Source: a virus (lineage: Duplodnaviria > Caudoviricetes). Taken from it: 64,000 bases of DNA. The notes beneath the pieces were generated by a model, which worked only from the letters and a program-made list of their open reading frames with translations, made no database searches and was not told where the DNA came from. The stretch covers positions 1-64,000 of IMG/VR virus record IMGVR_UViG_2627853700_000003; one strand, written 5' to 3'. Shown here piece by piece: positions 1 through 64,000 of this stretch; the first letter of the stretch is position 1; the number at the start of each line of letters is the position of its first letter. The translations under genes were made by a program, and so were the position numbers.

Positions 1-165
1 TTAATGGCTCTTTTCTTTTGCTAATAAATTAGACATTACTTCATTCACTTTTAGATTCACTTTCTTAATTGCATCAGCCGATGGTTGATTCATGCTTTCA
101 ATCGTTATACGATATTTTTCTATTTCAAACGATTGCTTTGACGATGATTTAACGAATTCACTCAT
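1..165 (-). CDS. 54-aa protein at the yotN/sprB position; candidate recombination directionality factor
   Basis: Hand-translated MSEFVKSSSKQSFEIEKYRITIESMNQPSADAIKKVNLKVNEVMSNLLAKEKSH*; ATGA overlap with the upstream resolvase; function from position only. Confidence 0.5.
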   Translation of the reverse strand: MSEFVKSSSKQSFEIEKYRITIESMNQPSADAIKKVNLKVNEVMSNLLAKEKSH

Positions 166-716
166 ACAGCGCTCACACTCTGCTGTTCTTTTTTAATCAA
201 ATCATCGCAAAGCTTGTTTAAATAATATGTATAGTTAACTTTTTTCTTCATCGAACGGACTTCTGTGCCGATCTCTTCACAAATTGCAATTGGAATGCTG
301 GCTTTGTTTACTTTATTCTTATATGTATGTTTCAATTGTTTTTCAGCTATGTTCTTATATGTAAGGAAATCATTAATATGTACGAAATAAACTTTATTTT
401 CCGGCTCTCTAAATTGAAACAGAAACCCAGGGATTACGTTTGGATATTGCGTAGCCTCTTTTAAGTGTTTTATCTGCTGCGGCTTTATAATCTTCTCTTG
501 AAAGGCAATAGACTTATCCTTTGTTGATTTAAGCTCAAAGGGGAACAAGTATCCCTTAAAGTGCAAGAAGCAATCATATTTGTTTTTTGATACTGCAGCT
601 CCCCTTTTTAAAAACACTGGATTAACATCTTTAATCCTGTAGAAGAACAGCTTTTGATCTGCAGCTGATTTTTCTATATTTGCTTCAAAGACCTTGCCTT
701 GGTTTGTACCTGCCAA
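162..716 (-). CDS. yotM: RecU-like Holliday junction resolvase
   Basis: GKVFEANI...YDCFL...FELKST...QIKHL PD-(D/E)xK RecU pattern; synteny. Confidence 0.85.
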   Translation of the reverse strand: MAGTNQGKVFEANIEKSAADQKLFFYRIKDVNPVFLKRGAAVSKNKYDCFLHFKGYLFPFELKSTKDKSIAFQEKIIKPQQIKHLKEATQYPNVIPGFLFQFREPENKVYFVHINDFLTYKNIAEKQLKHTYKNKVNKASIPIAICEEIGTEVRSMKKKVNYTYYLNKLCDDLIKKEQQSVSAV

Positions 717-795
717 TCAATCACTCTCCTAAAATATTGAAACCAAAATTGATATTAAAATAAACCTTTGTTACACTGTTTTATGTTAATTAATA

Positions 796-1053
796 TTGAA
801 AGAAGTGTACGAAATGAAGCAATGGACACCCCTACGCCCTCGTTTAAATGAATTAATGTTTGAATATGATCTCACAGTTGATGACCTTTTCAAACGCACA
901 GGATATCCGAGACAACGTATCCACGATTATATAAGTGGAGCTAAAGCAAATATGAACTTAGCTACAGGCATGACTTTTGCTGATGCCATTGGTTGCTCAA
1001 TTGAAGAGCTGTACGAATGGAACCATGAAGAAAGAAGAAAAGTTAAATCTTAA
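796..1053 (+). CDS. yotL: Xre/Cro-type HTH regulator
   Basis: RLNELM...DDLFKRTGYPRQRIHDY...ADAIGCSIEELY HTH pattern. Confidence 0.8.
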   Translation: MKEVYEMKQWTPLRPRLNELMFEYDLTVDDLFKRTGYPRQRIHDYISGAKANMNLATGMTFADAIGCSIEELYEWNHEERRKVKS

Positions 1054-1228
1054 TTCCTTTTCGAGCCCATCTGATTTCCTGCATCAATTCTTCCTTATTA
1101 TCCGAAAGGTTGATTAGGTTACGGTGGGCTCTTTCGTATTCTTTGTTCTCGAGAGCTTCTTTCACCGTACCCATTTGTCTTTCCATTTTGTTGAACAGTA
1201 TTTGAATTGTTTTATGTTCTTCAGCTAT
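1043..1228 (-). CDS. yotK: YotK-like 61-codon ORF with ATA in place of a canonical start
   Basis: SD GAGGTGGAGG then ATA GCT GAA GAA... open to TAA at 1043; not in the ORF track. Confidence 0.55.
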   Translation of the reverse strand: MAEEHKTIQILFNKMERQMGTVKEALENKEYERAHRNLINLSDNKEELMQEIRWARKGIKI

Positions 1229-1283
1229 TATCCTCCACCTCTAATCATCTAATTTTATTTTTACTCTAAATAGAAGACCGATT

Positions 1284-1640
1284 TCATAAAGAATTAAGTC
1301 CAGCACAGTAATTGCAAAACGCTACTCCGTTGTTAGTTACCCAATCTTCCCCCAATTCATCGCCACACTCAGCGCATCGGCAGCTCGATATTACTTCGTT
1401 TAGAAGCGCAATGTGATCGAGTAGCACCGGAATGTCTTGGTGTGCATTTGCAATAAATTCTGCATCTTCTTTAGTTACTGTTGCTGCTAAACCATCTTCA
1501 AGAGTAACTACCCAATAACGAAGGTTTTCATTCCCAGGCCATTCATGATGAATGTTTGCATTCCAATATCCTTTAGTCGTTATTTCCGCACGCTGACGGA
1601 TTTCTTCGAGTTGGGCTTTCGTTAGCTTCTCATTCATCAA
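1284..1640 (-). CDS. Phage protein with Ead/Ea22-like N-terminus and C-terminal CxxC...CxxC zinc finger
   Basis: ORF track; DAEFIANAHQDIPVLL; CAEC...CNYC. Confidence 0.6.
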   Translation of the reverse strand: MMNEKLTKAQLEEIRQRAEITTKGYWNANIHHEWPGNENLRYWVVTLEDGLAATVTKEDAEFIANAHQDIPVLLDHIALLNEVISSCRCAECGDELGEDWVTNNGVAFCNYCAGLNSL

Positions 1641-1996
1641 GCATTCACTCCTTCGATATTGATTTCGAGAATGTCGAGTGTATTGCGTATTCCGGTTAAT
1701 ACTCCGACATTATGGCGTTTACCTTCAATATCCCCTGCTACATACCTCTCATCCCGCGATCTTTTTATACCCTCATAATAGTCCCGCAGTTTTTCCTCAG
1801 GTGTCGGTTCAGATTCATAACCGTTAATTAATGCAGCAGCTAATGTTAGTAAATCAAGATTATATAAACAACCGCTTTTATTATCGCCAACTGATAAGCT
1901 ATCATTTGTGTATGATAGTAATATTCCTTCATCGCTCAATCTTAATCGGAGTTCTTCTATAGCCTCTGCCTGTTCCTTTGTGATTGTCGGCTTCAT
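1637..1996 (-). CDS. Hypothetical phage protein (DUF1642-like)
   Basis: ORF track; LAAALINGYE motif; coupled to neighbours. Confidence 0.55.
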   Translation of the reverse strand: MKPTITKEQAEAIEELRLRLSDEGILLSYTNDSLSVGDNKSGCLYNLDLLTLAAALINGYESEPTPEEKLRDYYEGIKRSRDERYVAGDIEGKRHNVGVLTGIRNTLDILEINIEGVNA

Positions 1997-2385
1997 TTTA
2001 ACGCCTCCTTTGCGATTGTTTGAATAAGATATACTGTATTTGAAAACTGCATGATATCTGGTTTTATAATATAAGTACCTTTAGCAACCGAATTATCCTC
2101 TACGTAAAAATCATTAGCGAGCTCCGTAATTTCCTGAAAAGACGCCTTCAATCGCTCATTCTCACCCATTAAATCTGCTACAGCACAACGTAGTTGTTTG
2201 ACTTCCTCAGTCATTGGTTCCGTAAATAAATCATCCGCAGAGGCTTCTCGTTCAGTTCCATCCTCGTTTACGATGTAAAAACTGCCCTTTACACCAGGAT
2301 CATCATGTCGCATTTTAACCCCGAGTTTTTTGGCACTCTCCTTGATGCGTTCATTATTAAACCCAAAACTTTTCATACTCTCCAC
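1993..2385 (-). CDS. Hypothetical phage protein
   Basis: ORF track, SD, coupling. Confidence 0.6.
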   Translation of the reverse strand: MESMKSFGFNNERIKESAKKLGVKMRHDDPGVKGSFYIVNEDGTEREASADDLFTEPMTEEVKQLRCAVADLMGENERLKASFQEITELANDFYVEDNSVAKGTYIIKPDIMQFSNTVYLIQTIAKEALK

Positions 2386-2387
2386 CT

Positions 2388-2714
2388 CTAAGTTAAATTA
2401 ATTTGATTCTCAATTTCCTCAATAAACGCTTCTAATGCTTCTTCATCAACCATAACTTGTCCATCCTGAACTTTGATGATTTCTTTCATTCGGCCATCCA
2501 TATTTCTAAATGATTCTACTTCCTCAACAGTTAATGCTTCTCTGTATTTTTTTATGTAAAGAAGAATATTTTTAAGGGATACAATCTCCCCAATTATGTG
2601 GAGATTGAAATCTATTTGTTCCACTTCTAGCCGGAGTAAAGTTGCTTCCTTTTCTAAAACATCAAATTCAAGCTGTTCTTTCTTTGACAACAATTCTTGC
2701 TCTTTTTGTTGCAA
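2388..2714 (-). CDS. yosX: YosX-like coiled-coil protein
   Basis: ORF track, SD GAGGTG, synteny. Confidence 0.6.
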   Translation of the reverse strand: MQQKEQELLSKKEQLEFDVLEKEATLLRLEVEQIDFNLHIIGEIVSLKNILLYIKKYREALTVEEVESFRNMDGRMKEIIKVQDGQVMVDEEALEAFIEEIENQINLT

Positions 2715-2786
2715 TTAATCACCTCTATGCTTATTTTTTATTTTTATGACTTATTACAATGCAACATCCCCATTGGATATACGATA

Positions 2787-2815
2787 ATAATATACTTATA
2801 TTTTGTTTTTGTCTA
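2787..2815 (-). promoter_or_regulatory. sigmaA promoter TAGACA-17-TATTAT with repeated operator (SPBRE-like) in the spacer
   Basis: Spacer AAAACAAAATATAAGTA resembles the copies at 17467 and 32987. Confidence 0.7.
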
Positions 2816-3331
2816 TGGTTTTCTGAAATTTTCATAAGTAATAAATGAATAATCCTGTCCTTTTGTTGTTATTGCACTCCGATGATCCTTTTCAATTACT
2901 CTCCAGTCATCATTTAACCTTGGAAAATATGAATCTGCCTTCGCAACGACTGAATCAACAATCGCTAAATAAACCTTATCTGCATGGGGTAAGAATGCCT
3001 CGTATATAGCACCTCCTCCAATGACCATTACCTCTTCATCTTTATCCAATTGTCCTCGTATAAGCTTTAATACATCGTTAACCGAATGATAAACAAATGA
3101 AGAGTGATCAGGCTTGAAATCTTTATTTTTAGTCAATATGATATTACTTCGGTTTTGAAGTGGTTTTCCTGTAATGTTTACGATTGATTCGTATGTAAGC
3201 CTTCCCTGTATACACAGCTTTCCTGTAGTGAGTTCTTTAAAACGTTTCATGTCTTCAGGAATATGGTAAAGCAAATTATTCTCATACCCGATGGCCATTG
3301 ATTTGTCGCAGCAAGCAATAAGAGATAGCAT
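2813..3331 (-). CDS. dfrA: Dihydrofolate reductase
   Basis: MLSLIAC...IGYENNL...PEDMKRFK...GR.TYES...VIGGG...ADSYFP. Confidence 0.95.
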   Translation of the reverse strand: MLSLIACCDKSMAIGYENNLLYHIPEDMKRFKELTTGKLCIQGRLTYESIVNITGKPLQNRSNIILTKNKDFKPDHSSFVYHSVNDVLKLIRGQLDKDEEVMVIGGGAIYEAFLPHADKVYLAIVDSVVAKADSYFPRLNDDWRVIEKDHRSAITTKGQDYSFITYENFRKP

Positions 3332-4170
3332 TATACTGCTACCTCAAAGTAAAGCTTGTCTCCATGCTTATAATTAATCAGCTTGAAATCGTCAATGGTA
3401 AAGTCATAGAAGTCCTTTACATCTGGATTAATCCATAACTCAGGTGCTTCATGCTGCTCTCTGTCCATTTGAATTTTCAAATTGTCTATATGACGAGTGT
3501 ATACATGACAGTCTCCGATATTGAAGATGTACTCACCTAGCTCATAGCCAGTAACTTGAGCAATCATACGTTGCAATACATTGTACTGAAACACATTAAA
3601 CGGATTTCCGAGCGCGAGATCACTGCTGCGACAGAAAACTTCTAAATGCAACTTCCCGCCTTTTATAAGCCATTGAGTACCATAGACACAGGGAGTCAAT
3701 GCCATCGAGTCTAATTCATCAGGATTCCAAAGCGTTGTAATATGTCTGCGTGATGATGGATTATTTTTCAACTGATGAATAAGATAGTCAACCTGGTCAA
3801 CTTTCTCACCGTTTAGCATTCTGTTCTTCTTACCAAGCTGATAACCATATGCTTTGCCGATTGTACCGTCTTCTTGTTTCCATTGATCCCAGATATGTAC
3901 GCCCATCTTGTTTAATTCGTTAACATCATTTGATTTAAGCTGCCATATCCAAAGTAATTCTCTGATTGCCGTTTTCCACGCGACTTTTTTAGTCGTTAAA
4001 ATCGGTACTTCTGAATTATCAAAGCGCATTTGCTTACTGATTACACTTAATGTATGTGCTGGTGTTCCATCAGTATCCCATTTGGTTCTGACATCGAATT
4101 CTTCGTCTGATGCCCCATTATTAATTATGTCATTTATGATTGTGTTGTATTGTCTATCAAACTGAGTCAT
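3331..4170 (-). CDS. thyA: Thymidylate synthase (phi3T ThyP3 type, 279 aa from MTQFDRQY)
   Basis: LTPC, RSSD, PFNVFQY, DCHVY motifs; SD AAGGAG before ATG at 4170. Confidence 0.95.
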   Translation of the reverse strand: MTQFDRQYNTIINDIINNGASDEEFDVRTKWDTDGTPAHTLSVISKQMRFDNSEVPILTTKKVAWKTAIRELLWIWQLKSNDVNELNKMGVHIWDQWKQEDGTIGKAYGYQLGKKNRMLNGEKVDQVDYLIHQLKNNPSSRRHITTLWNPDELDSMALTPCVYGTQWLIKGGKLHLEVFCRSSDLALGNPFNVFQYNVLQRMIAQVTGYELGEYIFNIGDCHVYTRHIDNLKIQMDREQHEAPELWINPDVKDFYDFTIDDFKLINYKHGDKLYFEVAV

Positions 4171-4184
4171 ATTTCTATTCTCCT

Positions 4185-4601
4185 TTATTGAAACCAACTG
4201 ATAATAAAGTTAACCACGAAGATAATATTACCGCAAACAAACAACATGTACACGAACTTGTTTTGTTTATTGTTTGAGTCACCTTCCAAAACATCAAGAA
4301 TTTTAAACATTGTTAAACCGGTATAAATTAAAGCAAAAGCTGTCCAAACTAACATTAATAAGTTACCGTGCGTAATCAGTCCAATAGTTGCCAAGGGGAT
4401 AATGAACGAAATCCCCTTGAACAATGTACAGGCATACACTAAGTTCTTATTTTTCTTCAGTTCTTTATACGGTGAATTAGAAAACATATGCGTAACTTTA
4501 GCGTATACGTTCTGTTCTCCTCGTGTAATTAATCTAATTTCATTAATGTTTAATGCAAATAAGTATGCTGCAAGTAATAACGTAAAGTATGTAATTCTAA
4601 T
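4185..4601 (-). CDS. Integral membrane protein; frame extends upstream of the ORF-track start to an ATT behind an SD
   Basis: AAGGAG-atgt-ATT AGA ATT ACA... is in frame with 4185..4487; hydrophobic segments. Confidence 0.55.
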   Translation of the reverse strand: MRITYFTLLLAAYLFALNINEIRLITRGEQNVYAKVTHMFSNSPYKELKKNKNLVYACTLFKGISFIIPLATIGLITHGNLLMLVWTAFALIYTGLTMFKILDVLEGDSNNKQNKFVYMLFVCGNIIFVVNFIISWFQ

Positions 4602-4641
4602 ACATCTCCTTATTTTATTTTTACCCTATAAATAACTATGC

Positions 4642-4962
4642 TTAATCAAACAGCTCGCCGGCTCTCTTCATGTCTTTGATTTCCTCACTCACACTTTCTT
4701 TGATTGCATGAGGTAGCCGGTCAATTCCTCGTTGTATTCTTTTCTGACCTGTGTTTCTTATATGTATTGTTAGTTCTTTAAAGGCCTCCATTGATTCGTC
4801 TGATATTAAATCAAACAGCCGTTGTATCTTAGCTAATAAGCTTATATATTCTTCATCGTCTTCACTGAAAAGTTTGAGACCCTGTTCAAGGTTGTTTATT
4901 TCTTTTAGATGATTTTTTATTTTTTCTATGTGATTATCCATGATGGCTAAACCTTTCAACAA
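4642..4962 (-). CDS. Hypothetical phage protein
   Basis: ORF track. Confidence 0.6.
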   Translation of the reverse strand: MLKGLAIMDNHIEKIKNHLKEINNLEQGLKLFSEDDEEYISLLAKIQRLFDLISDESMEAFKELTIHIRNTGQKRIQRGIDRLPHAIKESVSEEIKDMKRAGELFD

Positions 4963-5206
4963 TTTCTAAAACTTCAGCGAGCTTATCTGTTAGCTGTCTT
5001 CCCAGGTCTGTTGTTTGTTCCTGATCCAGTTTGTTCATTTTTCCTTTGCCATTAAGAATATCTCTCTTTTCCTCCAAAATTCCAATTTCAATTTTAATTT
5101 TAATCAGTTCTCTATAAGCTTCGCTTTCTTTGGGAAGCAATCCAGAGACAACTTTTACAGCCTGTAGTTCTTTGTTTAATTTATAATAATGATAAGTATT
5201 CTCCAT
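4934..5206 (-). CDS. Hypothetical phage protein
   Basis: ORF track, SD. Confidence 0.6.
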   Translation of the reverse strand: MENTYHYYKLNKELQAVKVVSGLLPKESEAYRELIKIKIEIGILEEKRDILNGKGKMNKLDQEQTTDLGRQLTDKLAEVLEIVERFSHHG

Positions 5207-5225
5207 ATCTTTTCCCCTTTTTGTT

Positions 5226-5429
5226 TTAATTTGATTCTAATAAACTCAAAAAATTAACTGCTGCGACTCTATACCTTTGGTCTTCTTCATAAGCTGCAAC
5301 TTGTTTCATATGCTCCAAAAACACATCTTCAAGCCCATGTTTTTGAATAAATCCTAAACACAGACCATTCCTGAAGAGCATGTTGTCATATTTTGCTTGC
5401 AAATCTTTATAACTGTTTTTGTTTATCGT
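5226..5429 (-). CDS. 67-codon ORF with ACG at the start position
   Basis: AAGGAGG-aaaaag-ACG ATA AAC AAA... open to TAA at 5226. Confidence 0.5.
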   Translation of the reverse strand, partial: TINKNSYKDLQAKYDNMLFRNGLCLGFIQKHGLEDVFLEHMKQVAAYEEDQRYRVAAVNFLSLLESN

Positions 5430-5547
5430 CTTTTTCCTCCTTATTGTTTAGATAAAAGTCTTCTTTTATAGAGATGTTCGTTCAATCGACACCCTTTGGT
5501 ATCCCTAAGTTCTTTATAAACTTCAGGCATCACAATTTCGCTTTTTT

Positions 5548-5712
5548 CTAAATTTTAAACTTGTACATGTTCCCTTTTCTGTCTACATGATAGCGTCCTT
5601 TTGGATAATATACATATCCATCTGCATTTACCTTATCAATTACATTAAACATGAATTCGCCATGTTTTGTATTCCCTGACATCCACGCCTTTTTACGTAA
5701 TCTTTTTTTCAT
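5548..5712 (-). CDS. Small basic hypothetical protein (MKKRLRKKAW...)
   Basis: SD AAGGAG precedes ATG at 5712, inside ORF 5548..5799. Confidence 0.5.
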   Translation of the reverse strand: MKKRLRKKAWMSGNTKHGEFMFNVIDKVNADGYVYYPKGRYHVDRKGNMYKFKI

Positions 5713-5833
5713 CCAGCATCTCCTTTGTAGGTATAATTGTTGAATTTTTTTGAGTATTTTAAGTTGTAACCTGACTGCGACCCTCCACTGGATAGACATA
5801 CATCATTAGACCTCAGTCAGGACTTGACTTGTA

Positions 5834-6262
5834 TTACTTAGTTCCAGTCGATCCGTGCCCACCGCGATCATCGTTACCTAGATGATCTACCTCTATCAAT
5901 TCAACTTCAGGCATCTTCTTCATAATTCTGAACTGACAGATACGATCCCCTTTTTTAATTTCTGTATCCCGTAATGCATAAGCCGGAAAGAACCAGAAAT
6001 CATTGTCTCCCTTGTAGGACTCATCAATAATACCCATTGAGTTTGTTTCAATGATGCCAAAGTTTTTAAATGTACTTGAACGAGGAACGACATGAGCTTC
6101 ATATCCTTCTGGCAGCTCCATTGCCACTCCTAACGGGATAAGTTTGAATTCATTCTTTTTGATTGCAACATCTTCAGATGCTCGAAGATCAATCCAATCC
6201 CCCTGCTCAATTTTGTTAATTCTTGTTTGTGATTCATCTAGGTATTTGATTTTAATTTGCAT
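5834..6262 (-). CDS. yosS: dUTPase (trimeric)
   Basis: [35 protein letters not shown]. Confidence 0.95.
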
Positions 6263-6310
6263 TATGTATTAACTCCTTTTGTTTTTTAATTTATTTTGTC
6301 TAACAATATT

Positions 6311-6679
6311 TTAATTGTAGAGTTTAAGATTTCTCACCCATTCAGGAAGCTGTTCAGGTGTCTTAATGCCGTAGTTAATACAAGTCAGAGTATTAGGCTC
6401 AAGTTGTGTATAACCTTTATCTCTAATAACAGTATATCCTCCTGCATGTTCTAACTCTTCAAGTTTGTATTGGGGGCATTTTAAGATGATTTTCTTTTGT
6501 TCTTTCATATATTCATCTAGGCTTTTAATTTCTCTTCCTTCACTTAATGGCTTGACTGCTTTGTGATATACATAGCTCATTACTGCATGCCCAACCTGCC
6601 CAGCTAACTTCCCTTTGCTGATTTTGATATCCTCGTTAACTAAAATATACATTCTATAATCTCTCATATTTAACCTCAT
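6311..6679 (-). CDS. Peptidyl-tRNA hydrolase, Pth2 family
   Basis: KGKLAGQVGHA, QKKIILK, IRDKGYTQLEPNTLTC are Pth2 signatures. Confidence 0.85.
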   Translation of the reverse strand: MRLNMRDYRMYILVNEDIKISKGKLAGQVGHAVMSYVYHKAVKPLSEGREIKSLDEYMKEQKKIILKCPQYKLEELEHAGGYTVIRDKGYTQLEPNTLTCINYGIKTPEQLPEWVRNLKLYN

Positions 6680-6902
6680 TTATTGATCCTTTCTGAACGA
6701 TTTCCCACTGTTCCAAATTCAAACTCTTTACTGTATGAGGAGATATTTCATCACACCATATAACTGGCGTACCAGTATTGTCTGGACTATCTCCATAAAC
6801 TGTGTAAATGCAATTAGTTTCAAAATGCCAATCCCCTCTTAGGCATTTAAGTTTGTCTCCAATCTTTATTAACGATTTTTGTTCTTCTGAAATTTTAAAC
6901 AA
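6654..6902 (-). CDS. Hypothetical phage protein
   Basis: ORF track, SD GGAGG. Confidence 0.55.
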   Translation of the reverse strand: MFKISEEQKSLIKIGDKLKCLRGDWHFETNCIYTVYGDSPDNTGTPVIWCDEISPHTVKSLNLEQWEIVQKGSINEVKYERL

Positions 6903-7137
6903 CCTCCCTTGCTAACTTATCAAGCTCATCGGGATTAAAGCCAATGCTTCGTTTTACTTCCTCTCCTTGATCACTCAGCAGAATGGTTACCGATACTCCC
7001 ATTACCCCATATTATGCTGCCGCTTCTGGCTTCTGTATTACATCAACTGTCTCATATTTGACTCCTGCATCATTTAAGTAATTGGACACCATTTTGCAGG
7101 GATTGCAATTCGGTTGTTCTAATTTAATCAGTCTCAT
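6895..7137 (-). pseudogene. yosR: NrdH-like thioredoxin with internal stop codon
   Basis: MRLIKLEQPNCNPCKMV...PEAAA*YGVMGVSVTILL...; in-frame TAA at 7012-7014. Confidence 0.85.
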
Positions 7138-7857
7138 TTAAATCGCCTCTCTTTTATATTTGAATTTCCATCCTTTATGTGTTTTAGCCCTTCCAGATAA
7201 ACACCGCATAATACCTTGTTTAATTAATCCATGGTCTCTTGCAAACTCCCTAATTCCTTTAGCTTCAATCAAAACTCCTTCAGGAGATAATGCGAATATT
7301 TCTTTTTTAATATTTTCTAAGTCTCTATAATTGTTGTTTTCTTTCTTAGTTAAGAAGCAACATGTTACAAGTGAATATTTCCTTTTATTTATTGGCACAT
7401 TTATTTGAATTTTATCTTTATCCAAATGAATCTTTCCTTGAGAAAACAGGATCTCATCATACCCTTTGATTAAAGGGAGATCCTCTAAAAAATTCTCGAA
7501 GCAATGCCACCTTCTTTCCACAGTCACTCCTTTGGCACCGTATCTTTCATAACCACTTCCCCTTGGATGATAGCAACGCTCAAGCATTCCGCTCCAAACA
7601 CTGTACTCCTTTTTATGATCAGTCATTTTCACATTGCCCATGTACCCTACTCCGAATACAGACTTCTCAAACTTATCTTTTATCTTCCCGCGTTTCATTT
7701 CAACTTTTTCAACAACTCTTCCATACCCAGTTTTAAGAAAACGAATTCTATATTTATATCTGTTCATTTCTCTAAAAACTTGAACCACTTTGTACTTTTG
7801 GTTTGCGTTATTCACATAAACTTTACCGACAAGACTGTCTTTTTTAAGTTTAACCAA
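7138..7857 (-). CDS. Free-standing homing endonuclease-like protein (HNH-like core, NUMOD1-like C-terminus)
   Basis: WSGMLERCY...YG.KGVTV..RW..FENF..D...LDKD...YSLVTCCF...NN; C-terminal REFARDHGL...[14 protein letters not shown]. Confidence 0.75.
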
Positions 7858-9629
7858 ATATAAAATCCGTGTCCCTTAATGATTCTACTGTTGCTTTTTT
7901 ATAGCCAACGCCCTTCATTGAAAAGAAGTCATGGGATTTAGTCTTTGTACTCAACCCATTGATAACAATGGGATTAACATCCTCTTCTTCAAACCAATGA
8001 TCGAATCCCAGATTGTTTAAAGCTTTATTAGCATTGTATCTGATAAATTTCTTCACATCTGGAGCTAAGCCAACCTGATCATAGACATCTTCTGTATACT
8101 CTAATTCATTTTCATAAAGCTCCTGTAGCAAGCTTAAAGCCCATGCATACAGTTCTTTTTGCTTCTCTGGTGTTTGCTTCTTATAAATCTCTTGAGCTAA
8201 TAAACCGATGTATACGCCGTGTAGCGCCTCGTCTCTAATACCTTTAGTTCAACCGAGTTCGCTACTCTCGGCTCGTTGCCCTGTCGCAACCGCCTTACGT
8301 TACCGTAAGGAGCAGACTATATCATCATCCCTGTAGGATGCCTCCCGTTTCGATTTAAGGGGTTCTCACCCACGCCAATAGCTTGCGCCCTACTCGTTTT
8401 GCGGAATTTCGCCGCCTATGCGATAGTCGTTGAACGTTCTATGCGATCCCATAAAGTCTTCCATCTTCTTTTATGTCGAATCAGACTAACGTAACGAGGA
8501 TGAAGGCTGTATTTTTCACCAGCTTCAACATTATTCATTCCAGCAAGCAAATCATAGATTAAATTTGTTGCCTCTGAGTCTGTGAGCTTTGACATTGAAT
8601 TACTTTCTCCAGGTTGTCCTGACATTAATCCAATTTTCATTGCGTGTAGAGTATTTTCTTTAGGTGTAACTATCTCTAAATTCCGAACGTGATTGTTTAG
8701 TTTATTTCCATCTATGTGGTTTACAAACATTCCTTTTGGTATTTCATGAATAAAATATTTTGCGACTAACCTATGTACTAAAAAGTTCTGTGTTCTTTTT
8801 TTCGGATGCGTGTATCCTATCATTTCATAGCCATGTGGAGTAATAAATGTCTTTCTTGGTTTCTTTAATTTTTTTGATATGATAACTCCCGTTTCCGTTA
8901 TCCACCAAGGTGCTTCTTCGACTTCTTTTCTTATCATTTTCACCTCCTTTGGGTTCGCATAGCTTCGCTGCTGATTGTCCTAAAAAGGATTTTCCAGCAA
9001 TTAGAGAGGTTCACATTTGCCGTTGCCGACAAAAGGGACTATTAAATAATCAGGTTAATAATCTCTCCACTCTGCATGAGCTTCCCTTGTCCATAAAAGT
9101 AAAGTGGATAATAAAACCCTGAATAGAAAAGGAAACTCTCTAGAAACACAGATGCAACCATTGCTTTAAATAAGGAGATATCATCGTTTTTCTGAACTGC
9201 TTTATAAATTAAAACAATTGTTCTAGCCTTCTTTTGAAGAAACCTATTGTTTTTCACCCATTCGAAGACTTCATTGATCTTCTCGGTCGGAGCCAAAGTT
9301 AGAAATATGTTGCTGTAGGATTTTGCGTGCACCGCGTTCTCCATCATCGCCATGAAATTAAGAACCGCTTTTCGCTGATGACCTTCGACGTGCTCGGCCA
9401 CAATCGGCATGCCCGTGTTCCCCTGCTCTGTGTCCAATAATGTAAGCCCGGCTAAAACTTTCATATAAGTGTCTTGCTCATTTTTACCCAAATACTTCCA
9501 AGTAAGAAGATCGCCGTTTAATGCGATCTCTTCCGGAAGCCAAAACTGCTTTACGTTTTGGTTGTAAAACATTTGGGTGAAATCATCTTCATGCTTTGAC
9601 CAGTTTGCTGCGTCATAAATTTTTGTCAA
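7850..9629 (-). CDS. nrdF: Class Ib ribonucleotide reductase beta subunit; exons 9629-9049 and 8240-7850 (323 aa spliced)
   Basis: Splicing restores [14 protein letters not shown]; FWLPEEI, VHAKSY motifs. Confidence 0.93.
8241..9048 (-). ncRNA. Group I intron in nrdF (808 nt) carrying an HNH ORF
   Basis: Exon ends in U, intron ends in G; core motifs such as GATATAGTCTG; frame restored on removal. Confidence 0.9.
8416..8943 (-). CDS. yosQ: Intron-encoded HNH homing endonuclease
   Basis: VHRLVA...[17 protein letters not shown]...EN..H. Confidence 0.92.
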
Positions 9630-9881
9630 TTATTCGTCCTCCCTAACTTCTGGTACTCCAATAGCTACTGCAAGGTAATAACAATAAAAGAAGAAAACAG
9701 TTCGATCTTTCTTGAAAAATATAGGAACCCGTCGTTTTCTTCCCTTCTCATACCAAACTGTTTCTCCCAACGCAAATACAAGGCGAAAGCATCCAAGGCT
9801 GATATATAGATATCGGAAGACTTCGCCGACTTCCGTGATGCGTTTGTCCGTATAGATATTTAAACCACGCATGACAAGCAA
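9630..9881 (-). CDS. Hypothetical protein between nrdE and nrdF
   Basis: ORF track; fills the nrdE-nrdF gap and abuts the nrdF start. Confidence 0.45.
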   Translation of the reverse strand: MLVMRGLNIYTDKRITEVGEVFRYLYISLGCFRLVFALGETVWYEKGRKRRVPIFFKKDRTVFFFYCYYLAVAIGVPEVREDE

Positions 9882-12492
9882 CCCTCTTGGGTCGTATCCT
9901 TTGTTCTTGCATAATACAGCGTCTTAATTCCTTTATGATGAGCGTAGAGGTCTATTCTATTTAGATCTCTCGTCGTCATCGTATCCTTCAAGAACAACGT
10001 AAATGAAATCCCTTGGTCAACGTGCTGCTGAATAGTGGCAATAAGATCAACTACCTTAAACATATCCATGTCGTATGCTTCCTTATAAAAGAACCAATTC
10101 TGAGCCGATAAACCTGGCATCGGATAATATGTCTTACTGTTTCCGTATGTACGTTCCTCGATTCTCTCCATAATAGGCATTACACCGGCAGTAGATGATT
10201 GAACATATGAGATGCTTCCTGTAGGTGCAATAGCCTGCCTATACGAATGATACAAGCCATATTTCATAACATCCTCTTTAAGCTTCATCCAATCTTCAAT
10301 GTTAGGAATATGTTGATCTCCAAACATGTTTTTAACCTTTTGATATTTAGGGCTATAATCATTTGTCACGTACTTATCAAAATACTCACCTGATTTGTAG
10401 GTCGACCCATCAAACTTGTAGTACGTCTCCCCTGTTTCTTTTGCAATTTCCATTGAACGCTGCAGGGAGTAGAAGTTAACCATCATAAAGTATGTATTTG
10501 CAAAGTCCTTAGCTTCTTCACTTTCATAAGGGATTTTATTTTGAGCCAGAAAACCATGTAGGTTCATCTGTCCTAAGCCAATTGATCTCATTAGTGTATT
10601 TGCTCTCGCAACTGCTGGAGCATTTACAATGTTTGTTTTCCTTGTGATAGTTGTCAGTGAGTCAATTGCTATTCTGACTGTTGAAGCAATTGATTGATTG
10701 CTCATTACATTTACAATATTCATTGAGCCAAGATTGCAAGAGATATCTAAGCCAATTTCATCCTCTTTATCGTAATCTGTATAAACTGACACTTGAGATG
10801 CTTGAAGTACCTCTGACTTTAATATTCAACGAAAGGCGCAACACTCTCGTCCGTTCTCTTATGAACTGCTTACGATCACTCGTAAGAATAGACTATATCA
10901 TCGACCCATAAGGCCGCCCGCCGTTTCCATCGCCATATACTTGCGATGTACTCTACTCCCTTACGCGTATGCGTGGTTTCGATAGTCGTTCGGCATTTCC
11001 GCAAGGTGCGGTTTAGCACGGTATTGTCTATTGAATAGAGTTTCACCGTTTAGACGGGTTTGCTACGGCCATTACTGACCGAAGGTGCTACAGTTAACAC
11101 AAATTAGAAAATTTCACTTTTGAAATATGTTCATTCGGATGCACTTTATTTACATTGTCAGCAAACATGATATAAGGATAACCAGATTCGCTTCTTAGAA
11201 TGGCCAATTGCTCTAACAGCTTTCGAGCATTTCCCTTGGCTTTTCTAAGCCTAGGGTTTTCAACAAGCTCATCATACATTTTATTGATGTCCATCTCATC
11301 AAGATACTGCCCATATTCTTTGTAAACTGAATGAGGATAGAACATGTAAAAATCCTTATCTTCTCTTGCCAATTCAATGAATTTATCAGGAACAACTACC
11401 CCAATAGATAGTGTTTTAACTCGGACATCTTCATCAGCACTTATTTTTTTGGTATCAAGGACGTCTGTAATATCGGGATGGAATACACTTAGATAAGCTG
11501 CTCCTGATCCTTGTCTTTGCAGACCATTCAGACGTGTTCGCTAAGCACGCCCCGCCATACGGCTGCTTCATGTTGCCATGAAGATTAGACTATATCTTCA
11601 TCCTTTTAGGATGCCTCCTGTTTCGACTGCCAATAGCTTGCAGCCTACGCCTTTCGGCTAGTCGTTGCACGTTCAAGACTTTAGTCTAGCTTCGCTCATG
11701 ATTGTCCCTGTAGGAGTTCCCATGAATTAAAGAGGTTTTCGATCGCCATTTCTGACAAAAGGGGCCAAATCAACCCATTTGGTCGGCATATCTGAAGGCA
11801 TTATCTAGAAGTTTCATAACACCTACGACACCTTTAGTTGCATTCTCTACGTCTTTAATTGCTTCACCCTTGGCTCGTAATTTGCTTAGGTTTAATGCAA
11901 CACCGCCACCCAATTTAGACAGCTGCATGGAAATATCGATCGCCCGTGAAATATCGTTTAAACTGTCTCCCACTTCAAGCAAGAAACAGCTCACCATTTC
12001 GCCTCTTCGCTTACGCCCTGCATTTAGGAAAGTAGGTGTTGCCGGCTGATACTCTTGTTTCATCATTGCGTGTACTTCCTCAATAGCCTTATCGTAATCA
12101 CCATCTGCACAATACAAAGCTACAATTGAGACGCGATCCTCATATCTCTCCAGGATCTTTGTTTTATCGTTTGTCTTCAATGCATAGTCATTGTAGAACT
12201 TAAATGCACTCATGAAAGAAGGGAACCTGAATTTGTAACTGTAAGCAATTTTAAAAATCGATTTAATCTGCTCAAATGTGTATTCACTTAAGAATTCTTC
12301 TTCGTAATAATCATTTTTAATCAGATAATCCAGTTTCTCTTTTAAATCATGGAAAAAGACTGTATTTTGATTAATGTAATCAACAAAGTAACTGTGCACG
12401 GCCTCCTTATCCTTCTCAAATTGAAACTTACCGTCTTTCTGAATCATGATCTCATTATTGAGTTTGATCCACTTTGGTATTGTGTTTGTCAA
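9860..12492 (-). CDS. nrdE: Class Ib ribonucleotide reductase alpha subunit; exons 12492-11773, 11519-11097, 10816-9860 (699 aa spliced)
   Basis: Splicing restores ADQMG|QRQGSG and FSNLC|SEVLQ; PATPTFLNAG, APTGSISY, TLYY, CLSC. Confidence 0.93.
10817..11096 (-). ncRNA. Group I intron 2 of nrdE (280 nt, no ORF) right after the catalytic Cys codon
   Basis: TGT|TAACTG...AAAG|TCA; GATATAGTCTA core motif. Confidence 0.88.
11520..11772 (-). ncRNA. Group I intron 1 of nrdE (253 nt, no ORF)
   Basis: GGT|TGATTT...CTG|CAA; core similar to the nrdF intron (AAGATATAGTCTA). Confidence 0.9.
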
Positions 12493-12850
12493 TAAGTTGT
12501 ACCTCCCGATTAATCTTCTGCAAATCTTGTTTTGTTCCGCTTAGTTCAAACTTTAATAACAATGGTACGTGGAACATTGCTGAAAGCTTGTCCCCAGCTA
12601 AACCATAGTTATCACCCCAAACCTTGTTACCACTCACCGCAACTCCTTTTATTTTATTTTTATTCTTATTGATAAAACTCAAAGTCCTTTCAGGTACTTC
12701 CCCAAAGCCTATCGTATATGTAATATGTATGAACTCTTGAGTGATGATCGTATCATCAGTTATTTCAATTGCCTCAATGTCTAACTCTTGTTGCAACGCT
12801 TTTACAAACCTTCTTACATTGCCAGTTTTACTCTCATATGTAATGATCAC
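12455..12850 (-). CDS. nrdI: NrdI flavodoxin
   Basis: YESKTGNVRRF, SGNKVWG, KFELSG. Confidence 0.95.
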   Translation of the reverse strand: MIITYESKTGNVRRFVKALQQELDIEAIEITDDTIITQEFIHITYTIGFGEVPERTLSFINKNKNKIKGVAVSGNKVWGDNYGLAGDKLSAMFHVPLLLKFELSGTKQDLQKINREVQLIDKHNTKVDQTQ

Positions 12851-13203
12851 TTATCGTTATAAGCCCCTGTAATTAATTTTGTAGTCACTGTTTCAGCTTC
12901 ATTTTCAGCGTAATTGAATGCTTCTGATATCTCACGATTAATGTCGCCCATTTCCATGTAACCCTGTGCCATACTTTCATATAAGGAACTCTTCTTAACT
13001 GGAACGTAATCATCTAGATTCTTTTCTAATTCAACAAATTGATTTCCCTGTTGGTCAGTTGCAATAATCTCTCCTTTTAATACAGGAAAAGATTGCCCAT
13101 CAGCTAAATGAATATGAGTGTTCTCATCGGCTATTGTAAAGCTAATAATGTTCTTCTTTTTTACATATTGTTGAGTTGGATCAATACGTCTAGCTGCCCC
13201 CAT
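12847..13203 (-). CDS. yosL: YosL, protein with C-terminal MazE-like (MazF-binding) segment
   Basis: ESMAQGYMEMGDINREISEAFNYAENEAE resembles B. subtilis MazE ESMRRGYMEMAKINLNIS; synteny. Confidence 0.85.
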   Translation of the reverse strand: MGAARRIDPTQQYVKKKNIISFTIADENTHIHLADGQSFPVLKGEIIATDQQGNQFVELEKNLDDYVPVKKSSLYESMAQGYMEMGDINREISEAFNYAENEAETVTTKLITGAYNDK

Positions 13204-13254
13204 TTTACATCTCCTTATTTTTTAATTTCATTTTGAATAAAGCTGTGATTTTAT

Positions 13255-13596
13255 TTAAACTAAAACCAAAACATTGTTTTTGATGTACTTGTCTATTTCT
13301 GATTTTGTATAAGTAAGAGTACTGTCGGTTGTAGTGTCAGTTATTTCGAATTGTTCAGTATTATGATTCATTCTTGCTGTGTATACAGTATTGCTGACTA
13401 CAGCAATAGCTTCTTCTGATAGCTTAAATTTAAATTCGTTTAAATCAGCTACTTCATCAATCTCTCTTACCTCATGCGGTACTCCGCTTTCTTCTTGAGC
13501 GTACACAGCATCTTTATGAGCCTCAATAGCATCATCATAAGTGCCAACAAGTGTTCCCATGCAATAAAGTCCGTGTTTTTTATTCATTGTCATCAT
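13255..13596 (-). CDS. Hypothetical phage protein
   Basis: ORF track. Confidence 0.6.
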   Translation of the reverse strand: MMTMNKKHGLYCMGTLVGTYDDAIEAHKDAVYAQEESGVPHEVREIDEVADLNEFKFKLSEEAIAVVSNTVYTARMNHNTEQFEITDTTTDSTLTYTKSEIDKYIKNNVLVLV

Positions 13597-13600
13597 CCTT

Positions 13601-13813
13601 TTAATTTATTTTTGTGAACCTCTTAATCTCTTTACCTTCAACAGCCACATTTCCAAAGAACATTTCTTTAGGTCTTGCCCAAAGTAATCCGTCTTGGTCT
13701 TCATATGTAACCAGCTTTTCTTCTGTTTCAGTGTGAATGACCTCTCCTATAACCTTATACAGACCGCCTTTATAATGTCTAAACCAGCAACCGACTACTT
13801 CGTATGTATTCAT
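13601..13813 (-). CDS. DUF1653 family protein
   Basis: FRHYKGGLYKV...HTETEEKLVTY...WARPKEMF. Confidence 0.85.
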   Translation of the reverse strand: MNTYEVVGCWFRHYKGGLYKVIGEVIHTETEEKLVTYEDQDGLLWARPKEMFFGNVAVEGKEIKRFTKIN

Positions 13814-13819
13814 TTGAAT

Positions 13820-14197
13820 TTATTGCCCCTCAAATTTCAGTTTTAGTCGTTCATATTCTAATCTTTCCTGCTCTTCTTTTTTCTTCTGGTATTCAATTTG
13901 ACGAGCTTCTTCTGCTTTTTTAAGCTTCAGCTCATAATCAGCCCAATCCTTTTTTGTAATGATTTTTAGTCTATTAAGTTCATGTTTTGCATATCTGTTC
14001 TCATATAGCTCTTTTTTTGCCCGGCATTCATTAAATACAATGGTATTGGTTTGATCTTCGTCCAAATCAAAAACCTGTTTTACTATCAACACTCCACCAT
14101 CTTTGGTTACGATTGTAGTGCTATCACAAAATTGGTTTGCATGAATAAATCCAATTTCTTTGCCAACCAGATCATTCGGTTCTGTTATAAAATACAT
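13820..14197 (-). CDS. Hypothetical phage protein
   Basis: ORF track, SD AGGAGG. Confidence 0.65.
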   Translation of the reverse strand: MYFITEPNDLVGKEIGFIHANQFCDSTTIVTKDGGVLIVKQVFDLDEDQTNTIVFNECRAKKELYENRYAKHELNRLKIITKKDWADYELKLKKAEEARQIEYQKKKEEQERLEYERLKLKFEGQ

Positions 14198-14230
14198 TTG
14201 CTTCCTCCTTATCCCTTTAAAATCATCCTT

Positions 14231-14524
14231 TTAATTAAAATTTATAACTCCATCCCAGCTTTCCAATTCTTTAATATCGTTATTAATTTCTTTGCTTCTT
14301 AATAAACGTTTTCTTGCAGCTCTTGCAGACTCTTCAAACGCACCTTTAAGTGTCTGGGCACTTCCGAAGAATGGATTGCCTCGGTATACAACTTTGTTTT
14401 TTTCATTGTCCTTAACCACAACTTCGTCTATTAACCACTGTCCGAGGCGACTGGTTTCTTTGGCAAAGAATGTGATTCTAAATTGATATCCATCAATTAC
14501 AACAAGTTTTTCAAAACTTTTCAT
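14231..14524 (-). CDS. Hypothetical phage protein
   Basis: ORF track, SD. Confidence 0.6.
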   Translation of the reverse strand: MKSFEKLVVIDGYQFRITFFAKETSRLGQWLIDEVVVKDNEKNKVVYRGNPFFGSAQTLKGAFEESARAARKRLLRSKEINNDIKELESWDGVINFN

Positions 14525-14565
14525 TATTCGCCCCTCGTTTTCAATGAAATAAAACTTTTAATCGG

Positions 14566-14886
14566 TTACGCTTCAAAATTCCCGCACCAGTCCATGAACT
14601 CCTTAATGTCATCTACCTTTCTCTTTTTTGTTATTTCTTCTGATTCAACATGACTAACAATTCCCTTAACCTTATCAACTAGCGTCAATCGTTTTAAGGG
14701 AGAATGAACATGTGTTAACGGCATTCCATTGCCTGCAGCCAGTGTACTTTTTGTAACAAGATTCTTAACCTCCCATTCTAGAATGTCCCATCCTAGCCCC
14801 TTTCCTTCTTCAGCAATTAATCTAATTTCATATGTACCTCTAGCCGTTGTAATCTTCTTTGTTAATTCCATAACATCACCCTCCAT
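14566..14886 (-). CDS. Hypothetical phage protein
   Basis: ORF track. Confidence 0.6.
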   Translation of the reverse strand: MEGDVMELTKKITTARGTYEIRLIAEEGKGLGWDILEWEVKNLVTKSTLAAGNGMPLTHVHSPLKRLTLVDKVKGIVSHVESEEITKKRKVDDIKEFMDWCGNFEA

Positions 14887-14915
14887 GTATTTAAGTTCAT
14901 GCGAATTTCTCCTCG

Positions 14916-15263
14916 TTAGGTAAACAGTGTGCTCACATACAGAACGATCAACGCAAAAGCTGAATACAGTAAAGACTTACCTGCTTTCTTGAAGATGTTT
15001 TCGTTTTTGTCTTGATCTGACTGTTTTACACCTTTGACAAATATATTAAGTAAAACACCGATAACAAATGAATGAGGTAAAGTGAAATGAACATTTTGAA
15101 TATTGTATGTATCAATAAGCAATGGGTTTAACACATGATTCAATCCATAATAGACAACTAGTGACATAGTCAATGCTTCAACAAAAATGAGTAACCCAAC
15201 TACAATCAGAGAACCTGATCCGATAAAGAAACCGTTCCAAATATCTTTTGTATCCTTATTCAA
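14916..15263 (-). CDS. yosE: YosE-like membrane protein
   Basis: Hydrophobic segments; synteny. Confidence 0.6.
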   Translation of the reverse strand: MNKDTKDIWNGFFIGSGSLIVVGLLIFVEALTMSLVVYYGLNHVLNPLLIDTYNIQNVHFTLPHSFVIGVLLNIFVKGVKQSDQDKNENIFKKAGKSLLYSAFALIVLYVSTLFT

Positions 15264-15276
15264 AAAAATCTCTCCT

Positions 15277-15684
15277 TTAGTCTTTTTTAATTAACCTCTT
15301 CCACCAGGATGTTTTACTCACTTCATTTTGTTCTTCAACTTGATGATTCTCTTGTCTGACATGTTTCTGCCATTCCTCTTCAAATTCCGCTTGCTCTTTA
15401 ATTGCTCTTTCAAGACTTTCTTTGTCTTCAATTGTCTTAATGATCTTATCAGTCTGATATGTCCATTCATTTTTTATGTTGCGCTGCCTGTCTGTTACGA
15501 CTACGTATTCGTTAAACCCTGGGATATACACTTTCCCTCCGACTTCAATTGGGTCTAAATCAATAATTCCTTCGAAGAAGGCTTTGAACTCAGTTTTTTC
15601 CTTTTCAGTAATACCGCAAAGAATATCCAGCCCCCAACTTTTCTTAATTACCTTCCCTTCAAATGTTGCTTTATGCCGTCCCAC
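15277..15684 (-). CDS. yosD: YosD-like protein
   Basis: MGRHKATFEGK start; SD AAGGAGGTG; synteny. Confidence 0.6.
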   Translation of the reverse strand: MGRHKATFEGKVIKKSWGLDILCGITEKEKTEFKAFFEGIIDLDPIEVGGKVYIPGFNEYVVVTDRQRNIKNEWTYQTDKIIKTIEDKESLERAIKEQAEFEEEWQKHVRQENHQVEEQNEVSKTSWWKRLIKKD

Positions 15685-15696
15685 TTATCCACCTCC

Positions 15697-16017
15697 TTAT
15701 ATGTAACTTCCTAATGTGTAATCTGAGATAATTCCCTCTTCAATTAAGTAAGACATAATTTCTTGGACTTTATCATGTATGATATGTGGAAATTCAAGTT
15801 TTTCTCTTGTATAAGCATTCATGTAGTACTGATAATCATATGGTTGCAAACTTCTTTCATTTAGAACATCAATTTCACCTTTTAGACTGTTTTTATGTAT
15901 TGTTAAATTAAAAGTAATGTTAGGGTGAATTGATTTTATGAAGTACCACTTTGATTTCACGTGATCTGTAAAACCGATGCCTCTCATTTGTTTCTCTTCA
16001 AGTATGTGAAACCTCAT
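15697..16017 (-). CDS. Hypothetical phage protein
   Basis: ORF track, SD. Confidence 0.6.
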   Translation of the reverse strand: MRFHILEEKQMRGIGFTDHVKSKWYFIKSIHPNITFNLTIHKNSLKGEIDVLNERSLQPYDYQYYMNAYTREKLEFPHIIHDKVQEIMSYLIEEGIISDYTLGSYI

Positions 16018-16170
16018 TTTTCTCCCTCATTGATGATTTTCTTTACGGCTTTTAAAAGCATGTTTAGTGATTTCTTGTCACCCATTTCATCCCGATTGAC
16101 CTCAATAAAGTGAACTGCTGACATTAATTTATCCTGCATTTCAGTTGCTCCTCTCGATAAAAATTGAATT

Positions 16171-16644
16171 TTAACCTAATTTCTCCAAGATAATTTTAAG
16201 ATAATCTTTGAAGTCAATAGCTACAGCTTCTTCACCTTCTACACGTTTCTCATCTCTTACGCCAAAAAACCATCTATCACCTACCCACTGGCTTGCAGTT
16301 ATATTATTTCTCCCGAACACATCATGGCCTTTGAAAGGATTTGCCTCTTCTATTTTCTCTAGCATAGACCTTATGTCTGTGAAATACTTAGAACGTTTTT
16401 TAAATGCATAGAAGCCAGCTTTTGTGGGGTTTTTCACCACTTCATCTTTAAAGAAGTCATATGCTTCTGTTCCTGCGCGTACTCCGAAATACTCGGAATG
16501 ATAGAACGAAAAACCATTCTTAATTCCGTATGTTGCTTCGAATTCATCAAAGAATTTGTTAATATCTTCTCTTCGTTTCTTCTCAGTTTTATACCAATCG
16601 CTTTCTTGCTTAATCTCATAAATTGGTGCATCTAATGTTTCCAT
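16171..16644 (-). CDS. Hypothetical phage protein
   Basis: ORF track, SD. Confidence 0.65.
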   Translation of the reverse strand: METLDAPIYEIKQESDWYKTEKKRREDINKFFDEFEATYGIKNGFSFYHSEYFGVRAGTEAYDFFKDEVVKNPTKAGFYAFKKRSKYFTDIRSMLEKIEEANPFKGHDVFGRNNITASQWVGDRWFFGVRDEKRVEGEEAVAIDFKDYLKIILEKLG

Positions 16645-16761
16645 GGCTCTATGCTCCTTTTTTGTTTATCACCTAAAGACATCATTTGTTCCAATTTGTC
16701 GCATACTGCACTTTCCCAGGAAATCATTTATATTTCCTTTCACTATTTCCCTTCATCTTGT

Positions 16762-16944
16762 TCATATCACTGTAAGAATAAATCCGATAAGGAGCGAGCA
16801 AGCTCTCATTAAGAAAACAGTGAGATAAAATGGCAAGGCTTCTTTAAAGTTTTTATTCTCAACTAAACTTGTAAGTCCATTACCTATGAATATTGAACCG
16901 AACAAGATTAGTCCCAGCACCAAATATGACATTTCATTCATCAT
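16762..16944 (-). CDS. Small two-TM membrane protein
   Basis: ORF track; hydrophobic. Confidence 0.5.
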   Translation of the reverse strand: MMNEMSYLVLGLILFGSIFIGNGLTSLVENKNFKEALPFYLTVFLMRACSLLIGFILTVI

Positions 16945-16970
16945 ATCCCTTCTTATAATGGACTAGATTA

Positions 16971-17195
16971 TTACTCATGGTATTCATACGCCTCTTGAAC
17001 TGCATTAAAGTCTTCATTATCTAAAACATCCTTTGCTACTTGGCACCAATATCCTAAATCACTAACCGCTTCAACTAGTTCATTAATTGCTTGATCCTGA
17101 GTAATTGGTTTTGAATCTAATATCCAGCCTCCATTAACAGTTCTTTCTAACGTATGAGCACCTTTTTTATGTAAACAAACTTTCAATTTATCCAT
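16971..17195 (-). CDS. Hypothetical phage protein
   Basis: ORF track, SD. Confidence 0.55.
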   Translation of the reverse strand: MDKLKVCLHKKGAHTLERTVNGGWILDSKPITQDQAINELVEAVSDLGYWCQVAKDVLDNEDFNAVQEAYEYHE

Positions 17196-17237
17196 TTAGC
17201 ATCTCTCCATTCTCGATAAAAGGAATATTTTATACTC

Positions 17238-17435
17238 TTATTTTATTTTTATGTTTAAATGCTTCAAAGTTTTTGATACGGGCATTTCACTGCATTCGTT
17301 CTTAATGCGCTTAGATTGGTCTTGTGCGCAATCATTGCAACAATTGAAGTCTACATAGGTCTTCATGTCACTAACTCGCAGGCATATGATTTGGCCTTCT
17401 ATGTATTCGCTACAGATATCGCATATTCTATTCAT
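17238..17435 (-). CDS. Small Cys-rich (zinc-binding) protein, YorZ position
   Basis: CDIC...CCNDC; SD. Confidence 0.55.
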   Translation of the reverse strand: MNRICDICSEYIEGQIICLRVSDMKTYVDFNCCNDCAQDQSKRIKNECSEMPVSKTLKHLNIKIK

Positions 17436-17466
17436 TTATCCTCTCCTTGCGCTTCTTAATGATTTT

Positions 17467-17495
17467 ATTTTATACTTATTTTTTATATTTGTCTA
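17467..17495 (-). promoter_or_regulatory. sigmaA promoter TAGACA-17-TAAAAT with SPBRE-like operator in the spacer
   Basis: Spacer AATATAAAAAATAAGTA identical to the copy at 32993-33009. Confidence 0.75.
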
Positions 17496-17502
17496 CTGTT
17501 TT

Positions 17503-17685
17503 TCAAATTATTTCTTTGATGTTTTTTAGTGTTGCAAATGCCTGTAAGAGCGTTTTCTCTGTCCTTTCCCATACCTGTTTATCTTCATACCGGATGTTGT
17601 TCTCCAAATAAACATATAGCCTGTCTAGCAATGATTCAATATTATCAATATCATTGCCAATCATTTCGTTTCTAATTTCATTGAT
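17503..17685 (-). CDS. yorY: YorY-like 60-codon ORF beginning at ATC behind a strong SD
   Basis: GAGGAGG-taatagca-ATC AAT GAA ATT... to TGA at 17503; a downstream ATG lacks an SD. Confidence 0.5.
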   Translation of the reverse strand: MNEIRNEMIGNDIDNIESLLDRLYVYLENNIRYEDKQVWERTEKTLLQAFATLKNIKEII

Positions 17686-17699
17686 TGCTATTACCTCCT

Positions 17700-17927
17700 C
17701 TACGAGAATATAATTATAGCTTTCCCATTGTCATTCTTTATGTACGGTGAATGTTTTCTCTGAAGGTAATTTGTCCCCCTACCTTCACCAATGCTCACGT
17801 TATAAACAATCTTTACCTTATGTATGTCTAATGCCTTTCGTTTAGCCTCTTCTGTAGACGCTGCTTCAATTACCAAAGAAGCGTTTTCGTCATTGTGATC
17901 TTTACATCTAACATAGTACCTTTTCAA
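17700..17927 (-). CDS. yorX: YorX-like protein
   Basis: 75 aa, synteny. Confidence 0.55.
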   Translation of the reverse strand: MKRYYVRCKDHNDENASLVIEAASTEEAKRKALDIHKVKIVYNVSIGEGRGTNYLQRKHSPYIKNDNGKAIIIFS

Positions 17928-17964
17928 TAAACATCCCTTTATCCTTTCTTTTTATCCTGTTGTA

Positions 17965-18192
17965 TTAATCCTCTTTTAGGTAAGTCTTAAAAAACTCTTC
18001 TAGGTTTGCAGCAATTGCACCGGCAACTTCTGCATAATATGTATGGCTCTTCTCTTCGGATCTTAAAAGTTCAACTGCAGACTTGGCAATGGCTTTTATT
18101 TTCCCCTCGTCTAATTTGCCGCTTCTTACTTCGTCTTTAATTCTTTCGGCTTCCTCTTTTAAGCTTTCTGGATAGTTCACCACAGACTTCAC
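17965..18192 (-). CDS. yorV: YorV-like protein
   Basis: Immediately downstream of the C5 MTase; synteny. Confidence 0.55.
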   Translation of the reverse strand: MKSVVNYPESLKEEAERIKDEVRSGKLDEGKIKAIAKSAVELLRSEEKSHTYYAEVAGAIAANLEEFFKTYLKED

Positions 18193-18229
18193 CTCTTATA
18201 TTTTATTTTCACTCTTTAAAAGACAAATT

Positions 18230-19741
18230 TTATTCAGATTCTTTATTATCGTATGTATGTATTAATTCCTTGAATATTGACTCAAGTACAGTTACAGTAA
18301 TTGAATTGCCGGCTTGCTTGTACAACTGCGAATTACTAATTCCCACTGATAAGGCTTTCTCAAAATCTTCTTCATCAAATGCTTGCAGTCTCCAACATTC
18401 TAATGGAGTGAGCTTTCTAATTCTGTATTTTGGGTATTCGCCAATTGCTACACCATGACGATCAATTGTATTAACAGTGAAGGCCGGTTCATCGTCTTCT
18501 TTAAAGCGTCTGCCATTTTGTCTTTTTTCTTCCCTTTCTGGAGTTAAGACGGGTCTTATTTCAGGGTTTGGCACAGAAATTTTCACCCCTTCACCCTTAT
18601 TTGTTGTTAAAGTTGAACTTAGCCCATTTGAATTGTAAACCTGACCATTCATTCCTTCTCCTGAAGGATTAATATTACCAACATACTCAACAGCAATTTT
18701 AGGTTCTCTATGACCTCCTCCCATAGTTGTTAATGTTGGTGACACCCCATCAGGCGAGTACACTCTTTTAATTGCATCATGTCCTTTTAGATCAATGTGA
18801 CCAATCATGATCGGGTCTTCCACTTTGTATAGCGAAGTCTGCCCTCCGAGACCACCTACCGATTGGGATGTCAAAGTTGTTGCAATGCCATTTGAATCAT
18901 AGACTCTATTGCCTTGTTTAAAGTTTCTGGAATATGTTTTTCCGTTATTCAGCCACCTCTTTCCTACGTTAATGCCACCAACAAACACCACATCTTTTTC
19001 TTTTGGTTTTTCAATTTGTTCAATCAGTTTAGATGTTTTTTCTTCGCTTAAGTAATACTTCTCATCTACATATTCCTCAAGAATTTCTCGCAATCTCTTT
19101 CCAACAATATCTTGTGCAGACCATTTAAAATTGAAACTTTTTATATTTAATTCTTTTAATCTCTTTTTTCCCTTACTTAAAACATCGTTCCTTCCCTTTT
19201 CGACAATCCATTCGTCATTTTCAATTAAATCCTCACGAACTCCAATTATGTATATACGCTCACGATTCTGAGGAACATTGAAAAATTTTGAATTAAGTAG
19301 CTCTAAGTCAATTCTGTACCCAACTTCACTAAAAGATTCAGCCATAATATTTAATGTATTTCCTTTATCATGATTGATCAACCCTTTAACATTTTCAAAA
19401 ACAAAATACCGCGGCTTCTTCTCTTTTAAGGTATCTATATATTGAAAAAACAATGTCCCTCTAGTATCTTCGAACCCTTTCCGATAACCGGCTACGCTAA
19501 AGCTTTGACAAGGAGATCCTCCAACTAAAAGATCAAATTCAGGCAGTTTTTTCTTATCAATCTTGCTTACATCACCAAAATTTGATTGCTCATCAACGTT
19601 GTGAATCGCACAATATGACTTAATAGCATATTTATCAATTTCACTAAAGCCAACCAGTTCATATTCAACCCCAATGTTTCTTAGTGCAGCTTCAAACGCA
19701 CCGATTCCACTAAAAAGACTCATTACTCGTAGTTTATTCAA
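18230..19741 (-). CDS. mtbP: Multispecific DNA cytosine-C5 methyltransferase (SPR/phi3T/rho11/H2 family)
   Basis: FSGIGA, GSPCQSFS, ENV, QNRER, QAGNS; several TRD-like repeats in the variable region. Confidence 0.93.
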   Translation of the reverse strand: MNKLRVMSLFSGIGAFEAALRNIGVEYELVGFSEIDKYAIKSYCAIHNVDEQSNFGDVSKIDKKKLPEFDLLVGGSPCQSFSVAGYRKGFEDTRGTLFFQYIDTLKEKKPRYFVFENVKGLINHDKGNTLNIMAESFSEVGYRIDLELLNSKFFNVPQNRERIYIIGVREDLIENDEWIVEKGRNDVLSKGKKRLKELNIKSFNFKWSAQDIVGKRLREILEEYVDEKYYLSEEKTSKLIEQIEKPKEKDVVFVGGINVGKRWLNNGKTYSRNFKQGNRVYDSNGIATTLTSQSVGGLGGQTSLYKVEDPIMIGHIDLKGHDAIKRVYSPDGVSPTLTTMGGGHREPKIAVEYVGNINPSGEGMNGQVYNSNGLSSTLTTNKGEGVKISVPNPEIRPVLTPEREEKRQNGRRFKEDDEPAFTVNTIDRHGVAIGEYPKYRIRKLTPLECWRLQAFDEEDFEKALSVGISNSQLYKQAGNSITVTVLESIFKELIHTYDNKESE

Positions 19742-19808
19742 TAAACAACCTCCATATATTTTATTTTTACTCTAAATAAAATTGATCTTTTAAATGGAAT
19801 CATTCAAA

Positions 19809-20051
19809 TTATTTTCCTTCAATTATATTTCTGACTCTTATGTTTAGTGCTTCTTGTTCTATTTGAAAAGAAGTGTTTGTCTTTATCGTTAAATATGTAT
19901 CAGCTAGATGATTGGCAACATTACGGTATATCGGATCTGTATTGTATCTATGAAATTGCTCCTCTTCAGTCTCTTCTGTCACCAGCTTAATTACCTTTAA
20001 TGCTTGGTCTAGACTTTCTCTATGCTTTTCAGTGTTAATAATAATTTTCAC
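19809..20051 (-). CDS. Hypothetical phage protein
   Basis: ORF track. Confidence 0.5.
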   Translation of the reverse strand: MKIIINTEKHRESLDQALKVIKLVTEETEEEQFHRYNTDPIYRNVANHLADTYLTIKTNTSFQIEQEALNIRVRNIIEGK

Positions 20052-20071
20052 CTCTCTTCAAAAGAGATATT

Positions 20072-20590
20072 TTATAGTAATTTTCGTTCAATCTCTCCCC
20101 AGTTCATAACACGAATAAATCTGTTATCATCCCTGTTATGCGGTGCATCAAAAAGTATCTTCATTCCATCAAATGTTTCTAAGTTATGTACTCCGTCATC
20201 AATCATGATATCTGCTTTAATTATGTTTTTATTGCCACAAAGCACAACATTGCTATGTGGAATAAATGGGAAATGCTCTGTGAGCCATTCTAACTTAGCT
20301 TTAAGGGATTCTGGATGGTTTGTTGCTGTAGTAACAATATATACTTCATATTTTTTCGTCAGCTCCTCAACTGCCCTCTGACTCCCTTCAATAACATCCA
20401 GATGTCTGAACAATTCATAATCCAAATGTCTATAAACATTGTTTTGGGTATTTGAATATTTGCTAATATCCCAGCACAGTATATCTTCCTCTTTTAGAAA
20501 AGGATCATCGTGGGCATTAATGTAGGCTACCCAATCACTTAATAAATCAGCTAAAACTTGATCCATATCAATTGCAATTACTTTCTTCAT
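20072..20590 (-). CDS. yorS: 5'(3')-deoxyribonucleotidase (HAD)
   Basis: IDMDQVLAD, MIDD, APHN. Confidence 0.9.
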   Translation of the reverse strand: MKKVIAIDMDQVLADLLSDWVAYINAHDDPFLKEEDILCWDISKYSNTQNNVYRHLDYELFRHLDVIEGSQRAVEELTKKYEVYIVTTATNHPESLKAKLEWLTEHFPFIPHSNVVLCGNKNIIKADIMIDDGVHNLETFDGMKILFDAPHNRDDNRFIRVMNWGEIERKLL

Positions 20591-20598
20591 AAATCCCC

Positions 20599-21096
20599 CT
20601 AATCCACTAAAAAGATTATGCCTTTAGCAATTTCTTCGCTAGACCACTGTTCTGTATCCCATGAATATGTATGTAATCCTGCATCGCTCATTACTTCTCT
20701 ATATAACTCTAAGACCGGTTCAATGTCTCGATCATTTATGTATTCGTCACCCCGTTCAAGTAAACGTTGCTTAATAACTTTTGGATCAGCATGTAAGTAG
20801 ATCACTTTGGCTTTATCTCTAATCTTCTTCTCGATTGTTCTTTGCTGCTCTTCCGTTAAAATTGAGTAATCCTTGAACTTCTTCGCATAAACCAGATTTG
20901 AATATATGTATCGATCAATAATTACATTGTCCTCATCGGCCAGCTTGTTGAAGTGTTCAAACAGCTTCTCATTTCCGCTCTTGGCCAATTCAAAGCTGGA
21001 TCCCTTTATTACCGGATATCCGAGTTCTTTGCCTAGCTTATCTGCTACTGTTGATTTGTAGCAGCAGTCAGTGCCTTCTAAAATAATCATCGTCAT
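20599..21096 (-). CDS. yorR: Deoxynucleoside monophosphate kinase-like protein
   Basis: ILEGTDCCYKST P-loop variant, IDRYIYS. Confidence 0.85.
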   Translation of the reverse strand: MTMIILEGTDCCYKSTVADKLGKELGYPVIKGSSFELAKSGNEKLFEHFNKLADEDNVIIDRYIYSNLVYAKKFKDYSILTEEQQRTIEKKIRDKAKVIYLHADPKVIKQRLLERGDEYINDRDIEPVLELYREVMSDAGLHTYSWDTEQWSSEEIAKGIIFLVD

Positions 21097-21251
21097 TTAT
21101 CTTCCACCCTTCTTACATTACTGAAGCCAAGCACTCTATATGAGCCGTCTGGATACTCAACTTCTAATTGTTCATATCCTTTATCAACTTGCGCAACAAC
21201 ACCAATCTCTCCTGTGAAACCCGCAATCACCTTCTCTCCCTTTTTAAACAT
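21093..21251 (-). CDS. yorQ: YorQ-like 52-aa protein
   Basis: Hand-translated MFKKGEKVIAGFTGEIGVV...; SD AAGGAGG. Confidence 0.6.
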   Translation of the reverse strand: MFKKGEKVIAGFTGEIGVVAQVDKGYEQLEVEYPDGSYRVLGFSNVRRVEDK

Positions 21252-21255
21252 ATAA

Positions 21256-21459
21256 TTAACCTCCTTTAGCTGGATTTAATTCATGCTCCTTGAAGAATGT
21301 AATATCACCTGTTTCATCACTGACTGCGTAATCATATGTGGCAGAGTGTAGCAGCTCAATAATTTTCCCTTCCCGTCCAACATGATGAGGACAAGCGTTC
21401 CTTGCATTCTCATTTATGATGACTTTTAACCCTTCTGGATAAGACCAAAACTTAGGCAA
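21256..21459 (-). CDS. yorP: YorP family protein
   Basis: MPKFWSYPEGLKV... Confidence 0.8.
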   Translation of the reverse strand: MPKFWSYPEGLKVIINENARNACPHHVGREGKIIELLHSATYDYAVSDETGDITFFKEHELNPAKGG

Positions 21460-21486
21460 TTAACCACCTCCTTTCGCTTCCAACTA

Positions 21487-21675
21487 TTAGTCTTTCAACT
21501 TGATTTTTGAAACATCTTCAAAGGAAATACCTGAGCTTAACAAGAACTTTTTAAATTCATCTAAAAGGAATCCTAGGGTACCATCTTGATGATCATCTAA
21601 AGCGCATGAAGTAATGACTCTTTCTAGTCTCGTTGTTTGGCTATATTCATCAGTGAACGCCATTTCGACTTTCAA
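21487..21675 (-). CDS. Hypothetical phage protein
   Basis: ORF track. Confidence 0.5.
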   Translation of the reverse strand: MKVEMAFTDEYSQTTRLERVITSCALDDHQDGTLGFLLDEFKKFLLSSGISFEDVSKIKLKD

Positions 21676-21714
21676 ATCCTCTTTAATACCTGATCATCCC
21701 CTTATAATTTATTT

Positions 21715-21888
21715 TTAATCGTTAGATCTTTGTGGGCTATCACCTCCTATAATGTCATCAAATTTTCGTTCATCATATGTACCATCGTAATACCAAAGTT
21801 CGACACTATTTGTTTCGTGATAAATGTCTACTACAATTCCTGATTCACCAGTTGATTTCACACATACTTCCTGATCTAGAGCAAACAT
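21715..21888 (-). CDS. 57-aa hypothetical protein (YorQ-like SH3-type pattern)
   Basis: Hand-translated MFALDQEVCVKSTGESGIVVDIY... Confidence 0.5.
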   Translation of the reverse strand: MFALDQEVCVKSTGESGIVVDIYHETNSVELWYYDGTYDERKFDDIIGGDSPQRSND

Positions 21889-22001
21889 GAGTATCCCACA
21901 CTCTCTTATGTAATATTTTTCTATGTATTTATTGCATCGTCCACACTTTCAAAATGTTTACAGCATTCTATCCATTGGTTACATTTACCACACCTTGGTC
22001 A

Positions 22002-22751
22002 TTAGTTTTTCAACACATTCACCTTAACTGCCTTTCTTCCGAATAGCCTTGCTTCATCTTCTGTATTCATAAGGATGTCAATTCTGTTGTTTTTTATAGC
22101 TCCACCAGTATCAATTGCATAGGCTTGAAAGCTGTTTCCTTTGTAGCTAACCTCAACTAATGAGTTTAATGGAATTATTTTAGGATCCACCGCAATTATT
22201 CTCTTCCCTTTGAAGTATGACGTGCTTGATACATCATAGCCTGTCCTAGTTTTCCCAATGCACCCAGATGAACAAAATGCAGTGTAAGCTGTCGCTACGA
22301 CACTTATTGAATGCAATGAATGTGAAGGCTTCCGTGTTTTTTCAGTAGCCTTTATTTCAGCTTTATCTTTACCTTCCTGATACTTATTTTTATCTTTTTT
22401 CGGTAATCGTTTATGCTGTACCTTCTTGAGCTTATTTTGAATTATTTTTGCATTGATGTACTTCTCTTGGCTTTCGATACGTTTATCAAGGCTACTTTTA
22501 ATTTTAGGAAGTGGTTTGCAGTTATTTTCCCTTTGATGCGTAAGGCTTTCAATTAATAATTCTTTTTGTTTTTTATTGTGTAACGGTTCTTCTTTCGCAT
22601 CAACTTCACTTTTTTCACTGTTGATATTCTTTACACTTACCACTACCCCAGCAAACAAGAGCATTACGGTTGCTGTTAACTTAATACTATTGATATTATA
22701 ATATACATATTTTTTATTTTTGTCTATGAGTTTTTTGAAAATTTTCATCAC
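22002..22751 (-). CDS. yorM: Membrane-anchored 3D-domain (lytic transglycosylase-like) protein
   Basis: ATAYT...IAVDP..IPL...AIDTGGAIKNNRIDI; N-terminal TM segment. Confidence 0.85.
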   Translation of the reverse strand: MMKIFKKLIDKNKKYVYYNINSIKLTATVMLLFAGVVVSVKNINSEKSEVDAKEEPLHNKKQKELLIESLTHQRENNCKPLPKIKSSLDKRIESQEKYINAKIIQNKLKKVQHKRLPKKDKNKYQEGKDKAEIKATEKTRKPSHSLHSISVVATAYTAFCSSGCIGKTRTGYDVSSTSYFKGKRIIAVDPKIIPLNSLVEVSYKGNSFQAYAIDTGGAIKNNRIDILMNTEDEARLFGRKAVKVNVLKN

Positions 22752-22755
22752 TTCC

Positions 22756-25047
22756 TTATGATACCTGTATTTCTATTTCCTTTTTATCAGCCCACGTGGT
22801 TTCTGTGATCTCTAAATCAACCACCACGGGCACTTGCATCCATTCCACATCTTCCATAATTCTCTTAATATGAGGGAAAATCCATTCCTCACCCTTGTGC
22901 ACTAAAAACTGCAATTCATCATGAATGTTGGCTAAGGGAAGAGTTTTACAATTGTTTTCTCTCAAAAATTCTCCAATTCTAATAACATATCCTTTTAACA
23001 TATCTGCGCATGAGCCTTGTACAAGATAGTTCCCTACTTTGTATGCTTTATCAGTATTTGAAAGGAAATAAACTCTCCCATACATATTTGTTGCATAGCT
23101 ATTCTTTTGTACTTTAGCTGCAACTTGTTTCTGATAATAAGATACCTCTGGAAAGGTATTTGACCAACCTGAGACAAGGGCATTAGCAATTTCCATTGAG
23201 ACTTCAAGTGCTTCCGATGCTTTTTTAGCACCGCCTCCATAGTTTCGCATGAAGTTAAACATCTTTCCTATGTATCTCCAGAACTTTTTAAAAGATTTTT
23301 CATCAACTGGAGATTCTTTTTCATGTTCGTATTGCTTATACTTGTCTACACATTTAAATGCCAATGCCATTAATGTATTATGGGATGTTTCGCTATGGAC
23401 ATCAGTGGGAGTCCAGCTCTCTCCGTTTTCAAGAAGCCAAACTGAAGTTCCGTCTTCTTTCTTTTCATACCACCTTGCTCTTTCTTCTTTCGTATCATAA
23501 CGAAACTCTTCACCAGTTATGTAATGAGTACATTTAAAAGGCATATATGCTCGGCATAGGTTTAAATCAGGCTTCTTCAACAGAACTGTATAGTTTGCCT
23601 GTGCTCTTAACTCTATTTGTGATAAATCAAAGTATGCAATTTTGTTGTAATTTCCTCCTTCAACTATAAATGCTCGCCTCGGAGAGAAAATTTCATATTC
23701 AATCGGTGCCTTACCTTCTCCATTTTCTTTCTCGTAGAGCTCTCCTTCCTCTGTTAGAATTCTTTCTTTAGGGAATTGCTGCGCATCTGATCCCAGCCTT
23801 CCAGACACAGTGTTAAACTGCCCATACTGAGTATAAAAATGATTATCATATTGCGCCACTTCAATAATCCTTGAGATATAAGTCGATTGCCACTTTTCAA
23901 GTCGTCTAAGTCTTGTAATTAATTGGGATACACGATCATCTTTGTGTTTTTTAAGAAAAGATTTATCAGTTGTTTCTGGTCTCTCTCCAAGCTTTTTCTC
24001 AAAGTAATCAGCAATTACTGTCCCTTGAGAAACGGTGAAATATTCTCCAACAATTCCCCATAGTTCTTCATACAGTTTTTGAATTTCGTCCTCACATTTT
24101 TTAAAGCAGCTGTGCAAATAAGGCATATCTACTTTCATACCAACACGTTCCATTTTTAATAATTCGATTATCAGTTTATTTTCTTGTTCAAGAATGGCTT
24201 TTTGTTTTCTTTTTAATACTGTAGAGTAAGTAAATTCAACTAACTCTAATGTATAGATACCATCACTATGGACATATTCCATCATTATATCTCGGTCTAC
24301 TTCAGAGTAATCTGCAAAAGGATTTTCTTCCATCCATTTAAAATACACATTTTCAATTTCTTCAGGCACCTTCAGCCACCGTTGCTTTTTCTCTTTTGTA
24401 AAGTAGTCCATTTCGTTTCGCTTTTTTACTTTGTACGCTTCTTTAATTTTTCCAAGTCCCCATCCTTTATAGGGCTTTAATAATTCTTTTAATATATTTC
24501 GCTTAGCATCATTTATTTTTCGTAGTTCTTTCTTTACCTCCTTCTCAAACTCGCCAGCCTTAGGATCAATATATTTTTCTGATACTTTTTTAAGCCCTAA
24601 AACATCTCCACCATCTCGTGCAGATACAGCATCAAAGGAAAACCTACAAAGGCCCATTGTATCTGTAATATTTTTCAACCCGTAAACAACTTTTTCAGAA
24701 ATACCGCCGTTTATTAACATGTGCAAATCGTATTTCACATTGTGACCAACAGTCATTACACACTTTTTTGTTAGGGCAATTACTTGTAAAAGAATTTCGG
24801 CTTTAGAGTCAAAAGCAAATACCCTTCCTTTAATTTCATCTGTTCTTTTTTCTTTTGGGAGCATCCAGCCAAAAACCCACATAAACGGTTTGTCTTTAAT
24901 GATATGTAAACCTGTAGTCTCTGAGTCAAGAACACAGAGTTTCGGCTCATCTTTATGAAATAGTGTATTTATCTCATCAAAGTCATTTACCCAATGTTTT
25001 TCGTATAGTTTTGTTATATCCGTTTCTAACTTTGGTTTTATAATCAC
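22756..25047 (-). CDS. Family A DNA polymerase with 3'-5' exonuclease domain
   Basis: DSETTGL, GHNVKYDL; motif A FDLSQIELR, motif B R...K..NF...YG, motif C IHDEL. Confidence 0.92.
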   Translation of the reverse strand: MIIKPKLETDITKLYEKHWVNDFDEINTLFHKDEPKLCVLDSETTGLHIIKDKPFMWVFGWMLPKEKRTDEIKGRVFAFDSKAEILLQVIALTKKCVMTVGHNVKYDLHMLINGGISEKVVYGLKNITDTMGLCRFSFDAVSARDGGDVLGLKKVSEKYIDPKAGEFEKEVKKELRKINDAKRNILKELLKPYKGWGLGKIKEAYKVKKRNEMDYFTKEKKQRWLKVPEEIENVYFKWMEENPFADYSEVDRDIMMEYVHSDGIYTLELVEFTYSTVLKRKQKAILEQENKLIIELLKMERVGMKVDMPYLHSCFKKCEDEIQKLYEELWGIVGEYFTVSQGTVIADYFEKKLGERPETTDKSFLKKHKDDRVSQLITRLRRLEKWQSTYISRIIEVAQYDNHFYTQYGQFNTVSGRLGSDAQQFPKERILTEEGELYEKENGEGKAPIEYEIFSPRRAFIVEGGNYNKIAYFDLSQIELRAQANYTVLLKKPDLNLCRAYMPFKCTHYITGEEFRYDTKEERARWYEKKEDGTSVWLLENGESWTPTDVHSETSHNTLMALAFKCVDKYKQYEHEKESPVDEKSFKKFWRYIGKMFNFMRNYGGGAKKASEALEVSMEIANALVSGWSNTFPEVSYYQKQVAAKVQKNSYATNMYGRVYFLSNTDKAYKVGNYLVQGSCADMLKGYVIRIGEFLRENNCKTLPLANIHDELQFLVHKGEEWIFPHIKRIMEDVEWMQVPVVVDLEITETTWADKKEIEIQVS

Positions 25048-25064
25048 GGCATCACCTCATCCCG

Positions 25065-26759
25065 TTAAAATAAGAAGCTATCTGTTACTTCAATATCCAC
25101 TATCTCTACTGCAGGAGCTGATTTATTTTCATATTTATTAACCTTGCATTTACCAACAACGTCTAAATAAAATGTTTCGTCTCCATTATCAAACAATTCA
25201 TCAAAATCGCCTTTATAGTACGGTTTAGTCAATTTGTATTCTCCAACATTAATAACAAACGTTGATGTTCTGTTTTTGTATACTCTTACATCAGTATTGT
25301 TTATTTGTATACCTTCAATTGCTATTAGGGGTTCTTCAACTGTTGATCCCCAGTCGTCCCTATATTTATGTATAGATTTAATTAAAGTAGCATCCATGTC
25401 TGCAGCGGGGATAATGAAGTCTACTTCATGAACATCTTCTAATAAAACATCTGCTTCAATAATGCTGTTTAATTGAGTACTCAAGTTTTCAAAGTATTCA
25501 GCTTCTATTTCAAAACCAAATGCATTTGCATGCCCTTCGCAAAAGTTAAAAAGGCCTGTTTCAGTAAGTAATTGTTTAAAGTCTTTAATTCCACTTTTTT
25601 CATATCCTCTTGCAGACCCTCCAAATTTCCCTTCCTTTGTTTTCCTGCCTAACATTACGGGTCTCTTAAACTTCTTAGCTAATTGGGTAGCTACAAGCCC
25701 TGTAAATGAGGATTTTAATTCATCGGAAACATCTAAAACTATTACTTTATCATTCGTTTTATTTTCTTTGATAAGCTGCTCAATTAATACATTAACTGGT
25801 TTTTCAAGTGATTTTTTCTGCCTATTCTTCGTATTTGAAATTCTTCTGGCGACTGACTTTACTATAGGCTCGTATATTTTCTTCCTTGGATAATAAACAG
25901 ATTCTTGACTGCCTAGTAATGCCTTCATCATATCTGTCTTTTCCTCCATTGTTGCGTAGCGTATAGCTGCATTTATGAATGGAACAATAGAGAATGCCGT
26001 AAAATGTATATTTATATTTCCATCTAAGAAAAATGATTGTCTGCCCACGATTTCTTTTATCAGTGGGTTTTTAATTTGCTTTAAGCCTTTCTTTACATAA
26101 TAACGTGTTTCTGGTTCCCGTAAGTCAATTACATCGCCAATATTCCCAATTGCAACTAAATCTAAGAAGCTGTCAGCCAAGTCTAAACCAAGTTTGTCAT
26201 CTAAAGCTTTACAAAATTTATAAACAATACCCACACCCGAAAGTCTTTTGTTCTGATACTCATTTGAGAGCTGGTTATTTATAATGATTGCAGCATTTGA
26301 TTCTTTTTCACATTCATGGTGATCAAGTACTAACGTATCTATTCCCCGCTCTTTTAACTCTTGGTGTAACGCATATTGGTTACTTCCTGCATCAGGAATA
26401 ATTAACAAATGCGTATCTTCTGGTATTGTTTCCAATGAGGCCCCATGATCTTTTTTATCATGAAGCCTCCATTTTACTTTAGTACCAGGAAAGGCTTGAT
26501 TTAGGTAATTAATTAGGATTGCGCTTGATAGATACCCATCACAATCAGAATCAACTTGGATAAATATATTGTTCTTTAATTCAATATGTTTCAATAAACA
26601 ATTAATGCCCTTATCCATATTATTTAATAGGGAATAATGATTTATAACTGATGAATTTAAATTAAAGAACGTATCAGCATTAATATCTCTATTCTTTATT
26701 ATTGTATAAATAGGATTTTTATAATCATTCTCCCCTATAAGTTTATAAATCAACAGCAT
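25065..26759 (-). CDS. yorK: RecJ-like DHH ssDNA exonuclease
   Basis: DSDCDG, LDHH, GSARG, GHANAFG. Confidence 0.9.
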   Translation of the reverse strand: MLLIYKLIGENDYKNPIYTIIKNRDINADTFFNLNSSVINHYSLLNNMDKGINCLLKHIELKNNIFIQVDSDCDGYLSSAILINYLNQAFPGTKVKWRLHDKKDHGASLETIPEDTHLLIIPDAGSNQYALHQELKERGIDTLVLDHHECEKESNAAIIINNQLSNEYQNKRLSGVGIVYKFCKALDDKLGLDLADSFLDLVAIGNIGDVIDLREPETRYYVKKGLKQIKNPLIKEIVGRQSFFLDGNINIHFTAFSIVPFINAAIRYATMEEKTDMMKALLGSQESVYYPRKKIYEPIVKSVARRISNTKNRQKKSLEKPVNVLIEQLIKENKTNDKVIVLDVSDELKSSFTGLVATQLAKKFKRPVMLGRKTKEGKFGGSARGYEKSGIKDFKQLLTETGLFNFCEGHANAFGFEIEAEYFENLSTQLNSIIEADVLLEDVHEVDFIIPAADMDATLIKSIHKYRDDWGSTVEEPLIAIEGIQINNTDVRVYKNRTSTFVINVGEYKLTKPYYKGDFDELFDNGDETFYLDVVGKCKVNKYENKSAPAVEIVDIEVTDSFLF

Positions 26760-26764
26760 TCATC

Positions 26765-27829
26765 CTATCTATTTATTTTAAATTTGGTTTCGTATAAGGA
26801 AGTCCAAACATCGTATCCTTTATCTGTAGGCGAATCTTTATCAGATAAAAGGTTGTCCTTGTCATAAATTCCGTAACGTAATCTGCCTGTAAGCCTGGAT
26901 ACCTCATTAACAATGAATTTGGCATCTTTGTCTTTGTCATATGCAAATACAAATTTAATCCCAATTCCTAAATTTTTAAGTATCCTTATTTGCTCATCAG
27001 ACATACTGTCTCCTTCAATCGAAATACAGTTTTTAAACCCCCATTGAGTTAAATACCAGGTGGTTTTGCCACCTTCGACCACTATTGCTTCTTTCAGTCT
27101 CTTAATGTGAGGGAGAGCTCTATGTAAATTATAAAATTCAATTGACTTATTACAGGGCTGTATATAGAGATACTTATATTTATCATTAACCACTGGGTCA
27201 TTTCCAATATATCGCCCTTTAACACCAATTAATTGACCACTCTTATTATGTACCGGAAAAGTTACGCGATCAGATCTTACATCAATTCCTACACCAAAAA
27301 GCTTTTGTGTCCTAAGTGACAATCCTTCATTATACCATCCTAAATACGGAATATTTCCGTACTGATCCAAAACACTTTCGGGCAATATTTCGTTCTCATC
27401 GGTTATTCCATCTTCCTTATTACGATTTTTCTGAAGCTTGTGCAGCCATCTATTCGGTTGTGGTTTTTCTTTTTCTTTTGTTAATTTATAAAATCCATCT
27501 ATGTACTCTAAATAATTTAGTTTATTGCATAACCAAAATTTGCTCTTTGAAAGGCATGCTTTTTTATCATCTTCAGATTTAGCTTCATAAAGTATGTAGG
27601 ATATGACATCAAATATTGATCCTGATATTCCCTTGCTTCTGATATTTGAAGTTAAAGAAGGTGTGTTTTTGACTTGAACACTTCGTTCATTATCACCGTC
27701 AGGAAGTCCGGCAACAAACAACTTACCTCCTTGTTCAGTGCTGATGCCCCAACATCCAAGAGCTTCTAAAACATCTTGTATTTTTTCTTCCTTATAAATT
27801 CTTTCCCTAATGGTTTGTAGATCGGACAT
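26765..27829 (-). CDS. yorJ: DNA primase (TOPRIM)
   Basis: RVTFPVHN..G..IG..GR, VVEG, YDKDKD. Confidence 0.85.
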   Translation of the reverse strand: MSDLQTIRERIYKEEKIQDVLEALGCWGISTEQGGKLFVAGLPDGDNERSVQVKNTPSLTSNIRSKGISGSIFDVISYILYEAKSEDDKKACLSKSKFWLCNKLNYLEYIDGFYKLTKEKEKPQPNRWLHKLQKNRNKEDGITDENEILPESVLDQYGNIPYLGWYNEGLSLRTQKLFGVGIDVRSDRVTFPVHNKSGQLIGVKGRYIGNDPVVNDKYKYLYIQPCNKSIEFYNLHRALPHIKRLKEAIVVEGGKTTWYLTQWGFKNCISIEGDSMSDEQIRILKNLGIGIKFVFAYDKDKDAKFIVNEVSRLTGRLRYGIYDKDNLLSDKDSPTDKGYDVWTSLYETKFKINR

Positions 27830-27843
27830 TAATCGCCACCTTC

Positions 27844-29355
27844 TTAGAATGATCCTCCTATTCTTGGAACCTTCACATATGCAACTTCTTCGAACGAGTT
27901 AATACTGTAATTCACTTCATATATAATCTGCTCTTCTTCACTTCCGAAACGGTTCTTTGCTAGAAAAAGAACTAAGTATGTTTTCTTAGGATCTAACTTA
28001 TACTCTTCTTCATACCAGTTTCCTAATCCATCTTTTTTATAGTTGTACGGTTTTAACTCGTATTTGCTTTTAGAACCAGTGTATTCATCTGCAAAAAGCA
28101 ATCTGCCCATCATTACAACGGCAGCTACCTCGTTGATTTCCATACTCTTACCTGTTGAGTCCAGATCCAAAAACCTTGTTTCCTTACCTAACTTCAGCTG
28201 CACAGTAGCTAACGTTCCAACATTTTGATTATCTTCTTTTATTAAATCGTGCAATTCTTGTGCTGAATTTGAAAAGGCTTCCCACCGAGCCATATCTTTT
28301 TGTGATCTATCAGGTTTAAAAGTATCGATTATAAGCTTGTTGTATCCTTTGGGTCTATATAACTCTACACGACTGAGGATGTCCTCTACTCGATACTTCT
28401 TTAACTCCAGTGTTTTAATTAATCCTTGTCCTCGCTCCCATGCCCAGTCTTTTGCTGCATTTAATTTATTTAACATCTCTTGTTTAAAATTACCTTCGTA
28501 TAATTTTTCTCTGTTAATCGGTTTCTTTAAAACCTTAGATGAAATTGTCGCAAGTAGTAGCGAACGCCATTTCTTTACACTTTCTTCGTTTATAGCTAAA
28601 ATAGCCTTCTCCTGGTTTTCAAAAAGACTTAAAATGAACTTTTCCATTGCAATTGAACTTTTCCCAACACCGGAGGATAGGACTAAATAATAAAGAGAAC
28701 CGTCTTTCCAACCTTTAATTTTTCTATTTAATCGAGGTGAATCATGCAATGGTGATCCCATAGACTCCCCTGAATCTAAATCCTCAATTGTTTCATCTAG
28801 CCCATCCACAAGGTCATGTTCAATTACATCACCAGAATTAATGTGAGCAAAGGTTTCTTTATGTTTATACTGCATATACAGTTGTAGTTGTTTTAAAGTC
28901 ATTGCAGTCAGTTTATGGATTAACTCGCAGTTCGTAATATCAATTAGTGAGGCCTGCTGCAGTTTTCTTAAACTCTCATACTTTTGAATTTCATTAAAAT
29001 GATATTCCTCATTATGGCTGTCTTTTTTGCATTCGTTCATTAACTCTTCTATTGATTCAAAACCACCAAAGTCATTATAAGCGTCGATATAACTTTTTTT
29101 ATTTTTTTCTTTGGGTCTAGATACTAGAAATGAATATACTGTTTTATCATCAAAGTCTCTAATGCCATTTTCGAACATCTGAGACCCTACTGTGTAATAG
29201 AAGTACCAAATGGACTCTGTGAACGTCTCACTTGAGACTTTATGGGTTCTGTATCTTTGATAAAGCATTGGATTCGACCATAAATAACCTACAAACAGAG
29301 CTTCATGAATATGTGAGGGTTCAACAAATTCTTCTATATATTTTTGTTTTGTCAT
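27844..29355 (-). CDS. yorI: DnaB-like replicative helicase
   Basis: SGVGKS Walker A, IIDTF, LAKNRFG. Confidence 0.85.
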   Translation of the reverse strand: MTKQKYIEEFVEPSHIHEALFVGYLWSNPMLYQRYRTHKVSSETFTESIWYFYYTVGSQMFENGIRDFDDKTVYSFLVSRPKEKNKKSYIDAYNDFGGFESIEELMNECKKDSHNEEYHFNEIQKYESLRKLQQASLIDITNCELIHKLTAMTLKQLQLYMQYKHKETFAHINSGDVIEHDLVDGLDETIEDLDSGESMGSPLHDSPRLNRKIKGWKDGSLYYLVLSSGVGKSSIAMEKFILSLFENQEKAILAINEESVKKWRSLLLATISSKVLKKPINREKLYEGNFKQEMLNKLNAAKDWAWERGQGLIKTLELKKYRVEDILSRVELYRPKGYNKLIIDTFKPDRSQKDMARWEAFSNSAQELHDLIKEDNQNVGTLATVQLKLGKETRFLDLDSTGKSMEINEVAAVVMMGRLLFADEYTGSKSKYELKPYNYKKDGLGNWYEEEYKLDPKKTYLVLFLAKNRFGSEEEQIIYEVNYSINSFEEVAYVKVPRIGGSF

Positions 29356-29365
29356 TGCTTACTCC

Positions 29366-29977
29366 CTATAATAAACTTGAAATATCTAATTCATCCTTCT
29401 TGTTTTTATTCCTTTTAACCTCAAGACTAATTTCATCCTGAAGCTGAATTTGTTTTTTTATAACGCTTGTACGAATTGAGTCTTGTTGTGCTAAGCGTCT
29501 GTTCCTTTCTTTTACTTCATTTATGTTACTAACTACAATACTCAAGAAATACGCAAATTCGTGCCAAGGTGATTCGAACTGTTTGTAATCCCTTGCTTTA
29601 TGTAATTGCTGTTCTGAATACTTATAGGTGTCTAAAATGTCTCTAAACGGAACTCCTTTTTTATATCTTTTAACTTTTTGACTTTGATATTTAACCGTTC
29701 CATTTCTAAGATCCTGTAACCTTTCAATCATTCTCTTACTTAATCCTTCTAGTCTATGTAGATCTTTAAGGTATAGGTAGAGTTCATCAAATTCATTTGC
29801 TTCTTTTTCTTTAAACGCTTTATCCTTCTCATATTGAACATAACACTTATCGTGAAAATATTTCCTTATGTACTTTTCAGTGCCGTTTTTATTGTATTTC
29901 CCAGTTGGTTTTGCTTCACAGAGCATTTCTTTTTTTACCCCTTTAGATCCGCACCACTGGCATTTAACTTCCCTCAT
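29366..29977 (-). CDS. yorH: YorH-like zinc-binding replication protein
   Basis: CQWC...H..C; synteny. Confidence 0.65.
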   Translation of the reverse strand: MREVKCQWCGSKGVKKEMLCEAKPTGKYNKNGTEKYIRKYFHDKCYVQYEKDKAFKEKEANEFDELYLYLKDLHRLEGLSKRMIERLQDLRNGTVKYQSQKVKRYKKGVPFRDILDTYKYSEQQLHKARDYKQFESPWHEFAYFLSIVVSNINEVKERNRRLAQQDSIRTSVIKKQIQLQDEISLEVKRNKNKKDELDISSLL

Positions 29978-29999
29978 ATCCGCTCTCCTTTTATAAACT

Positions 30000-30020
30000 A
30001 AGGGGAGAAAAACTCCCCTT
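30000..30020 (-). terminator. Strong hairpin between yorG and yorH (terminator or stability element)
   Basis: AAGGGGAG-AAAAA-CTCCCCTT. Confidence 0.5.
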
Positions 30021-30022
30021 TA

Positions 30023-31183
30023 TTAAACTGCATTAAGTACAGATTTAGTGATTATTAAAGCTTCTTTAAGATCTTCTACCGAATTAAGTTGTTTATAATT
30101 CTTTTGCCCATCAAACTTTGTTGCATAGGCATCAGCTAGCTGGCGTTTCACTGCAGGTGGTTGGTCAGACACTAAAAACGTGATCTCATCTAAATAGGTC
30201 TGAGGATCATTTGCAGCTTTTTCAGCTGCCTCTTGGACTTTTTCCTCTCTGAGTTGTTCTTCCTCTTTTTTTATCTCATGTACAGTTCGATTAGTCTTTT
30301 TAATTTGGCCAAGCACCGCATTCTCGAATGTCTTTAAAAAGTTTTCTGCGCTATATTCAACTTTTTCAGGGAGTTCAGTATAACGTCCGCCTGCAATTTC
30401 AACATACTCAGATGGTCTAAAATACATCATAACTTTTGTGTCATGGAAGTTACTTGCCTTATCACGTCCTTTTTTATCTTTAATGTTATCTTCTAGTTCA
30501 TTGCCTTGTTTATCTAAAACAGACACTTCATTATGTAAGCAGCAGATTAGACTTGCCTGTGATTCAAATACTTTTCTTCCAGAGTTGGGCATCATTAATT
30601 GAACTGAATTATATTTCATTCCATCATACAGGGTGGTTTCTTTTTCTTTTGTCCAGGCCAGAAACATCAGTCCGTAGCCTGCATTTTTTAATGTGTCAAA
30701 AGGCTTTTTTAGTTCTTCATAAAGCGCTGTCCATCCGTTTTCTTTACCATTAGTTGACTCAGAAATATCTTGAAGGGACTCAAAAGTTTTCCCATAGCGT
30801 TTATTTCTATCGTACAGAATCCAAGCTGTACAAGCATCGATTGCTCTATCTGCTGTATCTACTCCAATAAGTTTAACGATTCTCCCTGTCTTTGCCTCTT
30901 GAACTAATTCTGGGACAACTGTTTTTTTAAAGTAATCCCAAACTTTCCAAAGGTTTTTATCTGTTCCTTCATCATGGAGAGGAACGATGTTGTCTAGCTG
31001 CCAGGTCTCGTATCCGTCCTCAAAAGACAACAATAAAGCTTCTTCGGGGTTTGGATAGTGTAATTCAGTTACCTCTTTCCACAGACGTGTCTTACCTGTC
31101 TTATATCCTCCTGCTACTAGTGTCATGATCGATTGTAGTTCAACCTTTGGTGTGTTATTTTTAATTTTCTTACGGAAACTCAT
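30023..31183 (-). CDS. yorG: AAA_24/Sak4-like ATPase (recombination/annealing)
   Basis: GGYKTGKT Walker A, VDTAD; synteny. Confidence 0.75.
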   Translation of the reverse strand: MSFRKKIKNNTPKVELQSIMTLVAGGYKTGKTRLWKEVTELHYPNPEEALLLSFEDGYETWQLDNIVPLHDEGTDKNLWKVWDYFKKTVVPELVQEAKTGRIVKLIGVDTADRAIDACTAWILYDRNKRYGKTFESLQDISESTNGKENGWTALYEELKKPFDTLKNAGYGLMFLAWTKEKETTLYDGMKYNSVQLMMPNSGRKVFESQASLICCLHNEVSVLDKQGNELEDNIKDKKGRDKASNFHDTKVMMYFRPSEYVEIAGGRYTELPEKVEYSAENFLKTFENAVLGQIKKTNRTVHEIKKEEEQLREEKVQEAAEKAANDPQTYLDEITFLVSDQPPAVKRQLADAYATKFDGQKNYKQLNSVEDLKEALIITKSVLNAV

Positions 31184-31228
31184 TCAATCTCTCCTTATAA
31201 TTTAATTATTATTAAATCGCAACTTATC

Positions 31229-32566
31229 TTAGAAAGGCAGGTCATCATCGTCTACAGTTACTTCAGCGAAAGGATCTTCATTAGGTTTTTTCTCATTAGA
31301 AATCTCTTCCTCCGATAAGAATTCACTCTTCCAAGTACCGCCAATGTATCTCAATACTTCTAGACCCTTTCGAGTTCCAGTTGAGACTGTCTCAAAAGAA
31401 GCAACTTTTTCCCCTACATCTTCAAAAGGATTCTCTTCCTCTGATTCTGCAACTTGGACTTGTGTAAATTGTGCTCTGTTATTGTCGATCCCTTCAACAA
31501 CCAGAAAATCGCCTCTCTTTAAACCAACAAATGCATCTGCAAAAGGTTTTTTGCCTTCTTCTGGTTCTTTATAATAAACAATAAGCTCAACATCTTTTGG
31601 AACACTCTTTTCTTTCCCACGATCAAGATAAACTCCATTTACCTTTGTATCCTTTGTTTCTTCGTCTTGGTATGTACTCTTAATCCCTAGCTGCATTTCA
31701 AATTTGTTATGTTCTTTAAAATCTTCAGAAGCAAAGTCTCTTACATAAGGCACATAATTGTATTTGCCATCTGCTTCTACTACTCTAACTTCACTTTGAA
31801 TATTATTTGACACCTTAATTTTGTCTGTTTCTACAACTCCATCAGTGTAACTTACTTTAAACCGCTGCCCCTCACCATCGTCTGTTACCTTTGCAATGAA
31901 TAGGTCTCCACCGGAAGGATCCAGCCAACCTACCTTAACTTTCGCCACACCTTCTTTCGCTTTTCCACTACCGAGTTGGATTCCGTCTTGTTCTGAGTCA
32001 TACACATTAAACTGAGTTCCACTTTCCACGTCTTTAATTTCAACTTCTCCATTTTTCAAAGGAAAAACTCTGTTAATAATTCGTTTCACTAATTTAATTT
32101 CTTCTCCGTTGCCGTTTTCAAAAGTATCAAATTCGTACTGCCCTTGAACTTCAGCCCAGATACCAGGCTTAACGATTTTTGCAAATTGTTCTGCCATATC
32201 CCATTCTGGGGTAATCACATGATATGTCTCATCAGGTAGCTTTGTCTTGTCGTTACGATCTGCCCACGGGACTGTTACTGTTTTTTTATGTTTGGAGCTA
32301 TACGCATAAACTAAATCACGTTCCATTCCTGCAAGCTCAACTTTTAATTCATTATAAGGCGCAGTTTCGATACTGAATTGAAGTACTCTCCGATTCTTTT
32401 TAGTCTGGGTAACTGTCGTTTCGTAAATTTCAACATCATACCAACTGTCTGTTTCAGGATCTTTTTTTCTTACCGGCTTCACTAATCCAACAAATCTAAA
32501 ACTATTGGTAAACTCTTTACCACCATGTTTTTTATTAATCTTAATTTCATCTTTTTTCTTCACCAT
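31229..32566 (-). CDS. yorF: YorF-like, probable ssDNA-binding protein
   Basis: Acidic C-terminal tail DDDDLPF; synteny. Confidence 0.65.
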   Translation of the reverse strand: MVKKKDEIKINKKHGGKEFTNSFRFVGLVKPVRKKDPETDSWYDVEIYETTVTQTKKNRRVLQFSIETAPYNELKVELAGMERDLVYAYSSKHKKTVTVPWADRNDKTKLPDETYHVITPEWDMAEQFAKIVKPGIWAEVQGQYEFDTFENGNGEEIKLVKRIINRVFPLKNGEVEIKDVESGTQFNVYDSEQDGIQLGSGKAKEGVAKVKVGWLDPSGGDLFIAKVTDDGEGQRFKVSYTDGVVETDKIKVSNNIQSEVRVVEADGKYNYVPYVRDFASEDFKEHNKFEMQLGIKSTYQDEETKDTKVNGVYLDRGKEKSVPKDVELIVYYKEPEEGKKPFADAFVGLKRGDFLVVEGIDNNRAQFTQVQVAESEEENPFEDVGEKVASFETVSTGTRKGLEVLRYIGGTWKSEFLSEEEISNEKKPNEDPFAEVTVDDDDLPF

Positions 32567-32598
32567 TTAATAATCATCCTCTTTTTTTATTTTTAATT

Positions 32599-32955
32599 TC
32601 ATTTTTTCTTTGAATATGTAGTTTTACTGAACTTACAATCTTTAATCCCAAGTTCTTTATTTAACTCTATGTATCTCCTTTTAGGAAATTTCCAATTCAC
32701 TTGATCAACATCTTGGTCTTTCTTATTTAAAATTTCAAAGACCTGCTTTTTTCTATTTACCTTGATGATTAAATTGCCATATGCATACTCCGTGTAAAAT
32801 AACCGTTTCCTCACTCGACTAGGATGTGTTTCTTTAACTAAAGTGACATTTCGAATCATCTTTAATAACACTTGATCAGATGAAGTAGCATGATTATTTT
32901 TGACCGACTTTCGATATTGAGCCAAAGCTTTCTCAGTAATTCCGAGTACTAACAC
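32599..32955 (-). CDS. yorE: YorE-like protein, first gene of the replication operon
   Basis: SD AAAGGAGG; synteny. Confidence 0.6.
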   Translation of the reverse strand: MLVLGITEKALAQYRKSVKNNHATSSDQVLLKMIRNVTLVKETHPSRVRKRLFYTEYAYGNLIIKVNRKKQVFEILNKKDQDVDQVNWKFPKRRYIELNKELGIKDCKFSKTTYSKKK

Positions 32956-32986
32956 GGCTGTACCTCCTTTCCTTTAACTTGAATTT

Positions 32987-33015
32987 ATTATATACTTATT
33001 TTTTATATTTGTCTA
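32987..33015 (-). promoter_or_regulatory. sigmaA promoter TAGACA-17-TATAAT of the replication operon; SPBRE-like operator in the spacer and a second copy just upstream
   Basis: Direct reading; tandem TATACTTATTTTT copies at 32991 and 33023. Confidence 0.85.
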
Positions 33016-33058
33016 TTGTTTTTATACTTATTTTTCATTTTTATTTATTTATTAGGAC

Positions 33059-33091
33059 TGCAAGGCTTCAGATATCTATCGAAACCCTGCA
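33059..33091 (-). terminator. Hairpin after yorC
   Basis: TGCAGGGTTTC...GAAGCCTTGCA stem on the minus strand. Confidence 0.45.
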
Positions 33092-33105
33092 ATTAAAATG
33101 GATTA

Positions 33106-33483
33106 TTAAATAACCTCACTCCAAGACCACATGTTCATTGTTTGCAGCGTAAACCCATCAGGAAGCTTTTTCATTTTAACATTCACGTTATATCTCTTCC
33201 CAGTAGTCTTATGGATCACAGCAAGTTCTTCGCCATCATAGAACCGCACAATTGCTTCATTAAATTCAATTGGCTGATCAATCACATAACCTTCTTTAAG
33301 TGCCCTGATATACAGATAGGGATCTGTCTTATAAAGCTCATATAGTCTATTGCCAAAGTCTTCGTGTTTATCTCTAAGCAGATTAAAATTAATTAGGGAT
33401 ATGTACAGTTTTTCAGATAAGCTCAGCTTGTTCTTGAAATACCGGATTGCTTCATCTTGTTCTTTGCTTAAAATATTGGCCAT
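33106..33483 (-). CDS. yorC: YorC-like protein
   Basis: 125 aa, synteny. Confidence 0.6.
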   Translation of the reverse strand: MANILSKEQDEAIRYFKNKLSLSEKLYISLINFNLLRDKHEDFGNRLYELYKTDPYLYIRALKEGYVIDQPIEFNEAIVRFYDGEELAVIHKTTGKRYNVNVKMKKLPDGFTLQTMNMWSWSEVI

Positions 33484-33504
33484 TTATCCATCTCCCTGTT
33501 CAGA

Positions 33505-34221
33505 CTATACACTAATTGTGTTTAAAATTTTTCCGTTATTATCTATGACAAGACCATTTAATTGGCCACCAAAAACAGCTCCTCCATCAATTGCTATGTT
33601 CGTTCCACAATTACTGATCCAAACATTATTATTTGTTTGACTGTTATGCATAAATTGAGTGGGAGTATGTCCAAACACAATGTGTTTATTTGTTTCGTTT
33701 TTGTGATTCCAATGACCTCTTGTCCAAAGAAAATCTTTCACATCTCCTTGTTTCCAGTCGGATATGAAAGGATTGATACCGGCATGAACAAAAAGGACAT
33801 TCCCGAATTCTTGAAACAATGGCAGGTCTCTAATAAATTCAATCTCATTTGTTTTAAGGGACATTTTATGTGCTTTAACTTCATAACTGTGAAAATATGT
33901 ATCAGCTTCTTCAATAAAGCTCTCATATGTTTTATTTCCACCATTATTGAAGTACCAGGAGCCTGTTCCATAATCCCTTTCCTGTAAAAACATCATTAGC
34001 ATATCTTCATGGTTGCCTTTTAAAACCACTACTTGCTCGCCATAATCTTGTCTAAGCTGCATAGCTTTCTGAACAACTTTGAGTGAATCATTGCCCCTAT
34101 CAATTAAATCGCCCATAATAATTAAATTCATTGAATCAGGATCCCAATGTTGTAGTAACTCAATAAACTTTTCATACTCTCCATGAATATCGCTTACAGC
34201 AAATGTTGTTTCATACTTCAA
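33505..34221 (-). CDS. PPP-family Ser/Thr protein phosphatase-like metallophosphoesterase
   Basis: SDIHG, GDLIDRG, GNHE, VHAG, FGHT, IDGG. Confidence 0.9.
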   Translation of the reverse strand: MKYETTFAVSDIHGEYEKFIELLQHWDPDSMNLIIMGDLIDRGNDSLKVVQKAMQLRQDYGEQVVVLKGNHEDMLMMFLQERDYGTGSWYFNNGGNKTYESFIEEADTYFHSYEVKAHKMSLKTNEIEFIRDLPLFQEFGNVLFVHAGINPFISDWKQGDVKDFLWTRGHWNHKNETNKHIVFGHTPTQFMHNSQTNNNVWISNCGTNIAIDGGAVFGGQLNGLVIDNNGKILNTISV

Positions 34222-34259
34222 TAAACCATCTCCTAATCTTGTTAAAACTACAGTTTTAT

Positions 34260-36002
34260 TTAGACCACAATATCTCCTTCTGCAGTCTTCAGCGTTCCAC
34301 TGTCATATGTGTTATAAATTAAGGTTGTATTCTTTGCTTTATCTGTGCAATATGGGTGGGATAATAACTTGCCACCAATTCCGCGCACATCGTTTCTTAC
34401 GAGACGTACCTTGTTTGTATTCTCTAAATAAACGCCATATCCTTGGTCTGCTGAACGATTGAACATGATCTCATTATCCTTTAATATATGTTCTGAACCG
34501 CCAGTCAGTTGGATGGCTATCAATGATTTACAGAAATAAATCTGATTTTCACTAATTTGGCAACTATATTTATCAGGAGTGCCTTTAATTGCAACATTCC
34601 TAGGCTCATGAATTTCATTTCGATGTAGTGAGACAGAAGAGTCTTTATCCCAAAAGATGCCGTACCCACTTCCACTTAACAACAAGTCATTTCCCTTTAA
34701 ACGAACTGACTGAGACCTTTCGCAATAAATTCCACCATATACATTAGCAAACTCATTATTAACGAGACTGACTCGGCTAGAGTCCATTATCTTTGCAGCA
34801 TATGATGAGCTCGTTCCTTTTCCTTTGGTATTCACAACCTTAATATCATTTGAGTTCCTAACCTGGACTTGGACACAATCACTGTTTTCTATCCTGTTGT
34901 CCGTAAATAAAAAGTCCTCTGCTTGATGTGTTGCAATAGGGCATGCTTTTATTTTTTCAAAAGTATTATTTGATACTGTGCCACCCTTTCCTCTTACACA
35001 AATGCCCACTTCAAAGCCACTAATCGTATTGCCATCAATTTGAACTCTGTTTCCAGACTCAGTACTTGAAACACCTACCGAATCAATCCCATATGTCTTA
35101 ATTTCCTTTTCATTGATGATCTTGTTATTTTTGATACTGACATCCGTGCTATATCCATAGGAAATAACATGGTCGCTGTAGTTTCCTTCAATAATTACCT
35201 TGCCGCTTGTGTGAGCTGTAACGGATCCACGTCCATTATTTTTAAACCTGCAGTTTCGCACAGTTAATTTATAGGGGTGATCGTATTTAATTCCGTTTTC
35301 TCCAAAGCCCTCTAAATCAATTCCTAATTGTGGCCCAATTGTATCTCCCCCAGCTTCTTCTATATCACAGTCATCGACAAGAAGACCTTCACAACCATTG
35401 GTAGCCAGATTATTTCTTCTTCCTCTTAAAAGCGTACACTTTCGAACGGTTACATTCTTTGAGGGCGTATATGTTCCTGAAGTGTTCATCATTCCATCAG
35501 CCGCTATCCAAATGTTGTCTCCAATACAGTCAGAAACTTGTACATTTTCAATTAGCACATTGCTACTTCCATTAACATGGATACCAAAGCCCCATTCATG
35601 CGTCTTCTTAATTGAGGTAATTTTTGAATAATCATGCTCATGTCGATCCCCAATAATTTGACCGCCACGAATCGTAACATTACTTGCTTGGCCGATATAA
35701 AAACAGGAGTAACCCTGATAATCATTTGGCTGCACTTTAAATATAGCCTCTGGATGAAGTATTAGCTCAATATTCGAAGGAACATTGATACCTCCACCGA
35801 ATTCAGGTAACCGCTTTGACGTATTCACTGCATCAATTAGGTAGATACCTTTTGGAACATATACTTTATAGAATGATTTTGAGCATGCATACTCTAAAGC
35901 TCGGTTTAATCCTTCTGTTGTTTCAATTGCATTTGACCCTTTATCATCAATTCCCCAATCCAGAGCATCAACAAAATAGTATAAGGGCTGTTGCATGTTC
36001 AT
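34260..36002 (-). CDS. yorA: Right-handed beta-helix (pectin lyase-like) protein
   Basis: VYVPKGIY, repeated PbH1-type segments. Confidence 0.85.
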   Translation of the reverse strand: MNMQQPLYYFVDALDWGIDDKGSNAIETTEGLNRALEYACSKSFYKVYVPKGIYLIDAVNTSKRLPEFGGGINVPSNIELILHPEAIFKVQPNDYQGYSCFYIGQASNVTIRGGQIIGDRHEHDYSKITSIKKTHEWGFGIHVNGSSNVLIENVQVSDCIGDNIWIAADGMMNTSGTYTPSKNVTVRKCTLLRGRRNNLATNGCEGLLVDDCDIEEAGGDTIGPQLGIDLEGFGENGIKYDHPYKLTVRNCRFKNNGRGSVTAHTSGKVIIEGNYSDHVISYGYSTDVSIKNNKIINEKEIKTYGIDSVGVSSTESGNRVQIDGNTISGFEVGICVRGKGGTVSNNTFEKIKACPIATHQAEDFLFTDNRIENSDCVQVQVRNSNDIKVVNTKGKGTSSSYAAKIMDSSRVSLVNNEFANVYGGIYCERSQSVRLKGNDLLLSGSGYGIFWDKDSSVSLHRNEIHEPRNVAIKGTPDKYSCQISENQIYFCKSLIAIQLTGGSEHILKDNEIMFNRSADQGYGVYLENTNKVRLVRNDVRGIGGKLLSHPYCTDKAKNTTLIYNTYDSGTLKTAEGDIVV

Positions 36003-36820
36003 GTTGTCAAACCCTTCCCTTCTACATTTTCATTGAGAAACCCTGATAGAGTGTCAATGAAGTTATAAAAAGTCTCATTTCTTGTACCAGAGCGTCCTTT
36101 CAGAGAAAAGGTGTTGAACATTGATTTGCGTAGTCCAGTGCTCAATTCCAGTTGAATGCTCTTTCCTGTTTTATTTTTATTGGCCACGTTATTTGGACTG
36201 CTACCGGATAACCTTGTCCCCTCATCAAGAAGCTCTGCAGAGTAGCCGGCATTATTTAATGTGATTGTTATCGCTTCAGCTTTGTTCCGATCTGTGCCGC
36301 CAACTAAAACATGTTGATCATTGCTTGCGTAGCCGTGAAGTGACAGTGTGAACTCATGCTCCTTCAACATTTCAAGTGCTTGAGGTTCATCGAAATTTGT
36401 ACTGGTTAAATGTAAATCAAATGCTCCTGGTGTCTTTAAAGCTTCAAAAAGATATGTAGAGTATGTTTCGCTTAATTCCTTTGCAAGCTCGCTTGTTCCC
36501 CCTTCTATACCACCTCCATGGGGAGCAAGAATTAATACATCAGAGTCTTGCTCTTTTGAAAATACGCTAAAATTGAACGGTGATTCATTCGCTTTAAGCT
36601 CTTCAAAGTTCCGATACTTGTCCGCTGCTAAAATACTCACTGGATTCAGGAATGAGACCAGAGCTGTCACCAAGAATGGAAAAGTCTTCTTAACTATGTT
36701 ATACTTTAATAGCTTCACTTCGCGGTGAGGTGGGCAGATTAGAGTGTACCGTCCAAAGTCTCTCTTCTCTGCTCCTTTAGTCTTTTTTAGCAATTCCACT
36801 ATTCTGTTTTTAATCTTCAA
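35999..36820 (-). CDS. yoqZ: Poly-gamma-glutamate hydrolase
   Basis: APHGGGIEGGTSE, HLTSTNFDEP, SLHG, QLELS. Confidence 0.9.
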   Translation of the reverse strand: MKIKNRIVELLKKTKGAEKRDFGRYTLICPPHREVKLLKYNIVKKTFPFLVTALVSFLNPVSILAADKYRNFEELKANESPFNFSVFSKEQDSDVLILAPHGGGIEGGTSELAKELSETYSTYLFEALKTPGAFDLHLTSTNFDEPQALEMLKEHEFTLSLHGYASNDQHVLVGGTDRNKAEAITITLNNAGYSAELLDEGTRLSGSSPNNVANKNKTGKSIQLELSTGLRKSMFNTFSLKGRSGTRNETFYNFIDTLSGFLNENVEGKGLTT

Positions 36821-36930
36821 TTAAATAAACACTCCTTTTATTTTTATTCTTATAAACTTCAGATAGCTGAAATAAATTACATCTCAATCACCTCCTTTTA
36901 AGTTAAAAATCACTTTTAACGCACGCTATC

Positions 36931-37167
36931 TCAAAATTTTGTTTTAAATTTATCGCATACTACACCATAGTATTTAAAATATTGCTGATGATTAGCTTTT
37001 TCCAATAAAGTTATGAACTCATCTCCATGTTGTTTTCTCGCTGAGGAATGTCTTAGGTCGGCAATGTTTATTTCTTGTGCTTTTACACTATGAATAAACT
37101 GTTTTACTTGATTAATCAATCTTTTGGGAACTGTTCCGTCTTCAATCATTAATTCAAGCTCTATCAA
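36931..37167 (-). CDS. Hypothetical protein
   Basis: ORF track. Confidence 0.45.
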   Translation of the reverse strand: MIELELMIEDGTVPKRLINQVKQFIHSVKAQEINIADLRHSSARKQHGDEFITLLEKANHQQYFKYYGVVCDKFKTKF

Positions 37168-37223
37168 AGTACGATTTGTTCTATCTATATTGCTTCACTC
37201 CATTCCTCTATAAAATATCGTTT

Positions 37224-37496
37224 TTATTCAGTTTCTTTTCTTACCCATTTTCTAACCTTAACTTCCTTAAGCTCAACTTCAAAACACTCAACCTGGTCAT
37301 CGTATTCCCACGGTCTCTCCTCTTGTAACTCTGTAGCGCCTTCCCTGTAAGTTGTCTCATAAAACTTGTCTTGATATGCAAACACAATACGATAATGAAT
37401 ACTCCACCTAGACGTATCAGTGATTTCTTCTAAAATTGAGGATTCAGGTAGCCCCAATTCATTTACCATGTAATCTTTGTCCAATTTAATTTTCAT
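37224..37496 (-). CDS. Hypothetical phage protein
   Basis: ORF track; coupled. Confidence 0.6.
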   Translation of the reverse strand: MKIKLDKDYMVNELGLPESSILEEITDTSRWSIHYRIVFAYQDKFYETTYREGATELQEERPWEYDDQVECFEVELKEVKVRKWVRKETE

Positions 37497-38376
37497 TCAA
37501 AATAACCCCTCTTCCTTTGCAGCATTCACATTCGACTAAAGGCTCGTTGATTTTAGCCATCAGATCATCTAAAAATTTCTTAATATTACTCTTCAAATCC
37601 TCAACGTCCTTACCACTAAAAGGCTCTACAATTGGGTAGCTCTGATAGGCTTTAGGTGCAACATTGTAAATTTCAACTTCCCGCTTTGTTTGAAATCTTT
37701 TCTCAAGTTTAGGCTTTCTTCGTTTGTACATTGCATTAAGATCAACTACATACTCGTGAGGTTTGTAAAGCTCCAAAACTTTGACCACAGTTAAACAGAA
37801 ATCATAATCACTCGTGATTCTTGCCAATTTAGGGTTAATATTGGCTTTAATATGGTTTCTGATAATCTTATAACTTTCTTCTCGGGACAAGTAACACGGC
37901 TTTGTTTCAAGAAGCATTGGATGAGTTTGAATCCTATCCAGTAAGTTATAATTCAAGTTAAAATTATGGCTTTGCAACTTAAGTTCTCCGTCAATTTCTT
38001 CAATTACATTCATTTCAAACTCAATTTTTTGATTCTCTTGCGGGACTTCTTCAAATTTTAAATCATATAGACCCTTCACTTCATAGTATTCACTGTCTTC
38101 ACCTATGTAAGAAGTTTTAATTACTTGTGGCGTCAAATCAGTTTCCTGGAATCCCTCTTTTAATTCATACCTATAATTGATTTTTTTAGCCGGCATTTGT
38201 TTTTCAATAACACTTGGCTCCTTATCAAGCTTAAACCAGTCTGATTTATACGTTTGGGTTGCTCGTTTCCCATCGAAAAACAATTCATCTAATTGACTAT
38301 GAAAATATTTATTTCCTTCAATATTGTCAGACACCAAAAAACAGTTACTTGTTTTAATACCAATTAGCTTCATCAA
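37486..38376 (-). CDS. Conserved-looking hypothetical phage protein with C-terminal C..CKGRG
   Basis: 296-aa ORF. Confidence 0.7.
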   Translation of the reverse strand: MMKLIGIKTSNCFLVSDNIEGNKYFHSQLDELFFDGKRATQTYKSDWFKLDKEPSVIEKQMPAKKINYRYELKEGFQETDLTPQVIKTSYIGEDSEYYEVKGLYDLKFEEVPQENQKIEFEMNVIEEIDGELKLQSHNFNLNYNLLDRIQTHPMLLETKPCYLSREESYKIIRNHIKANINPKLARITSDYDFCLTVVKVLELYKPHEYVVDLNAMYKRRKPKLEKRFQTKREVEIYNVAPKAYQSYPIVEPFSGKDVEDLKSNIKKFLDDLMAKINEPLVECECCKGRGVILNEN

Positions 38377-38421
38377 ATTTCCCCTTTTTAATTTTATTTT
38401 TATCCTTATAAAATCTCTGTT

Positions 38422-38910
38422 TTATTTAGATTCGAAAAGCTCAGTATCTTCGTAAATATTACCGATTACTTCATAACTGATGACAGTCGGGTCTGATTCG
38501 CTTTTTAACCAACTCAAAGCATTCATCTCACAATCAATCCAAGGCCTTAAATCAAATGCTGGATAGTTTTCGCTATCCAAGAATTTAACTTCTCCAACGT
38601 AATAAGGTTCTTCAGCCCATGTGGTGTCGAAAGTAATCCGAATTATATCCCCTTCATAAATCTCCTTGCCGTTATTGTCCTTCAATCCGGTGTATTGTCG
38701 AACCGCTTTCAAACTTTTATCAGCAAACGAATATTCATCACCGTCTTTATCTGTAACGTAATCTATTTTTCCGTTATCAAAAGAAATGTCATGAACATCA
38801 ATAATTTCTTCGTAACTGTCTATACCTGCCCAATGCATATTAGAACCCAAATTGCTTAATGCATGTTTAACTACCAACGCCTGAAATTTAATATCTCTCA
38901 TTCTCTCCAC
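38422..38910 (-). CDS. YopX family protein
   Basis: QYTGLKDNNGKEIYEGDI...EVIGNIYE. Confidence 0.9.
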   Translation of the reverse strand: MERMRDIKFQALVVKHALSNLGSNMHWAGIDSYEEIIDVHDISFDNGKIDYVTDKDGDEYSFADKSLKAVRQYTGLKDNNGKEIYEGDIIRITFDTTWAEEPYYVGEVKFLDSENYPAFDLRPWIDCEMNALSWLKSESDPTVISYEVIGNIYEDTELFESK

Positions 38911-38916
38911 CTCCTG

Positions 38917-39231
38917 TTATTGTCTCCGCTCAAAACCGATATTAACGTTTGCTTGTTTAGGTCTGATAACTTCAACTGTGCTACCTCTGTCAGACAGCCT
39001 ACTTTTTAATTCCTTCATATCCTTGTATGGCGCTATTTGCAAGGTGCTCAGATCGATAAGAATAACTTCATGTTTATCTTTAGCGGCATACTCTCTGTCT
39101 AGTGTTCTAACAATGTATACATCAGCATCATCTATTTTAATGAAGTACCCGTCCTCTAAATCTTTCACCTTTGGCTTATCTGCTTTGTTCTTTCTAATCT
39201 TTAAATTGATCGCCATTATTCTCACATCCAC
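38917..39231 (-). CDS. Hypothetical phage protein
   Basis: ORF track. Confidence 0.55.
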
Positions 39232-39481
39232 TTATTTTATTTTTATCAAATAAATCAATTATGTAGGCTTCGTACATCTCATCCCAATAAGGATCTGTTC
39301 TTGCTATGTATTTCTTTGCTTTTCCATTCTCCTCAATTTTAAAGGTTTGCCCCTTTTGGATATCCGTGAACTTCTCCTTTGTCCATATACCTCTAATCAA
39401 CACTTCAACTTCTTTTACCTCAACTGTTTGCCGCTGCATCACATTCCTCCTTTTTGATTTTCGTGTATCAAGCCTGTACAA
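39194..39481 (-). CDS. Hypothetical phage protein (likely start MQRQTVEV)
   Basis: SD AAGGAGG before the internal start. Confidence 0.55.
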
Positions 39482-39500
39482 TATTCAAAAACCCTAAAGG

Positions 39501-40184
39501 ATGATGAACATGTGCGGCAGGTTCACTTTATTCTCTGAGTTTGACGACATTATCGAACAGTTCAATATAGATCAATTTTTGTCTGAAAACGAATACCATC
39601 CAAGCTATAACGTTGCTCCTTCACAAAACATCCTGACAATCATTAATGATGGATCAAACAACCGTATGGGTAAGCTTAGATGGGGTCTTATCCCTCCTTG
39701 GGCCAAAGATGAAAAGATCGGCTATAAAATGATCAATGCTCGAGCTGAGACATTGGCCGAGAAACCCAGCTTTCGAAAGCCACTCGTAAGCAAACGTTGT
39801 ATCATCCCAGCTGACAGTTTTTATGAATGGAAGCGTCTTGACCCAAAGACTAAGGTTCCTATGAGGATTAAACTTAAATCATCCAACCTCTTTGCATTTG
39901 CCGGCTTATATGAAAAGTGGAATACGCCAGAAGGCAATCCGCTATATACCTGCACAATCATTACTACAAAACCCAATGAGTTGATGGAGGACATCCATGA
40001 TCGGATGCCGGTCATTCTCACTGACAAGAACGAAAAGGAATGGCTAAACCCCAAAAACACCGATCCTGATTATCTTCAAAGCTTACTGCTTCCGTATGAT
40101 GCTAATGACATGGAAGCTTATCAAGTTTCATCCTTAGTTAACTCGCCTAAAAACAACTCACCGGAACTGATTGAATCCCATTAA
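39501..40184 (+). CDS. yoqW: SRAP abasic-site protecting protein
   Basis: MCGRF N-terminus, NARAET, FYEW, IHDRMP. Confidence 0.95.
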   Translation: MMNMCGRFTLFSEFDDIIEQFNIDQFLSENEYHPSYNVAPSQNILTIINDGSNNRMGKLRWGLIPPWAKDEKIGYKMINARAETLAEKPSFRKPLVSKRCIIPADSFYEWKRLDPKTKVPMRIKLKSSNLFAFAGLYEKWNTPEGNPLYTCTIITTKPNELMEDIHDRMPVILTDKNEKEWLNPKNTDPDYLQSLLLPYDANDMEAYQVSSLVNSPKNNSPELIESH

Positions 40185-40253
40185 GTACCACAGTCATTTT
40201 GCTTTATATATCACCTTCGCTTAGCTATTATGTTCTAAGTAGGAGGTGATATT

Positions 40254-41066
40254 TTGTTTGTATCGCCAATGTTATTGCATTCAATCAAAGAACCATTTGA
40301 TGACGATGATTATATTACCGAGCTGAAGTTTGATGGAATTAGACTGATCCTCTCCAAGTTTAATGATCAGATAAAGCTTTATACTCGTCACAACAATGAA
40401 GTAACAAGCAAGTTCCCAGAACTGTTGGATCTTGATATACCCAATGGAACTGTTTTAGACGGTGAAATCATTGTAGCTACCCCAGGCGGTGCCCCTGATT
40501 TCGAAGCAGTCATGGAACGCTTTATGTCTAAGAAATCAGCTCATAAGGTGGTTTACTGTGTATTCGATGTAGTTTATATTGATGGACATTCAATCGCTAA
40601 TAAGCCGCTCACTGAACGTAAGAGCATGCTTTCAGACCTAAACCTTGACCACGATAATGTCTTTGTGATCGAAGGCCTGCAAGGAAACGGATTAGCTTAC
40701 TTCAATCTGGCCAAAGAAAAGAATTTAGAGGGAATCGTACTAAAGAAAGCTAACTCCCCTTATGAAATCAATAAACGTTCCCATAGCTGGCTGAAAGTGA
40801 TTAATTATGATTACACAGATGTGCTTATCACTGGCTACACCAAAGAGGATATAAAGTTTCTTCTGTCTTATCCTGATGGTACAACAGCTGGATTTATGGA
40901 ATTCATGCCGAATGCGGAACGAAGTAAGTTCCACTCTATGAAACAAGTAAAGTCTGAATCTGATGAATATGTATTTGTAGAACCGATCTTATGTAAGGTT
41001 AAACACAGATTTAAGACTAAGCATGGCAAACTCCGTATACCTTCCTTTGAATCCTGGAGAGTCTAA
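40254..41066 (+). CDS. ligB: ATP-dependent DNA ligase
   Basis: ELKFDGIR, LDGEI, VFDV, EGIVLK, WLKV. Confidence 0.93.
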   Translation: MFVSPMLLHSIKEPFDDDDYITELKFDGIRLILSKFNDQIKLYTRHNNEVTSKFPELLDLDIPNGTVLDGEIIVATPGGAPDFEAVMERFMSKKSAHKVVYCVFDVVYIDGHSIANKPLTERKSMLSDLNLDHDNVFVIEGLQGNGLAYFNLAKEKNLEGIVLKKANSPYEINKRSHSWLKVINYDYTDVLITGYTKEDIKFLLSYPDGTTAGFMEFMPNAERSKFHSMKQVKSESDEYVFVEPILCKVKHRFKTKHGKLRIPSFESWRV

Positions 41067-41283
41067 CCTCTCCGTTACATAATTCCTTAATGTCTCTTTC
41101 TTAACAAAATTCAAAATCTATTACATTAACACTTTAAGTTAGTTCTATTCCATCTCAATCCACTTATAATATTTCCCTATATGACAATCAAAGCGCCAAC
41201 CATCCTCAATGACTTTCGTATGACTATTCTTATATTTCGAGTGATTTAATAACACCCTAGGAGAAAACATTATTCTCTGCCAA

Positions 41284-41481
41284 TTAAATAATTCTTTCAT
41301 TTTTCATACCCCTTTCCTTGTGAATTTTCACTTTTGATAACAATGTTATCTTTACAGTTCGTTCAATTAAATATTCTGCATTGCAGTAATCGCATTTTAC
41401 TCTAAATTCAAGAGATGGCTCATAAACAATGGTTTCTCCACAAATCTCACAAGGAAAAACATCTTCATTGATTCTCCCCAT
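41284..41481 (-). CDS. Small zinc-ribbon protein
   Basis: CEIC...CDYC. Confidence 0.5.
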   Translation of the reverse strand: MGRINEDVFPCEICGETIVYEPSLEFRVKCDYCNAEYLIERTVKITLLSKVKIHKERGMKNERII

Positions 41482-41576
41482 AAATAAATCACATCCTTTA
41501 AAATAACTATTTTATTTTGATTCCTTAATAATCACCAAATATCATAGCCCACAAAATCATTTAGAATATTCGTCAT

Positions 41577-41786
41577 TTATTCTCCTCCTCCATTTCCATA
41601 TCCGCTATGGGAACTACTTCCGAATAACCCGAGGGAAACGACTAATGCTGTTATAAACGACAACAATATAAGGGGAATCAAAAATACTGCCAAACCGGTA
41701 TAGTTACCCGACTCAAATGTAATAAGCTGTGTGATCGAATATGCGAAAAAGAAAACATATGCCCCGTACGTAATCCAAAACCGCAA
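41577..41786 (-). CDS. Small membrane protein
   Basis: Two hydrophobic segments. Confidence 0.5.
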   Translation of the reverse strand: MRFWITYGAYVFFFAYSITQLITFESGNYTGLAVFLIPLILLSFITALVVSLGLFGSSSHSGYGNGGGE

Positions 41787-42044
41787 TTATTCACCATCCA
41801 ATCGTTTTAACGCTTCGCCGTTTTCGCAAATAGTTTCGTTAATCAATAATCTACGAGCTTTCTCCTTCGCAGTTATTCGAAATGTGCAATCGTCTTTCCC
41901 GTACATCTCGCAATAAACAACGTAATCGCGGAATAGGTCGTTCATGTACTCGATGTCACCACATCCATACAGCTTCCCGTTCAGAAAACACGCATATATT
42001 TGCACGAAATGCTCCACCTCAATTTTCTTCATGTTTTTTTTCAA
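41787..42044 (-). CDS. Hypothetical phage protein
   Basis: ORF track. Confidence 0.55.
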   Translation of the reverse strand: MKKNMKKIEVEHFVQIYACFLNGKLYGCGDIEYMNDLFRDYVVYCEMYGKDDCTFRITAKEKARRLLINETICENGEALKRLDGE

Positions 42045-42151
42045 TTCTTTTTGATTTTCATATTACTTTTCACTCTTTTATTAATAGGAGCATGTCATAC
42101 ACATGCCACCTAAAAGAGATAGGACATTTTTGTCTCGGGAGGTGAAATCTA

Positions 42152-42298
42152 ATGAATTTTCTTCTGGATCTTTTCACAAATTGGACTTTTGATAAAGTCA
42201 TGGATTACATGCTAGCTGCTGTAATTTGGTTTGCATTCAAGTCCAAGTCAAAGCAGAATGAGTATCCGGATGACTTCGAAAAAAGACGCCACTATTGA
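42152..42298 (+). CDS. 48-aa single-TM peptide (YoqT-like)
   Basis: GGAGGTG SD; MNFLLDLFTNWTFDKVMDYMLAAVIWFAFKSKSKQNEYPDDFEKRRHY*. Confidence 0.65.
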   Translation: MNFLLDLFTNWTFDKVMDYMLAAVIWFAFKSKSKQNEYPDDFEKRRHY

Positions 42299-42331
42299 GA
42301 CTGATATTCTCTTGATCGTTAGAGCGATCTT

Positions 42332-42694
42332 CTAGTGGTTTAATTTAAATTCAACACCCAAAAAGTCACATAGCTCTTCCTTAAAATCCGGTTCTCCAAA
42401 TGTTCCATTCAACAACCTGTGTTCTAATACATTGAGAGCAACCTCTTCAGGTTCCCACTGATCTTCTAAACCGTGGCATGAACAGTGGGAACCATTAACC
42501 TCGAACAATTTCCCTCCCTCTTCAATTAGAACCCAAGCGTTCCCTTCACAAAGATCACCATCATAGGAGGCAAACAGAATGTTTACATCAGTTTCTTTTT
42601 CTTCAAAGTCTGACAAAACGTCAGCCTTTTCTTTTCCTTCCCATTCGTTCAGAAGTACTGATTTTTGCTTAATAATTTCTTCAAATGTTTTCAT
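42332..42694 (-). CDS. Hypothetical phage protein (YoqR-like)
   Basis: GSHCSCHGLEDQW motif. Confidence 0.65.
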   Translation of the reverse strand: MKTFEEIIKQKSVLLNEWEGKEKADVLSDFEEKETDVNILFASYDGDLCEGNAWVLIEEGGKLFEVNGSHCSCHGLEDQWEPEEVALNVLEHRLLNGTFGEPDFKEELCDFLGVEFKLNH

Positions 42695-42733
42695 TGTTAC
42701 TCCCCCATTTTCACTTTAAAAACTATCTTTTAT

Positions 42734-42985
42734 TTAGACCTTCTCATAAGTCTGATGAAATATGTCAGGTTTACAAGGATAAAACTCACCTTGGACTCCT
42801 TTAATAACAAAATCATTAGGCGAAACGATCATACTGCCTTCTAAAGTTTGTATATGACGCATTGTTGTAAGTAAATCATGCCAGATACCAACTACATCAC
42901 CGCAGAATTCCCGTAATTCATCATAAGAATCTTGTGATCCGTCATATTGGATAGCATCAACTTCAACTGGTTTTTTATATTTCAC
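42734..42985 (-). CDS. Conserved phage protein (KKPVEVDA...FYPCKPDIF..TYE family)
   Basis: Motif recognition. Confidence 0.75.
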   Translation of the reverse strand: MKYKKPVEVDAIQYDGSQDSYDELREFCGDVVGIWHDLLTTMRHIQTLEGSMIVSPNDFVIKGVQGEFYPCKPDIFHQTYEKV

Positions 42986-43307
42986 TTCCCACCTCTTCCT
43001 TTAAAATCACGATTTTATGTAGACTAAACCTTTTTCTTGCTGTCATGCGTTCACACTTTTGGGTAAGATACTAATCTGTTAACATTAATAACTCATCAAC
43101 TTTATAATTGTATTCACCGTATTCACCCGAGCTCCATTTAACACCTACAGAGCCTTGATTTGTCACCCACAATATAATTCCCATTTCCCCATTTTCATGC
43201 CATCTTACTTGCTGCCCTTTCTGATAACCAAGCATGTTTCCACCCCTTTCTTAAAAAGCATTTTAATTTAACTTTAATGTGTATTGCCTTGAGAAAATCC
43301 CCTTTAA

Positions 43308-43724
43308 TTGGTAAACTCATACCTAACTTACATACGAGTGGGTGATTCCTTGAATAAAACAATCGGTATTACTGGATTAATCATCAGCATAGTAGTACAA
43401 TCATTTTCGGCCGATGATTCGCTAACCCAAAAGATTGCTACGGGTTTGTTATTTGTATCAATAATTATCTATAATTTTGAACATGCTAAAGATTATTCTA
43501 TAAAGTCACTTGTAATTTTAGGTGTTTCCTTTATTGTTTTTATGCTAGGGATTTATAAAATCCTCTCTATTACCAGCGATTACTTTGAAAAGCTTAATGT
43601 GAATTTTGGATACATCCTCTTATTTGAAATAGCATTGATTATTGCATTAGTGTCGATTGCAGTAAACGTAATGAAGTACATTGCGAATCGGTTAAAGAAA
43701 TCACCTGATGGTAAAGAGCTTTGA
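43308..43724 (+). CDS. yoqO: YoqO-like membrane protein
   Basis: Four TM segments; opposite strand; synteny. Confidence 0.65.
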   Translation: MVNSYLTYIRVGDSLNKTIGITGLIISIVVQSFSADDSLTQKIATGLLFVSIIIYNFEHAKDYSIKSLVILGVSFIVFMLGIYKILSITSDYFEKLNVNFGYILLFEIALIIALVSIAVNVMKYIANRLKKSPDGKEL

Positions 43725-43737
43725 CTCTTTGCCGTTT

Positions 43738-43968
43738 TTAAGCTAAATACTTCTTCTTATGTGGTCTTCTATGTATGAAATCAAATGCGATATCAACTTT
43801 TGCCGGTTCCTTCTCCTCTGCTACTCGTTCCGTAACAACAATCAGTTGCCCATTTTCCTGGTGTTCAATGCTATGAACTGAATACCCTTTTGAAGCGTAA
43901 TATTCACCAATAATCTCATCAACGTGGTTGCTAAGCAGATTCCTTTTTATCACCCTCATAACCTCCAC
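43738..43968 (-). CDS. Hypothetical phage protein (YoqN position)
   Basis: ORF track. Confidence 0.55.
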   Translation of the reverse strand: MEVMRVIKRNLLSNHVDEIIGEYYASKGYSVHSIEHQENGQLIVVTERVAEEKEPAKVDIAFDFIHRRPHKKKYLA

Positions 43969-44081
43969 TTATTTTATTTTTATCCTTTAAATATTTATAT
44001 GTATTCCATCCACAGCCATCAAATATGCTTATATCCGCTCCAAGATGCCATTTAAACCAAACTAAGTTAAACCAGGCTGTA

Positions 44082-44921
44082 TCAACTATGTACTTGAGGT
44101 AATCGATACCCTTTGCCCTCCATTCTTTTATGCAAAATTATATAATTCTTTAATCGTTCATTTGCAATATCACAATACTCTTTACTAATTTCTGTTCCTA
44201 TGTATTTACGGTTATTTAAAGCTGCCATCTTTGCAGTTGTTCCACTTCCCATAAACGGATCAAATACTATGTCTCCTTCATTTGACCAAGAGAGAATGTG
44301 ATCTTCAGCAAGCTTTTCTGGAAATATTGCCGGATGTTGAAAAGCGATCTTGTCTAGTGTTGATTTTTGATGACCGTTCGGTATCCTCCAAATGTTGAAC
44401 CTCACACCGAACTCCTTTAGTAAGTTCTGTTTATGATGTCGTACTTTTTCGCCGTCCATTTTTCTGTAATGTCCTTTTATGTGTTTCTTGCCGTTGTACC
44501 ATTTATTTTTCCTGTCTGCTAATAGATTGATTGTTTTTGGCTTGCCTTTCGAAAAAATAAACATATACTCAAAAATCTGATAATATCTATTCTTATCTGG
44601 AAAGCTGATACTGTCTTTTTCATAAATCATTGTGTCATGTAGGTTAAAGCCCAACTCTTTAAAGTATAAAGCTTGTCTAAAACTTGACCCTGTCTCGGAA
44701 CCTTTATGTGTTTTATCCCCTACTACCCAAACAACGACTCCGCCCTCTTTTGTCACCCTATACAATTCTTGAGCAGTTTCCTCAAAGTTAAATGAATATC
44801 CATTGTAATTCCTTAGGTCATCATAAGGAGGAGAAGTCACTGTTAAGTCGATAGTGCAATCACCAATATTCTCTTTCATGAATTGTACGCAATCATTATT
44901 ATGTATTTTGTTTAGTTCCAA
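44082..44921 (-). CDS. Beta-class N4-cytosine/N6-adenine DNA methyltransferase
   Basis: TSPPY (motif IV) precedes HPAIFP...DPFMGSGTT (motif I). Confidence 0.92.
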   Translation of the reverse strand: MELNKIHNNDCVQFMKENIGDCTIDLTVTSPPYDDLRNYNGYSFNFEETAQELYRVTKEGGVVVWVVGDKTHKGSETGSSFRQALYFKELGFNLHDTMIYEKDSISFPDKNRYYQIFEYMFIFSKGKPKTINLLADRKNKWYNGKKHIKGHYRKMDGEKVRHHKQNLLKEFGVRFNIWRIPNGHQKSTLDKIAFQHPAIFPEKLAEDHILSWSNEGDIVFDPFMGSGTTAKMAALNNRKYIGTEISKEYCDIANERLKNYIILHKRMEGKGYRLPQVHS

Positions 44922-44959
44922 TAAATACCCTCCTTTAGTTTTCAGATGAAATAATCCTT

Positions 44960-45352
44960 TTACACAAATATTAATGTAGGCTCCTTGTCCTCTTCATATC
45001 GTTCGTATCCAATAAAATAATGATCGTAGTCCTTTTGAATATATGATGAAATCCAGTCGATGAATTTTTCAATCTCATCATCGTAGTTTTTTAAATTACA
45101 TCTAATACTTACATAACAACCACCAACAACAGCGTCATTTTCAATTTTGCTATGGGTTTTCCCATCGAAATAATAACTATCTGATTGAAGCATCCATTTC
45201 CATCTAGTATCTTCAGAAAACAGATTATGTTCTGGCAACTCACTTGGATGTTCATCTCTTTGACCAGTCATAAACTCTAAAATTTCAATTATTGATCTTG
45301 GTGTTTCCTCAATAAGCTTAAAAGCACAAACCAATTCAGTATACATTCCCAT
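44960..45352 (-). CDS. Hypothetical phage protein
   Basis: ORF track, SD. Confidence 0.65.
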   Translation of the reverse strand: MGMYTELVCAFKLIEETPRSIIEILEFMTGQRDEHPSELPEHNLFSEDTRWKWMLQSDSYYFDGKTHSKIENDAVVGGCYVSIRCNLKNYDDEIEKFIDWISSYIQKDYDHYFIGYERYEEDKEPTLIFV

Positions 45353-45384
45353 TAATATATCTCCCTCTCTTTAAAACAGTCTTT

Positions 45385-45579
45385 TTATTGAAAATATTTA
45401 TCTGATGTGCGGGCCATGTCTTCCCCGCCTAAATAGTTTTTTATTTCATTTAAGCTATAAATGACCTTATCGAATTTATCCCTAATGTGCGGTGCATATT
45501 CAACTGATGAATCAGACATCCCTAATTCCTTTAGATTTGTGTCTAATTCTTTAAAGTAACCTTGTAACTTTACGTTCAC
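45385..45579 (-). CDS. Hypothetical phage protein
   Basis: ORF track, SD. Confidence 0.55.
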   Translation of the reverse strand: MNVKLQGYFKELDTNLKELGMSDSSVEYAPHIRDKFDKVIYSLNEIKNYLGGEDMARTSDKYFQ

Positions 45580-45602
45580 TGAAAACTCTCCTTTTTTTGT
45601 TA

Positions 45603-45839
45603 TTATTTAATCTCAACAATTAGACTGTCTGGAAAATTCTTCACATCAAGTGCATTTACATGACAGTAGCCTACATAGCCTTCTTTATCTACATACTTAT
45701 AAAAGAAGTTTTCCCCATTATTGATGATGACTTTACCATGATGTGTATACTCCATCTCTGACCCCTTATACCAAATCACTTTAACTTCAGTTCCTGGTTT
45801 GATTTTATCTAGGTCAAATATTGTTATTTCTTTTAACAA
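45603..45839 (-). CDS. Hypothetical phage protein
   Basis: ORF track, SD AGGAGG. Confidence 0.6.
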   Translation of the reverse strand: MLKEITIFDLDKIKPGTEVKVIWYKGSEMEYTHHGKVIINNGENFFYKYVDKEGYVGYCHVNALDVKNFPDSLIVEIK

Positions 45840-45859
45840 ACGACAACCTCCTATATATT

Positions 45860-46045
45860 TTATTCCTTCTCCCCAGAAAGCTCCTTGATTAACATCTGTC
45901 CAAGCTCATCACTGATATATCTCCAGTCAGCCCCTTCAGGCGTTCTAATACCAAGAGAAAAACCGCCACACAAGGTATCTTCAGCCAACCTTAAAACTCC
46001 ATCATTTGTTTTAAGCAGCTCATGTTTAACCATCCCTTTAATCAT
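45860..46045 (-). CDS. Hypothetical phage protein
   Basis: ORF track, SD. Confidence 0.55.
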   Translation of the reverse strand: MIKGMVKHELLKTNDGVLRLAEDTLCGGFSLGIRTPEGADWRYISDELGQMLIKELSGEKE

Positions 46046-46078
46046 TTCTCCTCTTCCTCTCTCTTTAAAATTTTACTT

Positions 46079-46876
46079 TTATTGAAACTTGTGCTTATTT
46101 TTCAATAGCTCATCTTTGATTTCCGCGTAGTCTTTCCCCAATTTCACCAAAACTGAGATAGTTTTTTCAGCTTGAACCACTTTTTTAAGATCCTCAGTTG
46201 TCATTGCGTCCCTAAGTGAATCTTTATCATCTAAATCATATACATTCATTAGTTCCTTTTTGTTTTTATCAAAACAAACTTTATAAACAAGTTGAGTGAA
46301 GTTTGTATACGCATGAACATCCTTCATGTTTCCTTCATAAAACTCCTTAATTGCATCGGTAAGCTGTTTTCGTTCTGTCCTCGCAATTTCTCTTTTTGCT
46401 GCCCAAATAGCAATTTGCTTTGGAGTGGCCTCCTCTACATTTAACAAATAGTGTCTAACTGATTTTCCAACTTTGGATTCAGTAAGTAACATTCCTAATC
46501 TAAGCAATCCTCTTCGATTAACAATTTGCAAACTTCTGACTTTCGAGCTTATAATTTTGCGAGGTTCATCATGAACCTGACAAAATTCTTTTAAACTCTT
46601 ACCTTTTAAAACTCTAATTTCAGCATAATCGTTAAATTCATCTCTATTTCTTTTAATGACGGTCTTGATCGTATCAACAGGAACCATATAATACTCCGCG
46701 GCCATCTCAACTGTAATCTCTGTAGAGTTCCCAAGTAGAGGTACTACTTTTATTCGATCCAAAATCTCGTCCCGGTACATGTGCTCCTCTCGGATAGTTC
46801 TGTGCTCGAATACGCCCATTTCGTTATTTTCGTTAATAGTTGCTTCAATTTGCTCATTTTTGTTTTCTTTTTTCAT
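46079..46876 (-). CDS. Antirepressor-like DNA-binding protein
   Basis: AAEYY.V..DTIKTVIKRN.DEF...LLRLGMLL.ES.V...RKQLTDAIK...YTNFT. Confidence 0.6.
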   Translation of the reverse strand: MKKENKNEQIEATINENNEMGVFEHRTIREEHMYRDEILDRIKVVPLLGNSTEITVEMAAEYYMVPVDTIKTVIKRNRDEFNDYAEIRVLKGKSLKEFCQVHDEPRKIISSKVRSLQIVNRRGLLRLGMLLTESKVGKSVRHYLLNVEEATPKQIAIWAAKREIARTERKQLTDAIKEFYEGNMKDVHAYTNFTQLVYKVCFDKNKKELMNVYDLDDKDSLRDAMTTEDLKKVVQAEKTISVLVKLGKDYAEIKDELLKNKHKFQ

Positions 46877-46944
46877 CTAAATCACTCTCCACTTATTTTT
46901 AATTTAGTTTAAAATGCATCTTTTAACTGGTTGAACTTATACGT

Positions 46945-47280
46945 TTATTCTTTTCCACTCCATGCTTCAAATTTCTCTATGGCAGCTTTTTGTTTATTTT
47001 CATGATTAATTTGCTCCTGAATAGTATTTTCGTATGTAATGACTTCATTAATTGCCATCTCTATGTAATTGTAATCCCACTTTACTTCACAATAACTTGG
47101 AGCAAAATTTCCTTCTCTTGTAAGACACTTAAACTTTTCTTTCCCGAATAAACCGCGTACCTTTTTATATAAAGAGACCCTGACAAGGCCTTTTGAGTAT
47201 CTATCACTGTAAATACTTACGGCATACTCATTACCTTCAACCGAAGTCACGGGATATTTGTGTAAGTGAAATTCTTTCAT
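46945..47280 (-). CDS. yopW: YopW-like protein
   Basis: 111 aa; recalled N-terminus. Confidence 0.6.
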   Translation of the reverse strand: MKEFHLHKYPVTSVEGNEYAVSIYSDRYSKGLVRVSLYKKVRGLFGKEKFKCLTREGNFAPSYCEVKWDYNYIEMAINEVITYENTIQEQINHENKQKAAIEKFEAWSGKE

Positions 47281-47489
47281 TCCGCGCCCTCCTTCTGACA
47301 GTCAGGGCATAGAGTTTCAAAACCGTTACCTTTCTGCGTGAATGTGTAATCGCGGTGCAAAGCACCATTCATATGCCCCTCCCATGATAACGGCTCTCCT
47401 ATGTTTAAAACCTTCTCTTTGCCGCATTCATCGCAAATAACAACCGTTTTGTATATAGTCTCAACCACTTCTTTATGAAATGCCATCAC
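47277..47489 (-). CDS. Small zinc-finger protein
   Basis: CDEC...CPDC; coupled. Confidence 0.6.
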   Translation of the reverse strand: MMAFHKEVVETIYKTVVICDECGKEKVLNIGEPLSWEGHMNGALHRDYTFTQKGNGFETLCPDCQKEGAE

Positions 47490-47863
47490 TGCGCGCCCTC
47501 CACTAACTCAGGATTTTGATATACGTTGCCGCCGATGTCGCGTTCTCCCCAAACTATCCAAGCGTCAATACGGTAATCGCAATCGCTGGGAAATCTAAGA
47601 CCGAAATTACCCCCAGCTCGAGCAACGATCATCGGTTCGTTATTCATCATGTCGATGTCGTACTCATAAATCATCTTTTCGTTTCTATCTTTCAACCCTA
47701 TGCCCCACATGAGAACGGAATTTCTGTCATAACTTTCCGCAACAATAACTCTGCAACCATCACGCCATAAAATCCAATTGTCCCCTTTGAGTTCAAGGCT
47801 CAACCCTTCATCATCCCAATAATGCATATTCTCGCCGTCCCACACTCTGTATGCGGTGTTCAT
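47486..47863 (-). CDS. yopX: YopX family protein
   Basis: YRVWD...GLKDRNEKMIYEYDI...GNVYQNPEL. Confidence 0.85.
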   Translation of the reverse strand: MNTAYRVWDGENMHYWDDEGLSLELKGDNWILWRDGCRVIVAESYDRNSVLMWGIGLKDRNEKMIYEYDIDMMNNEPMIVARAGGNFGLRFPSDCDYRIDAWIVWGERDIGGNVYQNPELVEGAQ

Positions 47864-48141
47864 AATTTCCGTGCCTCCTTTGGGTTTTCGTCACACATTT
47901 CTTTTAGTGCCTCCACAAATTCTTTTTCACACATATTCAACGGCGTATACCACTTTATCACTTCATAAAACGGATGGAGATAATTTACCAATGTATCTTC
48001 AGCACCTTCCTTTCCTTTTGTTGTCCCAGTGAAATTATTCAAATAGTCTTCACGCGTCATATTTATGTGCGTCGGACAGTCAACCACTGAACTAAATCGG
48101 CAGTACCGTCCATTCGGCTGCTTAGCGATTAATGCGCCCAT
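47860..48141 (-). CDS. Hypothetical phage protein
   Basis: ORF track; coupled. Confidence 0.6.
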   Translation of the reverse strand: MGALIAKQPNGRYCRFSSVVDCPTHINMTREDYLNNFTGTTKGKEGAEDTLVNYLHPFYEVIKWYTPLNMCEKEFVEALKEMCDENPKEARKL

Positions 48142-48188
48142 GTTATTCCCCCTTATCTCAATCTCTATAAAACTTACATTTTAAATGC

Positions 48189-48437
48189 TTATATTTCATT
48201 TTTATTAAGCGCCATTTTGATGAAGAATTTTGTGTACCCTATGTATTCCCTCTTATATTTACTTCCCTTCTTATCAGAGCCGGCAGCAACAAATTCAAAG
48301 TATTTTTCCTTTATTGGATGAGTACACACATAACCCATCTTCTCTTTTTCTATAATTCTTTTAACTAAACTTGTTTTACTAAAATCGGATAATGAAATTG
48401 TATTGTTTAAAAAGCTTTTTGTTCTAATTATTGGCAT
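48189..48437 (-). CDS. Hypothetical phage protein
   Basis: ORF track, SD. Confidence 0.55.
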   Translation of the reverse strand: MPIIRTKSFLNNTISLSDFSKTSLVKRIIEKEKMGYVCTHPIKEKYFEFVAAGSDKKGSKYKREYIGYTKFFIKMALNKNEI

Positions 48438-48603
48438 CTCCTTCTTGGTCGATTTGAATCTCAGCTATGTACATACCTTCATACGCATAATCAATTATGG
48501 AATGAAACAAACCTACAACTCTTCGCATTTCTCTTTTGTTTTTGTGAACGAGTAGTGTGTCATATGCTTCTTTTAATTTAATTAGTTTTTCATCAAGGAG
48601 CAT
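48424..48603 (-). CDS. yopV: YopV-like 59-aa protein
   Basis: Hand-translated MLLDEKLIKLKEAYDTLLVHKNKREMRR...; synteny. Confidence 0.55.
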   Translation of the reverse strand: MLLDEKLIKLKEAYDTLLVHKNKREMRRVVGLFHSIIDYAYEGMYIAEIQIDQEGDANN

Positions 48604-48623
48604 CGCTTCCTCAATCCGCCTCC

Positions 48624-48679
48624 GTATACTTATTTTTTATATTTAACTATAAGTTAACTCACAAAATAATATTTGTCAA
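48624..48679 (-). promoter_or_regulatory. Early promoter TTGACA-17-TAACTT followed by SPBRE-like operator
   Basis: TATACTTATTTTTTATATT at about 48625. Confidence 0.6.
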
Positions 48680-48721
48680 TCAAATTCGATCATATTTTTT
48701 CCAGATGATCGAATTTGATCT

Positions 48722-48940
48722 TCATTCTGCAAATTTAAATATTATTTCATTGATATGATCCCTTATTTTCACCAGATTTTCTGGTGTGACGGACACTGTT
48801 ACGTCTACATGTTTGCCATTAAAGTTTAAAAGGAATTGATATTGCTCTGATGTTAAAATCTTTTTAGTTAGTTTGAGATTAACGGTGTTGTAATCCTGAA
48901 GATCAACAAACAATTTCACGTGTTCACCTACAAGCTCCAA
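48722..48940 (-). CDS. yopU: YopU-like protein
   Basis: Synteny. Confidence 0.5.
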   Translation of the reverse strand: MELVGEHVKLFVDLQDYNTVNLKLTKKILTSEQYQFLLNFNGKHVDVTVSVTPENLVKIRDHINEIIFKFAE

Positions 48941-48997
48941 CTACGCTGCTGCAATGTTTCATGCTGTAATTTCATGGAGTCTTCCTATTTTTTTTAT

Positions 48998-49219
48998 TTA
49001 AAGTATTTCTTCAGTATTAGAAATCTCATAATCAATGTCATTCAATTTAAATTTTTCAACTGTCCCGTCTGCCTGTAGAAAGCACACTTCCCTGGCGACC
49101 ATTAATTTTTCACACAGTCTTTCAGCAAGGCTTTGAGAAACCTCTTCGTTTTTTGCTTTGTTTTTAAGTACAATTTCTAGATGTAGTGATACATTGTTCA
49201 AATAACCTGCCATCCTCAT
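48998..49219 (-). CDS. yopT: YopT-like protein
   Basis: MAGYLNNVSLHLEIVLKNKA; synteny. Confidence 0.65.
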   Translation of the reverse strand: MRMAGYLNNVSLHLEIVLKNKAKNEEVSQSLAERLCEKLMVAREVCFLQADGTVEKFKLNDIDYEISNTEEIL

Positions 49220-49260
49220 TCTCCTATACTATGTTTTTTCTCTCCGACAGCCTTACAAGG

Positions 49261-49272
49261 GAACAAGCGTTC
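49261..49272. promoter_or_regulatory. LexA (SOS) box
   Basis: GAAC-AAGC-GTTC matches Bacillus GAAC-N4-GTTC; lies between divergent yopT and yopS. Confidence 0.75.
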
Positions 49273-49395
49273 TGTTTTGTTTGATAACATTATACAATTA
49301 ATATGAGTGTAACGCTAGTGGTTATTTGAAGTCATCGTATGGTATGATATGTATTATGTCTTTCCATAACAGAACTAGCAGGAGGATGTCCGATA

Positions 49396-49621
49396 ATGAT
49401 TAAAGTTGAGATCGGGCAATGCTTGATACCTGAACTTTGTAGAAAGAAAGACATTACAATTAATGAACTTGCTGAAATAACCGGGATCAAAAAGCAGCAA
49501 TTGAGCGATTATAACCGGATGAAAAAAGTCGAGATGACTATCAGAACAGCTAAAAGGATCGCTGAAGCATTAGATATGTAATGTGGAAGACCCCTATGAA
49601 TTCAAGGTTGAACGGCATTGA
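49396..49621 (+). pseudogene. yopS: YopS Xre-HTH regulator with a +1 frameshift near the C-terminus
   Basis: ...GAT a TGT AAT GTG GAA GAC CCC TAT GAA...CAT TGA; removing one A restores LDCNVEDPYEFKVERH. Confidence 0.75.
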
Positions 49622-49844
49622 GTTTCGACTAAGACAAATGTCTTGGTCTCCTCCTGAGTAAACCATACGGTTTACACAACTATTTTACTACATGTTACCA
49701 TTGGTGGAAAGAGCTTATTTTGGCGTATTGTGTCTAGTTTTGTCGAATGTCAAAAATTTTCGTATTATCATTATCGATATACTTATATTTCTCTTTTAAT
49801 GCAAAATAAACACCCAGACTTAAGCTGGGCGGGGAAATAAATAT

Positions 49845-50834
49845 TTAAATCAATTCTTCTTTTAAATCCAATTCTTCTGCATAAAGCTTCTTTACCACTT
49901 CTTCATTAACGTAATCTTTCATACTGTAAACAGCCCTAGACCTATTACTAACAACTAAATTAAAATCATCAATGATCTGGTATCTAACGGCATTATCTAT
50001 AACGCCTCTTTCCTTATAAAGCTGATATGCGCGATACAGATGTCCTGACCTTACAATTGTATTAGGCGTAAGAAAGTTTATTTTAAAGAACTCTGAGATA
50101 TCTGTAATTAAATTCGTAATTATATGTCTACCGGCTTGCCCTTCATTTTTTCCCCGGGTTATTTTGGTTTTGATTACATAATCATTGTCCACCAGTGACA
50201 CTGCTTTTGCCCAACCTTCACCTCTACCATTTTTCAATTGATACATGGTTTCCTTTGAAGCGTTTAATGCAATTATGAGACAATCACTACTAACTTTTAA
50301 TTTGCGATCTCCATTCTTTATGTCATGCAATGTTAGAACATTATCGTTTAGCATTGCTTCTTCAATTTGTTGCCGTGAAAGACTAAGAAGTTCGGAGTGC
50401 GCCATGCCTGAGATGCCTTCAAACAAACATCTTAGAACTGCTTTCGATTGATAATTGAGTAGTTTTTCTTGCATCTCTTCCAGTTCACTATAGGAGATGT
50501 ATAACTTTTTACCACCTAAGCACCCATATAGCTCTTCATTCGATATAGTTCTCGCTAAATTTACAGTACCCTTGCTCAAATTATAAGATGCTGCCCAATC
50601 GATATACATTGACAATAATGATAATGTTCTTTTTACACTCCCAATTGTTGTTTGATCGAATGATCGTATTAGCTCTAAAATCTGTACTGAAGTGAAATCA
50701 TAAATATCTTTTTTATAAAGATTTTCCGTTATTTCTGATTTTGAGAACAGGGGTCTCAACTGATGAGCTACTGCCTCTGTAACAGAATCTAAATACTTTT
50801 CCTTAATATCACTATTGAACATTGCATCAAACAT
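49845..50834 (-). CDS. yopR: Master repressor YopR (MrpR/SroF), integrase-fold
   Basis: Degenerate tyrosine-recombinase fold (LTPNTIVRSG); last gene of the operon downstream of aimP. Confidence 0.85.
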   Translation of the reverse strand: MFDAMFNSDIKEKYLDSVTEAVAHQLRPLFSKSEITENLYKKDIYDFTSVQILELIRSFDQTTIGSVKRTLSLLSMYIDWAASYNLSKGTVNLARTISNEELYGCLGGKKLYISYSELEEMQEKLLNYQSKAVLRCLFEGISGMAHSELLSLSRQQIEEAMLNDNVLTLHDIKNGDRKLKVSSDCLIIALNASKETMYQLKNGRGEGWAKAVSLVDNDYVIKTKITRGKNEGQAGRHIITNLITDISEFFKINFLTPNTIVRSGHLYRAYQLYKERGVIDNAVRYQIIDDFNLVVSNRSRAVYSMKDYVNEEVVKKLYAEELDLKEELI

Positions 50835-50842
50835 CTCCTAAG

Positions 50843-52234
50843 CTAATTAAATTGCTGCTCTATCTCTATTTCTCTGAAGAAGTCACAAATTTTTTGAGGA
50901 GCTCTCGGATTACCGTTACTATCAATGACCCCAAGCTCCTTCCAAAGAGGATTGTCTTTTCTGAAATCAATTGGTTTTAGTATCTCTTCAACCTTATTTT
51001 CTACATCATCAATCGATACATCTGATTCCTGTAATCGTTTCGCTAATTGAACATAGCCGTTAAAAAACAAATTGGCGTTAACAAGAGATCGCTTCCGTTC
51101 GTCTGCAATACTGCCTAAAAATTCATCAATATAAATATTGGCCATAGCATCAAAAAAGGCACTTAAGTATCTCCCGGTTTTCAAGATGTCTGCTTGATTG
51201 CTAAAATCCTTTTTAGAATAGTTGCGTTCAACAGCTTTCTTGAAATCCGAAAAAGTAATTAACAGGTTTTGCCCGCGGTTGATCCAATCACTGTTGGTCT
51301 TAATGTAATCGCCAATGAGACTGTTATCTTGAATAAACTTAACGATCTTATTCGAGAAATAATGCTGACTCATCTCAGCAACCTTAGATTTTTTCACTGG
51401 GTTTATAGTGTTCTGTTGTCCAAAATGCTCTCTAGCCTGTTTTTGAGTGTAATTGTATATGTCTACTTTGAACACACGCTTTAGCAAATGCTTTAATTCA
51501 GGATGTTGTCTAATAGCAGTGGTTATCCCGATAAGTCTATGATACCCGTCCAGCACGTCCAAAATTGTACCTTCAGTTACTGTTAAAGACATATTTTCTT
51601 CGTCATATATTAACTCAATTCCTTCATCCGCGCTGCCTACACGTGCATTAAAAGTGAACATTGAGCTTATTAATTTTCCCTCTTTAAACAACTCTTTAAT
51701 TTCATCTACTGATTTTTTATTTAATTCAGGAACAGGTATTTCAATATCAGTTCCTTCAAGTTTTTTGGTTTTATTTGTTCTTTGAGCATTCGGATTATAA
51801 TGAAGTAGCTTATTTTCAAATAGACGATAAAGCTCTTCAGCAGTAATCTGGAATGTTAAATTGCTATCTGAGTATTTAACAGCGTTTTTAAAGGTGTAAG
51901 GAAGTTTAATTTCGTCTTCCACTTCGCCTTCCCAAAGCGTTTCAATATCCTGCATATCGGCTTCAGTAAAATAATTGGCAGGGTTAAACCTTTCTGATTC
52001 AAGAATCTTGAATAGGCATTTAGCTAAAAAATACATGTATTCTTTAGAAAGGTCTAACTCTGGATTTTCTAATTCGTTAATTATTTTTTGTGTTGTACCA
52101 GGAGGTATTTTGAACTCCGCCATACCTATTTGGACATCATTTATAAAAGAGCGTATATGTTTTTTTTCAGAAAACACGTCTCTCATTTCGGTGAGCAATT
52201 TCTCATTTGCAGATTGGTCAAATATCACCGTCAT
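50843..52234 (-). CDS. yopQ: YopQ (SroE), DndB/ParB-like domain
   Basis: YNPNAQR, LDGYHR; synteny. Confidence 0.85.
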   Translation of the reverse strand: MTVIFDQSANEKLLTEMRDVFSEKKHIRSFINDVQIGMAEFKIPPGTTQKIINELENPELDLSKEYMYFLAKCLFKILESERFNPANYFTEADMQDIETLWEGEVEDEIKLPYTFKNAVKYSDSNLTFQITAEELYRLFENKLLHYNPNAQRTNKTKKLEGTDIEIPVPELNKKSVDEIKELFKEGKLISSMFTFNARVGSADEGIELIYDEENMSLTVTEGTILDVLDGYHRLIGITTAIRQHPELKHLLKRVFKVDIYNYTQKQAREHFGQQNTINPVKKSKVAEMSQHYFSNKIVKFIQDNSLIGDYIKTNSDWINRGQNLLITFSDFKKAVERNYSKKDFSNQADILKTGRYLSAFFDAMANIYIDEFLGSIADERKRSLVNANLFFNGYVQLAKRLQESDVSIDDVENKVEEILKPIDFRKDNPLWKELGVIDSNGNPRAPQKICDFFREIEIEQQFN

Positions 52235-52320
52235 TATATCACCTCATATTATGTTGCTAAAATAAAGTTACCAAAGGGAAACTTTATTATCAAGAGAAAA
52301 ATAAATAATAATTATTTTAA

Positions 52321-53409
52321 TCATTTCTCTTTTGATTCCGATTGGAATTTAATGAATTTATTCAGTATTGACGGCTCCACTGTTTCAAAAAAAGAAATAA
52401 AATCTTCTTTTTTAGCTTCATAAAGAATGTCAATTTCAATGTCCTCATCCATAATAACGCCTGCAGCCTTGGATATATCTTTTCTTTTACTCATATAACG
52501 TTCAGTGGTTGCTACACTGCTATGATTACCTTGTTCCCTTGCAGCTAATATGTCGTGACCAGTGTGTTCGTAAACATAGTCAATACCCACGCCCTTAAAA
52601 GAGTGAAATTTCAAGTCCCTCTCAGGCGGAATTCCCAGCCTTTCTTTAGACCGTTTTAGAGAATGTCTTAGAGATTGCTCAGATAGACCTTTAAAAACAT
52701 AATCCGTGTCGACTGCGTTTTCATCTCTTAGTTCTAAAAGCTCTTCATAAAAAGATTTATTGATCCCAGTAGACACCACTTTAGAGCCCTTGTCTAAAAC
52801 TGAAACCACATAATGACCGGTCGTCGGATCAAGTTCAAAATCAATCCATCTTAATACTAATAATGCACTAAGACGAAAAGAAGTTCTTGCTGCTGCCTTC
52901 ACACACAGTTTTTTGTGTAATGGTTTTTGACGTTCGTTAATATACATATCTTCTGCTATAAGATCAGCTTCTTCTTTGTTTGTTCTTCCCCAATTCTTCT
53001 CAACTGTTTTCAACTTTCCAACAGAGTCAAATACACTTAAATCAATAAATTCTTTGTAATCGTGGCTAAGGTATTTATATAGCATTCTTAAGGATGCTAA
53101 TTTTCTTTTAATACTCTTATTTACAAGTCCTTTACTTTGAAGATGTTTTATATACCCAGCAAGATCACTTTTAGTGATTACTAAATCATTTTCAGACAAA
53201 TATTCGATTTCTTTTTCTTTTAGGATTCTGAAAAATTGCTTTATATCACATGCGTAATTTTTTCGAGTATTAGAAACAGCAGTTAAATCCTGAGTTTGGT
53301 ACTTTGAGTTACCTGAGCTACTGGCTATGTCCTTGGTGTAGAGAAAGCTCATAATATCCTCAAACACCTTGTATTCCTTAATAGGTTTAATTTCTGCACT
53401 CATCGTCAT
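52321..53409 (-). CDS. yopP: YopP (SroD), tyrosine recombinase family
   Basis: SFRLSAL, DKGSK, FHSFK, GNHSS, TTERY; SD GGAGG before ATG at 53409. Confidence 0.85.
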   Translation of the reverse strand: MTMSAEIKPIKEYKVFEDIMSFLYTKDIASSSGNSKYQTQDLTAVSNTRKNYACDIKQFFRILKEKEIEYLSENDLVITKSDLAGYIKHLQSKGLVNKSIKRKLASLRMLYKYLSHDYKEFIDLSVFDSVGKLKTVEKNWGRTNKEEADLIAEDMYINERQKPLHKKLCVKAAARTSFRLSALLVLRWIDFELDPTTGHYVVSVLDKGSKVVSTGINKSFYEELLELRDENAVDTDYVFKGLSEQSLRHSLKRSKERLGIPPERDLKFHSFKGVGIDYVYEHTGHDILAAREQGNHSSVATTERYMSKRKDISKAAGVIMDEDIEIDILYEAKKEDFISFFETVEPSILNKFIKFQSESKEK

Positions 53410-53620
53410 GTTCCTCCCTCCGTTTAAATTCGCTATCATAAATTAGATCATCAATGGAAACATCCAGTACCAAAGCGATCAGCTTAACGGAAGTTACATC
53501 TCCCTCATGCGGTTCATTAATGATTTTCTTGAGTTTATCAATATTAATCATTGTTTCTTTTGCAATCTGTTCCATTGTGATGTTGCGTTCTTCCATCAGC
53601 TTTTTAATTCGCTTTGACAT
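53387..53620 (-). CDS. yopO: YopO (SroC) Xre-HTH regulator
   Basis: HTH pattern; synteny. Confidence 0.8.
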   Translation of the reverse strand: MSKRIKKLMEERNITMEQIAKETMINIDKLKKIINEPHEGDVTSVKLIALVLDVSIDDLIYDSEFKRREEHDDECRN

Positions 53621-53664
53621 AGGATACTCCTTATAAGTTATGTATAATAAGGATATGCCCGCCT

Positions 53665-54003
53665 CTAGAGTTGCGGTTTATAAATAAATTGCTCAAATTC
53701 AATTGAGATATGTGTTTTTAAATTCTCCATAAAAGCTATAAGCGTAGCATAATGAGGATTAGACTCTGCAGTTCTAGACAGCGCATCTCCGCCTCTGAGC
53801 ACGTGCTCTATATCCTGAAGCAATGCTTTCACTTCCGTTTTTGCTTTAAATAGGTCGCTTTGAGTCTTTGCGTTAAGTATGATTTTTCTGATGTCCAATA
53901 TACTATTTAGATATGTCTCAACAGCCATTTTAGTAAAGTTTTCATCAATGCTCTTAGTACAGCTAATTTTCTTCTTAGTAGCCTTTAAATCCACTACTTG
54001 CAT
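53665..54003 (-). CDS. yopN: YopN (SroB)-like protein
   Basis: Synteny in the sro operon. Confidence 0.65.
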   Translation of the reverse strand: MQVVDLKATKKKISCTKSIDENFTKMAVETYLNSILDIRKIILNAKTQSDLFKAKTEVKALLQDIEHVLRGGDALSRTAESNPHYATLIAFMENLKTHISIEFEQFIYKPQL

Positions 54004-54008
54004 GGGTA

Positions 54009-54209
54009 CTAACCCTCCTTACACACGCTCAATAATTTCATATAACCCTTAGTCATTTCCTTTCTAACGGTTTCTCCTCTCTTTATTTTTTCTTTTTCTA
54101 ATTCCTTTTCGTTTGCAAAGAAATCGTTATGTGCAATATTTTCAAACTTATTCTGATATAAGGTTTTATGTAATGTCATGCTGCTTTGCAAATACTTTAT
54201 AGCCGACAT
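54009..54209 (-). CDS. yopM: YopM (SroA)-like protein
   Basis: 66 aa; SD GGAGG; synteny. Confidence 0.65.
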   Translation of the reverse strand: MSAIKYLQSSMTLHKTLYQNKFENIAHNDFFANEKELEKEKIKRGETVRKEMTKGYMKLLSVCKEG

Positions 54210-54391
54210 AATTTCGCCTCCCGAACCAATACTTATTTTTTCTTTTTATTTCTAAATTCATTTTAATGCATTAATCCTAATAAGTAAAGATGTTTTAACG
54301 ACAAATAGCACATTCTTTTTAATCTTTTTTCGAATGCGCTTTGAAAAGTTATTTTGTTTTTCATTATTTGGTTTCAGTATGTATAGGGAGT

Positions 54392-54428
54392 TCCACTAGA
54401 GTTTTCAAAAATTAAATAATCTCGTGAG
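54392..54428. promoter_or_regulatory. Putative AimR operator (37 bp, 6-25-6 layout)
   Basis: TCCACTAGAG...CTCGTGAG aligns with the recalled SPbeta box ATCACTAGATG...TAAGTGAT; lies downstream of the aimP terminator. Confidence 0.55.
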
Positions 54429-54440
54429 TGTCTTTAAAGT

Positions 54441-54476
54441 ACAAAAGACGCTTAGCTCGATAGAGCCAAACGTCTT
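54441..54476 (-). terminator. Intrinsic terminator downstream of aimP
   Basis: AAGACGTTTGGCTC-TATC-GAGCTAAGCGTCTT-TTGT; 14-bp stem with two G-U pairs. Confidence 0.8.
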
Positions 54477-54535
54477 CCATTTCTAAGTTATTAAATTAAG
54501 TAAATGATACTAAATATCCCCTTATGTGTCAATGA

Positions 54536-54664
54536 CTAAGCTCCTCGAACAACTCCTGCAACTTCGTAATCACCTGAAGCCTGTTCATTTGAGACTAATT
54601 TGACTGATGCATACGAAAACATTAGAACTGCTGCGATTGTAATCCCCATAAATAGTTTTTTCAT
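54536..54664 (-). CDS. aimP: Arbitrium pre-pro-peptide AimP, predicted mature hexapeptide GVVRGA
   Basis: SD AAAGGAGGTG; MKKLFMGITIAAVLMFSYASVKLVSNEQASGDYEVAGVVRGA*. Confidence 0.95.
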   Translation of the reverse strand: MKKLFMGITIAAVLMFSYASVKLVSNEQASGDYEVAGVVRGA

Positions 54665-54690
54665 AATATCACCTCCTTTCAGTTATTTGT

Positions 54691-55851
54691 TTACATAGAA
54701 ATAATTTTTAGTAGCCTTGGATTCTCACCTAAGCTCTCCAATTTAATAAGAGGCATTTTAATAAAAAGCTTGTCTTGCGAAAGTTTAAAATATTCAACTG
54801 ATTTATAAAATGCTTCTTTATCATTGGTTATAAGACCCTCTAAGTAATAATGAAACCCAAGATCATTTTCGTTTTGCTTTTTTCTTTCCAGACTCTTTAA
54901 CAAAGTTAAAGCTCTCTCCAATTTTTTTTGGTTTATAAGTTCAAAAATAACTTCTTGGACATCAGTCACTGCATTTGAATCGTAGTTGATCCATGGATTT
55001 TCTTTATTCCAAAAGTTATTTAAAAAGCTCAAATTTCTCTTGAAGAATTCTTCAAAAACACTGTTCCCTTTTGCAATTTCATAGCCAGATAAATAATTCT
55101 GCTTGCTTAAGGCATAGTCGGAAAAAATATAGGACGTACCTATTGTTAAATAACTAAAAACCAAAAAACGTTTGGTATCAGTTGATTTAATCGCTTTTTC
55201 TGCATACTTTCTAGACAATTCAAGTTCATTTTCATTTAAATAAATATTAGATAAAAGAACGTAAATTCTAGTCTCAAACGACTTTTTCAAATAATTATTT
55301 TCTTTAATATCATTAAGGTCTATTTGCTTCAGTAAAGACTTCATCGGAGAGAAGTTCCCTTTACTTAAATAGTCGTACATGGGAATCATTTTTGAAAAAA
55401 TATTCATTTCATCAGTTTTGATTCTGTACTTTCCAATATTTTTTGATGCTTCTAGAACATCTATCTCTCCTCTTGATAGCTTCCTATGTATCTCGTAAAT
55501 TTTTCCGTACTCTTTACTTTTCAAATTAGAGGCGATGCTCATTTTTTCTACCAGCTTATCAGTTAGAGTATTAAAACTGTTAGCGTCTGCATATTCCAGT
55601 GCGCTTCTTGCAGCCTTAGTATTTGGGTCAAGCAATAGACAGTAATTTTCCATGAGTTCATATTCTTGGTCAGGGTAGTGGGTCTTCACAATGTTAACTA
55701 TCGAGTTAAATTCACTAAAAGTCTTACCATCATGGTTTAGGAAATCGTAAAGAGGGTTTGGGTTTTTAAGACCAGCTACCGCAGCCCATTTACTCATGAG
55801 TGATTTATCATTTTCTAAATCTTTCCGCATAGCTATTCTTATAAGCTCCAT
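54691..55851 (-). CDS. aimR: Arbitrium receptor AimR (HTH + TPR, RRNPP family)
   Basis: MELIRIAMRKDLENDKSLMSKWA..., 386 aa, directly upstream of aimP. Confidence 0.95.
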   Translation of the reverse strand: MELIRIAMRKDLENDKSLMSKWAAVAGLKNPNPLYDFLNHDGKTFSEFNSIVNIVKTHYPDQEYELMENYCLLLDPNTKAARSALEYADANSFNTLTDKLVEKMSIASNLKSKEYGKIYEIHRKLSRGEIDVLEASKNIGKYRIKTDEMNIFSKMIPMYDYLSKGNFSPMKSLLKQIDLNDIKENNYLKKSFETRIYVLLSNIYLNENELELSRKYAEKAIKSTDTKRFLVFSYLTIGTSYIFSDYALSKQNYLSGYEIAKGNSVFEEFFKRNLSFLNNFWNKENPWINYDSNAVTDVQEVIFELINQKKLERALTLLKSLERKKQNENDLGFHYYLEGLITNDKEAFYKSVEYFKLSQDKLFIKMPLIKLESLGENPRLLKIISM

Positions 55852-55892
55852 TCATTTCCCCTCTTTTCATATGTTCCTTTATTTATAGTCTT

Positions 55893-55946
55893 ATAATACA
55901 GAATAAACACAATTCAGTCAATAGTTTATACTTATTTTTTATTTTT
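55893..55946 (-). promoter_or_regulatory. aimR promoter TTGACT-17-TATTAT with upstream SPBRE-like operator
   Basis: Direct reading; TATACTTATTTTTTATTT at about 55927. Confidence 0.65.
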
Positions 55947-56277
55947 ATATGTTTAAAATTCGTATTTTATATAAACACAATGAGGGTTAATCCTCATCGT
56001 GCATAACTGGCCAAAAATATTTCTCTATCTTCTTTTTTATTTCCTTTTGTGCATCTTCATCAAGTTTATTGAATAAAGATTTCATAAGCGAACGTTGCTC
56101 AAATATAATAAAGTTTCCATATTTTTATTTCTTCGTCTTATATGTTCAGCACGCTTCACTCCTTCTTTGTATCCTCTTTTAAAAGCATCGGATTCCAACT
56201 TATTGAATTCATATTGTTTCTGAATCTCTTCATAGCCCATGTTTTATTCCGCCTTTTGTAAATCTCAATTTAAATAC

Positions 56278-56940
56278 TCACCATGATACTGCTTCTTCAA
56301 TATTTAATCCAAAGACATTCAAAAAAAGCTCAAAAAGATAATTAGATTCCTTTTCTCCGCCGCAATACTCTGGTGATAACGCAACAGTAATCATATCCCA
56401 TACCCACATATTATCCCTGATATTTTCTAGTTGTGTTATTATTGAATCTTCTGGTAATAAAACGGCGTTTGAATTGTAATCATTAAAATTTTTATTAAAA
56501 AAGTCTAGATCGAGGTCGAGGATTACACTTGTCCCCTCCGTCTCTTTATACCACCTGTGTCTTAGGTTTTGTTCATAATGATTATATGAATATGCTCTTT
56601 GGAAAGTATCATTTTGTTCAATGTGCACGCTATCGTCACTAATAGTGAAACATTTTTTTATTGTCCCTATTCTTTGTGCTGGCAATATAAATTCTGAAAC
56701 ATCTAATTGAGATGCTACTTCTTTTGCCTTCAATTCACTGTCAATACCTTTTGCATTTACTGGATTATCACAGTAATCAAGATGTGCGTCTATATGGATT
56801 AATGATGCACCAGGTTGAATATCCCCCCGCAATCTTCCTATCTCCCAAGCTGCAAACGCAAAGTTGTGGTCTCTCATTATAAATATTTTCTTGTTAGGAA
56901 AACTTATACGATATCCTTCTTTAATTATTTCTTCGGTCAT
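56278..56940 (-). CDS. UPF0489 (arginase/deacetylase-fold) protein
   Basis: DHNFAF..W, IHIDAHLD, LDLDLDFF, ITVALSPEYCG. Confidence 0.75.
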   Translation of the reverse strand: MTEEIIKEGYRISFPNKKIFIMRDHNFAFAAWEIGRLRGDIQPGASLIHIDAHLDYCDNPVNAKGIDSELKAKEVASQLDVSEFILPAQRIGTIKKCFTISDDSVHIEQNDTFQRAYSYNHYEQNLRHRWYKETEGTSVILDLDLDFFNKNFNDYNSNAVLLPEDSIITQLENIRDNMWVWDMITVALSPEYCGGEKESNYLFELFLNVFGLNIEEAVSW

Positions 56941-56958
56941 TATAACCCCCCCTAATTT

Positions 56959-57495
56959 TTATAAATTATATCTTTTTAAATCTTCTAAAACTCTATTATG
57001 ATATTCGGGATCTTCTTCTATAACATCATATACAATTTTAGTTTTCGTGTATTTGTCAGTCCAAGACATATCAAATGTATCTTGTGAACTCACTAATAAT
57101 ATTTTCTTGATGTTTTTAAAAACGGTAATATCCTGCATTAACTCTTCTCTCAGCTTTTGTTTTGTCAGAGGCATAAGAGGATAAACAATAGCAAAGTCTA
57201 AATCATTCGGTGTATTCCCCCATGTGCTTTTTGTAATAGTGTCGATATAAATTGAGCTTCCGTTCAAATTATAAGGAATTCCTGTTTTTAAAGCACGTGA
57301 GGCCTGCATAAATTCCTTGGCATTATTTAAGCTACTTGTTCTAAGCATGATTTTTGATCCAACAAAATTCTCTGTTATTGTTTTAAGTACAAGTTCATGT
57401 TTCTTATACATGTTCGTCCCAGTTACTAAAGCAATTTTTTCATTTGATTCAATGAAAGTTAGTATTTTTTTAATAGCTTGAGTCTTATTGTTCAT
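56959..57495 (-). CDS. yopH: YopH-like protein
   Basis: 178 aa; synteny. Confidence 0.6.
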   Translation of the reverse strand: MNNKTQAIKKILTFIESNEKIALVTGTNMYKKHELVLKTITENFVGSKIMLRTSSLNNAKEFMQASRALKTGIPYNLNGSSIYIDTITKSTWGNTPNDLDFAIVYPLMPLTKQKLREELMQDITVFKNIKKILLVSSQDTFDMSWTDKYTKTKIVYDVIEEDPEYHNRVLEDLKRYNL

Positions 57496-57547
57496 TAATT
57501 ATCTCCTTTGGTTCCTTTTTTAAAAATCTGAAAGGCACATTTCTTCA

Positions 57548-57560
57548 GAACGTACGTTTC
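57548..57560. promoter_or_regulatory. LexA (SOS) box
   Basis: GAACGTACGTTTC fits (C)GAACRNRYGTTYC. Confidence 0.65.
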
Positions 57561-57595
57561 TTCTGACCAGTTTTTTTGTTTTTTCATGCTATTCA

Positions 57596-57733
57596 TTAAA
57601 GCCGCTTCCATTCAACCCACTCAAATCGTTGCTGATAAAGGTCTTCCAGGATTGCAGCCCATTCAACCCAACCTTCAGCAACGATACTTTTCTTCTCCCC
57701 ATCTTCAATCCATTCAATCCAGTACACCTGCAT
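57596..57733 (-). CDS. yopG: YopG-like Trp-rich small protein
   Basis: Hand-translated MQVYWIEWIEDGEKKSIVAEGWVEWAAILEDLYQQRFEWVEWKRL*; SD GAGGAG. Confidence 0.65.
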   Translation of the reverse strand: MQVYWIEWIEDGEKKSIVAEGWVEWAAILEDLYQQRFEWVEWKRL

Positions 57734-57738
57734 ACTCC

Positions 57739-57954
57739 TCACCTAATAATAATTTCGATTTGTCTTATAGCAGAAGTGACTTTAAACTCTGTATGTAGCT
57801 CGTTTGCGATCACTAAAGCTTCTGACATTGTAGTGAACTTAGAAGCGCTATGAAGCCCCTTAGATGTCTTATAACCACTTCCATCTAATTTAAATGACTT
57901 GAAGTAATCATCATTTTCAAATTGAATAACAAAAAAGGTATCGATAACCGGCAT
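57739..57954 (-). CDS. yopF: YopF-like protein
   Basis: 71 aa; synteny. Confidence 0.6.
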   Translation of the reverse strand: MPVIDTFFVIQFENDDYFKSFKLDGSGYKTSKGLHSASKFTTMSEALVIANELHTEFKVTSAIRQIEIIIR

Positions 57955-57956
57955 AG

Positions 57957-58208
57957 CTAACTCCTCTTCAGCAGACCAGCAATTTTTATGGCCAGTGGCA
58001 GCAATCCAATTAATATGTAAAACACCATGATATTTATTTTATTCTTAAAGAACAGTTCAATCATATTCTGCTCCATACCTGGTGAAAATGAATCAATCAG
58101 TTCCTGCTTAAACTCCTCATCATAAACCTGATCAACAAATAAGGCCTTAAATCCCGTTAGAAAGCCAACACCAAGCCAGAGTATTAAGAAATATGCTATT
58201 CCAATCAA
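57957..58208 (-). CDS. yopE: YopE-like membrane protein
   Basis: 83 aa, two TM segments; synteny. Confidence 0.6.
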   Translation of the reverse strand: MIGIAYFLILWLGVGFLTGFKALFVDQVYDEEFKQELIDSFSPGMEQNMIELFFKNKINIMVFYILIGLLPLAIKIAGLLKRS

Positions 58209-58278
58209 ATTAAAACCCTCCTTATATACATCGTCTGGTATTATAGTAGTGTTAAATACTTTGTGTAGGTGAAATTTA

Positions 58279-58461
58279 ATGGAAGAGAAAGATTTTGAGA
58301 CTAATGGCTACGATGTAACAGTTGTATATGATTATAAGGAGTATCCTGATGTTAAATATGGACGCTGTGACAATTGTGATTACGCTTTATTCAAGAGTTC
58401 AGTGAAAAGTGGTGTGTTTTTGCGTGAATGTCGACGATGTGGTATGAAAAAGAGCATTTAG
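58279..58461 (+). CDS. Small zinc-ribbon protein
   Basis: CDNC...CRRC; SD AGGTG. Confidence 0.6.
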   Translation: MEEKDFETNGYDVTVVYDYKEYPDVKYGRCDNCDYALFKSSVKSGVFLRECRRCGMKKSI

Positions 58462-58476
58462 TTTAATGCTCTTTTC
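58447..58476. terminator. Bidirectional terminator between convergent genes
   Basis: AAAAGAGCATT...AATGCTCTTTT. Confidence 0.65.
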
Positions 58477-59395
58477 AGTAAAACTCTGTGTCTATTTCAT
58501 AAATTTTAATAGTAGGAACAACTGCTTCACCATCAAAAGTTTCGATAGCCTCCATTCCAATCGCAGTTGCTTTAACACCAACAAGAACTGATCTTTTTTC
58601 AGAAGTGCCTGCTTCAATTTGTTTTTTTAATTCCCAGGTTATACTCCCAACATCACTTTTCAAAGTTTTTTTCCCGATATAACATTTTATAATGTCTTTG
58701 TTTGCATCTCTTAAAAGAAAATAAGGGTTAGCCAATTTAAGATGTCTCCACTCTGACATCCATAGATAACCTAACAAATAAAAAGCATGACCGAGTTTTT
58801 TATTTTCAATATCATTAATTAATTTCCCTCGATCCTGTATCAAGTAAAGAACACACTGATCTTGCAATTCTCCATATATCTTTCTTTGAATCTTCTTATC
58901 ATATGCAGCAAGTTCTTTTTTCAAAGTAAAGAAAGATCTCACACTAATAAGCTTTTGAATATATGGTTTAGTAATTTCCTTTATTGATTTATTTACAGTT
59001 ACATTGGCGCGCTTGGAAATTACTGTATTAGAAGACCCACTATTATTAAAATAAATTTGCTCTTCTTCTAGTGGAACAACCCACTTTACCTCATTGTATT
59101 TTGTCCTTTTTTCATTTACTTCAAATACATCCACATATTCATCAGGAATTAGATAACTACAACCATTTATATGGTTGTTTGGCTTACCGTTTGGTAGTCT
59201 CCGCAAAAAGAAATATGGTTTAGGGTTCTTACCACACCCCTTATTATGACTTAATTTAGCGTTGCAATTTGTATTTGGGCAATAAAAAACTTGGCTTCTA
59301 TCCTTCATTATTTTTGTAACATCTCTTGCATAAATCGATTTTAAAGTTCCATTTACCTCTATATGTGCTTTTTGAATTGATCTTCCTCTCCCCAT
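58475..59395 (-). CDS. Protein with N-terminal CoiA-like Zn-binding region
   Basis: FYCPNTNC...PYF...H..GC. Confidence 0.6.
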   Translation of the reverse strand: MGRGRSIQKAHIEVNGTLKSIYARDVTKIMKDRSQVFYCPNTNCNAKLSHNKGCGKNPKPYFFLRRLPNGKPNNHINGCSYLIPDEYVDVFEVNEKRTKYNEVKWVVPLEEEQIYFNNSGSSNTVISKRANVTVNKSIKEITKPYIQKLISVRSFFTLKKELAAYDKKIQRKIYGELQDQCVLYLIQDRGKLINDIENKKLGHAFYLLGYLWMSEWRHLKLANPYFLLRDANKDIIKCYIGKKTLKSDVGSITWELKKQIEAGTSEKRSVLVGVKATAIGMEAIETFDGEAVVPTIKIYEIDTEFY

Positions 59396-59551
59396 TGTAG
59401 TTACTTACCTCCATTAAATTTTCTTTTAATTACGAATGAGGATGGGAAAAGTTTCAAACTTCTTTATAAAACACTTCTTTTATCTTGATTCTTTATGCTC
59501 TCGGATTAAAACTCGTAATCGTGTTAAGGTTAATTCATGACTGCATAAGGA

Positions 59552-59791
59552 GTGATACCTTTGCTAAAAGTTGCAAAAATTTCGGTTTCTTGCATTGCAT
59601 TAGTCTTGTGCGTATACTCATTGTTCAATCAAAATGAATTATTGTTGATTGTTATGCAATTATTTGTCGCAGCCCTCTTAACAGTAGTCGGGGTTGAAGG
59701 GATATTAAGCAAACAAAAACTGTCTGGATATTTACTGTTTGGATCAGCAGCCTTCTTACTTGTGGTAAACGGATTGAAAATCATGATTTAA
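59552..59791 (+). CDS. Small multi-TM membrane protein
   Basis: Three hydrophobic segments. Confidence 0.6.
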   Translation: MIPLLKVAKISVSCIALVLCVYSLFNQNELLLIVMQLFVAALLTVVGVEGILSKQKLSGYLLFGSAAFLLVVNGLKIMI

Positions 59792-59795
59792 TGTG

Positions 59796-60187
59796 TTAAT
59801 TCCGTAGGAATATAGAGTCCCAAAACCAATAAATGAGAGCTGCAACAATACTCATAATGTAATAATTTAAGCTTTTTAGCACAGCAAGAGCACTTGTTAG
59901 ATTAGTCACCGCAAAAAACGATAACGCAGCTACAAAAGCTATTGCTGTGTAAATCATAAGAGTAATAAAATTAAACTTTTTGCCCTTCTTCTCAACCACA
60001 TTTGCAAAGGGACAGCAAATACCAGGTAAGTTATTAAAGCGTAAAATTCAATGATCCCAATAGTTACTAATGCGATTGCCATAAAACCGGAGTAAACAAA
60101 CATATACAAGCCAAAGATTAGACCATATGACAAGCTTGAACATACCAATGTATAAGCGTAACTGTCTAACGGTCTATATAACCCCAA
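59796..60187 (-). pseudogene. yopD: UPF0715/YopD-like membrane protein split by a frameshift
   Basis: ORFs 59954..60187 and 59796..59999 join if one A is added to the A5 run at 59977-59981. Confidence 0.65.
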
Positions 60188-60230
60188 AATGGTACCTCCG
60201 CTATTCTTCCGTTTCTATTAAAGAATTGCT

Positions 60231-60683
60231 TTATGTTGAAGGATCAATTACTTCTGGTTTATTAACGTTAATTCTATAGTCTACTTCTTCCGTTCCATCA
60301 AGTTCAATTGTAAGAAGAAGGTCATAACCATCTTTAATATGTACAACTGAGTGTGAAAAGTCATCTGGAAACCCGACATGATATAAAAAATTCGCAAACT
60401 CAGTTGATCTCATTTTAGAAGGGCCAAATGTAAAGTAGTTTTCAATTAAAACAGTGTCCCCATTTAGAAAATCAACATAAGTTAAATCATCTCCAGAGTT
60501 TTCCCCATAATGAAAGTGAGTAATTTTTGTTACTTTTTTAAATCGCTTAGTTTCAGCCATCATTTTAATATCATTTATTACAACTGATGGATCATCCCTT
60601 CCCCTTACCGGTCGAAAAATAATTCTTGGCTCTTTGTTATACTTATATTCCTTAGTGAGTTTTTGCAAACTATAAATATTCAT
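60231..60683 (-). CDS. Hypothetical protein
   Basis: ORF track, SD. Confidence 0.6.
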   Translation of the reverse strand: MNIYSLQKLTKEYKYNKEPRIIFRPVRGRDDPSVVINDIKMMAETKRFKKVTKITHFHYGENSGDDLTYVDFLNGDTVLIENYFTFGPSKMRSTEFANFLYHVGFPDDFSHSVVHIKDGYDLLLTIELDGTEEVDYRINVNKPEVIDPST

Positions 60684-60714
60684 TATATTCTCCCTTATCT
60701 CTTTAAAATCGTAG

Positions 60715-61362
60715 TTATATTGTCTGTTTGTCTGTTTTAATCACAATTTGACACTCAATTTTATAATCTGTTTCACCGGTCTCAATCTTTGTATCATCAC
60801 GGTTAACTTTATATTTTCCTCCATACAAACTTGCTGAGATTGGGTGCCTTATGTCACTCTTTAACTGATCGTAAATGTATTTCTTGCCTTCTTGAAAATC
60901 CTTTCGAGGAACATGTCCTACTTTGCAATCATTTACATAGACAGCTATAGCTTCCGGATCGTGCTTGTTGTTCTCTTCTAACCGCAATTCACAATTTGAG
61001 AAAAGGGCATTATGATAAATAAATATCGGCTCATCAAAAGTTGATTCTAGAATCTCTTTATTTGTCATACCATCATATTTTTCATCGAAGAAAAAACTAT
61101 CTTCATCCTCATTCTTGATAGCTTTCTTAATATCTTTTTGATAGTGTGATGTTCCTGCAACCTTAAAGTCTATATACTCGAAAAATGCAGACTTTTCTTC
61201 ATACTTCCTTGAGAAGGCTGTTTCTTGAATCAAGATTGGGAAATTTTCTTTTTTTGATTCCACCCCTGTTTCGTTATTAACCTCAACAGTGTTAATACTA
61301 TTATTTCTATTCTCATGCTGTTCATTTTTATCTTTGTTCTTGAAAAAGTTGAGTATGCCCAA
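60715..61362 (-). CDS. HIRAN-domain protein
   Basis: FKVAGTSHY...LEENNKHDPEAIAVY...VGHVPR. Confidence 0.8.
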   Translation of the reverse strand: MGILNFFKNKDKNEQHENRNNSINTVEVNNETGVESKKENFPILIQETAFSRKYEEKSAFFEYIDFKVAGTSHYQKDIKKAIKNEDEDSFFFDEKYDGMTNKEILESTFDEPIFIYHNALFSNCELRLEENNKHDPEAIAVYVNDCKVGHVPRKDFQEGKKYIYDQLKSDIRHPISASLYGGKYKVNRDDTKIETGETDYKIECQIVIKTDKQTI

Positions 61363-61395
61363 ATGTACCCCTCCAATTAAAATAAAAGAATGATT

Positions 61396-61818
61396 TTATT
61401 CAGTAACACCATTTTCATATTCAAGGTTGTATGTTGATATTTCGTGTACTCCTATATCCCCTGCAAAGTTTCCATCCTCATGTTCCTGTTGTAAATAAAC
61501 CTCTTTATCTTTTTCGAAGATTTCTCTTGCTTCATCTAATTCAGTTACAGCTTGCGATCCCATTCGATCTGTTACAGTAAAAACTAAGCACCGTTTTAAC
61601 TCGGTACCATCTTTAAGGACTACGTCTGCCATGACGTACCCATTTGGCTTTAGTTCGCCAATTTCATTACGTCTTTTATCGATTGCCTCTTGAAGAACCA
61701 CAGAAACAGTATTGTTATCAGACTCACTTAAAGCCATTTCTAATTCTTCAATTTCCTCAAGTAACACTTGAATTTCCTCTCTCATTTTCATCTCTCCCTT
61801 TGTTGTTAAATGAATCAT
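61396..61818 (-). CDS. Hypothetical acidic protein
   Basis: ORF track. Confidence 0.6.
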   Translation of the reverse strand: MIHLTTKGEMKMREEIQVLLEEIEELEMALSESDNNTVSVVLQEAIDKRRNEIGELKPNGYVMADVVLKDGTELKRCLVFTVTDRMGSQAVTELDEAREIFEKDKEVYLQQEHEDGNFAGDIGVHEISTYNLEYENGVTE

Positions 61819-61827
61819 TATCTCTAT

Positions 61828-62064
61828 TTAAGCACCCTGAGTATAGCCTGATTTGTCAATAGTTACGAGATGTTCAATGTCATCATAGTGCTCTGCGTTC
61901 ATGACCTCATATATATCAATCCCAAGATTCTTTTCCAAATTTCTTTTGGCATGTAAAACAATCATATTATCTGCATTAATACCATTAGGCATTTGTGGTA
62001 CACCCGCATCTGTTTTGATTTCTACACCGTTTACATTGAAAGTTACTTTTACTGTATTTTGCAT
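61828..62064 (-). CDS. Hypothetical protein
   Basis: ORF track, SD. Confidence 0.6.
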   Translation of the reverse strand: MQNTVKVTFNVNGVEIKTDAGVPQMPNGINADNMIVLHAKRNLEKNLGIDIYEVMNAEHYDDIEHLVTIDKSGYTQGA

Positions 62065-62102
62065 TGTAACCTCTCCTATTCCCTATGAAAGTACGATTTT
62101 AT

Positions 62103-62480
62103 TTAAACATTGCATTTAATATATTCGTCAAAATCCGGAAAGATAAGCCAGTCATTTGTCATCAGCTCATCCACTTTTTGCAAAAATTCTTTTGATCTGC
62201 CTTTCAATTTAAAATTGCCGTCTCCTCCATAAAATTCGCTCAAGCCTTCATAACCGCCTGATTTGTAGTCTGATATAAAACATCTCCCATCAAAATTCCT
62301 ATTGTTTCCTGCCTTTTCTGAATCTATAATTGCACGAGTTTCTTCCTCTATTGCTTCAAAATTGTAACTCTTTGCAATCCGATTTACCTCTGTCAATCTG
62401 GAGATGATTTCATCTGACCAGTTACCCCTCACATCTCTTAAAAGTGCTTCCATTAAGATGATTTCTTCTTGCTTTATCAT
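62103..62480 (-). CDS. Hypothetical protein (likely start MIKQEE)
   Basis: SD GAGGAGG before ATG at 62480. Confidence 0.6.
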   Translation of the reverse strand: MIKQEEIILMEALLRDVRGNWSDEIISRLTEVNRIAKSYNFEAIEEETRAIIDSEKAGNNRNFDGRCFISDYKSGGYEGLSEFYGGDGNFKLKGRSKEFLQKVDELMTNDWLIFPDFDEYIKCNV

Positions 62481-62511
62481 GGTCTTTCCTCCTCTAATTA
62501 AGTTTGTATTC

Positions 62512-62703
62512 CTACTCCATAACCTTCCCTTCAAGTACAACCTCACTTGCAGTCCAAGTGATCTCATTAACTCCATTCTCATCCATCAAGGTTTTCGCTT
62601 TACTATCCGCGCTCACTTTTAGGTCTTCCAAACTTTCGGCTTTAATTATATCGGCTAATAGCATATAGTCCTGATCGTAAAATTTTACTGAATAATCCTT
62701 CAT
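62512..62703 (-). CDS. Hypothetical protein (likely start MKDYSVK)
   Basis: SD AAGGAG before ATG at 62703. Confidence 0.55.
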   Translation of the reverse strand: MKDYSVKFYDQDYMLLADIIKAESLEDLKVSADSKAKTLMDENGVNEITWTASEVVLEGKVME

Positions 62704-62783
62704 ATATTCTCTCTCCTTTTGTTGTAATGTGCGCTTTAACTTAACCTTGAAAATTTTCATTTCCTTACTTTTTTTGTAACTTT

Positions 62784-62812
62784 AGTATACCACGATCACT
62801 TAAAGTGATCAA
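62784..62812 (-). promoter_or_regulatory. Promoter TTGATC-17-TATACT containing the perfect palindrome GATCACTT-A-AAGTGATC
   Basis: Direct reading; related copy at 63051-63067. Confidence 0.7.
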
Positions 62813-62819
62813 TATCTTT

Positions 62820-63023
62820 TTAATCTTTTTTGTAAATCAACAGCTCATGCAACTCAATGTCTAAATATGTACAGACTTTATCCAACAGATCCCTTGGATA
62901 CCGCTCCATTTCGTCATGATACAGCTTTCTAACTGTGTTGAAACCATGGTCAATATCATTGGACAGCTTTCGAATACTGATATTTCTTTCGTCTAATATC
63001 GGCTTTAAATTTGATTTAATCAA
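62820..63023 (-). CDS. Cro/C1-type HTH regulator (likely TTG start)
   Basis: [20 protein letters not shown]...[16 protein letters not shown]. Confidence 0.8.
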
Positions 63024-63116
63024 TTTTACTACCTCACATTCATTATGTATGATCACTTTAAATTATCATTATATCCATAAAAAAGGTCAAGGATATACCT
63101 TGACTATGTATTAAGC

Positions 63117-63554
63117 TTACCAATCAAATGAATCTTCATGTTCAAATCCATAAATACCTTTAATCCACACGTCTCCGCAGCCTGGATTCTTTGTAATCTC
63201 TAACACATGATTACGATTTGCATCTCCCTCTACTCGATCTGCAGCAGTATAGTCGGCATAGTTCCCTACAAACTGCTTTTCACTACGTGGGAATACCCAG
63301 CCAGAAAGAGTTATCCTACTGATTTTCATATTTAGAGTACACCCTTCAGCATTGTTAATTGTGAATTTGTAGAAGAGCCAAGTGCGATCAAAATTCCGAT
63401 CAAAATAATCTGCCATTGAAAAACTCTCTGAATCCTCACTCATGTGAAAATCCACATTTTTGTAGTCTAATGTAAGCTTCGCCTCAGCACTTGGTGTCGT
63501 GAAACACGAGATGAAACCAATGCAAATTACAGCCAAAAAGATTAGCTTTTTCAT
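63117..63554 (-). CDS. Secreted protein of unknown function
   Basis: Signal peptide MKKLIFLAVICIGF...AEA. Confidence 0.7.
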   Translation of the reverse strand: MKKLIFLAVICIGFISCFTTPSAEAKLTLDYKNVDFHMSEDSESFSMADYFDRNFDRTWLFYKFTINNAEGCTLNMKISRITLSGWVFPRSEKQFVGNYADYTAADRVEGDANRNHVLEITKNPGCGDVWIKGIYGFEHEDSFDW

Positions 63555-63859
63555 TTACTCTCCCCCTTTTCCAAATTATACTATATTTGAAATAAAGGCG
63601 AAAGAACAGGCAGAAGCTTCGTGATTCATCTGTATTCTTCATGATATAGCTAGATATACATGTATCTATGAATATCTACATGTATTTATAAGTATCTATA
63701 CCTCCCTACACCATACAAATATACCTTATTGAGAACAAAAAATAAATATTTTTGTTCATTTTAAAGAACAATTCTTCCGTTTTTATGATATAATCATCAC
63801 TGCTTATAGGTAGCCTTACTGCTTATTCGCCATATGGTATAGGAAAGAGGTTCTTAAAA

Positions 63860-64000
63860 ATGAACGTAAAGCATTTTAATTGTTTCTTTGTTATCAGGCT
63901 GTTTGCTGCTCTGTGTGTGCTGGTTGGCCATGCTACAAGAGACTTAAACATTTCTGTCTTTGGTTATACCCCAGAGAGTAAAGCATTGTTTCACACCGGC
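63860..64000 (+). CDS. Acyltransferase-3 (OafA-like) family protein, 5' part, truncated by the window end
   Basis: MNVKHFNCFFVIRLFAALCVLVGHA resembles the acyltransferase-3 N-terminal R..A...V...H motif. Confidence 0.6.
   Translation, partial: MNVKHFNCFFVIRLFAALCVLVGHATRDLNISVFGYTPESKALFHTG

Follow-up and report, generated by a model that had tools for sequence, protein, structure and literature searches.

An integron recombination site moves together with the gene that it serves. Heterospecific lox sites recombine only if their spacers are identical and thus allow ordered cassette exchange, but this is an engineering device, and we know of no natural multi-address system. Cluster A mycobacteriophages carry stoperators, short sites for a repressor that number in the dozens and are scattered over the prophage in small intergenic gaps; stoperators are asymmetric and orientation dependent and, to our knowledge, are not described as mosaic joints. 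The site of the tyrosine recombinase XerH, difH, is described as a 6-bp central region with arms of 11 and 10 bp, and in these accounts XerH reads the inner 5 bp (GAAAA) specifically and contacts the outer bases at the backbone (PMC5241119, PMC5357621).

The window, i.e., the 64-kb stretch of DNA analyzed here, covers the early half of an SPbeta-like phage genome of 122.6 kb, and its genes run on the minus strand. A preliminary description had reported a palindrome, TAAAA-N6-TTTTA, at gene junctions, and all 19 exact copies were found again where it had placed them. In 100 dinucleotide-preserving shuffles of the window, a mean of 0.86 copies was obtained (maximum, 3), and none of the shuffles reached 19. 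The excess is confined to a spacing of 6, as had been anticipated; spacings of 0 to 5 and 7 to 15 gave only 0 to 3 copies each. The same holds for the whole genome (122,625 bp), with 26 copies at n = 6 and 0 to 3 at any other spacing, and n = 6 was the only enriched spacing in all phages examined: SPbeta (34 copies), four phi3Ts/hybrid records, 44 related IMG/VR loci (348 copies in total), and a distant prophage. A phage has 26 to 34 sites, each with a different central region. In an unbiased ranking of all 1,024 palindromic 5-mers at spacings of 3 to 10, TAAAA-N6 came first in four of the eight loci scanned (three of the seven distant ones) and tied for first in one more. The 4.8-Mb genome of a lysogen has no overall excess (55 sites, against 76 with the reversed motif as control); among 50 of these 55 sites, 23 fall inside ~137 kb of prophage, and the chromosome outside the prophage has no excess of the motif. 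Hence, the motif is specific to SPbeta-like phages and is absent from the host chromosome as an enriched element. The sites of the window are as follows, with the six-base middles given in gene direction.

5453..5468, junction site, middle GAAGAC; identical 16-mer in 13 other sequence contexts
13238..13253, decayed site with one arm mismatch, middle TCACAG; perfect in 3 relatives
14218..14233, junction site, middle GGATGA; arm is the stop of ORF 14231-14524; 24 other contexts, 21 of them with neither flank resembling the window
14545..14560, decayed site, middle GTTTTA; perfect in 26 relatives
16158..16173, junction site, middle TTCAAT; ORF 16171-16644 takes its stop from this site
17217..17232, junction site, middle TATTCC
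18217..18232, junction site, middle TTTGTC; bounds the C5-methyltransferase slot on the downstream side
19777..19792, junction site, middle GATCAA; bounds the C5-methyltransferase slot on the upstream side
20059..20074, decayed site, middle TATCTC; stop of ORF 20072-20590; perfect in 11 relatives
34243..34258, junction site, middle CTGTAG; alone among the 19, it has no match elsewhere in the 97 sequences examined
36903..36918, possible decayed site, middle GTGATT; no perfect copy elsewhere; one base off GTAATT, which comes after ACGATA in relatives
37211..37226, junction site, middle ACGATA; shared with L004, a distant prophage
38409..38424, junction site, middle CAGAGA; borders a Gad1-containing block on the upstream side
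41499..41514, junction site, middle TAGTTA
42717..42732, junction site, middle GATAGT
43002..43017, junction site, middle TCGTGA
44947..44962, decayed site, middle GGATTA; stop of ORF 44960-45352
45372..45387, junction site, middle AGACTG
46066..46081, junction site, middle GTAAAA
46910..46925, junction site, middle GATGCA; 36 other contexts, 29 of them with neither flank window-like
48168..48183, junction site, middle TGTAAG
55954..55969, site upstream of aimR, middle TACGAA
59467..59482, site, middle GAAGTG; SPbeta homology begins exactly here
60704..60719, one-mismatch copy, middle CTACGA; no perfect copy in the first set of relatives, perfect in several further loci
61383..61398, junction site, middle TCATTC
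62086..62101, decayed site, middle TCGTAC; perfect in phi3Ts and hybrids

All seven one-mismatch copies of the preliminary description exist as written. As a class, such copies are near chance in the window (25 found; 19.93 expected for at most one mismatch). Five of the seven (13238, 14545, 20059, 44947, and 62086) are nevertheless real decayed sites, since relatives hold a perfect site with the same middle at the matching position.

The placement also agrees with what had been described. All 19 exact copies lie between ORFs, single genes or short blocks are bracketed by sites, and the outer TTA of the site, TAA on the gene strand, terminates the upstream gene at eight of the 19 (14231, 16171, 18230, 37224, 38422, 45385, 46079, and 61396) and at two one-mismatch copies (20072 and 44960). 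No exact copy is found between 19777 and 34243, which leaves the replication module free, or between 5453 and 14218, which holds the nrd genes (~7.8 to 12.9 kb); the block at 49.8 to 55.9 kb is the yopMNOPQR/aimR lysogeny module, not nrd. In general, a site follows a stop codon and precedes the ribosome-binding site of the next gene, within long operons, although some SPbeta copies are in divergent or terminator regions. Among 327 unique sites, the arm TAA is the stop codon in 107, and a start preceded by a Shine-Dalgarno sequence follows 12 to 41 nt downstream in 217.

The 16-bp motif is the core of a larger site, a 28-bp imperfect palindrome of 11-6-11 geometry with the consensus T-Y-T-n-n-W-TAAAA-K-nnnn-M-TTTTA-W-n-n-A-R-A. 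Twofold symmetry is also seen at −6/+21, −5/+20, and −4/+19 and at both terminal bases of the middle (317 unique sites); with arms and flanks both symmetric, duplex DNA is the likely form of the element. An RNA hairpin was rejected as the identity of the element: the arm hairpin is unstable (ΔG of +0.7 to +1.8 kcal/mol), and 40-nt windows at the sites fold no better than shuffles (−2.25 versus −1.91 kcal/mol). A promoter or terminator was rejected as well, since no such signal is present at the sites, and so was SPBRE, the known MrpR operator, which differs in sequence and does not keep a constant register relative to the palindrome. Apart from the palindrome, there is a second junction repeat.

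The main new result concerns the middle of the site: each junction has its own address-like 6-bp middle, often with unrelated genes on either side. Among 401 sites, 62 distinct middles occur, none is found twice within one locus, and their order is free of conflict (0 among 687 ordered pairs, 1,834 observations). The middle is thus a junction-specific address, nearly invariant across phages and constant in order, and it stays with the genomic slot while the upstream and downstream genes change. Presence or absence of one gene adds or removes exactly one site (L084 versus L087). Where genes have been inserted or deleted, sites with unlike middles are joined, and one deletion joint (L100) is located in an adjacent A-rich repeat, not in the palindrome.

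Flank comparisons show how thoroughly the neighborhoods have been exchanged. Among 2,553 pairs of identical sites, both flanks are shared in 358 (14%) and neither in 1,406, whereas control 16-mers share both flanks in 82% (any) or 75% (intergenic) of pairs. The identity profile is a 16-bp island, with similarity falling exactly at the edges of the core. Up to 10 to 12 flank types are joined at a single site, four-gamete combinations are present at eight addresses, and slots carry up to eight unrelated contents across 21 loci. Eighteen of the 19 window sites recur in 5 to 36 other contexts with mostly unlike flanks. The sites are also where contigs of relatives, taken from two studies, break: site 14218 is a 39-nt island in an X15 contig, site 17217 is contained in a 29-nt island (17205-17233) with both sides replaced in an X15 contig, an X17 contig piece terminates at 16173, the edge of site 16158, and the X17 contig jumps from 18237 to 19750, skipping the C5-methyltransferase slot. 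SPbeta and phi3Ts share four blocks of at least 99.5% identity, and six of the eight block ends are 50 bp or less from a site. Breakpoints hit 224 of 229 junctions with a site, but also 728 of 1,078 junctions without one, and a further 1,657 breakpoint clusters are intragenic or other. The proposal that the sites delimit gene swaps among SPbeta-like phages is therefore borne out insofar as gene content changes at the sites and similarity ends at the core, but not as a privilege of the sites. With near-invariant, ordered addresses and exchanged flanking genes, the sites are crossover points of the gene-by-gene mosaic, hot spots but not exclusive ones, and the palindrome marks exact spots of gene swapping in SPbeta-like Bacillus phages.

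Four proteins encoded in the window, among them candidate enzymes of exchange, are as follows.

52321..53439, minus strand, YopP homologue, XerH-like tyrosine recombinase (Pfam Phage_int_SAM_1 and Phage_integrase), putative enzyme or binder of the sites
50843..52234, minus strand, YopQ homologue, DndB-like, neighbor of yopP
49845..50834, minus strand, MrpR (YopR) homologue, repressor binding SPBRE, a different motif
30023..31183, minus strand, AAA_24 protein, candidate enzyme for a rival short-homology route

YopP is a core gene product of SPbeta-like phages and is expressed in lysogens. A homologue is encoded in all 14 loci that cover the region, as well as in SPbeta, the window, and G001. 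Integration of SPbeta is attributed to SprA, an enzyme different from YopP (PMC8612738). YopP-type recombinases have 352 to 372 amino acids, and the best solved relative of the family profile is XerH (5jjv; E = 3e-9), to which the catalytic R, K, HxxR, H, and Y can be aligned. R, K, H, H, and Y are conserved; the second catalytic Arg is a Lys in the window and SPbeta and is retained in a 32%-identical clade and in the YopP of G001.

The preliminary description had recognized the geometry of a tyrosine recombinase core site, which fits, and the phage has a conserved Xer-like recombinase gene. Because the site resembles that of XerH/difH, whose arm-reading pattern agrees with the information profile of the phage sites, our best guess, held with somewhat less than even confidence, is that the sites are dif-like core sites for site-specific exchange by YopP; the link to YopP is drawn from family membership and site geometry. 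A pair of YopP monomers would recognize the arms by their inner 5 bp, and strand exchange would span the 6-bp middle and be completed only between identical middles. Two coresident collinear phages could then swap everything to one side of a common address, and two such events would replace the content of a slot, leaving gene order and reading frames undisturbed; the arm TAA could double as the stop codon for whichever gene is upstream. Several observations stand against YopP-driven exchange. The window and SPbeta enzymes have the Lys mentioned above, a strict same-middle rule does not predict insertions and deletions that join different middles, breakpoints are common away from sites, and the L100 joint is in the neighboring A-rich repeat. 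Furthermore, three of eight distant YopP-like loci lack the motif within 10 kb, the phage has an AAA_24 protein, a family that we take to be Sak4-like annealing proteins, and lab-evolved phi3Ts × SPbeta hybrids have their crossovers inside parent-identical blocks of 1.4 and 4.9 kb, so that ordinary homologous recombination suffices there.

In an alternative to which we give a serious but minor chance, the palindrome is primarily bound by a phage protein, a dimer that acts in regulation or DNA architecture, and is passive microhomology for relaxed homologous recombination by an annealing protein. The binder could be an Xre-type HTH protein or YopP as a noncatalytic roadblock; a precedent is MrpR, described as a tyrosine recombinase fold turned repressor and encoded in the same operon (PMC10516654). 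The site would serve as microhomology because it is the longest identical stretch kept at the junction, a logic also described for the PeSLs of T4-like phages (PMC2839356, PMC4122927). The putative annealing protein, the hybrids, the L100 joint, the second junction repeat, and the breakpoints at site-less junctions are all in line with this. However, two unrelated reasons are then required for invariant arms and near-invariant, position-specific middles, and a dimer that reads the arms leaves the conservation of the middle unexplained. Where flanks differ, just 16 bp of A/T-rich identity are available, yet 10 to 12 flank types have been joined; the sites have no promoter or terminator signal, and the ten MrpR ChAP-seq peaks reported are all at SPBRE. 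A protein-binding site, which the preliminary description had also offered as an alternative, is possible and belongs to both YopP-driven exchange and this reading.

An RNA-level signal in polycistronic early transcripts (processing, translational coupling or enhancement, or antitermination), which the preliminary description had listed as an alternative, is highly unlikely. The position between stop codon and Shine-Dalgarno sequence and the location inside long operons would suit it, but not the duplex symmetry, the poor folding, or the SPbeta copies in divergent or terminator regions, and it explains neither the position-specific middles nor the mosaic joints. Still less probable is the integron-like array first proposed, in which each promoterless gene brings its own site and moves as a circular cassette. 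Sites do follow stops directly, gene gain or loss does change the site count by exactly one, and the YopP profile matches the integron integrase IntI4 weakly (E = 7e-4), but the closest relatives of the enzyme are Xer proteins, not IntI, the 16/28-bp palindrome is of fixed length and lacks a stable hairpin, and no attI/Pc-type array head was seen. Above all, the analogy fails because the middle belongs to the slot and to neither the upstream nor the downstream gene. Chance or base composition, for which the A/T richness of intergenic DNA and the near-expected number of one-mismatch copies could be cited, is already refuted by the 19 copies, the restriction to n = 6 in every phage, and the unbiased ranking.

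In sum, the phage sites resemble those of the single-recombinase Xer systems XerH/difH and XerS/difSL, described as 28 to 31 bp long, with two ~11-bp arms that flank a central region in partial dyad symmetry; the arms have an A-rich inner 5 bp in both (GAAAA in difH, TAAAA in the phage), the outer bases are weakly specified, and the phage encodes a relative of XerH. Unlike Xer systems, which use one site per replicon for dimer resolution, the phages hold many sites with differing centers at gene junctions, no link to FtsK is evident for them, and the enzyme of the window deviates at the second catalytic Arg. The PeSLs (promoter-early stem-loops) are likewise described as short conserved intergenic elements that flank accessory ORFs of plastic regions and mark borders of insertion, deletion, and replacement in comparisons of related phages, but they consist of a sigma-70 promoter and a terminator hairpin, are alike everywhere, and recombine by homology at variable points, whereas the phage site is a strict 5-6-5 palindrome with a unique, ordered middle. 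SPBRE is also a repeated intergenic element of the same phages with a binder of tyrosine recombinase fold encoded beside yopP (PMC10516654), but it is a nonpalindromic AAAkAyAAAwAATATGTATA-like sequence at about ten promoters. With integron attC, the site shares the tyrosine recombinase-type architecture right after the stop of promoterless arrayed genes and a site count that shifts by one with gene gain or loss; attC is a long and variable element that folds as a single strand and is borne by the gene, and the phage site is fixed, duplex symmetric, and bound to its position. Finally, the phage sites are like stoperators in being many, short, and intergenic and, in the proposed model of exchange by YopP, would be like heterospecific lox sites in obeying an identical-spacer rule.

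Our data establish the palindrome TAAAA-N6-TTTTA as a real, strongly non-random and group-wide element of SPbeta-like phages, and they lend good support to its role as an addressed mosaic joint. All 19 exact copies located in the preliminary description were recovered at the same positions in the window, and the chance level of about one copy estimated there agrees with dinucleotide-preserving shuffles (mean 0.86, maximum 3, 0 of 100 reaching 19). The proposed fixed spacing is borne out by 19 copies at n = 6 compared to 0 to 3 at each of the spacings 0-5 and 7-15, a series that doubles as a control for A/T-rich intergenic composition. Furthermore, all 19 copies lie between ORFs, as had been claimed. 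Taken together, one-mismatch copies are close to the chance level (25 vs. 19.93 expected for at most one mismatch); of the seven named individually, five have middles (the 6 central bases) that are perfect sites at the matching place in relatives.

The complete phage genome, a single contig of 122,625 bp of which the window is the first 64 kb, contains 26 copies. The excess extends to other SPbeta-like genomes, with 34 copies in SPbeta (0-4 at other spacings) and 29-30 in phi3Ts as well as in each of three laboratory hybrids (reversed pattern, 2), and 348 copies were found in 44 IMG/VR loci of relatives (868 kb; 3-12 per locus), vs. 3-37 at other spacings. In a distant prophage of Bacillus sp. 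T33-2, there are 7 copies within 20 kb, with 0 at the other spacings tested. The 4.8-Mb genome of this strain holds 55 sites, 23 of the 50 listed falling in ~137 kb of prophage, and shows no excess as a whole (the reversed control gives 76). Since the lysogen chromosome outside the prophage has no excess, a site for a host factor was rejected; the palindrome is a property of the phage group and not of the host. A contig scan by nucleotidase anchor, which returned mostly Bacteroidota cellular genes, yielded the locus of the distant prophage as useful and 79 others as a negative control, and the n = 6 excess is absent from 1.17 Mb of unrelated Bacteroidota loci. An extended-pattern scan of IMG/VR gave mostly single matches among those listed and is uninformative on breadth. 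A 140-kb viral contig outside the other sets, IMGVR_UViG_2908369612_000002, has at least five extended-pattern matches within 6 kb (50.9-56.5 kb; L228-L231) and may be a further relative with dense sites.

The nearest annotated relatives of the phage are SPbeta, phi3T and SPR, and its C5-methyltransferase gene is 99% identical to an old phage H2 fragment. Base skew and ORFs place the window genes on the minus strand.

Gene modules and selected genes of the window (modules from Pfam and tblastn)
2.8-4.2 kb: thyA and DHFR
about 7.8-12.9 kb: nrd genes
7138-7857, minus strand: I-HmuI-like ORF, just downstream of the nrdF pieces
7850-8131 and 9042-9629, minus strand: pieces of the split nrdF frame
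8416-8943, minus strand: HNH endonuclease ORF, between the two nrdF pieces
9860-10792, 11094-11372 and 11770-12492, minus strand: pieces of the split nrdE frame
13-20 kb: small accessory genes and C5 methyltransferase
20-33 kb: replication module (PolA-type polymerase, DHH/RecJ-like protein, primase, DnaB-like helicase, AAA_24 protein)
34-49 kb: further accessory genes, including Gad1 and an N6/N4 methyltransferase
37486-38376, minus strand: full-length homologue of Gad1 (Gabija anti-defence 1; Pfam E = 8e-150), in a block bounded by palindromes at 38409 and 37211
44082-44921: N6/N4 DNA methyltransferase, directly after a decayed site at 44947
49845-55851, minus strand: arbitrium and lysogeny module yopR(mrpR)-yopQ-yopP-yopO-yopN-yopM-aimR

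The split nrd frames resemble the annotated intron-interrupted bnrd genes of SPbeta. The arbitrium and lysogeny block encodes MrpR, a DndB-like YopQ, a Xer-like YopP, an HTH protein, YopN, YopM and AimR, and its span, between the sites at 48168 and 55954, is devoid of exact palindrome copies.

An alignment of 317 unique sites gives an imperfect palindrome of 28 bp with the consensus T-Y-T-n-n-W-TAAAA-K-nnnn-M-TTTTA-W-n-n-A-R-A. The inner 5 bp of the arms are invariant around the 6-bp middle, and the symmetry includes the outer triplets (-6..-4 and +19..+21) and both end bases of the middle. This two-fold symmetry points to a site read by a two-fold symmetric protein on duplex DNA. With regard to the surrounding genes, the claim that one arm supplies the upstream TAA stop holds for part of the sites: for 8 of the 19 exact copies in the window and for 107 of 327 unique sites, 192 of which have the upstream stop within 12 nt. 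A start preceded by a Shine-Dalgarno sequence follows 12-41 nt downstream in 217 of the 327. In a late-region copy of SPbeta (50182-50197; L002 5182-5197), the middle contains the yonB Shine-Dalgarno GGAG and the start codon lies one base past the arm, so that this site overlaps, rather than precedes, the translation start region. Another copy, TAAAAGAAGGATTTTA, lies within the helicase gene yorI (SPbeta 103854; L003 13854-13869) and is also present in phi3Ts-type records (W01:97035) and twice in the Bacillus sp. genome with the distant prophage (G001:C12:142011 and C59:84576); it is a conserved intragenic copy that may or may not be a site.

The junctions carry a second repeat, RTAAAAATAAAAT, found as 13-mers on the minus strand at window positions 1252, 4612, 12651, 17240, 19758, 38391, 39234 and 43971. 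All 8 copies are on the gene strand and 0 on the other, compared to a mean of 0.24 over both strands in shuffles; this repeat is strand-specific, and the palindrome is not. It lies just upstream of a ribosome-binding site, sometimes 17-22 nt after a palindrome, and its 14-mers occur ~100 times in the 44 related loci, with many unrelated flanks.

The middles behave as addresses. Among 401 sites there are 62 different middles; each junction has its own, no middle is used twice in one locus, and the order of the series is the same in every phage. Around a yosD-like anchor gene the series reads GAATCA/GAGTCA, TATCTC, GATCAA, TTTGTC, GAAACT, TATTCC, TTCAAT, the anchor, GTTTTA, GGATGA and continues, and a second series surrounds a yoqB-like anchor. 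Indeed, 687 ordered pairs of middles were seen in 1,834 observations, and 0 of them occurred in both orders. Paralogous gene families adjoin different addresses, an identical upstream gene precedes different middles and an identical downstream gene follows different middles; therefore, the middle belongs to the slot (the DNA between two addresses) and not to the gene. Suggestive in the same context is a comparison of 94 non-independent pairs at 92-97% identity, in which the middle differed at 1.4% of positions, the core arms at 1.2% and the flanks at 4.7%, with an orthology assignment by flank alignment that reached closely related pairs only.

The contents of the slots differ widely. The slot from GATCAA to TTTGTC holds 8 unrelated contents of 227-1,611 bp in 21 loci, a methyltransferase among them, and that from GTTTTA to GGATGA holds 7 contents in 20 loci. 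One 16-mer joins 8-10 unrelated upstream sequences to several unrelated downstream ones in many combinations, four-gamete combinations occur at 8 addresses, and for 18 of the 19 window sites the identical 16-mer turns up in 5-36 further contexts (97 sequences), whose flanks mostly differ from those of the window. As descriptive percentages, since the flank tests use ungapped identity thresholds on phylogenetically non-independent pairs, both 40-nt flanks were alike in 358 (14%) and neither in 1,406 (55%) of 2,553 locus pairs with an identical site, vs. both alike in 82% of 23,789 pairs for control non-motif 16-mers and in 75% of 17,945 pairs for intergenic ones. Per position, the shared island coincides with the 16-bp core: in pairs alike on one side only, identity drops at the core edge to the level of the motif consensus and reaches background six bases further out.

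Individual joints give the same picture. Alignment pieces of relatives' contigs (from two public studies) end at sites when aligned to 13-22 kb; two pieces, 39 and 29 nt long, span just the sites at 14218 and 17217, both sides being replaced, and one contig jumps from 18237 to 19750, leaving out the methyltransferase slot. Contigs from RNA libraries cannot show transcription, and two raw RNA runs (X21, X24) had no read on the stretch and thus gave no information on it. In the comparison of SPbeta with phi3Ts, a site is found within 10 bp of 7 of the 74 HSP ends, vs. 0.67 expected at random positions. The four blocks with ≥99.5% identity (recent transfers) have 6 of their 8 ends within 50 bp of a site; the methyltransferase cassette and the block at 131.1-132.8 kb each have a site at both ends. 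Gene presence or absence adds or removes one site, and the joint was at the border of arm and middle in L084 vs. L087 and in L105 and L110, which are loci of relatives; in another, L100, it was in a neighboring A-rich repeat. In an all-against-all comparison, which is a rough measure since BLAST ends are noisy, 224 of 229 junctions with a site carried a breakpoint vs. 728 of 1,078 without, with 2.17 vs. 1.12 breakpoint clusters per junction, and a further 1,657 clusters were intragenic or other. The expectation that gene gain and loss fall at the motif holds in that the sites are hotspots; breakpoints are also common elsewhere, and the sites are not the sole joints. In any case, they are very probably crossover points, under either of two mechanisms.

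The first is site-specific recombination, with YopP (52321..53439, minus strand) as the candidate enzyme. Its gene is next to that of the repressor MrpR in 14 of 14 loci covering the region as well as in SPbeta, the window and the distant prophage. The protein combines the two domains of a tyrosine recombinase, SAM-like and catalytic, and R, K, H, H and Y are conserved throughout the YopP family (32-100% identity); at the second catalytic Arg, a distant clade has Arg and the clade of the window and SPbeta has Lys. A search of PDB sequences with the single YopP sequence (phmmer) gave no match. The best solved relative of the family profile is XerH (E = 3e-9; catalytic motifs aligned), and the next matches are XerA/XerC-like proteins, IntI4 (weak, E = 7e-4) and XerD. 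Distant contigs with a YopP-like protein (29-31% identity) have the motif in 4 of 8 cases, with entirely different middles; three distant YopP-like loci have no such motif. When all palindromic 5-mers at spacings 3-10 were compared, TAAAA-N6 was first in 4 of 8 loci (3 of 7 distant) and tied first in one more. Co-variation of arm sequence and YopP clade was not seen, both clades occurring in phages with the same TAAAA arms. According to passages of two studies, integration of SPbeta is catalyzed by the serine recombinase SprA (PMC8612738) and YopP is expressed in lysogens (PMC8612738; preprint 10.1101/2021.11.22.469490); the same passages give no function for YopP. A second tyrosine recombinase-like gene, the yomM homologue, lies outside the window in the late region (genome 101180-102181, plus strand), ~1 kb from the site at 100174; its product is 87% identical to that of SPbeta, also has Lys at the second catalytic Arg and is another candidate partner for the sites.

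Judged from the sequences of enzyme and sites, recombination of the sites by YopP is a plausible, if tentative, proposal. Exchange between two sites would require an identical overlap region, and this requirement would account at once for the conservation of the middles, their diversity within a genome and their constant order. In its full form, which we consider possible but less likely than not, the proposal is a natural multi-address system: each genome would have 25-35 dif-like sites with 6-bp overlaps of their own, and YopP would exchange DNA only between same-address sites of co-resident phages, resulting in an ordered, frame-safe replacement of accessory and anti-defence genes.

In the second mechanism, a protein-binding site would recombine through short homology, along the lines proposed for the PeSLs of T4 in two papers (PMC2839356, PMC4122927). 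We rate it only slightly below the first: possible, though less likely than not. The joint of L100 outside the palindrome and the abundance of non-site breakpoints fit it. Moreover, the phage encodes an AAA_24 protein, of a family that we take to be Sak4-like, and in laboratory phi3Ts x SPbeta hybrids the crossovers are within blocks of 1.4 and 4.9 kb in which the parents are identical. These blocks end within 8 bp of sites; since the crossovers lie inside long identical blocks, ordinary homologous recombination suffices, and the hybrids are neutral. However, short-homology recombination requires a separate function for the palindrome and, alone, leaves the conservation of a middle that a dimer would not contact unaccounted for.

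The integron-like cassette array put forward in the preliminary description had to be abandoned: the same middle is found between many unrelated gene pairs, the order is fixed and gene families stand beside different middles. The tyrosine recombinases found in the phage are Xer-like only. An identity with SPBRE, which passages of the MrpR paper describe as a 15-bp MrpR operator under ChAP-seq peaks reported at SPBRE only (PMC10516654), was rejected: the motif recovered from the ten promoters of that paper differs and is non-palindromic, and the palindrome is near 3 of the 10, at variable distance. A promoter/terminator composite was rejected as well, with 24 promoter-like (31.1 in shuffles) and 4 terminator-like signals (3.1) at 13-21 kb and no sigma-70-like promoter or intrinsic terminator at the sites of this region; -35/-10 signals hand-picked over and after the site at 19777 in the H2 and rho11s methyltransferase records are unsupported by the consensus scan. 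An RNA hairpin was dismissed on an arm-pairing ΔG of +0.7 to +1.8 kcal/mol, and 40-nt RNA windows at the sites fold no better than shuffles. The ComK box (A4-N5-T4) has a spacing unlike that of the palindrome; 434-type operators were also considered.

SPbeta is a model temperate phage of Bacillus subtilis whose early region stores accessory and counter-defence genes. The Gad1, C5-methyltransferase and N6/N4-methyltransferase genes of the window are in or beside site-bounded slots, and the sites provide a testable rule for the reshuffling of this store, fixed ordered addresses with interchangeable contents, and suggest a function for the core gene product YopP. If the exchange is site-specific and middle-dependent, it would amount to a novel way in which phage genomes evolve and offer a ready-made set of orthogonal recombination sites. 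If it proceeds by short homology, the PeSL principle would extend from lytic T4-like to temperate Bacillus phages, which would still leave unexplained a DNA-binding system with ~30 sites per genome. The element is apparently undescribed so far: a mention of the palindrome was not found by full-text literature searches or in passages of an SPbeta review, the MrpR paper (PMC10516654) and the preprint on SPbeta relatives (10.1101/2021.11.22.469490), the 1999 SPbeta genome paper being outside this scope, and the literal pattern string matched an unrelated archaeal regulator paper only. The SPbeta GenBank record has stem-loops and two other palindromes annotated but none of these sites as such, one of which lies inside an annotated terminator stem-loop.

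The sites were compared with several known systems. Stoperators are bound by the prophage repressor, asymmetric and in a single orientation relative to transcription; the SPbeta-like site is symmetric. Like the PeSLs of T4, the sites flank accessory ORFs and mark boundaries of insertion, deletion and replacement between related phages, but a PeSL consists of a sigma-70-type early promoter and a terminator stem-loop, neither of which was found at the sites of the 13-21 kb region, and the palindrome forms no stable hairpin. Integron attC sites are long, imperfect inverted repeats that vary in length, fold in single-stranded form and travel with their cassettes; here, the length is fixed (16/28 bp), the arm hairpin is unstable and, quite the opposite, the middle stays with the slot. 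The geometry is that of Xer/dif, with two ~11-bp arms, partial dyad symmetry and a 6-bp center. In passages on XerH/difH (PMC5241119, PMC5357621), the central region has 6 bp and the arms 11 and 10 bp, the left arm ending in GAAAA; base-specific contacts are made with the inner 5 bp, the outer bases are recognized mostly via the backbone, and the central region is hardly touched. The information profile of the SPbeta-like site matches this reading pattern. However, Xer/dif uses a single site per replicon for dimer resolution, whereas this phage has 26 (SPbeta 34), all with different middles. The multi-address system proposed here would be a natural counterpart of recombinase-mediated cassette exchange with heterospecific spacers.
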